Positions 1-64,000 of a stretch of 64,000 nucleotides of DNA are shown here, one piece after another. The translations under genes and the position numbers were made by a program. Within the stretch, counting starts at the first letter, position 1. Each line of letters starts with the position of its first letter. The notes under the pieces were generated by a model, which saw nothing but the letters and a program-made list of their open reading frames with translations, was not told where the DNA came from and made no database searches. The DNA is from Antedon mediterranea (lineage: Eukaryota > Animalia > Echinodermata), in assembly GCF_964355755.1 (NCBI RefSeq), contig NC_092672.1:4588001-4652000 (forward strand), in the 5' to 3' direction.

Positions 1-630
1 ATCATCCTTTAGTCTATGCATGTCTAATCAAGCACAAAAACTACATAAATTATTTTCTCCAAAATGTTCAATGAAAAAGAAAAATCAAGTTAAGAAAATC
101 ATATACTGTAGCAAGACTCAGAATAGTTGTGCGATGGCCTCATCATCACAAATTTGAATTTGAAACAGTCGCTAATTTTATTCTGACTATCTTCGCCAAA
201 GGAAGCAGAGCACAATGGGAAAGTAAATAAATTATCTACTAATTCATTTCCCATCTTATAATGCATGTGTTTTATTGTTATTTTCATTTCTGTGATTTAT
301 ATATTTATATTATGTATGTTTTGTTTGGCGTCCCTGACACAAGCATTCTTTATTGGTGACGCCACCATTTTAGAAATAAATGTTGATTGATTGATGCCTA
401 CAGTACACTGAATGATTATTTAATTTTTCTTTGGCTTGTTTGGCCATATGGGTACGGTTTTCAAAAGAACATTTTTAATGATGTTAGAGATGATTTTACT
501 GTGCAGATGTATATATGTAAATCACAGGTGCAACAAATTTGAATAACTGCTTTGAGATACGTCCCACCTGACAGTTTCATATCACGTACAGCTAGAGGGG
601 TACCGTTGAGTGATACGAACGCAAACTCAC

Positions 631-663
631 TAACCATTATCACCTCATAGTCCTCTAACCAAT
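631..663 (-). CDS. Candidate 33-nt phase-1 micro-exon of RIM-BP, (D)WLEDYEVIMV
   Basis: Acceptor cttttccttccctactgttatag and donor GTGAGT at 630-625; open in the frame left by the 2085 phase-1 donor; competing donors at 634 (GTTAGT) and 643 (GTGATA). Confidence 0.45.
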
Positions 664-789
664 CTATAACAGTAGGGAAGGAAAAGTCCTAAAAATGTCA
701 CTACGTAACTAGTTTCTGAGTCTATTCTTATAGGATACAATCATGTTTATTCCAATATCTATTAATATCTGCCATGAAAATTGACATTA

Positions 790-919
790 AGCTCTGTCTA
801 CACTATCAAACTAGTTTGACAAAAAAAGTGTGATGTGTCCAAATATGGTAGTGATATGACATCATCATGTCCATATATGGGCACATCACACTTTTTTCAC
901 ATAGTGTAGACACAGAGCT
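790..919. mobile_element. PIF/Harbinger-type MITE, family A
   Basis: Termini AGCTCTGTCTACACTAT...ATAGTGTAGACACAGAGCT with TTA on both sides; about 10 related copies in the window. Confidence 0.8.
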
Positions 920-1224
920 TTAGTCAATTTGTTCACTGTATTTGGTAGATGTAAAGTTGTACAGATGGTAGTAAAAAATAAAATGAAGATGATTGTTGAT
1001 GATAATACAATGACCATGACAGCAGGTTATTGTCTACTAAATAATGAAAGTCACTATCTAACTCTGCAATGCTAAATTAAAGGGGAGTTGGGTTACATAG
1101 TTTAAAACGATCGTGACTATGAATTAGATGATCGCACAAACTGGCTTCATCTGATAAACATGCAAGTCCAACTTTGATTACGATATATGCAATCACTCAA
1201 ATCAAATTGACTCACTGACTCTTA

Positions 1225-1469
1225 GCCGATTCTCGGTACTGTATCTATAACTTGTCTAGAATCTTTGGCAAGTTCTGTATTACAGTGTCATATATGTATC
1301 ACATGTGACATCTCTTTCAAAGGCCATAAGGCTAAACTAACTCTGGCCAAACCTACCTAACCTTAACATACAACCACCACAAGTGATACATATGTTACAC
1401 TGTATTATAGATTTTGTCTATGATACTAGACACAGTAATGCCATATGTGGTGATACAGTGAATCGGGTG
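1225..1469. mobile_element. Degenerate foldback MITE with ~80-bp inverted arms and CCTAAC-like spacer
   Basis: tgtctagaatc...tacagtgtcatatatgtatcacatgtg is the approximate reverse complement of cacaagtgatacatatgttacactgta...gatactagaca; ends ccgattc / gaatcgg. Confidence 0.6.
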
Positions 1470-2084
1470 CAATTCTTTAATGAATTAAATTAAATAACAA
1501 AAAATTGGAGAATACATCAAAATATAACTGCATTATTTTTAATATACATACTTTGCTATATGATGAATATGCGAATGAGATAAGTTAATGACCTTAATCA
1601 TTTAGCGCAGCAACGAAATGGGGATTTAAATGATGTTTAACGCATTGTCATCACTTTGAATAATGTGGATATGTGCTTACTAATTGGTGTTGATGAATTA
1701 TTTTAGGTCATACAGAATGGCGATGTATAGTAAATTCAGACACAGCAGATAGTTTAAGACCCAACAGATACTTTGAATAGAAACAAAGTTTAGATATACA
1801 GTATTCCCATGCTCTGAAATAAATTTAGAAGAGGCCCAAGTTGGCTGTGACACCATTTTTAACATTATGAATTTCTTCTAATAAAAATTAACAATATTTG
1901 CTACAATATCAGGAATAACACAAAGTCCCACTAATTGTTTTTCTCCCTTCAAAATGCAACAAACTAAAACTGGGATTATAGACATTTAAAAATCACAAAC
2001 CAACCTTTTAAACAGGCACTTGATATACAATGATACATTACTGCCTCTATTACCTACTAAATGAGGAAAATAAAAACAACAAAC

Positions 2085-2304
2085 CTTTAGAAGATGCATC
2101 ACTTGATTTGCTGTACTGTTTCTCCTGCGTCTGCACAGCTATCTCTTCCATTGTTTTATTCGTAACCTTACGTAGGGTTTGCAACTCTTGTGTAAGCTTA
2201 CCGACGTTAATACTCTGCTCTTCATATCGTTTCTCCAGTTGCCTTACTTTATCCTCTAATTTGCTGACGGAATCGTGATGTTCCCTCTTGCTTTGTTGTT
2301 GCTC
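2085..2304 (-). CDS. RIMBP2: RIM-BP coiled-coil exon (EQQQSKREHHDSVSKLEDKVRQLEKRYEEQ...SSK)
   Basis: tag acceptor at 2305, 73 codons + 1 nt, donor GTTTGT; resembles AQ..REHEGAVQLLE..VRELEE.CR.Q.EQF..L..EL of TSPOAP1/RIMBP2; the 3' boundary is less certain. Confidence 0.85.
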
Positions 2305-2547
2305 CTAGATATGAAGCACAGAGCCAATCAAATACTATGTTATATACAGGCTTCTTATTTTAAGTGCTTTTGTGATAATTTTCCTAATTATGATGATATA
2401 CATTATCATTATGATGTATACATTCTCTGTAATTGTGCTGGACAAAAGTAGAACAGCCAGCATTAATTTTTTCAACCAATCCTATTTCACAAAGCCTGTT
2501 CCAGTTTGATGGCTGCAGAAAATATTATGAAAATTGGTAATGGTATA

Positions 2548-2790
2548 CAGTAGAACCTCCTCCTGCGGGACATCCCTGGCTATCCACGGGACACCCTTGG
2601 CTATCCACGGGACATCCCTGGCTATCCACGGGACACCCCTGGCTATCCACGGGACATCCCTGGCTATCCACGGGACATCCCTGGCTATCCACGGGACACC
2701 CCTGGCTATCCACGGGACATCCCTGGCTATCCACGGGACACCTCTGGCTATCCACGGGACACCCCTTTTGAGGGGACACTTCCAGTAAAA
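2548..2790 (+). repeat. 21-bp minisatellite (GGGACAYCCCTGGCTATCCAC x9) inside a CAGT-terminated MITE remnant
   Basis: Array 2567-2755 preceded by TA CAGTAGAACCTC and followed by gaggggacac. Confidence 0.9.
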
Positions 2791-2874
2791 CTAATAAGGT
2801 GAAATACATGTTTTAATAATAATAATAAAGTGTCATTTCAATGCATTAGTGGTTTCTGAGCCAGTTTGACTAAC

Positions 2875-2979
2875 CTTTTGTAGATTTCTAATTTCGTCTT
2901 GCTTGAATTGTAAGCTTGCTATGGCCTCTTCATGCTCCTTCTCCAGTTGTTTCCGTTTTTCAGCAGCGGCCTGCATTAA
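2875..2979 (-). CDS. RIMBP2: RIM-BP exon (LMQAAAEKRKQLEKEHEEAIASLQFKQDEIRNLQK)
   Basis: tttttag acceptor, GTTAGT donor, 105 nt phase 0-0; matches recalled human RIMBP2 start MREAAERRQQLQLEHDQALAVLSAKQQEIDLLQK; alternative cag acceptor 9 nt downstream. Confidence 0.9.
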
Positions 2980-3377
2980 CTAAAAATTTTAAAAAACAAG
3001 TTGGTTTAGGCACAGGATTGTTAGCAGTAATTTAATTACAGTAGAATAACTCTCCTTTGGAATATCATAATCAAGGGACATTCTTTACCAGATAACACCT
3101 CTATGAAGGGGTGACGCCCCTATTACATCCTGTGATGAACTGAGGGGTAATTATGTTTCAACACTACTGCAAACCCTTATTCATGGGACACCTCTATTAC
3201 TGGAACTTTGTTATTTCTATATATTTGTTAAATTAAAAAGTATTAATTCTGATAAATAAATATAAAATGTTAAATGGCATTTTCTTTGTTTTGTTTTAAC
3301 AATGTGTATTTTTATATTGTAGTTGTAATTCAATATTTTAAATATTTTTTTCGCACCATTTTTATACCATGTCTTTA

Positions 3378-3595
3378 TAATACAATATTTTCCGAATTTT
3401 TATGCCTTTTGTAAAGTTTTTTATATAAAATAAATAAAAAAAAATGTTGCCAGAACCTTCTGAAAATGAGATGCTATATTTTGTATTTGTAATACAATAT
3501 TTTCCAGACTTTTTATGCCTTTTGTAAAGTTTTTAACATACAATAAATAAAACAAAATGTTGCCAGAACCTTCTGAAAAAGAGATGCTATATTTT
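3378..3595. repeat. Tandem duplication, ~112-bp unit x2
   Basis: taatacaatattttcc...gttgccagaaccttctgaaaa..gagatgctatatttt occurs twice. Confidence 0.85.
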
Positions 3596-3997
3596 CTCCG
3601 TATCTAATTCTATGTTAATTCTTCATCAGTGTAAATGTATCACTTTAAGTACCATCAATCGTACATTATGTATAGCATTTTATTGATTTGCCATAAAACT
3701 GAGTGTGCTAAATTGAAAATTTGTCAATGCAAACTTTACATCATTAAATATAGGGTGATCTCAAAGGTGTTTTTACATTGTGCAAAATGAACATCTGACA
3801 ATGAATACGTAATTAATCAAATATATAGGGTGAATAAAAGGTTATATTGACATTGTGTTAATTAAAACTTGTCAATTAAAACTTTATAAACATCAATTAT
3901 ATCTGAAAGCTAATATTGAATTATGCATTACTATCAATTAGAGTTTTTATTGCACCGTAGTACCCTTGATTTTTCATGATTAATTCAATAAATTATA

Positions 3998-4065
3998 TCC
4001 ACTAGATTTGAACCCACAACCTTGAAATTTAAAGGCATTATGGATGTGAATGACCACGGTGCCAC
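3998..4065 (-). other. Degenerate tRNA-like Pol III head (SINE remnant)
   Basis: Minus strand GTGGCACCGTGG (A-box-like) and GGTTCAAATCT (B-box-like) at tRNA-like spacing; no cloverleaf. Confidence 0.35.
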
Positions 4066-5909
4066 TTTTAAACCAGCAAGTTTTGTATCTCGAGAACATT
4101 GATTTTGTTTATTACTTTATAATAATTGATAGAAGTCGACTCTATTATCAGGTTAAGATAAAAATTCTAAATATGTTCTGCAACATTAGACATTTTAGAA
4201 CATTACGTATATTAGAACAGATAAAGTGTTAAGTGACGATCTTAAATGTTGAGCCAATTACAAAGAAGTTTAGAAAAAAACAATTTAGACTGAATGGCAC
4301 CGAGGCTTAAATTATGTTATAACTACTAAATGGTTTTATTTTTCCCTTGTTCCTAGTACAATTTTATTTTTAACTTCCATCATCAATTAAAGGAATAATT
4401 AGGGTAAGTTAAGGTTTACATGCTCTTTTCTCATTTGCAGTTTAATTGTGTTCTATTGGAGTTACGGTTAAAAGTTATTTAGTGCAAAGATTACCACGTG
4501 GCAAGATGATTATATTGTTTGTCAACATTACATTCTGAAACCTATCGGAGGTAAGCTACATTGGATTTACCTCTAAAATTAGTTACACGTAGGTCTATAC
4601 ATATATTGGAGTTAATAACATTGCTGTATAAAGTGATCACATGAGCATGTTTTAACTCTGATATGATTCAGATTAACTCCATTCTATGCATGATTAACTA
4701 AAGTGTGTGTGAACATAGGTAAGATTGTATACCTGTACATTAGTTTTACCATAATATTATTTCAAACTTTAAAAAATGTTTTGGTTATTTTCAGTAATAA
4801 GTACATAAAATTATAAAAGTATAATTTGAAATATCATATCCTCATCTCATCTCGCAACATCCACAAAATTCATGTTAGCAACAAAATATGATTTTTTTTT
4901 TATTTTTAGAAAATTCAATGCAACTTAATGACGCATTGTCAAAAAAGCCAATTAGCAAGATGGGTTCTTAAAATAACAAATAAATTAGTAACCAGCGAGC
5001 ATTTTAACTAATGAACACTAGAAGGAGACGATATACAGACGAGTGATAGACTTAAAGATTAAAACATGATTACATTAATACAAATTAAGACTTAATCCAT
5101 CTTGGGAGATAATATTAAACTGAATTTTAACCTTTTAACTTTCTGCTTGTTATTTATTCTTTTCACACTAAACTGTTTAGGCAGTTTCCACTTAAAATTC
5201 ATGTGATTAACTTCAGGTTAAATTCAAGTGAATTGAAAAATTTCAACTCGCAAGAGAACTGATTATGTTTAATTTGTCAATGCATAGATAGGAAATATAA
5301 GATTAGAAAGATTTTGTCTCGCACATTCTTGTCGACTGAAGTTCAACCATAATACTCTACAAAGTATATAATCATCAAATTTTTTTATAACATTTTATTA
5401 TTATAACAAACTCTGATCCGCAAACAATGAATATAGATATGAGTAGTGAGAATATGAGATTCTGAGATAGAAGGAAAATGGCCGGAAAGATTATTAACAA
5501 AAACATCGTTTGTTTGGCAATTTTACAAACATTTATTGAAAAACTAAGTAAAAGAAATCAATACAAATTTTTTTTTTATGAAAATAAATAAATAGATTCG
5601 GTAACAGTTGGCTGATAAACATAAATAATAATTAATTTTACACTACAGTAAATAATTAAAAAATAATCCATTTTAGAGAGGCCAATTTTAAAGTAGAGGA
5701 TGGCAAATTGTTCAACAAAATGTGTCCCTTCATATAGGAATGATGGAATAAATTTATTTTTTGAGTAAAGGTTGAAAATGTGAAAAAGAAAATATTACAC
5801 TAAAAATGTCTCCGTACATTCAATTTCCTCTCCTTTTGCAGTTAATACGAGCCAGATTTGGAGTTAGTATCAATCGATTTAAAATCTACCTTTATGTGTC
5901 GTCTCTTAC

Positions 5910-6032
5910 CTTCACTTGATCTTCAAGTTTTTCAACCGTTTGTTTCAACTCATTCCTCTCAAATATAGATGTTTCGTACAGATCCTGCTGTTGTTTTAAA
6001 ACACCATTCAGCTTCCTACATTCCTCTTCGAA
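5910..6032 (-). CDS. RIMBP2: RIM-BP exon (FEEECRKLNGVLKQQQDLYETSIFERNELKQTVEKLEDQVK)
   Basis: tttatttacag acceptor, AAG/GTAAGA donor, 123 nt phase 0-0, heptad pattern. Confidence 0.9.
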
Positions 6033-7096
6033 CTGTAAATAAAGAAAAACAAACAAAATTACAATCATGCTTTTCAATGATATTAAGCTACGCAAAGCGG
6101 ACTACGACCAAGCAACATGTACTAACATGTTGTACAGCGAAATGAACTGCTATTACAGAATGGAGACGAAAAGAATTTTAAATAATTTGAGTTAAACTGC
6201 ACAGATTCATTAAGTATGTCGCAGCATTCAATTCTGTCAGTTTTCATTCAAGATATAGTATCATAAATTATTGAGTACCATGACATGAATAAAAAAAAAA
6301 CACCGAAATTTACGATCATCAACTAATAATAATTAAATCTTTTAAATTTAGTTATGTTTCTATAACAAATAGAAACCATTGATTATTTGTTTTATAACAG
6401 TTACACCACCAAACTTTTATTTAATTCAATTCTAATATTAAATGTCGATGGCCCAATAAAAAATATGGTGCTCGGAATTCAGCTACAGAGTTAAGCCTTA
6501 ATACACTGCACACTCTCAAGGTGGCCAAAAATTGGAAAAAAATCAATGCTTTTGGGTTTGAAGCCTCTTTTCTACTTCCAAAGTGGAGGCATGCCTTACC
6601 TAACATTGACTTGTTAAACCTCATAAGCCCCCTAGATCTATTTATATCCATAATCATGTGTGGGTTGTAAATACATGCGAAAAATATGACGTCAGGCTGT
6701 CAAGGATTATTCTAATTTTAATTTTTAATTATTTCTGCAATTTTCAAAATTCTTCTTTAATTAGATAAGTGAACTGATTACTGTTCATTAATCAGTGCAA
6801 ACATTATTTTTATTTATAATGTTATTACGTAACACGAGTACGTAAAAATGATCTGCTCCGAGATAAATAGTACTTATTATTCCTATGGTTTAATTGTAGC
6901 TCTACAAATACTACATAATATTGTTTTTCCAATACTCATTATGCTGGCCAAATATGGATAGGTTGGTAAGCTAAATGTTTTGCCACTGCAAAAAAACATC
7001 TATCTATTTAATATTATAATAGCACGCTAAACACAAAAGGTAATCACGTTTTGTGCAAGAACATATGCATGTAAATTTCTCAGCGAGTGCATTGTA

Positions 7097-7342
7097 TAAT
7101 AACAATAGTTCATTCTTATATAGCGCTCTACAAGCAAGCTTCTCTAAGCTCTGAACATTATTACCCCATAATGCAGCTAGTAATCAGCGCAAAGTTGTGT
7201 CTTGATCTAACCGGCTACCCATTTATACACCTGGGTGGAGAGAGGCAAACGTAAGTAAATTATCTTGCCTAAGGATACAAGCAATGTGGCGAGAGTTGGA
7301 TTCGAACCTCGGTCCCACGATCTCCCTGCACCACACGCCCTC
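7097..7342 (-). mobile_element. tRNA-derived CORE-type SINE with L2-like tail
   Basis: B box GGTTCGAATCC, core TCCTTAGGCAAG...TGCCTCTCTCCACCCAGGTGTATAAATGGGT, tail AGCGCTATATAAG; homologous to 12339 and 37495. Confidence 0.85.
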
Positions 7343-8029
7343 ACTAATATATATTTCTGCAAACACAATGTGTATGTTTGTAATTTTATTTTTTGGCAGT
7401 GATTGCCTTCCATACATCTCCTTCTAAAACACTCGGTCGATACTAACACCGTTCGAGCTGGGGTACCTTTTAATTTCATTTGGGCAGGAAGCATTTTTTA
7501 GAACGATTCAGCAATTCTTGGCCAAATTCTATATCACAATCAGGTCAGACAATTTAGATGGTTCCCGTCCATTGGATGGGCAAGTCTCTAGTGGTATAAT
7601 GAAAAAGTGGTGATCTCACCCTTCATTGAAGGTTTGTCATTATGTAAAGAAGGTTGAACATTGTGTTTTGCATGACAAACTGACCTGTCCAAAAAATTAT
7701 ATTCTAGGCTACTTTCACCTCGATTCGTAAACTGTAATCTTTTCAACAAAGTGCTTTAATGTTGCCTTACATATTTTCTAACGAATTGGCCTAGACCTGA
7801 ACACACATTCATCGTTTATTTAAAGTACTACTTTAAACAAAGTGATTTCACAAATGTATGGAATATTTCTTTAATGGCGAAACACATTCATGTTAATTTC
7901 TTTATCCAATAATGTAAAATCGAATGACTTGCTTGTCGTAAAATATTTATATCTCAATGTAATTTTAATAAATTGAATGTCAAATGTGAAGTTCACACGT
8001 AAAACTAACAATGAGATTGACATATAACT

Positions 8030-8360
8030 TTACAACCTTGAAATGATGCTGACGTAGATCAGCTTTGTTTGACAATGTATTGTTTAAATTGCTTTTAATG
8101 AAATTGCTGATTTTGAAAAAACATGAACTTAAAATTGATATGATACTGCTAAATCAACTTTGTTTGAAAATGTATTGTCGAAAATGTCTTAAAAAATTGG
8201 AATTAAATTGCTGAATTTGAAGAAACATGAACTTAAAATTGATGTGATACTGCTAAATCAATTTTGTTTGAAAATGTATTGTCGAAAATGTTTTTGATGA
8301 TTTTGAAGCAACATAAACTTTGCAACATTGAAGCCATGCTGTGAAATCATCTTGGTTTTA
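8030..8360. repeat. Imperfect tandem repeat, ~90-105-bp unit x3-4
   Basis: aaattgctga..ttga..aaacatgaacttaaaattgat.tgatactgctaaatcaa at 8101 and 8206, with decayed flanking copies. Confidence 0.75.
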
Positions 8361-8746
8361 CAAGCAGCATAATTAAAATTTAAATGATAGAAGTTGTGTA
8401 TTTTTTGGAGGATCTCTATCCAGGCAAAATACCTCTAGATGAGACTGATGAAATGAGAGGAACATTTTTAATTATAATAAGTTCTTATCATAAAATACGT
8501 GATCTACAACCAAAAACAATTTAAAAGTTGACTACAAACACCATGTACATGCAACCAGCGTATCATTTTAATGTTGCAAGTCAAGTTACCATACAATCTC
8601 TATACTTTTACCGATAACACGACAGTACAAAAAAGGCCATTCATACGTATAAAACTGTGTGGTGATTTATTACACATGGTTAATCGCCGTCAGGTGAAAG
8701 TTAATATTTTAAAACAATTTTGATCTCAAACTGCGATCAAACTTAC

Positions 8747-8833
8747 AAACCGGAAATGTATTAGATCACTATTTGTCATTATCCAAACATTTGGATTAGC
8801 GTTCCCGGAACTCTTGCACTCCCAAGTTGATGT
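8747..8833 (-). CDS. Candidate alternative 87-nt exon of RIM-BP (TSTWECKSSGNANPNVWIMTNSDLIHFRF)
   Basis: Polypyrimidine tract ttctattttttaacttaacccag, perfect GTAAGT donor, open in phase 0-0; no homology recognised. Confidence 0.45.
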
Positions 8834-9004
8834 CTGGGTTAAGTTAAAAAATAGAAATGTCAAAAAGTGGGAAGATGTAATCAGCGATGAGGCTTTCAAT
8901 ATATGACGTTGTCATATTTATACACTTTGGAATGCCATATTTTAATATGGAATTTTATACCACATTTTCTGTGGTACAAACAGGAACAGTATTGTTTAGA
9001 TCCA

Positions 9005-9235
9005 GGGGACACTCCTATTAAGGGGACACTCCTATTAAGGGGACACTCCTATTAAGGGGACACTCCTATTAAGGGGACACTCCTATTAAGGGGACAATCC
9101 TATTAAGGGGACACTCCTATTAAGGGGACACTCCTATTAAGGGGACACTCCTATTAAGGGGACACTCCTATTAAGGGGACAATCCTATTAAGGGGACACT
9201 TCTTTGGGTACTGAAGGTGTCCCCTTCATAGAGCT
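9005..9235 (+). repeat. 17-bp minisatellite (GGGGACACTCCTATTAA x11) in a MITE remnant
   Basis: Near-perfect array 9005-9200 followed by an inverted gtgtccccttcatagag. Confidence 0.92.
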
Positions 9236-9257
9236 TCCTTCCAATGTACTTGGAATT

Positions 9258-9760
9258 AATTATTATTATTATTATTTATTGCCAAAAACCAGTTACAAAC
9301 AAACAAAAACACAGAAACTAAGGGAGTAGGCAGGATTCTAAAAGTGAACCTAATCACTATAACAAGAGTTCAGGTTCCGTACTCCCAAAGTAACAACAAT
9401 GATATATAATAAACTATATAAAAATATTTAAATAACAAATAGACGAATCAACAGTGTCAATATAAAATAAACGGATAAAATACATTAATCTATGTTTATG
9501 TTCCATTATGTTGTAGGTTGAAATCAATATTTAAACTCAGCTTTAAGCTGGGTTTAACACTTTACGGTGGATCATTAAACAGTGCAAATTACATCATGTT
9601 TTGAACTCTCATTATCGAGCAAATCAAACCTCCAATTTGATAACAATTGACAATTCCTTAAAAAGTGGACAGAAATATTTCAAGGAGTATCTCATTTAAA
9701 ATAATATATTTTTCATTGCCCATAAGAAAAATTAAAATATTCTGCAAAATATTCCTCCTG
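9258..9760 (-). mobile_element. Decayed CR1/L2-group LINE 3' fragment
   Basis: (AAT)n tail at 9258-9280; minus strand contains a PLFKELSI remnant resembling the ORF2 C-terminal region. Confidence 0.4.
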
Positions 9761-10214
9761 TTCATATCCACGATTCACACGTCCATTCAAATTCTTTGAA
9801 ATGACATTTATACATAATTGAACAAATGTTATTCATCTATAATATATACTTTCCCTCGTTTTCAGATAAAAATTACAGGTCAATCAGTTAATGTAAACAA
9901 ACTATATTATATTTCATAATATATTCAGTTTTTTCAGCATTCAGATATTTACCAATATGAAAGCTAGAATGAAAAAAGCTGTGATGGATGGGCGACAATG
10001 TGATGTCATTAACTGCAACATTTCCATTAAAATGGGTGATTTCCGTGCAGTTTAAAGACAGCTAGTACATACACGTGGTAAAGCGTTCAATAGGCTATTA
10101 TTTAGCAATATAAGAAGCATGGCTACTGATGCGTGCATCTATGAAACAAGTTTAAACCCACTTTATTTATAATAAGAATATTGCAAAAGTGTTTTGGTAT
10201 TGGTGCTAGCAAAT

Positions 10215-10500
10215 GTGGTGTAAAGAAGATGAAGGAAAATGAATATGGTGATAACCTAGCAGGAGAGGAGATGAGGAGGAAAAAACTAAAAGACAGAAAG
10301 GAAGATGGAGCGGAAAAAGTGACAAAATAAGAGATGATGTTGATTTAGGTAGGATGGTGGTGATGAAGTTGTGATGATGTTGAGATGATAATTTTAGTGA
10401 CGATAATAATAATATCAATTGTGGTGGTTATGAAAACAATAGTTGGGATGCGGTGTTGAATAGAATGTAGATGATGACAATGTTGGAGTGGTCAGCATTG
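10215..10500. repeat. Purine-rich low-complexity (GAT/GGT/GAG) tract
   Basis: Degenerate gatgat/ggtggt/gaggag runs. Confidence 0.7.
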
Positions 10501-11181
10501 TCACAAAATAAATTGCTGTGATTAGAAAGGAGTGGTTATAAAGTAAGGTTTGCGGTACTCGATGTTTTTACAAAATAAAAAAATTTAAAATAAAATTAAG
10601 AATGCCTTGAAGTTATTATGCTACAGAAAACCAAAGACTCTAAAAGATGTTTAGAGAACATTGAAACATTCTCAACCGTAAACCAATACTAAGTGAACTT
10701 TTATTCACCATGGAAACCTTTAATTAATATATAGTAATGATTATTATAATAATAATAATAATACATTTATGATGAGAGATGATCATGCCACCATTATACT
10801 TTCTTAATTTTTCAATTTCTTCTATATCATCTGCAAAGCATATCTCATTTGTGTACAAATTAAAAATTGATACTTAAGCATTAAATCACAAGGACGTGGT
10901 ACCAAGAAGGCTAATTAATCAACATAATCATATTTAATAAAACCAATCCCATGTGTACAGGTATAGTTATCCAATTTATATCAGACAAGGGTCAAGTTAC
11001 ATATCAGGAGAAATACAGTATCAACGTAATACAGTGAGTGGAGGATAATTAAGATCATTAATAGCCAGTCAAATGTGGCTTTATATCGATGAGAATCCGG
11101 CAACATTAAAATTGTCTGGCTACCGAACTGAATGCAATGTACATGACGACACAATGTAGGCCAGACTGTAGTGTAACTTAC

Positions 11182-11271
11182 CGTTTCCAAATGGGTCAAT
11201 CGTTCTTGTAGCCGCGTGTTCTGATGAGTCAATTCAGTATTTTGAATAAGAGCATTCTGTAGTTCTGAGGT
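11182..11271 (-). CDS. RIMBP2: RIM-BP exon (TSELQNALIQNTELTHQNTRLQERLTHLET)
   Basis: tttttttgtctctccag acceptor, GTAAGT donor, 90 nt phase 0-0; resembles ELQLRQAQNENARLVEENSRL. Confidence 0.9.
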
Positions 11272-11599
11272 CTGGAGAGACAAAAAAAACCCATAATTAT
11301 TAGGAACATATATCATTATCTACGTTTTTATATGTCAACAATTAGTTTATAATTAATTTGATTGTCTTAAGAAGGTACTGTTGTTTCAGAAGAATTAATA
11401 AAAAGAAAGAATCAAGAAAAACAGAGAAATAACGTTATTGGGTATTTTTGGTTAAGGTTATGGTTACACAGACCAACAACAATTTCAAACCTATTTTTTA
11501 CCAAAACTGGACAATCTCGTGGGCTAGCTTAAAATGTCTATTTTCAGGATAGTTCTTATTTGTAAAGTGTTCAGTTTCAGAGATTAAACTGCTGTAATA

Positions 11600-11850
11600 T
11601 TTTATTTATTTAAGCCACTTTCTAGTGCACTGATTTTCAAAGTAGTACATTAATTGGAAATATCATAACATAATAAGTAAAGACAACGAGTAATCAAAAT
11701 AATAAATGGAGAAAATGATAGAAATCAATTTTAGAAAAGAAAACTTAGTTTAAATGTTCCTTATTAATTGTATTTTGGAATGAAGTTATTGACATATTTT
11801 TAAAGTTAATTTTTAATTCATTTTGGAGATCATTCTAGTTTTTAGATTAA
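11600..11850 (-). mobile_element. Decayed LINE 3' end
   Basis: Minus strand KN*NDLQNELKIN resembles the WNxLPxxLK ORF2 C-terminal motif; AATAA tail at 11600. Confidence 0.35.
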
Positions 11851-12338
11851 CAATAAGTAAAAGGTTTTTTTTGCTATGACAAATATTCCAGATGATGACA
11901 ACTAAATCATTATGGCTTTGGCTTCTTATGTATAGAATTGTATAGAATGGGTTGTATTATTATTTTGAGGTCAATATAAATAATGACTGCACCTATCATA
12001 CGCATGTTTATTGTATTGCTAAGAGGGACTAACAGTGACAGGCGCATTTAAAGGATGTATGACGTATAACAAAGATTTTCCATGAATTGTACCTCATTGT
12101 TATTTCAAATTGTATTATTTTGATCAATAAATGTTCTAGAAATCAATGAATGAAAGTATGAGAAATGACAGAATGACAAACGAGTAGTAAAAGCACTTAG
12201 AATTGACTTGATGCTTTATATCAATCAACTATTAAAGTAAAGAAAAAAAAGAAGATAGGTTGCAATCAAATCAGACTAAGCCTTGTCAGCTCCTCCTTAA
12301 CAAATGTCAACTATGTATCTTCAATACAGAATTCATTA

Positions 12339-12583
12339 TCGTGAGAACGAGGTTCGAATCCAACTCTCGCCGCATTGCTTGTATCCTTAGGCAAGATACT
12401 TTACTTACGTTTGCCTCTCTCCACCCAGGTGTATAAATGGGAACCTGGTTAAATCAAGACACAACTTTGCGCTGATTACTAGCTGCATTATGGGAGTATG
12501 TTTCCATACGTGTTTGATCGGGAAAAAATGACTGAGGTAATAATGTTTAGCGCTTAGAGGTTTCGCTATATAAATCCAGGATA
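12339..12583 (+). mobile_element. tRNA-derived CORE-type SINE
   Basis: ggttcgaatcc B box, tgcctctctccacccaggtgtataaatggg core, gctatataaat tail. Confidence 0.85.
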
Positions 12584-12595
12584 CAGTATTTAATA

Positions 12596-12814
12596 CAGTA
12601 GAAACCGGCCCTCCTTTGAGACACTTATTAAATTCGAGTTTCAATATAATGCTTTATACTACAGTCAACCATTAAGGAACACCTCTATTAAGGAAACCCA
12701 TTCTATGAAATAAGTTGTAAAATAATTTAACACTTCAGCCAACCCAATTCAGGGAACACTGTATTAAGGAAAAATTGGTTGCTGAAAGGTGTCCTCATAA
12801 TAGAGGTTTTACTG
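12596..12814. mobile_element. CAGT-terminated Tc1/mariner(pogo)-type MITE carrying GGGACAC-like motifs
   Basis: TA CAGTAGAAAC...GGTTTTACTG TA; internal acacctctattaagg and inverted gtgtcctcataatagagg. Confidence 0.6.
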
Positions 12815-12975
12815 TAGTAATGAAAAATGTAAAAATTTAAAATTGTTTAAGAAAAGTGAGCAATCCCTGAGATACCGGGTGGGGACATGATCTGAATGAA
12901 TTAAAGGTCACAAAAATGATATTTTAGCAAATATGAATGGTAAATATTATTAGTAATGAGTAATTTTAAGATTAA

Positions 12976-13660
12976 AGACACCTTCCCTACAATTTGTGAC
13001 GTTTTGTAAAAATAATACATATAATAATAATAATAATAATACCACATTTATATAGCGCCCTTTTCATGAGTAATCATGCTCAAAGGCGCTTTACAAGCAT
13101 ATATATATTACTTTAAAAACATTAAACCAGGTCATTCCTTGTCTTAAATGTACGTTTTATGGTAAATTATGATAAAAAGTGAGAAACAATGCACTACCTC
13201 TCGTGGACGGTCTTTAGGCCTAGCCTAGCTAGGCTTAGTTTTGTAGGCCTAGCTGGTAAACATCGGTAACGTACGAACATCATACGCTAGCTATATACCT
13301 AGCCTGACGTTGTATAGTTGCTGCATTAATTTTCTTTCTATTTTTGCCAGACTCCGTTGATACAAATTGGGGAAAACCCGGTATTTTCGCTGAAAAGTTA
13401 GGAGTCTTCCATTTGTTTTGGCCTCACGATCGATCGAAAAGTGGGTGAATTACAGAAGAAAAACAGAAATATCAATCTGCGCGCAATGCATTTTGGAATT
13501 TATAGCGGGCCGCTATAATTATTAGAATCAACTTATTTTTCACATTTTTAACCATTTAAAGTCGAAAAAAGTTATCGCAATAGGACTATATAGTATTATT
13601 TTTAGATTAAATATAGTTTCTGATCTTAAAATAGATGTAAAAAACGTAGGGAAGGTGTCT
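12976..13660. mobile_element. Kolobok-type MITE (family K1)
   Basis: TTAA AGACACCTTCCCTAC...GTAGGGAAGGTGTCT TTAA; closely similar inverted copy at 61152-61777. Confidence 0.85.
13024..13097 (-). mobile_element. 5'-truncated L2-type retroposon tail nested in the Kolobok MITE
   Basis: TGTAAAGCGCCTTTGAGC...GGGCGCTATATAAATG(TAT)n flanked by CATATA direct repeats; absent from the 61152 copy. Confidence 0.8.
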
Positions 13661-13722
13661 TTAACATTGGGGCCTGTAAAAAAGTGGTAGTGGAGAAAAA
13701 TAAGTCATCGTTTTTACAAATG

Positions 13723-13996
13723 TAAATTTTACTAATTTATGAATTCCTAAATACAATTAACATACTATCTTATATATTAAAAGTATTACTTATGCTGTTA
13801 TCATTTAAACATTTTCAAATATATTTGTCAAATTATAGTTAAATTATTATAATAATTAAATTTTAAAAAATAAATAAATTTTACTAATTTATGAATTCTT
13901 AAATACAATTAACATACTATCTTATATATTTAAGTATAACCTACATGTAGTGTTATCATTTAAACATTTTCAAATACGTTTGTCAAACTATAGTTA
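13723..13996. repeat. Tandem duplication, ~150-bp unit x2
   Basis: taaattttactaatttatgaattc.taaatacaattaacatactatcttatatatt repeated. Confidence 0.85.
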
Positions 13997-14086
13997 TCAA
14001 ATAAAAAGCATCCTATAATATTTTAAACAGCATCTTTTGACTAGCATCGCAATGATGAATACTTACAACAGGAAAAAGATACTCAC

Positions 14087-14540
14087 AGCCTCTTCTCGTT
14101 AAAATAAAATCTTTGGTTGGATAAATTCAATTTCTCATGTCATAAACAGACATAAAATGTATGTCAACTCTACAATGGAAGACTAATTCCTTCAATTGGA
14201 AACGCCGCAGGGAATACAAAACAACTAAATGCAATAATTGTATAGACGGTCACATTTATGCATGCTGTATTTCACGTTCGTAAAAATCCGTACGAGAGAA
14301 CTTAAGTATCAGAAAAAGCTAGGCCTGAGAAATGTATAGTTAACACAGATGGTTAAGACAAGCTAAAGCCTGTTGACAATACAGATGCTAAAACACATTT
14401 AAGGTAGCTAAGATTCCTGCTAACAGTATCAACAACGCTGAGTTGAATGCCTTGCTTCACTGCTTTGCACAATGTATCATTTACAATCTCGTTAACACAC
14501 ACGTTGATCTCACAGAAATGCACGCAGCCGGTTGCACTGA
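14087..14540 (-). promoter_or_regulatory. Candidate internal promoter and non-coding first exon of RIM-BP
   Basis: Two perfect donors 20 nt apart (GTGAGT 14086, GTAAGT 14066), non-repetitive CpG-richer sequence, Inr-like TCAGT at 14540-14536; in-frame stop just before the donor. Confidence 0.35.
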
Positions 14541-15052
14541 GCAGAGTGTGTTTTTATGTACGTTCTGATCCCTACTTCACTTCAATACTTCACCTAGTGG
14601 TTTTGATCTGGTCAGCTAAATTACGACAATTTATATTCACTATTGTCGTGTACTGGTAATTATTCGTATGATAAAAAAAAAACCCAAGCAGTTCATTATG
14701 TCTGTACCGTGGCTTGCGTTCATCAATTATCTACCTGCCAGGGTATCTCTCTAGTGGAAATTACGTAAATCAATAATGCAGTTTCATGTGCGTCTATACA
14801 TATTTATTTAACATACAGAAAATTTATTAGTTTTAATATCAAGACGGTTAAATATGTAAATAGCTACTATTAAATTGAAAATATCAGCTCTTATAATATT
14901 CAAGATGTATACTACAAAACATATACGAATAACGGCTTACCATTTACTATCCATAATAATTAATGTCATGACATTAACTTTTAAATTAAATGACATTTTC
15001 AGAACAACAAAAATAGCCTGTAGCAATTTTAGTTGTTCCAAATATATCTATG

Positions 15053-15268
15053 GGACCATGTCAAAATTATTCTACTGAAGTTACTGCAGTAAACTACATT
15101 TGTTTAGTATTATTTAATGAAGGTTTTTATTAAAGTAATATGATATACATACAGTAGATGATTGCATTGACTGCCTCATAAACTTCTACATTGAAAAACT
15201 AAATCATATGTATCATAAAAATGTTGTTACTGCAGTAAACTGCAGTAGAATAATTTGATAACATGATC
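15053..15268. mobile_element. Small TIR element (unclassified MITE)
   Basis: catgtcaaaattattctactgaagttactgcagtaa is inverted relative to ttactgcagtaaactgcagtagaataatttgataacatg. Confidence 0.6.
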
Positions 15269-15592
15269 TGTAATGGGGATGTTTATCATAAACTATTTAT
15301 ATTTAAATTTACAGCACAACTCAGCTATGATCATTCAATAATTAATATAGGGATAAGAATCTTATTAATTGATAAGTTTTCTTCATGAGCCACTAAGGAT
15401 GAAGTTACTTAATAATTTACAACATGATCATTTTTGCAAATTTAATGAATAATTGAACTGCATGATGAGTAGCAGGAGGCTATTAGATAATAGAGTGAAA
15501 ATTGAGGGGAATAGGGAGGTAGAGGGGGACTGGCCCACAGGAGAATGGCATCAACATTAACTATGCCAGTCAATACAGAGGGTTATTGGTAA

Positions 15593-15833
15593 AGCATCTA
15601 AACATATCAAACTAGTTTGAAAAAAAAAATGTGATGTGCTCAATTAATATGGTAGTGATATGCTCAAATATGGTAGCGATATGCTCAAAAATGGTAGTGA
15701 TATGCTCAAATATGGTAGTGATATGCTCAAATATGGTAGCGATATGCTTCAATATGGTAGTAATATGACATAGTCATGTCCATATGAACACATCACATTT
15801 TTTGTTACAAAGTTTGATAGTGTAGACAGAGTT
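15593..15833. mobile_element. Harbinger MITE family A with about five internal 20-bp units
   Basis: aaatatggtagtgatatgct repeats; end agtttgatagtgtagacagag. Confidence 0.8.
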
Positions 15834-16800
15834 TAAAATCTCCATCAAGTAATAGCATCTCTACCACCTTCCAAGAAAAAAATTTCATAGCCATATGGAG
15901 CTATATGCCAATATGTAATTTAAAGTGTTGCATGAAACGTATAATTGTTTTAATTAATTTCTTGAGATAATAAAAGACAAAACAGCATAAAAGTCATGTC
16001 AATGTTTAGATAAGTAGTAATTATGCAGGAATAAATTATAAAAAATACAAAATAAACATAAATTCTCTTTAACTTTATATTTGATAATAAGTCACATATA
16101 ATTAATGTCAAAGCCGTTATTGCGCGATAATGACAGTTTATATAGATCCCAGGGTAGCCAATATAATTCAATGTATCTGGAGTAGAACATTATTGATTAA
16201 TTAATGTTGAGTATGATTAAGCTTCAATTAGTTGGTTTAATCATTTGGGATGTCACATTATAACTAAAGATTTGTTAGATAGTTCTTTTTTTCCCTCATA
16301 ATTATTTTAGGTCAAGATATGAGCACTGTAATTTCCACTATATTAGGTAATAAAAGGAATCTGTATCTGTATAACTGATGTCTCTAATATGTCAACAGGA
16401 GAATCCCTATTGAGGGGATATCTTTGGGACCCAACAAATTGTCCCAATAATACGGGTTTCTACTGAATAGGAGTTAGCTGTAGTGTTAAAACATATAATT
16501 TTGTACATTCATTTCATATCATATGATGATACCCCTGAACAGAGGTATTTAAAAGAAGGAGTTCTATTGTATGGTAAAAAACAGTAGTAAATATAATGAT
16601 ATGATATAATTTCAGCAAACCATTATATCAATGATGATGATGACAAAATGAAATGCCGATGATTATTATTATTATAAATATAATACTGAATTATCATGAT
16701 CATAATAAAATATAATGATAATGTAGTACGTTGAAGTCTCAAAATCCCATCCTTGATATAAAAAAAAAAATATATGTTTAAAAAATAATAATTTACTTAC

Positions 16801-16884
16801 GAGTACTTGTGAACGCTGGTGTTCTACATCAAACTGCTTTTGTAAAGTTTCACATTCTATTTTTTGTTGGGTAACCTCATCTTC
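16801..16884 (-). CDS. RIMBP2: RIM-BP exon (EDEVTQQKIECETLQKQFDVEHQRSQVL)
   Basis: ttttttttatag acceptor, GTAAGT donor, 84 nt phase 0-0; not in the ORF track, translated by hand. Confidence 0.88.
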
Positions 16885-17598
16885 CTATAAAAAAAATCAT
16901 AAATAAAATTGTATCAGTCAATCAATCATTCCATTTTAAAGAGCCAATCCAACTATCATTGTCCATGGGATTGTCAATAAGAATTGTGTTTTAGAATCTA
17001 GGTACAATGGCAGTCTACTTGTTTCCGGAGCTCAGCATTTGCTGGGTCCGAAGTCGAGGCTAGGCTATGCCTATAAGCCCCTCTTCAAAATAACATCAAA
17101 TCTTTAATACGGTGCAAATTTTATGTCTGATCTAGTAGTGAAAGTCCGGTATGAAATTAAAATGATCAAACAATATCTTATCTGGCTTTCAGAAGACCAT
17201 ATACTCCCTCTTTTCTCCACTGCTATACCGAATAAATCAATCAATTTCTACCATACTTACATTAAGTGAATTTGATTTTTCTTTAAATATCCAAAAAATA
17301 AAGACAAATAAAAGACACAAAACTACAAAGTGAAAAAACATGTCCACCCTTCAGATCAAGAGACGAAATAAAAGAATTGAACTTTGCTTGTAAATTAGTA
17401 ACATTCCTGGTAGCTGATTGTGAAGATGCAAACTAGCTTACAAATGTTAAGTAAGTTTTAAAGTACCTTTGAACATACTCAACATGTTTTGAGATTTAAT
17501 GATAAGATTAGAAAGTTAAATGTGTGCCAACCAATATTGCAAAAAGAAAAGAAAAGAAAAAGAAAGAACTAATCAATCTCCCCTCATCCTTTTAATAC

Positions 17599-17763
17599 AA
17601 AATTAGACATGTGAAAATTAGACATGTGAAAATTAGACATGTGAAAATTAGACATGTGAAAATTAGACATGTGAAAATTAGACATGTCAAAATTAGACAT
17701 GTCAAAATTAGACATGTCAAAATTAGACATGTCAAAATTAGACATGTCAAAATTAGACATGTC
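17599..17763 (+). repeat. 15-bp minisatellite AAAATTAGACATGTS x11
   Basis: Five G-variant units followed by six C-variant units. Confidence 0.95.
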
Positions 17764-19031
17764 AAAGCAGTGTTAACCAGTATTGCAAAAAGGAATGACC
17801 ATCTCTCCCATCTTTTGAATATGAAATTGGATATTGGGGTGATTCCATTGCCTGAATCATTCCCAATGTGGTTAATACAGTATAAAAAATAGAGTAGATT
17901 AAGAAACTTTTATATTTGTACACTGTTAATTTATGGTTTATGTGGAGCAGTTACTTATGGTGCACAAAAATAAAACATATAAAATTATTTAAACAAAATG
18001 GACATTTATAACAAAAATGTCATTTGAAGTACAAACAAAATTAGAAAATAAAATCAACGCAATCAAATCTCCTCATTATAAAGGTGACAAAACAAATTAT
18101 AAGATGAATTATTTCCTGATGATTATGGAGCCTATTGTAAGGTTCAAACAAGCTCGTAGCTTGGACATACATGCTGATAACAATAATGCAATGAAATATT
18201 TGTATATGTCTTTACTAATATTTATTGGATAATGTATTTGCATCAGCGGCACACGTTAGACAATAGCTACTAATGGTGTGTCCAAAAAAGGAAAGTAAAC
18301 ATGTTACTGAAGCTAAGTTAATATCATATTACTGTAGCGGCACATTCTAGATAATACCTGGCATAAAAATCAGTAAAACTTAATAAAACTAAAGAACTTA
18401 CCGGTAAAGCTTATATCTTATGTATATATAATGTATTTTGACATAAATAAATTTATAAATATTTAATGAAATTTAAAATAAAAAATATTAAAACTGTGAT
18501 GGGTGTGGTACTGTAACCATGAATTTATGTCAGATCTACACATTAAATGTCTCCTATTTTATGTTCAATGTGTGAATATACAGACCAGGCTAGCCATAGC
18601 ATGGAGGAAATCTATATCTAGGCATTTTGTATTGAATTCACAGAACACTTGATTAAATTGATCTAAATTCAAAGTTTCTTATTAATTATGAAATAGTAAA
18701 TGAGCACCTTCGTTAAAATAATCAGTGCTTTCTGTAAACATTTTATTTATTTAGACTACAGTTCTGATATATTAGTTACACTTAATTCTAATTGGTCAGA
18801 TGAAGTAAGCAACATTTATCTTGACAACAAACTATATCCAGATGGTTTAAATGTGATTACAGCATGAAATATTAACCATCTGATTTTCAGATTTAAAGGA
18901 TATTTCACACATATTTAATGTATTCCAATCTGTGCCTGTTATATAATTTAAAGAAGTATAGATTGCACAATATCCCGGATCCAGTAGACGCTCCTTAAAA
19001 TTCAAGCATAGTATCGTAAGATAAACCAATA

Positions 19032-19158
19032 AAGGCTGTCTATACACTATCAAACTTTGTGACAAAAAAGTGTGATGCGCCCAAATATGGACATGATATG
19101 GGCATATTACTACCATATTTGGGCTCATCACACTTTTTTGACAAACTAGTTTGAGCTT
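19032..19158. mobile_element. Harbinger MITE family A (internally deleted)
   Basis: ctgtctatacactatcaaactttgtgacaaaaaagtgtgatg...acaaactagtttgagct. Confidence 0.75.
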
Positions 19159-21170
19159 TAGTGATATGTAGATATGATACGTTTCTCTAAAAGTTTGACC
19201 AACCATTTATTTTGTACTATGTATTAGAATAGCCAATAGTTGTTCTGCTGTATCAAGTAAACCAAGAATTAGTTGAGTGTTTGCATTGAATATACATTAA
19301 ATTAATACCGATGCCAATACTATGAAGAGCAAATTCAATACTAATTGAAAACCAGTTAGTGTTCTTAATTAAATCTGCATCTGGTTTTTGCACAGTAAAC
19401 AACTTAAAGGAAGTGACTACTTCAGAATGGATATATCTTCACATTTTGTTTTCTGATTGTTTTGGCACAGGAAAGGGATGTGCAGACTTTGGTTCAAGAC
19501 TTGTCTGTGCCATCTTGTTGACTTTACTGCCGGTGTTTATCCATGCATGGTTCTGTCTAAAGAACACTTGATTATAGTAGTTATCTCCTAGTTTTGTATC
19601 AAGGCACAGTATTGTTTGGATTATTAACACAAACTTTAAAAATGGATATTAAATAGTAATGAATCATCTCCTAGGTGGTAATCATAGGCAGAGTATTGTG
19701 GCTGTGGATTATTAGGACTCCAACACAAACTTTAAAAATGGGCGAAATTAGTGTAGATTAAACATGAAACTTGATTTCTGCTGTTTACTTGAGGACTGTT
19801 ATTGATGTGGGTAAAAACTATAAATACTAATCTATGGCTTCTGCATCATCAGGAGAGGAGGGTTAATTAAGCCAATTGTAACAAGCTTTGGCATCGATTA
19901 CCATCATAGCTTCCCTGACAATTTCCAATTCGCTGCAGGTGATATCCTTCAGTAAGTTCCATAATGTAATAATCTATATCTCATTTGTATGCTTAATACT
20001 GAATTGATAAATACGTCTAATTTGCATCAATATATTAACCTTATCTTTGTTTTGATTTAAATGGGTAATTAGGCGAGAGTGATACTGCTGAAAGCATCAT
20101 TAGCGATTTGACAGGTCATTGCAACAAAAAAATAAAAACAAATTTTGGCCAGGCATTTTTCAATGGGCTGAAAAGAATTGAAAAAAGAAACATTTTGTGC
20201 CAGGCAAAATTGAATAGTATATTGAAAAGTACTAAATGAAATCCAGTGGCCATATTCACCATTCAGACTACGGATACACAATTGTAACATTCTACAATAA
20301 ATACTTAAGTGAGGTATTTAAACATTTATTGACTTAAGTGAAATAATTAGTATTTAAAGGAAATATCTTACTACTATAGTACTGTATAAGTATTTTGGTT
20401 TAAACACTATTTCATCTGAAACAATGTCAAAATTCAGATACATACACTTTTATTTATTTCCTTCGTAGGAGTAACCATGTTTATCTACTATTTTCAGAAA
20501 TATCTGACTGAATAAATCTTTTATTTGTTAAACACTTGAATCTATATTTTTAATCATCAACCCACTCCCGGTAATTCTCCCATCGCAAGGGACTGCTTTC
20601 TGCATTTATGAGGAATTTATTCAGGTCATCGCTCACGCTCGGACTTCTGAAGATTAAAATATGATAATCTCAACATGGCTAATGACTGGACGTTCGCAAG
20701 TCGCAGCATTAAAGTTCAGTTTTTAAGAGAAAGGATTAAAGTGGTTTAATAGATAACTTAATTACTTTCTGATGTTAATTGCATAAACATAATGAATTGA
20801 TTTACCATTTTTTTTGGAACGGTTATTAGATTTTCATGTTTTATAGTTATAGAGCATTTTGTCTTCCTATATAATTAAAATTGTGCATGAACATAAATAA
20901 ATCCCTTCAGCTAAAATTAACACAGATGATCAATTTCAAGATATACAGTATTTTTCTTTACGGAAAAACACTATGGTGATTTACTTTTCCATAATATAAT
21001 TTCTAATATTGGATGGTAACGATTTATTTTTATTAATAATACATTTCCCAAGTTACGTCAAGAGAACTAATGCCAACCATAAATACTATTTTATATAAAG
21101 ACTGTAGACATTAAGAAACAATCATGAGACATCAACTCCAGACATCCATTCAGACTGTTAATGGAAAATC

Positions 21171-21363
21171 ATCATAAAACTACATTTTGTAACCAATTTA
21201 GAGATATAACACTAGGCCAACTTTTCTACAAGAGGGGTAAAAATCGGCATGAGCTAGGCCTATTTAATCATAGAACTACATTTTGTAAACCAGTTTAGAG
21301 ATAACAATAGTCCAATTTTCTACAAGAGGGGTAATAATCGGTATGAGCTAGGCTAGGCCTATT
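21171..21363. repeat. Tandem duplication, ~97-bp unit x2
   Basis: atcata.aactacattttgtaa...ttttctacaagaggggtaa.aatcgg.atgagctaggc twice. Confidence 0.85.
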
Positions 21364-23002
21364 ACCATCTAGCTGTTAGCCTCTGAAAAGCAAACCTCAA
21401 CACTAAAGAGAACTTTTTGTTCGAACATCTCCCTCTCTCACCTCCTTGACAACAGACATGCAGTGTAAGTGGCCTAGAGTTTAAACTCAATTAATCATTT
21501 GGATATCACTAAACCCTAACAATTACCATCTATACAATAATAAATATTATAGGATATAACCCCGAGATACAAAGATGTTGAACCCAACTGTTCCAGACAA
21601 CAACATGATAAGTTTACAAACCAGAAGAAATCGCCTGTGACAAATTATTGATTTATGTGTGATAATAAGATAATAAGATTGTGCTTTAAACACGTATGAG
21701 ATAAAACGTGACAAAACAAGATGTGGAGTAGAAGAAAACGAGTGTCCATGCGAGTTATGTGGTAATTATGACATAGGAGAAGAATGGAAAATAAGCGATG
21801 CAGCAACAAGAAAAACATGAAAATGCGCTTTGAATTGAGCATTGCTTGGTCATGATTACTTTCATCTTTCTATTATAAGATTCCCGGTTTTTGTTCAGAA
21901 TCAAATGTACATTCAATGTTTGGATGTCAAAATTTAGTATATTTAACAATGCTTTACAGAAAAAATCCATCTAAAAATCTGCGTTTACATCTGCTACTTC
22001 CAATTTGTAATCATCACTTTTTGAATTGTTACAGTTTGTGCCAAACCTTAGGAAACGGTAGAGAATTGAAGATTTGATTTTTGGATTTTGAATAGTCAGC
22101 ACACATGTCATCATAATTGCTATTCCTCAGAAGGATCTGTATATATATGTGTTTAAATTGTCATTTCGAGTGATGTGGTGGTATTAAAGTTTATAAAGAC
22201 AAAATAAATTATCTGCATTCTTTAATAGTCCTAGCTGTATTTCGGAACACAACATAGAATTACAATATTTCTGATTCAAGCATCGTAATATTGATTTATG
22301 TTTTAATATCCCTATTGCAACCTACAAATCATACCATTGTTAATTAAATTTTAATTAAAGTTATACCCGCCATATCACACAAGATTCTAAAAAATAAAGT
22401 CCCTTTCACATTGAAAGTTTCTATAACCACTTATCATAATAAGTATTCACACATGAATGCTGATGCTTAAAAAGAAATCAAATGAAATTGTCGAAAGTAG
22501 GTTCGTTGCTTGATAACAAATAAATTGATATGACACCATGGAATAATTACCAATTACTTAGGTGGTAGAATGCATTAAGTTACTGCATGATGAGTTAAAA
22601 TTAACTATATTGTGATGTTACATAGTGCTTTTGTAATTTTTATTGTCTGTACATACTTTGCATATTACCATATATGGAAATAAGCCCTTTTATAATGCAA
22701 AATATTATTTTATGAAATCAGGTAGATATAAGAGTACAGTAGAACAAACCTATTCAAGAGAAACTCTCCAGTGTAAATCACTCTTGTAAAATAAACAAGG
22801 GGAAATATACAATTTAACACTATAACATTGTTGATAATGGAATGAAGATAAAGATAATTGTCTGTTAAATAAATCTGTTAGATGTACATCGATATAAAAA
22901 GTGCAAAATTAATGTGAATTTCTTGCCTCATTATTTAATAATGTAATAATTAATGAGCTATGAACGACTAGTTTTAATATAAAACAAAATATTGTTACTT
23001 AC

Positions 23003-23113
23003 CAATAGCTGTGTTTGTACGTTTGATTGCTCAAGCCCGTTAAGCTCCTTACGTAACGCTTTGTTGGTCTCCTCAAGTGCTTGATAGCCAATGGTGTTAC
23101 TGCTAGGATCGTG
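23003..23113 (-). CDS. RIMBP2: RIM-BP exon (HDPSSNTIGYQALEETNKALRKELNGLEQSNVQTQLL)
   Basis: tgttttgtttcttttag acceptor, GTAAGT donor, 111 nt phase 0-0; translated by hand. Confidence 0.88.
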
Positions 23114-23257
23114 CTAAAAGAAACAAAACAATAAAAACCATTTATGACAGTGCAACAATAATCTACGGAGAATTCTACTGTAAGTGTTCCACGTTTTTAT
23201 ACCAAAATACTGCCTCCACATGACGTCAAACATAATTATAACCAACTTTGAAAATAA

Positions 23258-23423
23258 AGCTCTGTCTACACTATCAAACTTTATCGTGACAAAAAAATGT
23301 GATATGCCCATACAGTATATGAAAACGACATCATATTACAGTACTACTATATTTGGGCATATCACTAGAATATTCGGGAACAACACCATTGTTTTGTTAA
23401 ACTAGTTTGATATTGTAGAACTT
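23258..23423. mobile_element. Harbinger MITE family A
   Basis: taa agctctgtctacactatcaaact...aaactagtttgatattgtaga. Confidence 0.75.
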
Positions 23424-23501
23424 TAAAATTGATAAGTGAGAATTCTATCTAACATTTTGAGTAACATGTTTTGGAGCAAAAATACATGAAATATAAATAA
23501 C

Positions 23502-25358
23502 AACTAGACATGTAACTCGTCACTTTGACGAGTTAGTTATCCGCACGACAAACGCCACGTGCACGTCATACGTTAGAATATTGCACAAAGAAAAAATTAT
23601 GGCATTATGACCTGATCTGAAGAATATGATATGTTGTTAGTGCTGAATTCTGTCAATTTTGTGTCATATAGTATATACATGCAAACAGTATAATCTGTAT
23701 ACATGTTACATACAGTGTAGAATAGGTGAAATTACGGGACCCGCCATTTATTCAAATTTGTAACATGGCGACGGTATCAAGATGAAACACTAAGGTAGCA
23801 ATTTCGGAAGCAAATTATCTCAGCAACAACATATTAACGTGTAGAAGAAATTTGAATACGTTTAATATTGATGCGCGCTCTTTTAAATATAATGAACTGT
23901 TGTTAGTGCTGAATTCTGTCAATTTTGTGTCATATAGTATATACATGCAAACAGTATAATCTGTATACATGTTACATACAGTGTAGAATAGGTGAAATTA
24001 CGGGACCCGCCATTTATTCAAATTTGTAACATGGCGACGGTATCAAGATGAAACACTAAGATAGCAATTTCGGAAGCAAATTATCTCAGCAACAACATAT
24101 TAACGTGTAGAAGAAATTTGAATACGTTTAATATTGATGCGCGCTCTTTTAAATATAATGAACTATGATGCAAAAGAAGAAAATACGACTTTTTTTATTT
24201 AACTTGCAATATGATGACGTCACAGCATCTGATTGGCAAAATGTTCACATGATTTAATATCTACAATCCAAGAGCTTCCAAAAAATGTTTTAATCGTGAT
24301 TATCACAATTTATTTTGACGGGCTATTACAGATTAAAATTTACTGTAAAGATGAAATTAATGACCCACGTAATTAAAATTTTTAGGCATGATGACGTCAT
24401 AAAAATTAAAATATTTTTATCTCATGCGAAAGATAGTTGATTGACCTAGACAATATTAAAATCTCGGAGAAAAAGAAATACGTATAAGCGTGATGCGCTC
24501 CATTGAATGTGATGAGCAATAACGAAAGCCAAAAAAATCCTATATTTTACATTCGTGTGGCCATATGATGACGTCACAACATCCGTGAGGTAAAAATTCT
24601 GCATGAATTCATATCTACAACATATCTGCTTACATATTAAGTTAAAAAAATTAGGGGTAATCGTTGATCCTGAGAAGCTATAAAACATTCAAAATAGGCA
24701 TAATTTTGACAACATTTTGTAACTTTTTCAACTAAAACGCGCGCAAATGGGCTAAATCAACGTGTTCGTATGACGTAATTTTTATTTGAAATGATGTCAA
24801 TCTTTTTGAAAATGACTAGTAAAGGCTGGAAAATCACAATTCAAGAGAAAAAAACATGATTTTCATGCTCTATGCGCACCGTGCGCGTAATATTTTTCGC
24901 GCGCGCGGTAATTTTGTACATGCTTAAAATGACATGAAACGCGTAGAAAGTTGATTAGAAATTATTTTTGCGCATTTTGAAATTTTAAATGCGCGTGCGC
25001 GCGTAACTTTGTGTAAAACACGCAATTTTTTTCAAACAGAAAGTTAGCGCATGATATAAATTAAACTTTCACAAAGTGTCAATTAAAAATCACTTTTAGT
25101 TTTTAATCTATGATCAATCATAAAAAACCATAAAATCGCGCGTAAGTCACGTTGCGCAACTCTGACGTAATTCAAAAATAGGAGGTGCACAACTTCACGT
25201 AAATGCCCACATGTTGTCAAAGTTATAAAATGTTATGTTTACACATTTTAGAGAAACGCTCTACACAAAAATAGCGAGAAAGAAAGAAGAATAATACAGA
25301 AAAAAATATTGATCCCATACAATAACAAGGAGTTATCCGCCAAGTGCGGATAACTAAT
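23502..25358 (-). mobile_element. Non-autonomous Helentron/Helitron2 (HINE-like), ~1.86 kb
   Basis: Minus 5' end TTATTAGTTATCCGCACTTGGCGGATAACT (hairpin plus sub-TIR); 3' end GTGCGGATAACTAA, hairpin AACTCGTCA-AAG-TGACGAGTT, then CTAGTT. Confidence 0.8.
23632..24163. repeat. Near-perfect 266-bp tandem duplication inside the Helentron
   Basis: Copies start at 23632 and 23898; one difference noticed (taaggtagc vs taagatagc). Confidence 0.92.
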
Positions 25359-25534
25359 AAGCAGAATTTAAGGGTGGGATTAAATTAAAAATGGACTTTA
25401 TATCAAAGTCCTATGTATCAAACTTAGGGTTTGGGATTATATTGGGTTATATGGCAATGCAGAAAGCAATTTCAAATGTTTTGCTCTCTAAATGGAATTA
25501 ATTTAAATATACAGTTATGCTATATTCATCTTTA

Positions 25535-25715
25535 AGGGTCTTTCACACCTGTTCCGGCACGGTTCCGGTCCGGCGCCGGAAAATCCAATCGAACGCCAAT
25601 GTTTCGTTTTCACGCGGCTACGCACATATCGATTGGCGCATAGCCGCGTGAAAACGAAACATTGATGTTCGATTCGCCGGACCGGAACCGTGCCGGAACA
25701 GGTGTGAAAGACCCT
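25535..25715. mobile_element. Palindromic Harbinger-type MITE (181 bp)
   Basis: TTA AGGGTCTTTCACACCTGTTCCGGCACGGTTCCGGTCCGGCG...CGCCGGACCGGAACCGTGCCGGAACAGGTGTGAAAGACCCT TTA. Confidence 0.88.
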
Positions 25716-26980
25716 TTACTCGGAATGAATCCTTCATTAGAGAGAAACCTGATGATCATCTCTAGGAAACATTGATTCTAAAAATTATAGAAATCAGAGA
25801 GCAATTTTTTATTTCTTTGAAATAAGAGTTTACTATATAACATAAAATATTTGTGACATTCAATGCTGTTAGTTCAATAAATTTTAGTAGAAAAATGACA
25901 TAGTTTCAGACATGTCTGATTTTACATTCTTTACATAGTAGTAGAAATTGCAAAAATGAATAATGTTCCATGTTATTACAAATTTTTTAGTATTAATATT
26001 TAATTAGAAGTTATTTCAAACAATTTAGCTATACAAAAACTGCAGTAAAAATTATGTTTGAAAACAAATTTTTTTAAGATATATATATTTTTTTCTGTTT
26101 TTAAATATTTTTTTTTTTACAAATTAGTTTCTTCTAAATAATAACTATTGCTTTGCATGGAAAAATTCTCTAGATTTTTTTTTTAAATTGTTAAATGGTA
26201 ATAACTAACCACATAAATAATCCAAGATTCAAGAAATGTTATTGGTCCATTTAAAATGGAAATTCATTTTTCTTTAAACCATAAAACTACAAAGAAAAAT
26301 ACAGCACATTGCAAAAATGCTATAGGCCAATGCTAAAATAAATCCAGGTGCAAACAATTGTCAAAAGTACATTTTCCCAGTGCGAACATGGCTTAAGAAG
26401 TCTCTTTAACCTCTATGACCTGTTCACACCAACCATAACTCTTGTTTGTAGCATTACATCCATCCATTTAGATGGATTAACAGCACAAAATAGTTCATGG
26501 TACTCTATCAAACAATGATTTCTAAGTATTTAAAAATCTATGAATTCGTTCACGACACAAAGCATAAATACATTTTGTCAAAAACACCTGTTAAATTGCC
26601 ATGTACTTCAATCAATGCTTTACAAACAACGAGTGTACCGACCAATCAATAACAGGCTTAGTACTTAATTAAAGAATCTCGATTTTGAAATTAAAAGACC
26701 GACGAGCGTGACAACTAACGATGAACAGTAAGGGGAATGCAATTAAAAGTTGGGGTACGATTGATGATTATAGCGGATGCAGTTTAATTAGATGAAATAT
26801 GGGAAAGTTAAAAATTAAATGAGACAGTTGGGAAATCCCCTGATTTGTATACACATATGGCATATCAATTTGTATTAAACATTTAATAATATTATAATAG
26901 CATTAACCCTAAATGTTTTACTCCATCTCCTAAAACGCATACATTTTTACTTTAAATTTATTACTTTCATTATTTACTTA

Positions 26981-27502
26981 CAGTAGAAGTAGTAGTTTGG
27001 GACACCCTTATTAAAGGGACACCCTACTCAGGAAACACCCTGTTAAGGGGACACCCTACTCAGGAAACACCCTGTTAAGGGGACACCCTACTCAGGAAAC
27101 ACCCTGTTAAGGGGACACCCTACTCAGGAAACATCCTGTTTAAGGGACACCCTACTCAGGAAACACCCTGTTAAGGGAACACCCTACTCAGGAAACACCC
27201 TGTTAAGGGGACACCCTACTCAGGAAACACCCTGTTAAGGGGACACCCTACTCAGGAAACACCCTGTTAAGGGGACACCCTACTCAGGAAACACCCTGTT
27301 AAGGGACACCCTACTCAGGAAACACCCTGTTAAGGGGACACCCTACTCAGGAAACACCCTGTTAAGGGGACACCCTACTCAGGAAACACCCTGTTTAAGG
27401 GACACCCTACTCAGGAAACACCCTGTTAAGGGGACACCCTACTCAGGAAACACCCTGTTAAGGGGACACCCTACTCAGGAAACACCCTGTTAAGGGGACA
27501 CT
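26981..27502 (+). repeat. 32-bp dimeric minisatellite (GGGGACACCCTACTCA+GGAAACACCCTGTTAA) x~15 in a CAGT MITE remnant
   Basis: Array ~27016-27501 preceded by TA CAGTAGAA. Confidence 0.92.
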
Positions 27503-28580
27503 TAAATGTTCAAATACATGCCCCAAGTAAGTCTAAGCCTACCGTAGTTGGAATTCTTCTGTATTTTACCTAATTGGTACTTATTAAGTTTGATATTGCT
27601 ACTGCTACATTCCTGAACTAAAGGTGAAATTTCGAATTTTCTACTCAAAGAGGATCAGAAGCAAATGGAAAGACAATAGAAATGGAAGAAAAAGGCAGTA
27701 TGACTTAGTTGGTAACCTTAGAAAGAGGAAGAAAACAAAATTATGTTTTTTTTTAAATGTTATTTTAAAAGGAAATCATATTGAACATTATATATTAATG
27801 TCTCTGAAAATTCGCTTCAAGGAATTTTTGAAATCCGCAGCCAGCTGGTCCCTTCATCTTTGACTGTAAACATCTATTGTACAACCTGTAATATTGATTT
27901 TGCTATGAATACAGCAAAAAAAATCACCCGCAAAATCTGAATTAGTCTGCAGCTAGCAGCAGTCGAGTGAGGAAACGAACAATGAAAGGAAATGTATATA
28001 GAAAAACGGTGTAAAGTATTAATTTCCCGTACAACACGTTTAAGGAAATATGCGCTGAACTCGAATGTAATGATGAAGTCTGTAGGCGAACACCGACTGC
28101 AATCAACTCTAACAAATTTACGAACAATAATTACAGTTCATTAGTACTACAAATGCGGTGAACAATGCACAGTTTTAGCATTGTGAGTGCTTTAGCTATT
28201 TTAGCATTGCGGTTACATAATGACTAGTTATAATTCAATGTGTGATTATAATTATGAATCCTGGTGTGAGCTTTAATGAATATTGAAAAAAATTACTTCA
28301 GATGTCTGATGTTGACAATTACAAAACAAGCCTACGTCCTTGGGTCATTCTTAAACACAGATTAGTATGACATTTAATTATTAAAATAATAACATAATAT
28401 TTTACTTTCTATAAACTAATAATCTTTCTAAATAATCTTTGATAAACAATTTTTTAAAATTATAGTGGCAAGATATAACCATCAATATTAATTGAGAAAT
28501 AATATTATGTTTAGCCAATAATTAGCCAGTATACACAAGGTGAGAAATTGAGTTTGGCAAGGACACTTCCATCCTTATAA

Positions 28581-28762
28581 AGCCCTGTCTACACTATCAA
28601 ACTTTATGTGAAAAAAAAAAATGTGATGTGCCCATACTGTAAAAGACATGATGATGTCATATCACTACCATATTTGGGCATAGCACTACCATATTTGGGC
28701 ATAGCACTACCATATTTGGGCATATCACTACCATCAACTAGTTTGATAGTGTAGACAGAGCC
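28581..28762. mobile_element. Harbinger MITE family A
   Basis: TAA AGCCCTGTCTACACTATCAAACT...AGTTTGATAGTGTAGACAGAGCC TAA with three to four 20-bp units. Confidence 0.85.
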
Positions 28763-29118
28763 TAAAAACAAAGCTAATTAGACAAAACTATCCAAGTACT
28801 GTAGCAGCAAAACAAAAATAAATGTATGCTCTCCAGTGGGAATAGAGATGAGAGTGTTTCTTGTATTGTATTGAGTTTAGTAAAGTTAATTTTTGCTAAT
28901 TTATACGTAATGTTAATATCTATGGACCAGAGATTCCAAAATAAAATAATGAATTGAATAAAATGAAATATCCTAGCTTAGCACTGCAGAAGTTTTAGAA
29001 GAAGGAAAAGAGGTATACAATAGGTGGCAGTATATACCCATGCCCTGACAACATCATAAAAGATGCAGTATCCATGTATCACAACAAATTTCATACAAAT
29101 ACATGTAATATCCTTTAC

Positions 29119-29166
29119 CTTCTTACGATTTCTCCACCAGCTCAAAATGCCATTCAGTTTTTCCAT
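29119..29166 (-). CDS. Candidate short alternative first coding exon of RIM-BP (MEKLNGILSWWRNRKK)
   Basis: ATG with A at -3 and G at +4; AAG/GTAAAG phase-0 donor compatible with the 23113 acceptor. Confidence 0.4.
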
Positions 29167-29589
29167 ATTTCCATGATTAGATCAAAACAATTGTAAGAAT
29201 AAGCAAAAGTATATCGCTATGAGTTGTTCCAATCTTCAGCGCAAATTATACACAAAACACAATACCGCTCCATATTATTCAATGAAAGGGTTGGAAATAA
29301 CTGTAGGAATAGTACAAGTCAAAGTCAACAGAACAAATTAAACCGTCAGATTTTATCATTATAATTTTCTATTGTGTGATCCACCATCTGTGTAAATCAT
29401 GAGGTGTTCATTTGCATATTTATTTTCTGAATAATCATTATGGTATAATGTCAGATGTTGAGGAATGAACTTACACGAAAGAAAAGAAAAAACCTGATAC
29501 AGAGCAGAAAGATAATCAGAGAGTTGGATGAAGAATGTTAAGAACCGAATACCTTTACATACTTGTTGTAAATTTAAACAGATCTGTAA

Positions 29590-29960
29590 TTTTTATTTTT
29601 TTATTTTTTATTTTTATTTTATTCAATCGAAACCAACAGCGATAATTACCGCCACTAACAGGTTTGATACAAACAAAGCCAGAAGAGTTTAAAGCACCTT
29701 GATTGGTCCTGACATTGATCAAGGGCTTCTCTCGTCCAGTGCCCACCTTGACCAGATAAGAGGTCTGAGGCAGATACTAGATGCAGGGGCTGCCATAAGA
29801 GTCAGCAGTGCTGATTTCAAATGCCTAACGGGACCCCAGCTCCGTATACAGCACCCGCTATTCCCAGATGGTCTCCCATCCAAGCTCTAACCAGGCCCAA
29901 CGTTGCTTAACTTCGGTGATCTGACGAGAACCGGTGTTTCAACGTGGTAAAGCCGTATAT
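29590..29960 (-). mobile_element. 5S rRNA-derived SINE (SINE3-type)
   Basis: Head ~29845-29960 (TACGGCTTTACCACGTTGAAACACCGGTTCTCGTCAGATCACCGAAGTTAAGC...GGATGGGAGACCATCTGGGAATAGCGGGTGCTGTA) is 5S-like with A and C boxes, has no terminator, and is followed by a ~220-nt body and a (TAAAA)n tail. Confidence 0.85.
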
Positions 29961-30375
29961 CATTGAATTAGATTCTGTCCACATGTACAGTCCCAAAATC
30001 TATATATTTTTATCTTAGGTGTCAGAAGAATATGAATTTGTGTTTTTTTTTAGCATTTTAAATAATTTTTTAATATTGTCTTTTTAATCTTACTCTACAT
30101 TATTTTACAATTACACATCACAAATATACGTATTTAAAGAGATATATAAATAAATGGACTATTTTCTTTGTTTATGAAGACAAATAAATTTCTTGTATCT
30201 TAGGATGGAATTACTAAATTTACTTTTAAATAGAATTGATATATGCCATATTTTATAAATTGTATATAAATCATAGAAAATTACTGAAAATCAGTGGCTG
30301 GATCTCAATGGAGATACAAAATAAAATAAGCAAAATGCTAAATCAAAACGATAAAGTAAAACAGCCAGGAAATTA

Positions 30376-30415
30376 GCAGAGCTTTCGGGTAACACTAGCC
30401 CTTCATCAGTACAGC
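30376..30415 (-). ncRNA. Penelope-type minimal hammerhead ribozyme motif
   Basis: Minus strand GCTGTA CTGATGA A GGG CTAGTGTTA CCC GAAA GCTC TGC: conserved boxes and stem II present, stem I weak. Confidence 0.55.
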
Positions 30416-31902
30416 TATTTTTTTCTTGGGCCATATTAAAATGCTATCCTAGCCTTTTGAATTCCTGCATTTTATCTTGTTGGAGTATTTCTGCTACTAC
30501 AGATGTTTTTTAGTAGCGATATAACACGATATATAAATCACATTAGTATGAAAATGTTGATATCTGATGATTATGAACTTCTATCTCACTCAACTATTTA
30601 GAAAAGAAAGAGGGCAGTAGACAAGTTATTAGCATAGTCACAATGAAAAGTGACAAGATAATTTGGTACTTAAAATGTCATCATCGTTTTGTCATTAGCA
30701 ACATATTGCAAATCAAACAATTTTTTCATAAATTTCAAGTTATGGAAAAATCGAAAATTATTTATTTGACGACAATAGGAATCCATGTCACATATTTATA
30801 AACATATTTCATTACTGCTTGTGTTGATAGACTTCAACAATTTACAACTTATCAAATTTGATTATTAATATAATAATTGTTGATAATTAGTTACAAAAAA
30901 AAAATTAAAATGTACTAAAAATTAGTATTGATGCGTTTGTAGTTTAATCTGTGTTCGTGGATTTTTTTGGTGACAATGATTTTACTTTGTGTTATAATTT
31001 AGACTGCAATATTTTTACTTTTGGAAAGCATTATGATTATATTTCATTTTAAATTATATTTAAAATTAATAAAATAGCATAACCATATTATTTGTATGTA
31101 TATATTGTTACTTCACGTATTATATTATATTACGATGCAAGTCAGAAGTTGATCTTTTTAGAAGTTACATTGAAGTATTATATTTTTTGTGCTAGAGGCC
31201 AAGAGGGGAACAATTAAGGCTCTTTTTTAGATTCAGTTCCTTTTTGTGTTCTACCAATTTACTTTGTAGTGTTTCTTGTTGCTGATTTGTATGTTCACAA
31301 TAAAGAATAATAAGAAATAAAGTTGTGATTATTTCATGTTTTGTGGCTGTGTGTAACTGCCGTATTCTTTCAGTAAAATAAATTCAATACAATTTTAAAT
31401 ATATTTAACCAAGTGACTTTTATATTTTGATTAATTACCACCAACATTTAAAAATAATTAAATTAATTAGTTGGTCATGAACCATTTTTCTATTAGACTA
31501 TATCGTAGGTTTGTAGACAAACTATCAATAATTCAAAATAAAAAATGTGCCACTATAAAGTAAAGAAGTAGATCTTTAAAAAATAGCTTATCAATTAATA
31601 TAGTCAATACTTACTTAAATATTGACTAATTTAATTTTGATTTAATTACGAATAATGAATAATCACTTTGTCATAAAGGAAAAATAGAAAATGCGTCACA
31701 AAAAGCATAAATTATAAAATAACACTTAACTGTTAATTGACCGACTAGTTAATGATAAATTGATTATTGAATATTGATTACATTGGAACAAGCTGCAATA
31801 GAACTAAACAGTATGGTAATAAATACTCCGAATCTGATTGATTACTCTAATGTCTATAATCAATACTAATCAATAACTTCATTCAAATTGTCAAATACTT
31901 AC

Positions 31903-32004
31903 TGCGGAATTGATAGCTAGACACCTTTGCAAGCGGAGTTGTTCCTTGGCATGTTGGCATATTATTCGTTCCAACTCTGCCTTTTCCGAGTACATCTTGC
32001 TGTT
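31903..32004 (-). CDS. RIMBP2: RIM-BP exon (NSKMYSEKAELERIICQHAKEQLRLQRCLAINSA)
   Basis: tattctctacttccaacag acceptor, GTAAGT donor, 102 nt phase 0-0; resembles DLDRLLRESQREVLRLQRQIAL of TSPOAP1; different frame from the ORF track entry. Confidence 0.88.
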
Positions 32005-32484
32005 CTGTTGGAAGTAGAGAATAATACAAAAACGTCAGCAATATTACACAGATCGTGAGCATGCAGTTGAACCTGTCTGAAATATCACATTTTAGCTCAT
32101 TCAATTTACATTGCATTGCATATACAGACTGACTTTGGCTAAACTTTAATGATAATTGCTCCATACTGTAAAAAAGAGTCAAATCTTGTGTCATAATACA
32201 AACAAATAATATACATTGTGAATATGTATATACAAAATAGCTTTATTTAGATAATGTGGCTAGTTTAAAAAAAATATATAGATGACCTCTTCACAATCTG
32301 GAAATTATAAAAAAGCTTTGAACCTGGGCTATTATAAATAGCAAGTAACTCTTACCTTGTCTTCTGTTTTTACCATTCACTACTTTAAGTTTAATCACTA
32401 GATACTTAGCCATGAACAATAACATTTTGTATTTTATATAATATTCATCTTCAATTTCAGAAAATCTAGATTAGATCATCTAAA

Positions 32485-32700
32485 ACCCCATGGCAGTCTT
32501 CGTACAGCGTCTACCATGGCTGAGATCAACCAGTATACCAAGGTAACTCTCTACTCTTCTTAAAGATGCACTTGGTTCTTTAAAGTGCACTTGAGTCAGA
32601 TACTGTATGTACACTGGACCTCCAATTTAAAACCAGAACTATGGTCGAGTAAAGTCTTTAAACTTTCCGGTACTACAACCACTCAAAAACATAGACAGAA
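32485..32700 (-). mobile_element. Deu/Nin-domain SINE, decayed
   Basis: Minus strand GGAGGTCCAGTGTAC...GTGCACTTTAAAGAACCAAGTGCATCTTTAAGAAGAGTAGAG; homologous to the 56100 copy. Confidence 0.7.
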
Positions 32701-32759
32701 AATGTTGTAATCATAAATATTAATATTAATTATAATAAATTAATATTACTGTTACTTAC

Positions 32760-32948
32760 TCGAACATTTGGGTCTGGTTCCCTGGTAAAGTTCTGCAGTT
32801 TGTCCACCACCTGACGGAGATCAGATATTTCTTTATCCTTAGCGAGAAGTTTCTGGGCATGATCTGCTATGTCTTTGGCACGCTGCCTCGCAAAAACACG
32901 CTTGTAATGATCAAGGTCATATGAGCTAGCTTTTGAGTTGTCATTTCG
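32760..32948 (-). CDS. RIMBP2: RIM-BP exon (RNDNSKASSYDLDHYKRVFARQRAKDIADHAQKLLAKDKEISDLRQ...NVR)
   Basis: ttgttcttgcag acceptor, GTAAGT donor, 189 nt phase 0-0; matches the recalled family motif ARQRARDLSETASALLAKDKQIAALQ. Confidence 0.93.
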
Positions 32949-34435
32949 CTGCAAGAACAATAAATCAGTTTGATATTAATATTAATTCTGGTTTCCTGTC
33001 GTAAGCAAGGCTAATGTAGTCCAGATATTAATTATAGTTTAATACATAAAAAAACATTCAAATATAATCTATAATATAATGCATAAATCGATAGATGGGT
33101 AGAGTACAGATTAGAAAACTTAGGTAACTTAGTTCTTTTATGAGAATATAAAATTCAATGAATCAATATTAGTTAAAAAGCATAGCTTCAACTCCTATTT
33201 ACAGGTCAACCACAGGTCACAAACAAATTTATTTTTAACCCAAGTCCCAAGTTTCCAAACATTTTGAGTGATCTCCTAAACTCGGATTATACTCTTTTAA
33301 CTAAACATATTGCATTTTTCAGAATGCACATCAGCATATGCCACACTTGGGAAGTGCCTGGAATACTCATGGTTTACTATGTTGATGCTCGATATTTATT
33401 TTTAAATAGTGCCCTCTATGTCTGGATGTATTTAAACAAATTAAAGCATCCCCTATGGTTCGGCATCTCGACTTTTAAAATTTTCTGATATTTCATTTTT
33501 TCCAAGTTGCGAGACCAAGTCCCAAGTTTCTATTTTGTATATATTCATTCATTATTATCTAAATAAATATTATCTGAATCTGAATCTGAAGTAGTATAGT
33601 AACTACACTACTCAAATAATGATAGTCAAGTCCAAAAAATTGAGTGTTTATCTATTATGACAAAGTTTGACCACAAATTTGATTAAATATGATTTTCCTT
33701 TATTGGTTAATTAAAAAGGAAAATGTTCGTCATTAGAATCCTATTACTCACAATTCCAAATAACTTTCTTTGAAGGACACTATTTTATATTACTTTTACC
33801 AGTTAAAATTACACAATATTTTGAAATGAGTCCAAAAAATAAATAAATAAATAAAAATACAAGACTGAAGGACATAATACTAGTACTAAGCCAATTCTGA
33901 TTCGGATATAAGCCCGCTCATCGCTCTCTAATGTATGTATATCCCACTCCCCAATATCAAACTCAATATAAGTTTGGGATTCAGCATAGCAAAAGACCGT
34001 GGAAATAGTGGATTGTCCTACAGAGGATGGATGATGATACATATATTGAATTTAGTCAAAATGATTAATAAAATAAAATAATTAAATGAATTAACAATAC
34101 AGTGTACATAATGATGGAAATATATATTTCTTCTCAAGCCTATCACTGGTTGGTACATTAAAAATAGTGGCAAAAAGACTTATCATTTAATATCAATATT
34201 TAATATTTGTATATGGAATTTATGAATGACACAATTTTGAAAAAGAAACACAGAGAAATCCTTCTCCTCTGGAAAAAGAGAGAGAGTAAACTTAAGTAGA
34301 GCAAAATATAAATAATAAAATAGAAAACATGAAATAATTGAACTTATTCTGGTAGCCGAAAAAGACTGCAACACGCGATATACTGTAGTAATCCTGAAAA
34401 AAGTAATATCCAACTTGGAAGAACCATCAACTTAC

Positions 34436-35086
34436 TGAACAACCTTCATCAGATTGTTGCAAAACATCATTTCTAAGAGCATTCAACATCCATGGGGCAT
34501 CGGACGCTTGTTGTAACTCCTTTAAGTTCCACTCAACATGTCTGTTCATACACTGAGTACAACATTCGCATATGCTTCCTGCCCAATAGTGGTCAAAGGT
34601 CAAACTCTCCACAGAACCGTTCCCATCTACGTCAATATATTCATCATTTCCTTCCGAACTTGAATTAATACTATTTGTTTCATTCTCAGCATTACAGTTT
34701 TGCTTAAATAACCACCTATTATCGGATCTTTCTTTTGTAGATGGTAAATAAAGCAATGAACCGCGAAAATTATTACTCTTGTTATCACAAAATTGTTCTG
34801 TACAACACCCATTTGGAAGCTCCTGTTCTGAGAATTCATACGTCGAACTGGCTCCCAAAATTTCCGTAGAGTTAATTATTTCAAACGAGTTACTTAGAAC
34901 AAAGTTTTTTCCACTTAATATATCGTTTGTAGTCTCTTCAGTGGTAGTGTCATTTTTTTCATCACTTTTGCCAAAGCTTTCAAAGAAACGATCTTTAATA
35001 TCTTTGAATCCTTTGATCTCTTTAAACGTCGTTACATCAAAAAGATCACCCTCATCTTTACCCGGACTTTGTTGTGTGTTACCCAT
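34436..35086 (-). CDS. Probable alternative first coding exon of RIM-BP, 217 aa (MGNTQQS...DEGCS)
   Basis: Long ORF in AT-rich DNA, ATG with A at -3 and G at +4, TCA/GTAAGT phase-0 donor two codons before the stop. Confidence 0.75.
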
Positions 35087-37494
35087 AGTACAATTGCTTT
35101 TTCATTTAATTAATAAGATATAACTTTCTGACAGTTTATTTATCTTGCATAAACTAATCCATACTGAGTTGATACCAATGAATATTCAACAATAAATGCA
35201 TAATAATTAGAAAATTGCACCAATCATAATGCATAATCATTTAACATTAATGCATATTCATATAAAAAGCTCATTAATATGCATATATTCAAAGCAAGCA
35301 ATAAACTATCTCCATTAAGCACAGGTTTAAAACTTCATAATATCCGATTTAAACTTTAATTTAAAACCAATACAAAAAAGAAAACTGGTTACTTCCATCT
35401 GTAATTCCAGATATTAATGTTTCAATGTTACAGTATAATTCCACAGATAAATATGGTAGAAAATCCACAACTGTGAATGTTTTCTTCGTTCAGTCGATTT
35501 ATAGCATTGTACAAATACAGGCAGACTTTGCTAATTAAAATCAAATGACTCTGTCGTGTTATTGATAAACATTGTTTATATTATCTGTATCACCAATTAC
35601 TAATACAAATATTCAATATCAATAAAATGTAGCTTGTCTGGTAGGTCAGAGGTCGGTAATTCTCATGGCTAAAATATGTTCAGTAATGACCTCCTGATGC
35701 ACATGAAATGATTGCAGTTAGCCCATCTCGTTCTTTGCACAGTTACTTAATCTCAGTGGCAAATTACCGCTGCGACTGATTCAATTTTGTCCAGAAATGG
35801 CGATAGTTAGCCTAGATATCTGATCTCTAAAAACAGCCATCAATATCCTCAGCACTATAATTAGAAAAAGTTTTTATAGAAACTCACGATTTTTCATTCT
35901 CAATATATCCTTGTTTAAAAAGGAATCGCTCTTTATCTGTCTTAAAAGATTGGTATATTCTTTCAAACACTACGCATACACAGACAGCGCTGGTTAAAAT
36001 AGTATAAAATTTATTCTTCTCAGAAAGGAATTAATAAGTGTCACATGAGGAAAAATAAATTGTGAATTTATTTCCAATTTATAACTTTGTTTATACATCT
36101 AAATACTAAACAGGTATACAATTAGAAGTCTAAAGTTTAAATCGACGAGGCAAGAATAGAAATTGTTTTTGCCTTGAAGCTATATTCCAATACTAGCTTT
36201 TAGTATCATTTCTATCACAAATGGATATGCACGTTGAAGAATCCATGTTGTTGGATGTTAAGGCAAAAACAAGTTCATCACTTTTGGCATACAAATACTG
36301 AGTTACTTTTCATTTGCACGAATACACACAATATTAACACAAACGCCGACATTGGTTAAAATTCTGTTACCGTCCTCAACAGCTTGTAATACTTTACTTC
36401 TTTAAAGGTTAAAAAGCTCAATTACAGTGCGTATATTCGTTCAAAAAACATGCTTTAGCTGAGCATGAAATACAGTAGAAAAAATAGCATTTTCATCGAT
36501 ACAAAGTTAAATTGAACAATCCAAACAAAAATAAAACATGTTCATACTAGAATACAGGAAAAAAAAAAAACTGTCACTCTGTTGAGGTTGTACTGTAGTG
36601 ATACCAGACTATAACATGTTTTACTGTACTTTTCTAAGCTTTACACTACAGTAGAAAAGTACCAGTTCTACCACTCCAAAGTCAAGCTCAACAATCCAAA
36701 ATAATGGTCGTACTAATACAGGCTAACAATATACTGAATCCAAGCCTATGTTTTGTCGAGACTAGTAGTAGTATAGTGACAGACAGACGTGTAAACCTCA
36801 ATCACAGCCCTACACAAAAAATGTTTTGATGAGATCAGAATAGCAGGAAAAAAGCATAAAATGCTGTGTAATCCACTTCATGTATTCATATACCATACAG
36901 GTACAAACATGTACAAAACACTGTTTCCAAAATCTTTAGCACGTTTTGTAAAAGCTTGAATGATAATATGTCTGATTTAAACCATTTAAAAAGCTGAATT
37001 AAATCACATCCCATGAAGTATCAACAGATATTCAAAAAACCTTTGAATCGTGAATAACAATGAATGCTTTGATAAAGTACAAAGATGGAATCTTCCAAGC
37101 TTAAAAACAAAAACAACTTAGAAAGCCTTGTATTACCGACTTGGTTGTTTATATTGGTTGAGCTCTGCATATTGCAAACCAACCTAATCTGAATAATTGA
37201 ATATCAAATACATATTTTGTGTGTAAATAATCATTTACATATTATAAAATACCAGTATCAAAATCAAAATGTTTAGTAATACTATATTGTTATGCATGAT
37301 ATTAAATATTAATACTGTATTAACAAAAGGTAATGACGTAAAACATATTTTAATTCAATTTTAAAATTGGTTAAAATTTCTAACAATAAATTATGCTGAG
37401 AAAGGGCTTTCACTTTAATTGTGGGGTTTAAGCAATATAATATAAGAAATAGGATATTAATAATAATAAGAACAAATTTTCATTGGACTACTGA

Positions 37495-38580
37495 TTGTGA
37501 GTTTGAATCCAATGCTTGTCGCATTGCTTGTATCCTTGGGCAAGACACTTTATACATGTTTGCCTCTCTCCACCCAGGCGTAATAAATGGGACACAACTT
37601 TGCGCTGATTACTAGCTGCATTTAACCCTTTCACTGCGGAGCATTATTCCCACCTCTGTGCGTAATGTATATTTAAGAAAAACATATGGTATTTTAATAA
37701 ATTGCAAAAAAATACTAATTGAGATAATTGTGTAATTATTTTTGTGGTGTGTGATGGGCAAAGGGTTAGTCTACAGTTAGGTATAACAAAAAAAGTAATT
37801 TGCATATTGATGACGTCATGTGACGTCATTATAGGTATTTTGGATTTCGTGTTTTTTATCGAATCAATGATAAAAACTATATTTTCTATAAGAAATTCTG
37901 ATGGAATACGTTTTTCCAACTGGATATTGATGAAGATACGTATAACAAATAAAAATATAAAAAAAAATTGAATTATTTTTATTGTTTTATAAAAATTATG
38001 CACAAATCAAAGTTTTGGGGCAAAATCGTGAAAATAATGACATTTTCCAAAAATTCACCATAGTACAAAACTAACTATTGTTTCAGAATTTTTTTTTTTT
38101 GCATGTTGTGATAAATACAATGTTGCCCTATTGGGGCTGGTAAATTTTGGTTACTTTCAAAATGGCCGCCATTACGCTACTCAAAACAACTTTCCAAGAT
38201 AGAATACTATTATATACACTATACTATATATAATATAACTATAGAGGGCGCATGATTTTCAAGACAATAATACAGCTATAGAGGGCCGTTTTTTTTGCTG
38301 GAAAAATTTTTTAATGACTTGGAAAAATATTCAAGTTCATCGAACAAATATAGAGGGTGCTATATATTATAGGCAAATACGATTAAATCATTGTTTTGCC
38401 CATACCCGGTATTACCGGGTATACGCACTTCAACGACATTTGTTTATACCCGGTAGTACCGGGTATACGCAGTGAAAGGGTTAATAGGAGTATGTTTCCA
38501 TATGTGTTTGATTAAAAAATTACCGGGGTAATAATATAGAGGTTTCACAACATTAGGAAATCCAGAATATTATGATCATT
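37495..38580 (+). mobile_element. CORE-type SINE split by a piggyBac MITE
   Basis: Core tgcctctctccacccagg...ctagctgcat ends at 37621 and resumes ggagtatgtttccata at ~38487, collinear with the 12339 copy. Confidence 0.8.
37626..38480. mobile_element. Non-autonomous piggyBac element (855 bp)
   Basis: TTAA CCCTTTCACTGCG...CGCAGTGAAAGGG TTAA; two subterminal palindromes atacccggta.taccgggtat. Confidence 0.9.
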
Positions 38581-38818
38581 ATTATCTTCAGGTTATGGTA
38601 CATCCTCTGTCCTCCCCAATGACCCAATTATACTACCATCTCTTGGTTCAAATGACAGACCTTAAGTACAGGTGAATACTGTATTCTTTTTAGTTTATTT
38701 TCTATAATAATCACACATAAAGTCTAATTAATGAATTATTTCCAGTTGACTTTTCACAATTGCTTGAGTTTGTATGAAGACAGCTACTAATTTGGAAGTG
38801 AACTTAAGATTGCTCTTA

Positions 38819-39039
38819 AGGTATTTCTACACTATCAAACTTTATGTGACCAAAAAAATGTGATGTGATGTGCCCATATATGGACATGATAATGTCATAT
38901 CACTACCATATTTGGAAATATCACTACCATATTTGGGAATATCACTACCATATTTGGGAATATCACTACCATATTTGGGAATATCACTACCATATTCGGG
39001 CACTTTTTTTTTTGTCAAACTAGTTTGGTAGTCAGAGCT
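38819..39039. mobile_element. Harbinger MITE family A between ~90-bp direct repeats
   Basis: tctacactatcaaact, five atatcactaccatatttgg units; aattaatgaattatttccag...tttggaagtgaa at 38726 and 39041. Confidence 0.8.
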
Positions 39040-40548
39040 TAATTAATGAATTATTTCCAGGTGCCTTTTCACAATTGCTTGAGTTTATGTGAAGACTGCT
39101 TCAAATTTGGAAGTGAAATTATACTCTAGAGTGATCTTACAGACTACTGCTGTACACCCACATAATTGCACCACTAGTGATGGTACCTATACAACATTAC
39201 AATCCAGGTTCTTATAATCATCTTAATTAATAAATTATGTCCAGTTGACTTTTCGCAATTCCCTGGTTTCTCAGCAAATGTCAGTTTCTATATTTAAGTG
39301 CTATTCAAACTTCTACTTGAACTATCACTAATGTAATAATTAGGTTAGTCATGTCCTAATGGCCAGTTAATGAGTGAATGTGTATTTCAAACAGTAATTA
39401 GAAATCAAAATTGATCTATACTGAAATTCTGCCTTTTCGAGAGTCATTTGAGCATGTTGCTGCTCTATGATTTGACAAACCTCATATTTGTGAAAGCATG
39501 ATTTAGCCAAAAGCAAAATGTATCTGTATGTATTGTTTTTCAGCGTTCCTTCCAAGGAATACAGGCCTAAAAAAGTTATATTGCCCAAGTATAGCACCAA
39601 TAAAAACATATATTTTTTAGTCCGTTTGTTTTTCTATGCACTCTAAGCTGTTAAATCATATTACTTATATTTATGAAAGCAAAGTGATAATTTAACATTT
39701 TAATTTCATCTTTAAACAATCAGAGTATGCCCATGATAGAATAATAAAATAATGGGTTTTTTTTAGTGTTTTTTTTTAAATTTGACAATGACATGAAACA
39801 AGAAAAGGGGATCGAATCAATACTCAAATTATAAAAAAAACTATTTATTATTGGGCTTTTAAACAGATTAACTTTTCTTGGTTAACCTAAACATTTTTTT
39901 TCTTTCTAATTATAAAATGTCAAAATATGAAATATTATATTCAACAAATTATGAAAATTGACAAATTGAGTTTAGCTGGAAACTCACACATCAATAAAAG
40001 CATTAGTAATAGTTTTTCAATAATTTACTGAATTATACAACTCAATTTTTTCATTACAATTATAATAATTGATGATATTTGAAACAATCAACCTAATATT
40101 AGTAGAATTGTATGCTTATTAATACTTAATTGCATTTATGGATATAAAATAGAAATTGTTATCAGCTGTGAAAGGAAACAGTATTGATGTTGATAAAGAG
40201 TTAACAATCGCAGGCAACGGTGAATATGCATTTGACATATCAATAAACGATTAACGTTTCTTAAAAATGTGTAGTACTTTAGGCTTCTAAAGACCAACTC
40301 GAACAAAGTGATATGATGCAACCTGTCGCTCTGAGTTGTCAGGGTTTGTTGCGTCCTATTAAACATTAGACGTGCACCATGTCAACATACACCATGCCAT
40401 TCACTCAAAAGGTAAAATGGCTACCACTCAGGTTCTGGCTGCCTTTAACACTGTATAGGCCTAATTCTCTAAACTTTTAGTTATGGGAAACTGAAATTGT
40501 CCAAATAAATGGTTACATAGGGAGGCTGAGTGTCGGGGGATCATTATA

Positions 40549-40797
40549 CAGTATAACCCTGTTTTCGGACATCTTTATTAATGAGAACAAAGGGAAACCC
40601 ATTCAAGGGACACCTCTATTCAAGGGACACCTCAATTTAAGGGACAACTCTATTAAAGGGACAACTCTATTAAAGGGACACCTCTATTAAAGGGACACCT
40701 CCTCTATTCAAGGGACACCTCCTCTATTCAAGGGACACCTCTATTCAAGGGACACCTCTATTAAAGGGACATCGCTATGGTGTCTCCTTAATTACTG
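40549..40797 (+). repeat. 17/20-bp minisatellite (AGGGACACCTCTATTMA x~10) in a CAGT...ACTG MITE
   Basis: TA CAGTATAACCC...array...GTGTCTCCTTAATTACTG TA. Confidence 0.88.
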
Positions 40798-41473
40798 TAT
40801 TCTGTTTTTTTTTAATAAACTGAGAAATCAATCATTTACTTTAAATAAAATTTGAGTCGTGTGTGAATTGAACAAGATACCAAAAATTGACCCAAAGCCT
40901 CATGGTTCATTGCACGCATTGGCTACTAGTATAGTTTAACCACAAAGAAAATACAATACTCTCCAGCAAACATAAGATATCTGTTTTAAAGTATTGCAAA
41001 TGACTTGCGTATATCCAATCAATAAATAACTTCCAACAAACTACAAATAACTCAAACAGAATTTATATTTCTATTTACGATACGATAACACCGACCTGCA
41101 TATAGAAGTATTTAAATAGTTCTGCAAAAGAGCGGAAATAATTAGCTAGAATCATAGGCTGACAATGAACATATTAACTCGAATAAACAACCGTCGGTAT
41201 TTAGTTTAGCTAATTAACCAATCATATTAATTGATTTTCAGACTAGGAATTATTGATTGCAGATTGCTAGCTCTAGGGATAGGAAGATTGTCAATAGACT
41301 CGGGATGATCATAATTATATATGTAATTGGCACACATGTTTATTTGCTGTATATAAATCTTATTTAACATTACCGCATATCTTCGGTCAACCGATAAGTC
41401 ACATCAAATCCCATTAAAAACATTTTCTGAGGCTAAAAGGGATTTTTTGGTTAAATAAAATTTATCGTATCTA

Positions 41474-41635
41474 AAGTTCTGTCTACACTATCAAACTTTA
41501 TGTGACAAAAAAATGTGATGTGCCCATATATGGACATGATGTTGTCATATTACTACCATATTTTGGTATATCACTACCATATTTGGGCACATCACACTTT
41601 TTTTGTCGAACTAGTTTGATAGTTTTAGACACAGG
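41474..41635. mobile_element. Harbinger MITE family A
   Basis: agttctgtctacactatcaaact...aactagtttgatagt. Confidence 0.8.
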
Positions 41636-42971
41636 TGCATTTTTATAATCTATTTATTTCTGAACTATAAATATAATTTCTTTATTATTGTACGTCAGAG
41701 CTATTAGTCTGTATATCATACTTGCGACCAAATCACTTACTCTACGTATTCCAAGTGTGGAAATTACTGTTAAACACCTTTAACATCAATAATACGTCCC
41801 CAATTGACTATTATCATTTCCCATACACTACCGCAGATAATCAATTTACCAACTTAAGTGTTGATAAAACTGGATACAAGTTCTACTCCAATTAAGCCTC
41901 CAATTAGAGACCTTCGGGACCAGAGGTGTAAAAATGCAACTGAAGTGTAAATACAACCATCTATATATTATTATGAAAGAGAGAGTTTGTACAGAAATGT
42001 GTTTGTTTCTTGAATTCAGTAATCCATGCACATGGGCAATGCAATTTTATTGTTTAGTTGCTTCCTTTTTCCTATCTTTTCTTCTGTGATGATGATATAA
42101 TTTAATTCATTTAATTCTTTTATTCTAGATTGTTTGTGCTTTATTTTTTATTTATAAATTATATTTATTTTAATTTAATTTTTATTGTATTTTTGTAAGG
42201 GTCCCTAATGATCAGCTTCAGCTGGATGGACCAAACTCTTAAAATATCGTTAAAATAAACAAGAAAATTAATAAAAAGTGTCATTTTTGTTCTTTGTTTG
42301 CCTAAGTTGTTAATTATGCGGCCGTTATGCGTCCTCCATCTTAATAATTGTATTTTTGTTTTTTTGTGATTATGATGGAAATAAAGATTGATTGAAAAAT
42401 GACAGCAATTGTACAGGTTTTACATTTGAACCACCAAGATGAGTGTAAAAAGGTAAACAGAGAGAGGTTGGGGTAATGGGTATCAAAATGATCAGAATTG
42501 TACTGCTATTCTGTATTGTAAGCTACATTTTGTGGTTTTACCTGCTCTGTTTATCTTTGCTAGATTCTCAATAACAATTTCCATATTTCATTGTAAAGGT
42601 GTACAACATTTTTTTCAGGTTTAGCCTATTAAGTTGTTATACGTCCTCCATCTTAATAATAATAATTGTATTTGTGGTTTTTTTTTTGTCTAAACAAGGA
42701 GCAGTATCTCTCATAAATAACTGATCTTGAATTAATTAACTTTTTTTTGCATATAATACTTCATTAGTATTTAATCTAATGTTCTGTGCAACATATATTA
42801 ATTTTTTTAATATTTAATTTTAAAAAGTGCATTAATAATTTATATGTGCAAATGTAACAAGTTTTAATAAATATATTACAAGGTCTAAACATGAATACAT
42901 TACTTTCAACATAATGTGTACAGTGTTAAAACAAAGATTATGATGACAACAGGAAACTCATATAAAACATA

Positions 42972-43115
42972 AAGACACTATCAAACTTTATGTGACAAAA
43001 AAAGTGATGTGCCCATATGGAAATCATATCACTACCATATTTAAGCATATCACTACCATATTTGGGCACATCACATTTTTTTTTGTCAAACTAGTTTGAC
43101 AGTGTAGACAGAGCT
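42972..43115. mobile_element. Harbinger MITE family A
   Basis: acactatcaaactttatgtgac...agtttgacagtgtagacagagct. Confidence 0.8.
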
Positions 43116-43530
43116 CAAGAATGAAGGCCTTGGTAAAATTAAATATAAATAATATTACCTTTCCGTACAAATGTTTAAAAACAAATTTGTAAGAGAATGG
43201 TTTGTAAAAAAAATCCATATCGGAATTTAGATCATAATAATAATTCCAAAAACAGAGAAACTCAACAGTTCTTTTCAGAACTAATACACGTGGTGTACCG
43301 CAAACGTTATATCAAAATTCCCAAATAAATACAATGTTCATATGACCATTTACTGTACTTTGTATACATGTATTAAATTACTTGTTTATTTGTCTTCTTT
43401 TATACTACGTTTTACAAAAGATAATACAAAATGAGTTTTTCCAATTACGGATAAAAAGTGCATTTTAAGTATTTTCATTGAAGTGCGTTATTATATCATA
43501 TTGTATAATATTTATTGTGTGCTGTTGCAT

Positions 43531-44245
43531 AACATTTGAAAAATTGTAATATTAAACTGATTAAATTGAGTTCTTTTACAATATTATTAGTAACCGTTTT
43601 TTTCATAAGGATTCAGATAAAATGTTCATTTGCTTGGGTAATGCTTTTTCAACAGAATAGACTGTAGCCCTTTTTGTAAATGTTTAGTATTAGAAATAAA
43701 CATTTGAACAATTGTATATTAAACTGATTAAATTGAGTTCTTTTACAATATTATTAGTAACCATTTTTTCATAAGGATTCACTGATAAAATGTTCATTTG
43801 CTTGGGTAGTGCTTTTTCAACAGAATAGACTTTAGCCCTTTTTGTAAATGTTTCAGTATTAGAAATGAACATTTGAACAATTCTATATTAAACTTATTAA
43901 ATTTTGCTTTTTTCATAAGGATTCACTGATAAAATTGTAATATGGTTGGGTAGTATAGTGCTTTTTCAACTGAATAGATTTAAGAGCTTTTTGTAAATAT
44001 TTCAGTATTAGAAATGAACATTTGAAAAATTTGAATATTAAACTTAATAAATTTAGTTCTTATTAGTAAGCGCTTTTTTTATAAGGATTCAGATAAGATG
44101 TTAATATGCTCGGTGCTTTTTCAACTGAATAGACTTAAGCGCTTTTTGTAAATATTTCAGTATTAGAAAAGAACATTTGAACAATTTTAATATTAAACGC
44201 TCTTTTTAAATTGTTCAGTATGTATTCAAATAGAAATGAACATTA
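43531..44245. repeat. Satellite-like tandem repeat, ~150-169-bp unit x4 plus a partial unit
   Basis: aacatttgaa.aatt recurs at about 43531, 43699, 43868, 44017 and 44172 with a shared ataaggattc / tgctttttcaac.gaatagac body. Confidence 0.88.
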
Positions 44246-45174
44246 TTTAGAATTTCTTTAACTTTAACACAATCATGATGATCTTCTGATAGTAAAGTTT
44301 TCATTTAATTTAAGTATTCTTTTGGAACATTATTTAACAATTTAAAAAAAAATTGCAATTTCATTTTACATTCATGTAATACAAATGTTGTTTTACTTAA
44401 TAGTTTTTGACAGACTATAATTGGAATAACATTGGAATGCTATTGGAATCTTAAGTGGAACACTAAGTGAAGTAATGTGTGTTTGTATTTTTTCAAATGA
44501 TGTTTTGAATGCTTTGACGAATATGAATTAGCATATAATTAGCATATATTTTTAGTTGGCAAAGCCAAAAGCATTTTGTCCAACTTTAGATTGACACATG
44601 CGTAGTTAATAGTCAGAAGGCCGATACTTCTCCAAAGGATATCTCCATACATACAACACGATCAAAATTGTTGAGTCTATCTATAATAGATTTAATGTAC
44701 GCAATGATCTTATTCAAGTTAAGCGGCAACACAACATGGATGAAGAAGAACCCATATTATGGTTCCCTTGATATCTCCTCTGTAAAGAGGTTGGCCATCA
44801 GAGCATATATTTCCCCATATGTTGTTTCATAGGAAAGTTTCGCCTGAAACTTAGGACCAATATTGCGTCTAGGTGCCAAAATAGGTTCTACTGTATTTCT
44901 GTCGTATAATACAGACAAGTGTTTTTTAAACATGAAGAATTAAATATTGGATTGATCCTAAGCCTCAACATGTCATGTTTGTTATTGCACGACAGACTAT
45001 ACCCTAGAGAGGGCTTAATAGAATACAAAACCACATGATAAGTAGATGGGTCAATAATGAAAAATACAGTATAGGATTTTGATGATTAAAGATACATTTG
45101 AAAATTATAAAGAAACTAAAGGTTTGGAAACAAGTAAAATACAGAACTTAACATATGGCTGCAGTTGTAAGTAA

Positions 45175-45346
45175 AGTTTGGTTCCCACTAGAACATAACG
45201 CAAGGACGTAAACGCAATGCAAGCGTTTTAACCAATGACAAGCAAAGTTATAGACAGTTAGCAATCACAAGCGAATAAGCCATCGCTTGTGATTGGTCAA
45301 TTCACTTGCGTTGCGTTACGTCCTTGCGTCGCTAGTGAGAAACGCT
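45175..45346. mobile_element. Harbinger-like hairpin MITE, decayed
   Basis: ggttcccactag..acgcaaggacgtaaacgcaatgcaag is inverted relative to cttgcgttgcgttacgtccttgcgt..ctagtgagaa. Confidence 0.65.
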
Positions 45347-45660
45347 TTAGAAAGTAAAGATAAAATAGTTATAATTATCTGATAACAAATATGAAGACAT
45401 ATTGACATTGACAAGATACATTGAGAAGCTTTATAATGTCCTTTAAAGATGGTGTCAATAAATAATAATGCATAGTGCGTCCTTCTGATAAAAATATCTA
45501 ATGTACAGTATGTACATAAAAATGTTAAAGGTATTCAATATTCAGCTTTCTATTTTTGAAGGTTAAGAAAATCAATAAATGTACCTTTATGTACTTGAAT
45601 TTCTTTCTTTAAAAAAAAGGGAATTAAAGTGCAGTACAGTATTATTATTATCGACCTTAC

Positions 45661-48120
45661 CTCAGTATCATTAAGTTGAGCAGCATCCTGAGTAAGTTGC
45701 TCATCTTTAACTGGCTGTTCATATTCTTCCAAATTATTAAACAATTCGATAAGAGAAAATATGGATGCTGGGTGTTGCGGATCAAAGGCACCGGTTTCAT
45801 TGGCACCAGTTCCATTGTCACCGGTTTCATTAGTAACAGTTTCTGAATTTGGTTCAAAATGACTGGAACTCAAACTATCTGTTTTGCGATTAAAGTACGG
45901 AGCAGAGGAGAAATTGTCGACGAAAGAGTAATCCAACTGCTCAGAGATGTCAGGGCTAATGGAAGCCATATCTGGTTCAACCGGATACGGTGCGAGACGA
46001 GATGGTTCTGCCATCTTTTTTGGAGATGAAATATCTGGTTGAGAATCCTTGGAATCTTTTCTACTTGATTGAAAAGTTTGATGCTTTGAATTTTGATCAG
46101 AAACTAATGGTTCTGCCAATGAATCTAGTTTATCAAAAAATTCTGAAGATCTATTTCGGCTTTTATAACTTGGTGAGTTCATTTCAGCAAATGTGCGTGC
46201 TTCTTGGCCGTCTCTAGGCTTGCCAACATCAATCTTTTTACAATAAAGACGGGCTGCACAGCGAAAAGCATTCAAGGGAACCTTTCCATACAACGGACCA
46301 AAGAATAGTATCCCTCTGTGATACGACACAGCAACCGAATTCAACATTGATGGTTTTGCTGTAGATCGCTTGCCAAAAATATTTGTAAGCAATGTGCTGT
46401 CCTCTAATTCCTTCTCTGCCGTTTCTTGAAAACTTTTAAAATATCCCATAAATGAGCTATCGTCTTTTGTCTTTGTCTGATCATCGGTTCCTCCAAAGAT
46501 TCCAAAAAATGAAAACGAGTCATCATCTTGTTTCTTTTGGTGTGTATTCTCCTTTTTCTCTTGTGGTCGTTTGGGTTGCTTTGCTTTAGCTCCTCTGGCA
46601 AACTTCTTCAAGTTTTCTCTAGAACCCAAGACCGTTTTTGGTTCTGGTAAATCTTTCCCAAGATAACTGAACTGCGTTGATTTTTTAGGTTTTCCGGTAA
46701 AGGACCAATGTGCTGATTGAGTAGGTAAATGTCTTGTATCGATATCACTGGATCGTCTTCTAACTGAAGAGCGAGTCCCTTGAGACGATAGTTCATAGAA
46801 AGAAGTGTTCATTGGTCGTGGCTGTTTTATCTCCTCAGCGGGTCTTGATGGCAAGTTTTTTCTACCTCCAGTCAAACCATTCTGCTTCTCAACTTCAACA
46901 ACACTGCGAGGTGCCGGAATTGGATAAGTAAACGCCTCTTGTGTTTTGGTCTCATGAATTGTGGGAAACATATCCGAATGCATTTTTTGAAAATTACGAG
47001 ATCTAGAGGTTACATGTTTATGATCTGAATTTAAAGGTTGAGAATGACCATTAAATGCCTTTTTTTGCTGTGGATACAGTCTATCATATTTATTAGGCAT
47101 TGCTTCATTTTGGCCCGACAGATACGTACCATCATATTGATGTGAACTTGTACCATACATGTTATCCGTTTGTCTAGGCATGTATCTTCTAGAATCCTCA
47201 TGTAGAAATCCATTCTGGTTTGGAGTATAATTATTACCATTATAATGACGATCTAGTCCATTTTGGCCTGCTACATTCTTTGCACCAGAAACATTCAATT
47301 CATTATATGAATTATGTATACTCTCATTTCTCGGATTTTCGTTGATTCTATATCCATTAAGTGATGTTAAACTTTCTTCTTTTAACTGAGATGTTCTATC
47401 TTTCTGAACGCTTTCATATGATGGCGGTTTGGTCGATGGTAGCGTAGCATTAGTCCTGTGCGTATTTTTCTCTTCCCTCGTTTCTGCCGATTGATACGGA
47501 GCATGTTGTGGTAGATTAAGATGCTGGCCATAATTCACCTTTGAACTTGCAGGTTGTTTGGAATTACCATCATCACTTTTGAAGAAAAATCCAAGTGGAG
47601 AAGATTCAAGAGTCTTCATAAACATTGATTTATCCTCTGACTGTGGTTTAATATAACTACCGTTCAGATCCTCCCTGGTTAATTTAGCGCTTATAGGTGG
47701 CATACCAGGGTCTGAAGGGTGCGTAAAGATACTCTGTCCACTCATTGTAGGGCTAGGTGATGTCGAGCTATCAAATCCATTTTCATAAGGAACAACTTCC
47801 TCTGGATGTGTACTTGTTAGTCTGTCTAGAAATCTACCAGGCTCTTCAGGGTCGTACTCATCAGGAGTACTATACCTATCAGATCCTCCTTGAACACTAC
47901 CTGTACTGTCTTGCTTCGAAACTGTTACTCTTTCATTATTTCCACTCTTAGTAGCTGGATAAGTGGCACCATATGTGTTTTGAGTGCTTGAACTATTATT
48001 ATTATTATTGCTGAGTGAGTCTGAAGAGCCAAAATATCCAAACAATGAAAAATCTGATGTCTTGCTGTTATCGTTTTTCACAAGTTGCTCTGAGTTAAAT
48101 AGGCTTAACGATGGTAGCAT
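45661..48120 (-). CDS. Probable giant alternative first coding exon of RIM-BP, 820 aa, mostly disordered (MLPSLSLF...LNDTE)
   Basis: 2.46-kb uninterrupted ORF rich in S/N/Q/P/T, no transposon domains seen; first ATG at 48120; GAG/GTAAGG phase-0 donor at 45660, after which composition becomes intronic. Confidence 0.8.
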
Positions 48121-50246
48121 GATCGTTAATACGACAACAAGATGAAAAATGGTCAACACATTTTATCATACAAAATCTTCTATCCGTCATTGAATATAAA
48201 CCATACCAAAGTTCAAGTGTAAATGATGATACAAGAAAACTTGCTTGCAATCTTCAGTAAATGTCGTTTTAAATGTGTTTTGGCTGCAAAATTGTATTCA
48301 GTAAACGATTGTAAGTAAGATTTTTCTTTTTACCAATTTGCTAAAAGATTTGATTTATGTGTCTTCTTGATGTTGTTAATGTTACTCAATAATACCTACA
48401 AGCATCAGTTTAAACATCATAAATATTGCAATAACTTGTTAAACTTGGATCAAATTCCATCGTTATTGGTCAATTTCAATTATTCCTATTGCCAACTACT
48501 TGTAAGAACTCACCGCTTTAACATCAGAAACATTTTCTTGAAAATAGTAATATTCCACATGTTCAATCACCATCCTCCAGTATTTAAAGTGTTTTAAAAT
48601 ATCAAGTTTAGATTTAATTTATTGAGTATAAAAAACCAGAGGCTATAAAAAATTGCATAAACTGTGATGTGTTGCTCATGTATTAGCAAAATGATGACAA
48701 GTATTACATATCACACTACAGGTAAGTGCTTATAATTGATAGTAAGTACCGTGGTGTGACGACGTTAAATTACCAACAGTTTTCTGAAACAACTTCGATT
48801 TGAACACAACGTATTTAAAGTACGTAAGACAATACCTCATTCTGTTATAGCCAGGTCAATCAAACTATCACATTACACACAAAAATTATTAAAAAAACTG
48901 ATGAATTTATGCTAAAAAGTATTGCCGTCGGTTTTTGTCCGTTTCTCTGCTTATGAAAATATATGTTATTATATTGTAATTGAATATGCAGACATTTCCC
49001 ATTACTTTGCATTAGCTGTTATCTCATAATAATAATCCCAGATAATCTCTCATAATCCAATAATCACAACTGTTCTAAATACAGAAGATACACACAATGT
49101 TAAACAATTCTGAAATTAATTTATACAAAAAATGCAAAAACAAAATTTCATCTTCGGTAGAAAAGTTCACTTTTAGAATCCTGAATATAATCCACTTTCG
49201 CGAACAGTAATGTTGATCGAGGGCGTTAAAATTCCTTTAAAAGCCTGGATTTGATGACTTAGCACGATGCATGGCCCCAATCATTACCAGGTAATGTGTT
49301 TACTGAAATGATACACAGTGAGCTGAGTGAGTGGTATTTGCATGCCAATTGACTATTGATTATCCGCCTAATCCAGTTGAAAGCCTAATAGAGGGCAGCG
49401 AATGATACGCTGTGTAGCTAAGGCTGTCCACTCATGCCCATGATTAATTGACTACACCAATTAACATTGAATAACTTCTCGCACCCACTCATCAAAGCCG
49501 TCAAAAACCGATTTGCTTTATCCTCCCCGAATCCTAAACGAAATTGATGACTGTTCTATTTGTGTCTGCTCCACCTTTTTATGCTGTAATTTGCCAGGAT
49601 ATAAACGTGAAATTCAATCACTGTTCACCGAATTCAATCAGGAAAACATTAGCAAACGTATGTCTCACCTTCAGACCGTCTTATGTAATGAAGACGAAGT
49701 GTGGTATAGAAAACGTGTAAACAATAAATGAATGCACAAGGCCACACAAATTTATGAATAATTAATTTCAATAGCATTCAATGTTCACAAAAGAACATGA
49801 ACTAGTAACCAATTATACATCTCATGCAACGACAATGTTTATTTTTAGATCAGATTTTCAGTTACTTTTTTTTTCTGAAAAATAATCAATCCATATGGTG
49901 ACTAATGTAATTTGAATTATAACAAAATTGCATTAATATTTTCAAAATATTAATAGAATATTTGAATATCTAATTATTTATACAGTATTTAAACAAAATT
50001 ATTTACACATTTTTAAGAGATGTACTTTATTTTTCCTCACTTTTTTCGTTGAAAAAAAGACCTTTATATTATAATTTAAGGTAAAAAACTACTTCTAAGT
50101 ATGTATTGTAGACCTCACACTTAAAACATAAAGTTATTGGCATATGATATAATGTGAGCAAATGTTAAGCCTTAAAGGCCAACACTAAGTATTATAGAAT
50201 TTGTCATTTTCAAGGCAAAGGCAAACAACTCTAAACAACCATCTGA

Positions 50247-50510
50247 ATTAAAGCCCCGTCTCTGGATTAATTATGTAGATTTATGCAAATACATGTCCCC
50301 TTACCGCATACTTGGTCCACCTGGATATTAAAGCTCTGTCTCTAGGTGATTGAACATTATTTAATAAACAAAATGCAAATTTATGTAAATATATGTCCCC
50401 CTACAGCGTACTACTGTATTTCCACCTATGGATATTAAATTTCTGTCTCTAGTTTGGTATTGAAATAGTATAATAAATGTAAATTTATTTTCCCCTTCTA
50501 CGGCATGCCT
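50247..50510. repeat. Imperfect ~80-110-bp tandem repeat x3
   Basis: attaaa..ctgtctct.g...atttatg.aaata.atgtcccc recurs. Confidence 0.65.
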
Positions 50511-52180
50511 ACTAGAAATGGTGTGTTTTAAAATGCCTGTGAGAGGTTGCCCACTGGAGGCTTTTGGTACATTTTGATTTATGTTTTTTTCTAGGAGAGA
50601 GCAAAAGGCCTATTTTGGTTTATCCGGGTAAGTCATAAGCACAAAATAGACTGTCATTATTATTACAGTAGGTACGTTTAAGGACCTCTTTTCTTAGATG
50701 CTTATGAATATTCAATATTCAACAACAATGATATAATAGTTACTGTAATATTAGAATGTGGTAAAAGAAACAGACTTTACATATAGTCAGACTAAATCAA
50801 TGATTAAATTGGTCTGATGTTGTTACAGCTAGACATTGATCTATTATCACCTATGGGTTTCTATGACAAAAGCATTAATGTACATGAGCACTTAGTAATT
50901 TAAAAAATGGTTTTTTGATCAGTTCACATGAACTTGTGTCCTTGTTATCATACATCATCTGACAAGCCCAGTCGGCTTATTGTGAGAAAAAATTATGAAG
51001 AAAATGCTTTACCAATGGCATCTTAGTATTATTTCTTTTGATTTGTCATCGTTACCCAAGTGACCCAGGAATAAGCCCACCTGGGCTTAAATCACCAATA
51101 TCATTACATTGCAAACTATATAACATATTTATTATATTACATATGATTGATTTTATTTGGAAAAGTAGTTTAATTACAGTATCGACAGATGCAAAAAAGA
51201 ACATAAAAATAAATGTAAGGATTTCAATTTGACAATCAAACAAACCAGCGCCTTTAAATTTCCTTTAATCCAAAAAAAACAAATCATAAAATTTCATTTA
51301 AATTGCGTTTAATGATGAAAAAACAAATCATAAAATGTTCACAGAAACGACAACATCTTTTATATAAATAGAAAGCAATTAGAAATAGATATCATGCGGA
51401 AAATATATTAATGATATATTTATGTTACATTTAGTTTGGTCGTAAATAAATCTGTAAAAACTGATCAATGCTTCAACAACAACGCGATTCCATTTCAACT
51501 TGATTTGTGCGTACATAAATTTATCCAAATCGTTGACAGCTTATAGATGCTTATGACGTGGGAACGGCTTCTTAGGTCGCATGTCAGATCTAAGGTTCTT
51601 AAAATGGACGTGAGAATTCCACTTCATCCTATCGTCAGAAATACATTACTGTCAATTCTCCCAATACCGGATCCCCTTGGACCTATACTACTGTATGTCT
51701 GGTTTTCCAGATAAACTCTGGTATTTTGGAAAAATGGCATCCTTTTGGACCTCAAGAAAAGTCTGATTCTGGGAGAGTTTCCAGTTTTCAGAGTGTGGCT
51801 GTATTTGCTATGGCAATGGCGACCATGAGATGAGAATTTGATGACAATATGTATAAATGGAAAGTTAGTCACAAGAAATAAAATATCTTCAGTAGTATAA
51901 AAACAACATAAATGCAAATCGAAAGTGTGCATCATTAGTTACAGACAAAACATAACAAACTCAATATTCATATCAAAATTTTAGTTTTAATGCCAATATT
52001 TATTTTATTTATTTTAAAAAATGAAACAAAAGAAAAAAAAAGGAAAAGAAAGATTTAAACCATCTTTCCCTTTCAGTTTGTTCCAGTAAAAGAATAACAA
52101 TATAAAAGAGAAATGATGTAATGAAATGATGCAAAATAGCTTCACAATTAGAATAAAGTAATACTCAGTTCCTCCCTCAA

Positions 52181-52530
52181 AGATGTATTGTCCCCCAAAA
52201 ACATAAAAAATTAATTAAGATTAATTAAATCAGACTTTGTATAGGTTATTTTGTAGTTTTAATAAAGTGAATCACTTCAGTAGAAAAAAAAACGGAAAAA
52301 AATAATGTTTTCACCTATAAAATAACATAATAAATAGTTAAATTCAACCAAAAATCCACTGGCTGGCAGCCAATTTGACCATTTTTTGCTTTAAATTCCA
52401 TTTTTTTTAGGTAAATGAATTTTTTTTCCATCCAATTTTTTGTCGAAGTCAATAACTATTATGTGACATTAAAATGCCAAATTCAACAAAAAAAATTTAA
52501 AAAAATTATTTTTCAGGGGACAATACATCT
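52181..52530. mobile_element. Kolobok-type MITE (family K2)
   Basis: tcaa AGATGTATTGTCCCC...GGGGACAATACATCT ttaa; related copy at ~61965-62280. Confidence 0.75.
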
Positions 52531-54304
52531 TTAACTTTTATTTACTATTAAATTTATTAATCCAAATATCGTCACCATAATACACAAAGCAATAAACGGC
52601 TAATTTTTTTATTTTCAGTTATTAATGGTAACACTAACAGGTAAAATTATTCCAGAAAATGTAATATTTAAAACAAGAATAATGTTATAAATACTTTGTC
52701 GGTTGACTCAGGTGTCCTTCATTAGGGGTAAAACCAGCCAACAAAATCAATAACAGTACATTGTGTACTAATACTACACACAATAGATTGTATATAGATG
52801 CATTATTGAATAGCACCTAAATGACGCTTATTCAAATAGAACAGTCCAACCCAGTATTTATATGTAAAATCAATAGAAGTTAAAGTCTAATTATTAAATT
52901 ATTTTTATTGTTCTTCAGTATCAATTATTGTACTTATTTTTCAGTTGTTTCAGGTGAAAAAATGGTAAATTGTTACCATATTTGGAATAGAATTAGCAAA
53001 AAAGAATTATCATATTAGTCAGTACTCATAAATCGTCGTCATATTTTTATGTATAATTATTTGTGATTTTTACTTACTTTTCAGTGGTCCCTAGTTTTTA
53101 AGGAACGGTCTCTTGTTTAGGGACCACCATTGTTGAGATATTTTGATTTATTATTTATAATTTATTATTAAGTAACAGAAACTGTTTGTTCGTGTTTACG
53201 ATACACTAAGTAGACTATTCGCTGTTGAATAAAGAAATTCATTCTGCACTTGCTCATATATTTCTTTTTCACTCTGCATAATCGTGTGGCGCAACAGGAA
53301 AACAAAAGACCTCTATATGGTAACCATTTTAAAAAAGAGGCCCTCAATCTGTATCAGTGTATTTTTTAAAAAGTGTGATTGTTTTTGCCTAGCTATACCA
53401 TGTCTACCTATCTGAAATATTCTTACTGTATTCAATTTAATAGTAATAAATGACATCTAAAGTTTGTTATTCAAAATGATTTAGTAAAAATCAAAATAAA
53501 CATTACCTTCATATTGGCTCAGTGGGCACTTCCACAATTATATATATTTTTTATTACAATAGTTTTTTCAATATACTTTATGAACACCTATCTTCTACAA
53601 TTAAAACTGGCAAACTAAATAATACAGTCAATTCTAAGCCTAATAATTTGGTAAAAAAAAATTGGATAGTAGGTTTCGGATTATACAGATAAATTATCAC
53701 TTGCGATATCATACAATGCAGATAGAGGTAGAATGACGTTGAATAATGGCAAGTGAATTGATTTTGGATTAGTGGGGTTTAATGGGTGTCACCCCAGCCG
53801 TTCACTGACGCATCACTACCAACCCTGTTATGAGCATCGGTGGGAACGACAGATAAGCAGAAATGTTACAAATTGAGATAGCGTCATCGTCGTATTGTAA
53901 ATCATTTTTTTGGGGTTTTGATAATTTCATTCTTTCTTTCTTTCTCTTATTTGTAGTTTGTCACCACTTTTATTCATTCATCGTTTTTATACTTTTAATT
54001 ATTGTCATTTTCTACCATTTTTTTTCAATTTTCTGTTTCTTTTTTATCACTCTTTCATAATTAAATTTTTAGATGAGTTATTTTTATGTAACTTTTGACC
54101 TAAACAATTTATGAAACAATTTTTTATTTTTGAGAAATGTTCAATCGAGTTAAACCAAACCAGATTGGGTAAACATTTTTAATAGATTCTGGACTTGTAA
54201 TGCATGTATATGAATGTAAACAAGAATATACCTAAACCCTAACCCTTTTTACATACTATTTAAGCAATTATATGCATTTGAAATAGCCTCAATTAACAAA
54301 CTCT

Positions 54305-54479
54305 CAGGGAATAATTTCGCCAGTGTAGCATAGCAAAAAGCTATACAAAACAACAATATTGCTACACATTTCTAAAATTGTGTAGCAAAAAATACAATAC
54401 AAAACTATGTTTCTTGACTCAAAAATCAGTTTGATTAGCAATTTTGCTAAACAAAATTACAAAATGAAATTTTTCCCTG
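54305..54479. mobile_element. 175-bp MITE with CAG termini and 5-bp TSD (hAT5-like)
   Basis: ACTCT CAGGGAATAATTTC...GAAATTTTTCCCTG ACTCT; internal TAGCA repeats on both strands. Confidence 0.7.
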
Positions 54480-55764
54480 ACTCTACATTTCATAAACATT
54501 TTGTGAACCTCCATTGTTTTTATTTATCTCTTGTCCTAATTAAATAATGTACGCATTAATTTTATAGTATTACAAGGTTTCTTCTTTCCTTTTTTTGCTA
54601 TTAACTATTAACTCTTTGCGAGAGAGTTCCTCTGCTTTAATGGCGAAAACCAATAAATAAAATAATTAGAATGAGAGGTGGAAGTTTTAAGACGATAAAC
54701 ATGAAAAAAAAAACCATCTGACTGCCTAGTAAGCAACATTCACTAATAGATGATAATAAATGTAATTTTGTAGCCTATCTGCTGAAATTGATTTAATAAA
54801 AACCTTTAATTCGATACTAATCAATTCAATTTAAATAACAAAACTATAGAGGGCATAGTCTTTGAAAGAATGTAAAGTTGTTGTGCATAGAGGGCAGCAA
54901 ATAATATAAAGATTATAATGTGTTAAATTTATTGTATACTTTATCGTAGTTGACATTTTTGTATGGTGCAACTACTTTAGAAATGAAAAGTCAACAAATA
55001 AAATTATTCAAATGGGTACTATTTTCATCCAATGGCTATATCTGTTATCTGTTTTAAACAAAGGTCACTTCTAGGATTAAGTCATGTCCTTTTGGTCTCT
55101 CAGTAATCAGCATATTTGAAAACTAAATACTAGAATATTTAGAATATTATTGGGACATACCAAGACAAACTTGATAGCTAATAAATATGTTTTTGTAAAT
55201 CTAACAGATAATTGGCGTCATAAAAATTGCAAGCGTGTAAAGAATTGGGATTTATCAAGATTGGTCACGATCATACTTGACGACTCGTAAATTTGACATA
55301 ATTATGCTATAATATGCCGACAGTTTGCAAAGGAATGTAGTTAAAAGGCAAACCACTCATCTCAAGAAATCGGAGGCCATTTAAAAACTGATTTGGATTC
55401 AGAGCTTTTAGTATTGTAAATGCAAAATTGCTTCTTTTAAATATGAAACAAATGTATGTGCATTCGGAATGAAAAACTACGCTTAGTTTAATTTCTAGTA
55501 TTTGATTTTGTAGTTAAAGTTATTTCTTTTTTCTTTTTTTAGCTGGATTGTAGTTACAACATAATATAATTACTTTTTAAATTATAAAAATGTACTTCAT
55601 ATTAAACTGAAATGATGACTGAATATTACTCAATCTTTTTCTTTATTGAACCTATAAACTTAGAGTCATGTTGTATAAAAATAAAAGATATGATGGTAGA
55701 AGTTATAGGAAAATGTTAAAAACATAATTAAACTACAGATGACAAATCACAAGCAAGTACAAGT

Positions 55765-56077
55765 GTAAAAAAAAATGTGATACAGTATGCCCATATATGG
55801 ACATGATGATCTCATTATCACTACCATATTTGGGCATATAACTACCATATTTGGGCATATATCACAAACATACAGTATTTGGGCATATCACTACCATATT
55901 TGGGCATATCACTACCATATTTGGGCATATCACAAACATATTTGGGCCTTTGAATATTATTATTATTATTGAACATTATTTTTATGGATACCGGCACTAG
56001 TATATAAGTCTGATTGATTGATTGATTGATTAATCATACTTTTTTTGTCAAACTAGTTTGATAGTGTAGACAGAGCT
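55765..56077. mobile_element. Harbinger MITE family A with a nested (ATTG)n-tailed fragment
   Basis: About six to seven 20-bp units, a foreign segment at ~55948-56032 ending tgattgattgattg, then aaactagtttgatagtgtagacagagct tta. Confidence 0.75.
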
Positions 56078-56099
56078 TTAGAAAGATCGTGTACATCAA

Positions 56100-56415
56100 T
56101 GCGTCGAGTGACCGAGCAGTAAAGGCAAATCATATACAATACAATCCAAGCATTTTCAAGTTTTTACTCAGACATTGGTCTTGCAGGTAGAACAAGGCTT
56201 CTTGGAAAATTAAGGACCCATTTGGCTTGTGTGCACTTTAAAGAACCTAGTGCATCTTTCGAAAGAGTAGGGGTTACCCCGGTGTACTGGTCTGCCAGCG
56301 TCCTTTTGTTCATCTGGTAGGCGCTTGCACTGTTTGCAGCCGTGGTTCTGTAGAGGGCCTAATCCGAATTATCTCAGTCTACTGATGTTGCGTTGAGGAC
56401 ACTATTTACATTTAC
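56100..56415 (+). mobile_element. tRNA-derived Deu/Nin-domain SINE
   Basis: Head gtgaccgagcagtaaaggc; cactttaaagaacctagtgcatctttcgaaagagtaggggttaccccggtgtactgg resembles the recalled Deu/Nin consensus; tttaca tail. Confidence 0.72.
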
Positions 56416-56818
56416 ATAATGTTTGTGAGCAAACATATTTTAATGTTTACTTGTTGCAATTGGGAAAATTCTTTTGATCCTTTCATATTGCAATGAATCA
56501 AGCATTCCACTGATTGGCTAATGCTGTGGATTCCTTGATTGTGACGCTCATCTGAGTTTGAAGTGAGCCCTCTATTATTTAAAAACTTCCATTGATGAAC
56601 AATTAAACCTGATTATTTTAATTTGGTTTTATTTAATGTATTGCTCTTAATCTGAACACAAAATACAAATACATTATATAAACAAAATAAATACAATCTG
56701 TATTAAGTAAGAGGATAACTCTATAAGCTCAAAAGTTTGTTTCCATAGGGGTCTGTCTGTCTGTCCTCTAATTAGAAGAATAAAACAACAAAGCATGGAA
56801 TAATAAATAAAGACTTAC

Positions 56819-56965
56819 TGTTTTTCCATTACTTCTTTGCAATTCCCTAGCTTTCTCCTCAAGTCGTTTAGCAATGGAAGCCAGTTCTGTATTGCGTTTC
56901 TTTAACTTGACTACTTTCTCTTCTAATGGTTTGTGTAAAGTCTCCATTTTTTCATTCTTGATTGT
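56819..56965 (-). CDS. RIMBP2: RIM-BP exon (TIKNEKMETLHKPLEEKVVKLKKRNTELASIAKRLEEKARELQRSNGKT)
   Basis: tgtttttctttccag acceptor, GTAAGT donor, 147 nt phase 0-0; matches recalled TSPOAP1 EEKVRRLKRKNAELAVIAKRLEERARKLQE. Confidence 0.93.
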
Positions 56966-57039
56966 CTGGAAAGAAAAACAAAACATTTATTTTGTTAATT
57001 TAAGATGCAAGAAGAAACTGGGAAAATCAATGTGCTTAT

Positions 57040-57127
57040 TGTCACTAGACCACACTTTATATCACTGGATGGTGAGGCAACAAGATTTTTGTTTTGTCAC
57101 ATAATAGTTTGATAGTGTAGACAGAGC
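57040..57127. mobile_element. Harbinger MITE family A, partial
   Basis: ttttgtcacataatagtttgatagtgtagacagagct tta. Confidence 0.65.
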
Positions 57128-58489
57128 TTTAGAACAACCAAGACAAATTTCAAACATAACCTATGCTGTTTACCAATTCAAACCCCTGTTCACACTTGCT
57201 ATTTTTAAGAAATAACTTTTGAATGTACAGTATGTTGAAATTTATGGTAATATTTTGTACGTTTGCAACCTTTTTAATTAAATCTATACCCCTCCCAGCA
57301 GTAGGGGTATAGTGTAGTTTAAAATATACCATGTCTTCAATTAGATGCTGGTATTGTACAGTATAAACTGCAATGAAATAATTATTTTATAACAGATAGA
57401 GGTACAGTAAACAAATCTCTATCTCCACAGGGAGCAACACAAGGCACACAATGAATATTAGAAACACATTTTTTTTATTGTTTAGACAGAACTTATATGA
57501 TATTAAATTTTACCCATGGGACATCATTAGGATTTCCACTAAGATTAGATTTGATTTTGAAAAATAAGAATTAAAATGATACACACATAGGAATATCTTG
57601 GGATTATATTAAATATATGTAGTGAGTTTAGTTTGAAAGATAAAATCTACAATATGCAGTACAGTACTAACTAGTGAGTATGATTTGGAAAAATAATGGC
57701 AGCATATTACATTGTTGAGGCATAAATTCCATCACTGATATTAAGTCGAGTTAAATAATTAAAAATAATTATCTAAACATCTTGATAAATCTAATGGCAA
57801 TCATCACAAAATATTGAATGACATCAGTTTAAATCTTAAAAAATTACTATTATATAGCATCTAATACATTAAAACAATTCCTATAATATATTCAGTAAAG
57901 AAATACATTTAATAATAATATTATTTTCTTTTACATTTTTGTGCGTAAAAACATTGATTAAATGAAAGAACAGTATTTATTGAGTGTACCATTTGTTGTA
58001 AATGGTACTGTACTTGACGATAACATTTAAACAATTGCTCAATTTTGTTCATACTGTATCTTGTGAAACTATGCCGCAATGTGAATTAATAGTGAAAACA
58101 GAAATATTCAGAAATTGTAGAATATCGATATAAAGTATTAAAAAATATATGGAATTTATTTTTTTAAAAGAATACTGAGACTGAGAGAAAACAAAAAAAC
58201 AAAATCTATCTGTATACCATTACTTTTATTTGAAGTAATTAGTATTAATTTTAATTTTCAAAATTTGTGACTATTGAATTTTAAGAAAGAATTTTCAGTT
58301 TATGTAATATGGTATTATGAAAATATTAACATTAGTAATGTGTCCTGTATGAACCAAATATAAGATGAAATTAAATATCAGAATTGGAACAACTATGTAG
58401 AATTATTTTGCATGATAATTCTGTAATTAGATATGGTTGAAATACATTTTTACGATCTGTTTGCAATGTGAAACTGAAAAAGCAATGTA

Positions 58490-59327
58490 CCGTATATTTC
58501 GGTGTATAAGTCGCACTTTTGACACGCAAATTTGACCTCTAAATTAAGGGTGCGTCTTATACACCGAACATAAATGCCTCACCACACAAATTGTACATAG
58601 GCCTAGGCTATCGTCACCTCGTTTGCTAGGCCTGAGTAGGCTAGGCCTAGCTACAGTGTACTAACGTAACGGCAACCTGCTTCTGCCTAGTTTTCAAGGC
58701 ATTTTAGCGTGATGTTATACTAAATATGATGAAAAGATTTGTTTATTATGGAGCTGTTTTAGGCGCTCCGATAAAATTTCATTTGTAAACGTTTACGATT
58801 GGAATAGTATTTATTTATAGTTATACGCACGATCGCCGACCCCCCAGCGCAAGCCCTTCTTGGCGGCCACATGTTGTACGGTATTCGACTAGTATATTCT
58901 CCAGGTGATTATAGCATGGACCTAGCGTACACACTTCTCGGATACATAGATACTAATCGAATACGATTGTCCGTGAAAACGTGCGCCCTCTCGAAATGAT
59001 CGAGCGAGGCTAGCCCACACACGTGCGTGTTACACACACGGTCATGCACTCGATGTTGCGGTGAAACTCATGAATAACAAGTTAGAAAGAACTTGTTGAG
59101 GCTGGGCGCGGCCGAGCCTAGGTAAGAAAAAACCTAAATAAAGGACGCCGTTGTAGATATAACAAAATATATAATTACAATAATATTGATTACAATTTAA
59201 AAAAACATTGTTTTGATGAAATATAAGGTGCGTCTTATACATCGACGATATAAAAAATACCGATATTTTACTCTCAGTTGGGGGTGCGTCTTATACACAG
59301 GTGCGACTTATACACCGAAATATACGG
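58490..59327. mobile_element. Non-autonomous Tc1/mariner-superfamily (pogo-like) element, 838 bp
   Basis: TA CCGTATATTTCGGTGTATAAGTCGCAC...GTGCGACTTATACACCGAAATATACGG TA, perfect 27-bp TIR; subterminal ggtgcgtcttataca repeats. Confidence 0.9.
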
Positions 59328-59716
59328 TATATCATATCTTTATGATTTTCATATACCCCTGAGACAGGGAGAGACTTAGCTAATATCAAAAATCATTATT
59401 ATAGAATAATGGTAATAATTATTATCATATTGAGTCAATATTAATGTTGAAGAGTGTAATAATTACTTCTACTCCATGGTGAGATTATTGTTATAATCAT
59501 TTTTACTGTTAGAAAGCAATATGTAGCCGTACAGACAGTTCAAAGAAAGTGTAATCAATTAAAATTCCAATAATGATTGACAGAATTAGTCAAATGATGT
59601 GCCTTATACCCATTAACTCCTCTCCTCTGTCCTCCTAGTCTATTGTACCTGAAAATAATTCTTTAAAATACTATCAAATGAAGATTTCATCAATTTTAAA
59701 TATAAAATATAGATTT

Positions 59717-60116
59717 GGGCCTGTTTCTGCTGCATAAAAATAACCGGTTAAAATCAGTGTGAATAAAGTAACTCCATTTTCTTGGAAACAGAAACAAGAC
59801 AAATTTGTGGTAACTGGTTAAAAAGCAGCGCAAAATAACCGGTTTTAAAAAACACCCATTCAATTCAGTGTTTAGAACGTGTTTTTAACAGGTTATCGCT
59901 GGGCAACTTTTAGCTGCAACATGAAATAACGGTTATTTGATTGACAGCTGCTGACCCCGGGTCAACTACACGGCAGTAACGTTTGAATTAATTGCCACGA
60001 CCAATTGCATTTTAGGTAATTCTAACGATTGATTTAGAGCAGAAACGCTGTCTTGAATATTTTCAATCCATTTTAAAATAAACGGTTAATTTGCAGTATA
60101 CAGCAGAAACAGACCC
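59717..60116. mobile_element. Harbinger-like MITE (400 bp)
   Basis: GGGCCTGTTTCTGCTG...CAGCAGAAACAGACCC; internal taaccggtt repeats. Confidence 0.7.
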
Positions 60117-61151
60117 TTAAACGCTAAATTCCCTTTCAAGTTTAAAAGTAGGACCTCGGGACACCACTATTATTAATACAGTAATTACAAGGAGAATAAT
60201 GTTTATTTATTATTTTTTTCAACCAATGCCTCACAGGGAAGACACCTAGTTTAGTTGTAAAATTAAAGAAACACTATACATTTTATGAAACTACTATATT
60301 ATAATGCCTTTTGAATGATAAAAAAAATAGCAAAGTAACAGATGTTAACATAGATTAAAGGTCATATTTCAAAAGAATAATTCTCTCTCTTTCTATAATT
60401 AATAATACTGTATCTAATAGATTAAAGTAGACACTGAGTCATTATTTAGGCCTATATCAGTTTATCACTATCATTCCTATAGAAACAATATAGACAGGTA
60501 CATTATTTAGGCCTATAGACCAGTAGTAGTATCATACCGTAATTATATCTTATACAATTCCTATAGAAAGAATAGAGACAGGTACATTTAGGCCTACTGT
60601 ATATCATTAGTAGATATTAATTAAAATCAGTAATTACTATATATAAACAATTTCTATAGTAGAATGAAATAATACATCTATACATGTGTAACACATACTC
60701 GCTGAGTAATCTCAGATTATTATCATTGAAGGTGATGAAAACTGAATATGCATTGGAATTTAATATAGTAATATTCATTGCTCCTACATATCAAATCTCT
60801 CTGATATTGGCATAGATGCAGTAATCAGAGCCAAGTCATTTTTAATCAATTTGTATGAATAAAAGTAATAACCATATTGTGCTAATGTAGCAATAACAAC
60901 TTTTAAACATTCTTTTAATCATAAAGGACCTACATATTTTAACTCGTTAGACCTTTCTATTAGAAATTGCAATACCTTTTTAAATTTTAAAAGTAAATTA
61001 GAGAATTTTATGCTTAATAATGACACTTTTTAAATTTTTATCTTCCTGACCTTTTACTTTTTTGCCTTTCTATATATTCTTTATTCAATTTTAACTATTT
61101 TAATATATTTTACTTGCTATGTTTTATGTCGTATTGTTGAGGGACCCTTAA

Positions 61152-61777
61152 AGCCCCATTCCCTACGTTTTTTAGATCTAATTTAAGATCACAAACTATA
61201 TTTAATGTAAAAATAATACTATATGGTCCTATTGCGATAACTTTTTTCGTCTTTAAACTGTTAAAAATGTGAAAAATAAGTCGATTTTAATAATTATAGC
61301 GGCCCGCTATAAATCCCAAAATGCATTGCGCGCGGATTGATATTTTTCTTTTTCACCTGTAATTCGCCCACTTTTCGATCGATCGTGAGGCCAAAACAAA
61401 TGGAAGACTCCTAACTTTTCAGCGAAAATACCGTGTTTTCCCCAATTTGTATCAACAGAGTCTGGCAAAAATAGAAAGACAATTAATGCAGCAACTATAC
61501 AACGTCAGGCTAGGTATATAGCTCGCGTACGATGTTCGTACGTTACCGTTGTTTACCAGCTAGGCCTACAAAACTAAGCCTAGCTAGGCTAGGCCTAAGA
61601 CCGTCCACGAGAGGTCGATCGCCGCGAGCTACTTAGGTAGTGCATTATTTCTCACTTTTTATTATAATTTACCATAAAACGTACATTTAAGACAAGAAAT
61701 GACATGGTTTAATGTTTTTAAAGTGATATATATGTATTATTTTCCAAAAAACGTCCAAAATTGCAGGGAAGGGGTCT
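61152..61777. mobile_element. Kolobok-type MITE (family K1), inverted relative to the 12976 copy
   Basis: TTAA AGCCCCATTCCCTAC...GCAGGGAAGGGGTCT TTAA; body is the reverse complement of 12976-13660. Confidence 0.85.
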
Positions 61778-61964
61778 TTAAAATCAGCTTCTGCTGGCTG
61801 GGTCACCCTCGTGAAACATGGTTGAATAAATAAATAAATAAATAATAATTAAATTGCATTTTAGTTTTTTATTTATGTTTTATTGTTTTATTCTACAAAG
61901 TCACTAGTACTTTTTTGTTATATACAAAACCATTGACATTTTTAAGCCAAAGAATCTTTTATTT

Positions 61965-62280
61965 AAATATTGTCCCCAAAAACATGAAAAATTAAGATTA
62001 ATAAAAAAAACTTTGAAATACAACGCATTGCACAGTTCTATTATAAAGTTAATCACTTTCGTAGGAAAAAATTAAAAAAATTATGTTTTATAAAAAGACT
62101 AAGTAAACCCTTTGTCTTCCTGTCAATTTGACTATTGTTCAGATTACAGGTAATAAAGTATACTAATTTTTTTTTCCAATCCAATTTTTGGTCAAGTGAA
62201 TAACTATTATGTGACATTAAAATGGCATAATAAACCAAAATATTTTTACAAATTATTTTATCAGGAGGGGCAATATATCT
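61965..62280. mobile_element. Kolobok-type MITE (family K2), decayed
   Basis: tattgtccccaaaaacat...aataactattatgtgacattaaaatg...ggggcaatatatct TTAA. Confidence 0.7.
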
Positions 62281-63342
62281 TTAAGCATCCGTGTACAGCT
62301 AATACAGAATTTTATAAGTAAAACAATTATTATTAATAATTTACAAACCATATTAGATTATCAATAAACATATGGTAAAAATCTCACAAATTATCTATTT
62401 CCCTTTACACAACTTTAGCATTACTAAATTACAGACTAATTCATCTTCTTATAGCTTTAATCCTTGTAATGATAAGATATTAATAGCTCAGTATAGAAGT
62501 TTTTCAGACATTTGTACTAATGAAATAGGTTGATAGTTGATGGTCAACGTTATTTTTACTTACTGTACATACTCAAGTATTAACTGTCGTCCAAAATTAC
62601 GATCACTGTTTTATAGAGAGAAATTCAAGACAAGAGAAATTCAAGACAAGACAAATAGCTATTTTAATTTCATTTTTTATATTTTTAAAAAATGTATACG
62701 TACTTGAACATTTTGTAAAGAAAACAGTGAAATAAATTACACAAACTAGAAATGGTGTTGGTAGTCTATATCATGCCTAGCTTACCTGGATAAACCAACA
62801 TTAGCCTTTTCAAAAAACAGAAAGAAGAATTTTAGTGGAACACCCCCACCTATCAGTGGAACAGTCTGCTATTTGTATCTTCCAGACATCCCATATATCA
62901 CTGCCATCATAAATATTATTATTCATTCATTCATTCATTCCAATAAAAAAATTATTTCATAAAAAAATGTATTCATACAAAATTAATCTGTAAGAGTGGT
63001 TGGCTAAAATTTAACCAAAAAAATAAAGTTACTTTTTAAATCAGACAAAGAGAGAAAGTACCTAAGCAATATTAACTACAATATAACATGATCACACAAA
63101 CATTTGTCGGTACTGTAAATAACCATTGGGAATAAATCAAGTGTGGGAATAGTCATGTTAGAAATATTTTTATCTTAATAATACGAAAATATAATAAATC
63201 AATTGGCTGTTTAATGGCCAATAGCCATTGTGAATATAAATAATTTGATATAAATAACATGTAAGATCCTGATGGGTTCATGATGGGGACATAGAGCAAC
63301 ATTCTCTTTCCAGGTAGTATAATAAATTACATAGGTTAGTTA

Positions 63343-63556
63343 AGGCCAATTTACACAGACGAGCGGTAACGATAAGTGGAAAACCGCATGCTTGTCCCAC
63401 GTAGAATCCGTATTTATCCTAGGGAGTTTCCACTCAACTGCCCGTCCGCACCACGTTTTGTGTTAAATGATCATAAAAAATAAACAGAATTATATTTTAT
63501 ATTTTTGTTTTCAGCTTAGTGTTTACCGCTTGCAGCTCGTCTGTGTAAATTGGCTT
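63343..63556. mobile_element. Harbinger-type MITE (214 bp)
   Basis: TTA AGGCCAATTTACACAGACGAGC...GCTCGTCTGTGTAAATTGGCTT TTA. Confidence 0.82.
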
Positions 63557-64000
63557 TTAAAATAAAATATTTCTGGGAAACATTGACATTTTGGGCTAAG
63601 CACAAGTTGTACGTGCCAGCCTAGTTTTAAGCCTGTTTTCCTGTCGACGTTGAAATACGTTGAGTTGCGTTGAGTTTAAAATCGTTAAAGTTGAAAATAA
63701 AATAGCGATGACGATGATCGAGTCGGACCGCGAATATTTACACATTTTTACGCGATCGTTCATAGTTTCTTGGTTCTCTAGAGCGTTGCTGGGACACGCG
63801 GACGTGAAGTGTTGCAAAACTAAGGCCGGCCACGCGCAGCCGGGACCGCGTGAAAATTGAAAAAGTTACGGGTTTTGATGCTTAAACCCAGCCTAGGACA
63901 TACTTTCGTTGATATCTTAATCTAGGCTTACACTAAAGACAAACATTACATTTAATTGGTTTAATATTATAATTTAATTTAACTTACACTTGTTTTTTTT

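What the first reader, a model, noticed from the sequence alone, without database searches (positions are those of the whole stretch)
2085..56965. RIM-BP N-terminal switchboard: all phase-0 coiled-coil exons with several independent entry points
Seen: nine exons all entered in phase 0, and intronic ATG-bearing exons at 48120, 35086 and 29166 each end in a phase-0 donor; a non-coding donor pair at 14086/14066 adds a further possible entry. Known: RIM-BPs scaffold Ca2+ channels, RIM and Munc13 through C-terminal SH3/FN3 domains, and vertebrates have long (TSPOAP1) and short (RIMBP2) N-termini in separate paralogs. Inferred: one invertebrate gene uses alternative promoters to attach up to five different targeting modules (full coiled coil, giant disordered, lipidated, amphipathic, none) to a common core. 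This is the strongest candidate for undescribed biology in the window.
Basis: partly seen in the sequence, partly recalled or inferred. Interest (0 to 1): 0.78.

Follow-up and report, generated by a model that had tools for sequence, protein, structure and literature searches.

The report
Feather-star RIM-BP swaps its front end
A feather-star gene for the nerve-terminal scaffold protein RIM-BP has evidence for three front ends rather than five: a full-length form shown by a spliced RNA junction, plus two large intron-embedded exons conserved in a related species that likely act as alternative starts, replace half of a conserved domain, and would place the protein differently, as is known for other synaptic scaffolds.

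Summary
The window holds the coiled-coil part of a crinoid RIM-BP gene on the minus strand. All nine exons are real and entered in phase 0. Three of the five proposed N-termini hold up. (1) Full length: an RNA contig joins 56819 directly to 32948, skipping 24 kb. (2) The 820-codon exon 48120-45661 and (3) the MGNT exon 35086-34436 are conserved in Anneissia japonica (48% and 32% identity). There, RefSeq isoforms X1-X5 and X6 start with them and join the 32948-exon ortholog. An RNA contig stops at 45661 with 30 unplaced letters. Both exons enter the middle of Pfam RIMB1_N and remove its first half. The 29166 exon and the 14086/14066 donors occur at chance frequency. Promoters, lipidation and targeting are untested, and the SH3/FN3 core lies outside the window. 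The design is known from Aplysia and fly unc13 and worm cla-1. Eight paper searches found no report of it for RIM-BP, but two of the three forms are already automated RefSeq models. The scan's notes showed no earlier RIM-BP finding.

The parts
56819..56965 (-). Internal coding exon of the full-length isoform; encodes RIMB1_N profile positions 35-73; its upstream exons lie outside the window
   Evidence: Pfam PF25566 E 1.5e-12; 92% to A. japonica LOC117114279 C-terminus, with no other significant hit of that protein in the window; X1 loose ends at both exon edges, the downstream one being the first 12 letters of the 32948 exon
45661..48120 (-). Giant alternative first coding exon, 820 codons, likely mostly disordered, four conserved [FLMI]G[FYI]F motifs, phase-0 donor
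   Evidence: 48% identity over 881 columns to the N-terminus of A. japonica X1; X1 contig 47718-45661 ends at the donor with 30 letters left over; in-frame TAA upstream and no good phase-0 acceptor; only A. japonica hit among 1.84 billion representatives
34436..35086 (-). MGNT alternative first coding exon, 217 codons, candidate N-myristoyl site and conserved CxCCxxC cluster, phase-0 donor followed by a stop after two codons of read-through
   Evidence: 32% identity, E 5e-22 to A. japonica X6 residues 1-237; motifs; no good phase-0 acceptor; junction not seen in this species
32760..32948 (-). First shared exon and convergence acceptor; encodes RIMB1_N positions 77-127
   Evidence: Pfam E 1.3e-13; 83-85% to A. 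japonica; X1 depth 35.4 at 32880 versus 0 at intronic 33065 and 33112
31903..32004 (-). Shared coiled-coil exon, phase 0-0
   Evidence: 80% to A. japonica; boundaries
23003..23113 (-). Shared coiled-coil exon, phase 0-0
   Evidence: 84% to A. japonica; boundaries
16801..16884 (-). Shared coiled-coil exon, phase 0-0
   Evidence: 56% to A. japonica; boundaries
11182..11271 (-). Shared coiled-coil exon, phase 0-0
   Evidence: 73% to A. japonica; boundaries
5910..6032 (-). Shared coiled-coil exon, phase 0-0
   Evidence: 62% to A. japonica; boundaries
2875..2979 (-). Shared coiled-coil exon, phase 0-0
   Evidence: 92% to A. japonica; boundaries
2085..2304 (-). Last coiled-coil exon, entered in phase 0, left in phase 1 (weak donor; about 15 following A. 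japonica residues have no match in the window)
   Evidence: 85% to A. japonica; boundaries
568..663 (-). Tenth exon (96 nt, phase 1-1), orthologous to a 32-residue cassette present in A. japonica X1, X3 and X6 and skipped in X2 and X4
   Evidence: 67% hit at 664-536 and isoform comparison; sequence
29119..29166 (-). Proposed 16-codon 'amphipathic' first exon; not supported, at chance level
   Evidence: 1 of 11 equivalent intronic frames, 10 on the control strand; hydrophobic moment 4th of 11
14066..14091 (-). Proposed non-coding donor pair; not supported, at chance level

Best explanation
This is the single RIM-BP gene of a feather star; it makes a full-length transcript that splices 56819 to 32948, and it likely also makes two shorter-start transcripts from promoters inside that same 24-kb intron, which begin coding with the giant exon or the MGNT exon and splice in phase 0 to 32948. 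Shown: the full-length junction in RNA; both alternative exons are conserved and are annotated first coding exons in Anneissia; the intron interrupts the RIMB1_N domain between profile positions 73 and 77. Inferred: each alternative exon removes the first half of RIMB1_N and everything upstream, and puts in its place either an 820-residue, likely disordered arm with short hydrophobic motifs or a 217-residue leader predicted to bind membranes (N-terminal glycine, cysteine cluster). The downstream coiled coil and at least the first SH3 stay unchanged. By analogy with fly RIM-BP, whose N-terminal region binds BRP/ELKS and supports vesicle recruitment, and with Unc13 isoforms whose N-termini set their position, the swap would change how and where the scaffold is anchored, probably by cell type. 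The 29166 and 14086 entries are most likely chance sequence.
For: Spliced loose end at 56819 equal to the first 12 letters of exon 32948 and unique in the window, present in X1 and absent from DNA run X2. A. japonica X1-X5 begin with the giant-exon ortholog and X6 with the MGNT ortholog, each followed directly by the 32948-exon peptide. X1 contig of 2091 nt stops at 45661 with 30 letters over, while X2 runs on through 45339. No phase-0 acceptor of true-acceptor quality among 14 AG sites checked in the first 660 nt of the giant frame or 9 in the MGNT frame. Amphioxus and Saccoglossus proteins join the two RIMB1_N halves directly. Pfam coordinates. Chance controls. Precedents: PMC9282427 section 13, PMC6198076 passages, PMC7337501 passages.
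Against: No transcription start, CAGE or long read was available. The 30 letters beyond 45661 were not printed, so that junction's partner is inferred. The 34436 junction was not seen in this species, and the one X1 contig inside that exon (34738-35043, depth 3.7) looks like the intronic pieces. The A. japonica isoforms are automated models, and the same annotation splits the gene at this intron (LOC117114279 versus LOC117115470). MGNTQQS fails the strict myristoylation pattern, recalled from PROSITE. The A. japonica models carry only one SH3 and no FN3, so a link from these exons to the channel-binding SH3-II/III is not shown. RNA evidence is one run from one study.
Confidence: 0.75

Rival explanations
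1. One reading: five entries, including the 16-codon 29166 exon and a non-coding exon ending at 14086/14066, which would start translation at the Met in exon 2979.
For: A good acceptor at 29300 and a GTAAGT at 29474 lie upstream of 29166 and could form a spliced 5' UTR. N-terminally shortened models exist in amphioxus (P0014) and Saccoglossus (P0023).
Against: Both sites are at chance frequency. None of the 6 A. japonica isoforms retrieved starts at either place, and a search of 558-1777-residue proteins with the shared coiled coil returned 4 clusters, none a shorter A. japonica form (limited by clustering and by the 7988 candidates scored). An out-of-frame ATG at 29174 overlaps the 29166 start.
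Confidence: 0.12
2. The giant and MGNT exons start a separate, C-terminally short transcription unit (coiled coil plus one SH3, no FN3 or SH3-II/III) that is not a canonical active-zone channel tether.
For: All 6 A. japonica LOC117115470 isoforms end after the first SH3; Pfam finds no FN3 in the 2 scanned.
Against: The same annotation also cuts the gene at the 56819-32948 intron, which RNA here shows is spliced through, so a second false split downstream is likely. Amphioxus and Saccoglossus orthologs carry the full SH3/FN3 set.
Confidence: 0.1
3. The two large frames are independent single-exon genes or repeats nested in the intron, and the RefSeq joins are annotation errors.
For: No homologs outside one crinoid; no Pfam family.
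Against: Both are single-copy in the window. Conservation runs to within about 10 residues of the donor and not into the read-through. The X1 contig leaves the genome exactly at 45661. The MGNT read-through stops after two codons.
Confidence: 0.05

Closest known systems
Anneissia japonica LOC117115470 isoforms X1-X6 and LOC117114279 (RefSeq models)
   Same: Orthologous exons; the giant-exon start (X1-X5) and the MGNT start (X6) are already annotated there, joined to the same shared exon.
   Different: RefSeq treats the upstream RIMB1_N half as a separate gene ending in a read-through; RNA in this species shows the direct junction. The models are automated and carry one SH3 only.
Aplysia unc13 with four N-termini from intronic alternative promoters (PMC9282427, section 13 read); Drosophila Unc13A/B (PMC6198076, passages)
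   Same: One invertebrate active-zone gene; intronic starts swap or drop N-terminal modules on a common core; fly N-termini set position relative to Ca2+ channels.
   Different: Different gene family; there the starts and functions were measured, here the starts and functions are inferred; here the swap falls inside a conserved domain.
C. elegans clarinet cla-1 L/M/S isoforms (PMC11912834 passage; PMC12823496 and PMC5728718 abstract starts only)
   Same: Active-zone scaffold with a shared C-terminus and isoform-specific long N-termini with distinct sub-synaptic localisation.
   Different: RIM/Piccolo-type protein, not RIM-BP; no split of a conserved domain reported in what I read.
Drosophila RIM-BP N-terminal region (PMC7337501, passages)
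   Same: Helical, coiled-coil N-terminal region conserved with mammalian RIM-BP1; binds BRP/ELKS and supports vesicle recruitment, while SH3-II/III bind Cac, Unc13A and RIM.
   Different: Engineered deletions, not natural alternative first exons; I did not align the fly region with the crinoid exons, so which half binds ELKS is untested.

Membership tests
RIM-BP (RIMBP/TSPOAP1) family | N-terminal RIMB1_N domain (PF25566) followed by a long coiled coil | tested here: met
   Two exons score 47.9 and 51.3 bits against a cut-off of 28.5, at profile 35-73 and 77-127; joined in RNA
RIM-BP (RIMBP/TSPOAP1) family | Orthology to full-length RIM-BPs of other deuterostomes | tested here: met
   Best hits are crinoid, amphioxus and Saccoglossus RIM-BP/TSPOAP1-like proteins; Saccoglossus P0024 matches 6 of the 9 exons at E below 1e-4, in order
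RIM-BP (RIMBP/TSPOAP1) family | Three SH3 domains with FN3 repeats between SH3-I and SH3-II (PMC9282427 supplement passage) | tested here: inconclusive
   This part lies beyond window position 1. The A. japonica models have one SH3 and no FN3, possibly a split annotation; amphioxus P0003 has the full set
RIM-BP (RIMBP/TSPOAP1) family | Binding of Ca2+ channels, RIM and Unc13 at active zones | not testable with these tools
   Needs protein experiments; the domains concerned are outside the window
Alternative-promoter N-terminal isoforms (unc13/cla-1 type) | Distinct first coding exons inside an intron that splice in frame to a shared exon | tested here: met
   Met for the giant and MGNT exons through ortholog models and the 45661 contig end; not met for 29166 or 14086
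Alternative-promoter N-terminal isoforms (unc13/cla-1 type) | Independent transcription starts inside the intron | not testable with these tools
   Only assembled contigs were available, which cannot show starts; CpG profile shows no clear island at the candidates
Alternative-promoter N-terminal isoforms (unc13/cla-1 type) | Isoforms differ in localisation or function | not testable with these tools
   No expression or cell data
N-myristoylated proteins | Met-Gly start with a small residue at position 6 (PROSITE-type pattern, recalled) | tested here: inconclusive
   MGNT is conserved in both species; A. japonica passes the pattern, the window sequence (Gln at 6) fails

The most novel reading that the evidence does not exclude
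Crinoids evolved a promoter switch that cuts RIM-BP's most conserved N-terminal domain in half. In place of the first half they fit either a crinoid-specific 820-residue disordered arm with repeated [FLMI]G[FYI]F motifs or a lipid-anchored leader (N-myristoyl glycine plus CxCCxxC). This gives release sites where RIM-BP attaches to the membrane directly instead of through ELKS. A read-through at 56818 may add a soluble N-terminal-only fragment, seen as a RefSeq model in Anneissia and as unspliced contigs here, that competes with the full-length form.
Probability: 0.25. Interest if true: 0.6.

Novelty: new variant of a known kind. Interest (0 to 1): 0.36.

Why it matters
The N-terminal region of RIM-BP is the least understood part of this conserved synaptic scaffold, and in flies it links to ELKS/BRP. 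Natural isoforms that keep only the second half of RIMB1_N give ready-made constructs to ask what each half does, and whether RIM-BP can be anchored by lipid or by a disordered arm. It also corrects an annotation: two Anneissia RefSeq loci are likely one gene. The principle itself, intronic starts swapping N-termini on active-zone scaffolds, is established for unc13 and cla-1, and the exons appear restricted to crinoids, which limits the general impact.

Tried and rejected
No whole genome is held for this window, and no crinoid genome was available, so conservation of 29166 and 14086 and dN/dS could not be tested. The run search listed 5 runs, none on record as RNA ('no RNA holder listed'); X1 was a guess and is treated as RNA only because of its spliced junctions. 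Laying 28950-48900 was swamped by repeats: 1132 joints, 2885 loose ends and 70004 pieces were not shown, so the missing 34436 and 29119 junctions are no evidence either way; 14086 was never laid. Contig depths were not used to rank isoforms. AlphaFold on the giant exon with a 2-sequence alignment gave mean pLDDT 35.5, with 0 of 820 residues at 70 or above; this is uninformative beyond fitting disorder, so no fold search was run. ESM Atlas: one weak hit (0.76) for the Anneissia MGNT region and only generic coiled coils for the Saccoglossus region; the planned check on vertebrate RIMBP2 long forms failed. CpG enrichment as a promoter mark: no candidate stands out, and the strongest peak (24-26 kb) looks like mobile-element sequence. 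Cassette use of the large exons was rejected for lack of phase-0 acceptors. Skipping of the phase-0 coiled-coil exons: X2-X5 differ from X1 only downstream of the coiled coil, and X6 hits all eight exons, so phase symmetry is not shown to be used. The donor matrix was trained on 12 donors that include 45661 and 34436, so their own scores are inflated. The [FLMI]G[FYI]F pattern was chosen after seeing the sequence, so its 0 of 5000 shuffles overstates significance.
Full report
Setting. The window is 31% GC and holds one large minus-strand gene. The best hits to exon 32948-32763 are Anneissia japonica LOC117115470 isoforms at 85% identity, then amphioxus RIM-BP-like proteins at about 60% (6 hits among 33 candidates). 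The organism is therefore likely a crinoid. Earlier scan notes on the same genome also call it a feather star; none of the 8 notes shown (of 28 that fit) concerns RIM-BP, and a word search found 0. No genome is held for the window.

Observation. The nine coiled-coil exons exist with canonical AG and GT ends and are all entered in phase 0. Eight match A. japonica X1 at 56-92% in order, and a tenth exon at 663-568 matches a cassette at 67%. Exon 56965-56819 matches the last 50 residues of a separate A. japonica model, LOC117114279, at 92%; residues 1-267 of that protein have no significant match in the window, so the gene begins upstream of position 64000. The SH3 and FN3 exons lie beyond position 1.

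Full-length form. Run X1 has a contig that leaves the genome at 56819 with 12 further letters. These are the first 12 letters of exon 32948 and occur once in the window. A second loose end at 56966 reads, translated by eye, as the residues that precede this exon in LOC117114279. DNA run X2 spans the stretch in one piece and lists neither loose end (12 of 13 rows shown). So X1 is RNA, and the 56819-32948 junction, which skips both large exons, is real in this species. Amphioxus and Saccoglossus proteins have the same two peptides adjacent. The two A. japonica loci are therefore likely one gene.

Giant exon. The 820-codon frame 48120-45661 is 48% identical over 881 columns to the N-terminus of A. 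japonica X1, from the first residues to within 10 of the donor. Five of the six isoforms retrieved (X1-X5) start this way and continue directly into the 32948-exon peptide. In X1, a 2091-nt contig aligns from 47718 to exactly 45661 and has 30 letters left, as expected where several exons converge on one acceptor; X2 continues through the donor. Those 30 letters were not printed. Among 1.84 billion representative proteins the only hit is the A. japonica protein. Pfam finds nothing. About 70% of residues are disorder-promoting, and the AlphaFold model is uninformative (mean pLDDT 35.5).

MGNT exon. The 217-codon frame 35086-34436 is 32% identical (E 5e-22) to A. japonica X6 residues 1-237, with conserved blocks at the start, in the middle and just before the donor, including CxCCxxC. 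X6 joins it to the shared exon, with five extra residues at the join. In the window, read-through of the donor stops after two codons. No junction contig was listed for this species, in tables that were heavily cut. The Met-Gly start is conserved, but only the A. japonica sequence fits the strict myristoylation pattern, which I recalled from PROSITE.

First exons, not cassettes. All 10 true acceptors have 11-14 pyrimidines in 16 positions, C or T at -3, and no extra AG. None of the 14 in-frame AG sites checked in the giant frame or the 9 in the MGNT frame meets this. Both frames have an in-frame stop shortly upstream. They cannot be internal cassettes that keep their conserved N-termini. Transcription starts remain unknown; there are many upstream ATGs within 300 nt, so the 5' UTRs are likely short or spliced.

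The two weak entries. With the donor threshold set at the 29119 score, the introns hold 11 ATG frames of 16 codons or more ending in phase 0, against 10 on the plus strand. At 50 codons there are 0 besides the two large exons (control 1), and at 100 codons 0 (control 0). The 14086/14066 pair is one pair among 15 sites, P=0.077, with a like pair on the plus strand. The 29166 peptide ranks 4th of 11 in hydrophobic moment. No A. japonica model starts at either place among those retrieved. These two are not excluded, but nothing supports them.

Mechanism. Pfam RIMB1_N (129 positions) is split by this intron: exon 56965 gives positions 35-73 and exon 32948 gives 77-127; LOC117114279 covers 8-73 and X1/X6 cover only 73-78 to 127. 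The alternative exons therefore replace the first half of the most conserved N-terminal domain. This follows from the junctions. The functional step is inference: the fly RIM-BP N-terminal region binds BRP/ELKS and is needed for vesicle recruitment, while SH3-II/III bind channel, Unc13A and RIM (PMC7337501, passages). A swap would therefore likely alter scaffold anchoring and leave the C-terminal binding intact, if the long C-terminus is included. That last point is open, because the A. japonica models end after one SH3.

Comparison with what is known. Aplysia unc13 makes four N-termini from intronic promoters (PMC9282427, section 13 read). Fly Unc13A/B differ in position through their N-termini (PMC6198076, passages). 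Worm cla-1 has long, medium and short forms (PMC11912834, passage). The Aplysia supplement says the bilaterian invertebrates it examined have one RIM-BP and mentions no isoforms in the passages seen (2 of 15 places shown). Eight searches turned up no paper on alternative RIM-BP first exons or on crinoid RIM-BP; some searches listed only 25 of 71, 12 of 35, 15 of 797 and 15 of 865 papers. Mittelstaedt and Schoch 2007, cited in PMC7337501, was not read and may describe RIM-BP variants.

Verdict. The feature is real but narrower than claimed: three N-termini (one shown, two well supported), not five. It is a new variant of a known kind, and partly already in RefSeq. Interest 0.36.

Noticed in passing
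window 29843-29960 (-): Full-length 5S rRNA match (Rfam RF00001, 85.6 bits, model 1-120) inside an intron, about 680 nt upstream of the proposed 29166 start; a dispersed 5S gene, pseudogene or 5S-derived repeat head. The bin that holds it is at very high depth in both runs.
   Followed up: partly
window 56300-56836 (-): X1 has unspliced contigs running from exon 56965-56819 into the intron for about 500 nt and none upstream of the acceptor. A. japonica LOC117114279 ends in the same read-through. This is either pre-mRNA or a conserved N-terminal-only isoform; the read-through here adds 16 mostly hydrophobic residues.
   Followed up: partly
window 45661-48120 (-), residues 27, 176, 539, 558: Four [FLMI]G[FYI]F motifs at orthologous positions in both crinoids, inside conserved blocks; AlphaFold puts a low-confidence helix-strand-helix element at residues 558-627. 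Function unknown.
   Followed up: partly
window 48514-48573 and about 48283 (-): A strong donor (GCG|GTGAGT, score 10.9) and a fair acceptor lie upstream of the giant ATG and could form a spliced 5' UTR; the X1 contig 48403-47710 runs across that acceptor unspliced.
   Followed up: no
window 15590-15838, 28577-28765, 38810-39032, 41470-41634, 42975-43118, 55769-55951: Copies of a very high-copy miniature element with terminal inverted repeats and an internal 21-bp tandem array.
   Followed up: no
window 23250-25900: CpG-rich intronic stretch (observed/expected up to 2.1) with a 266-bp tandem duplication and a palindromic element at 25534-25716 (42-bp perfect arms); it looks like mobile DNA rather than a promoter.
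   Followed up: partly
A. japonica P0001, P0002, P0007-P0010: All six models end after the first SH3 and vary by cassette skipping between the coiled coil and SH3-I; whether the FN3/SH3-II/III part is a separate model was not checked.
   Followed up: no
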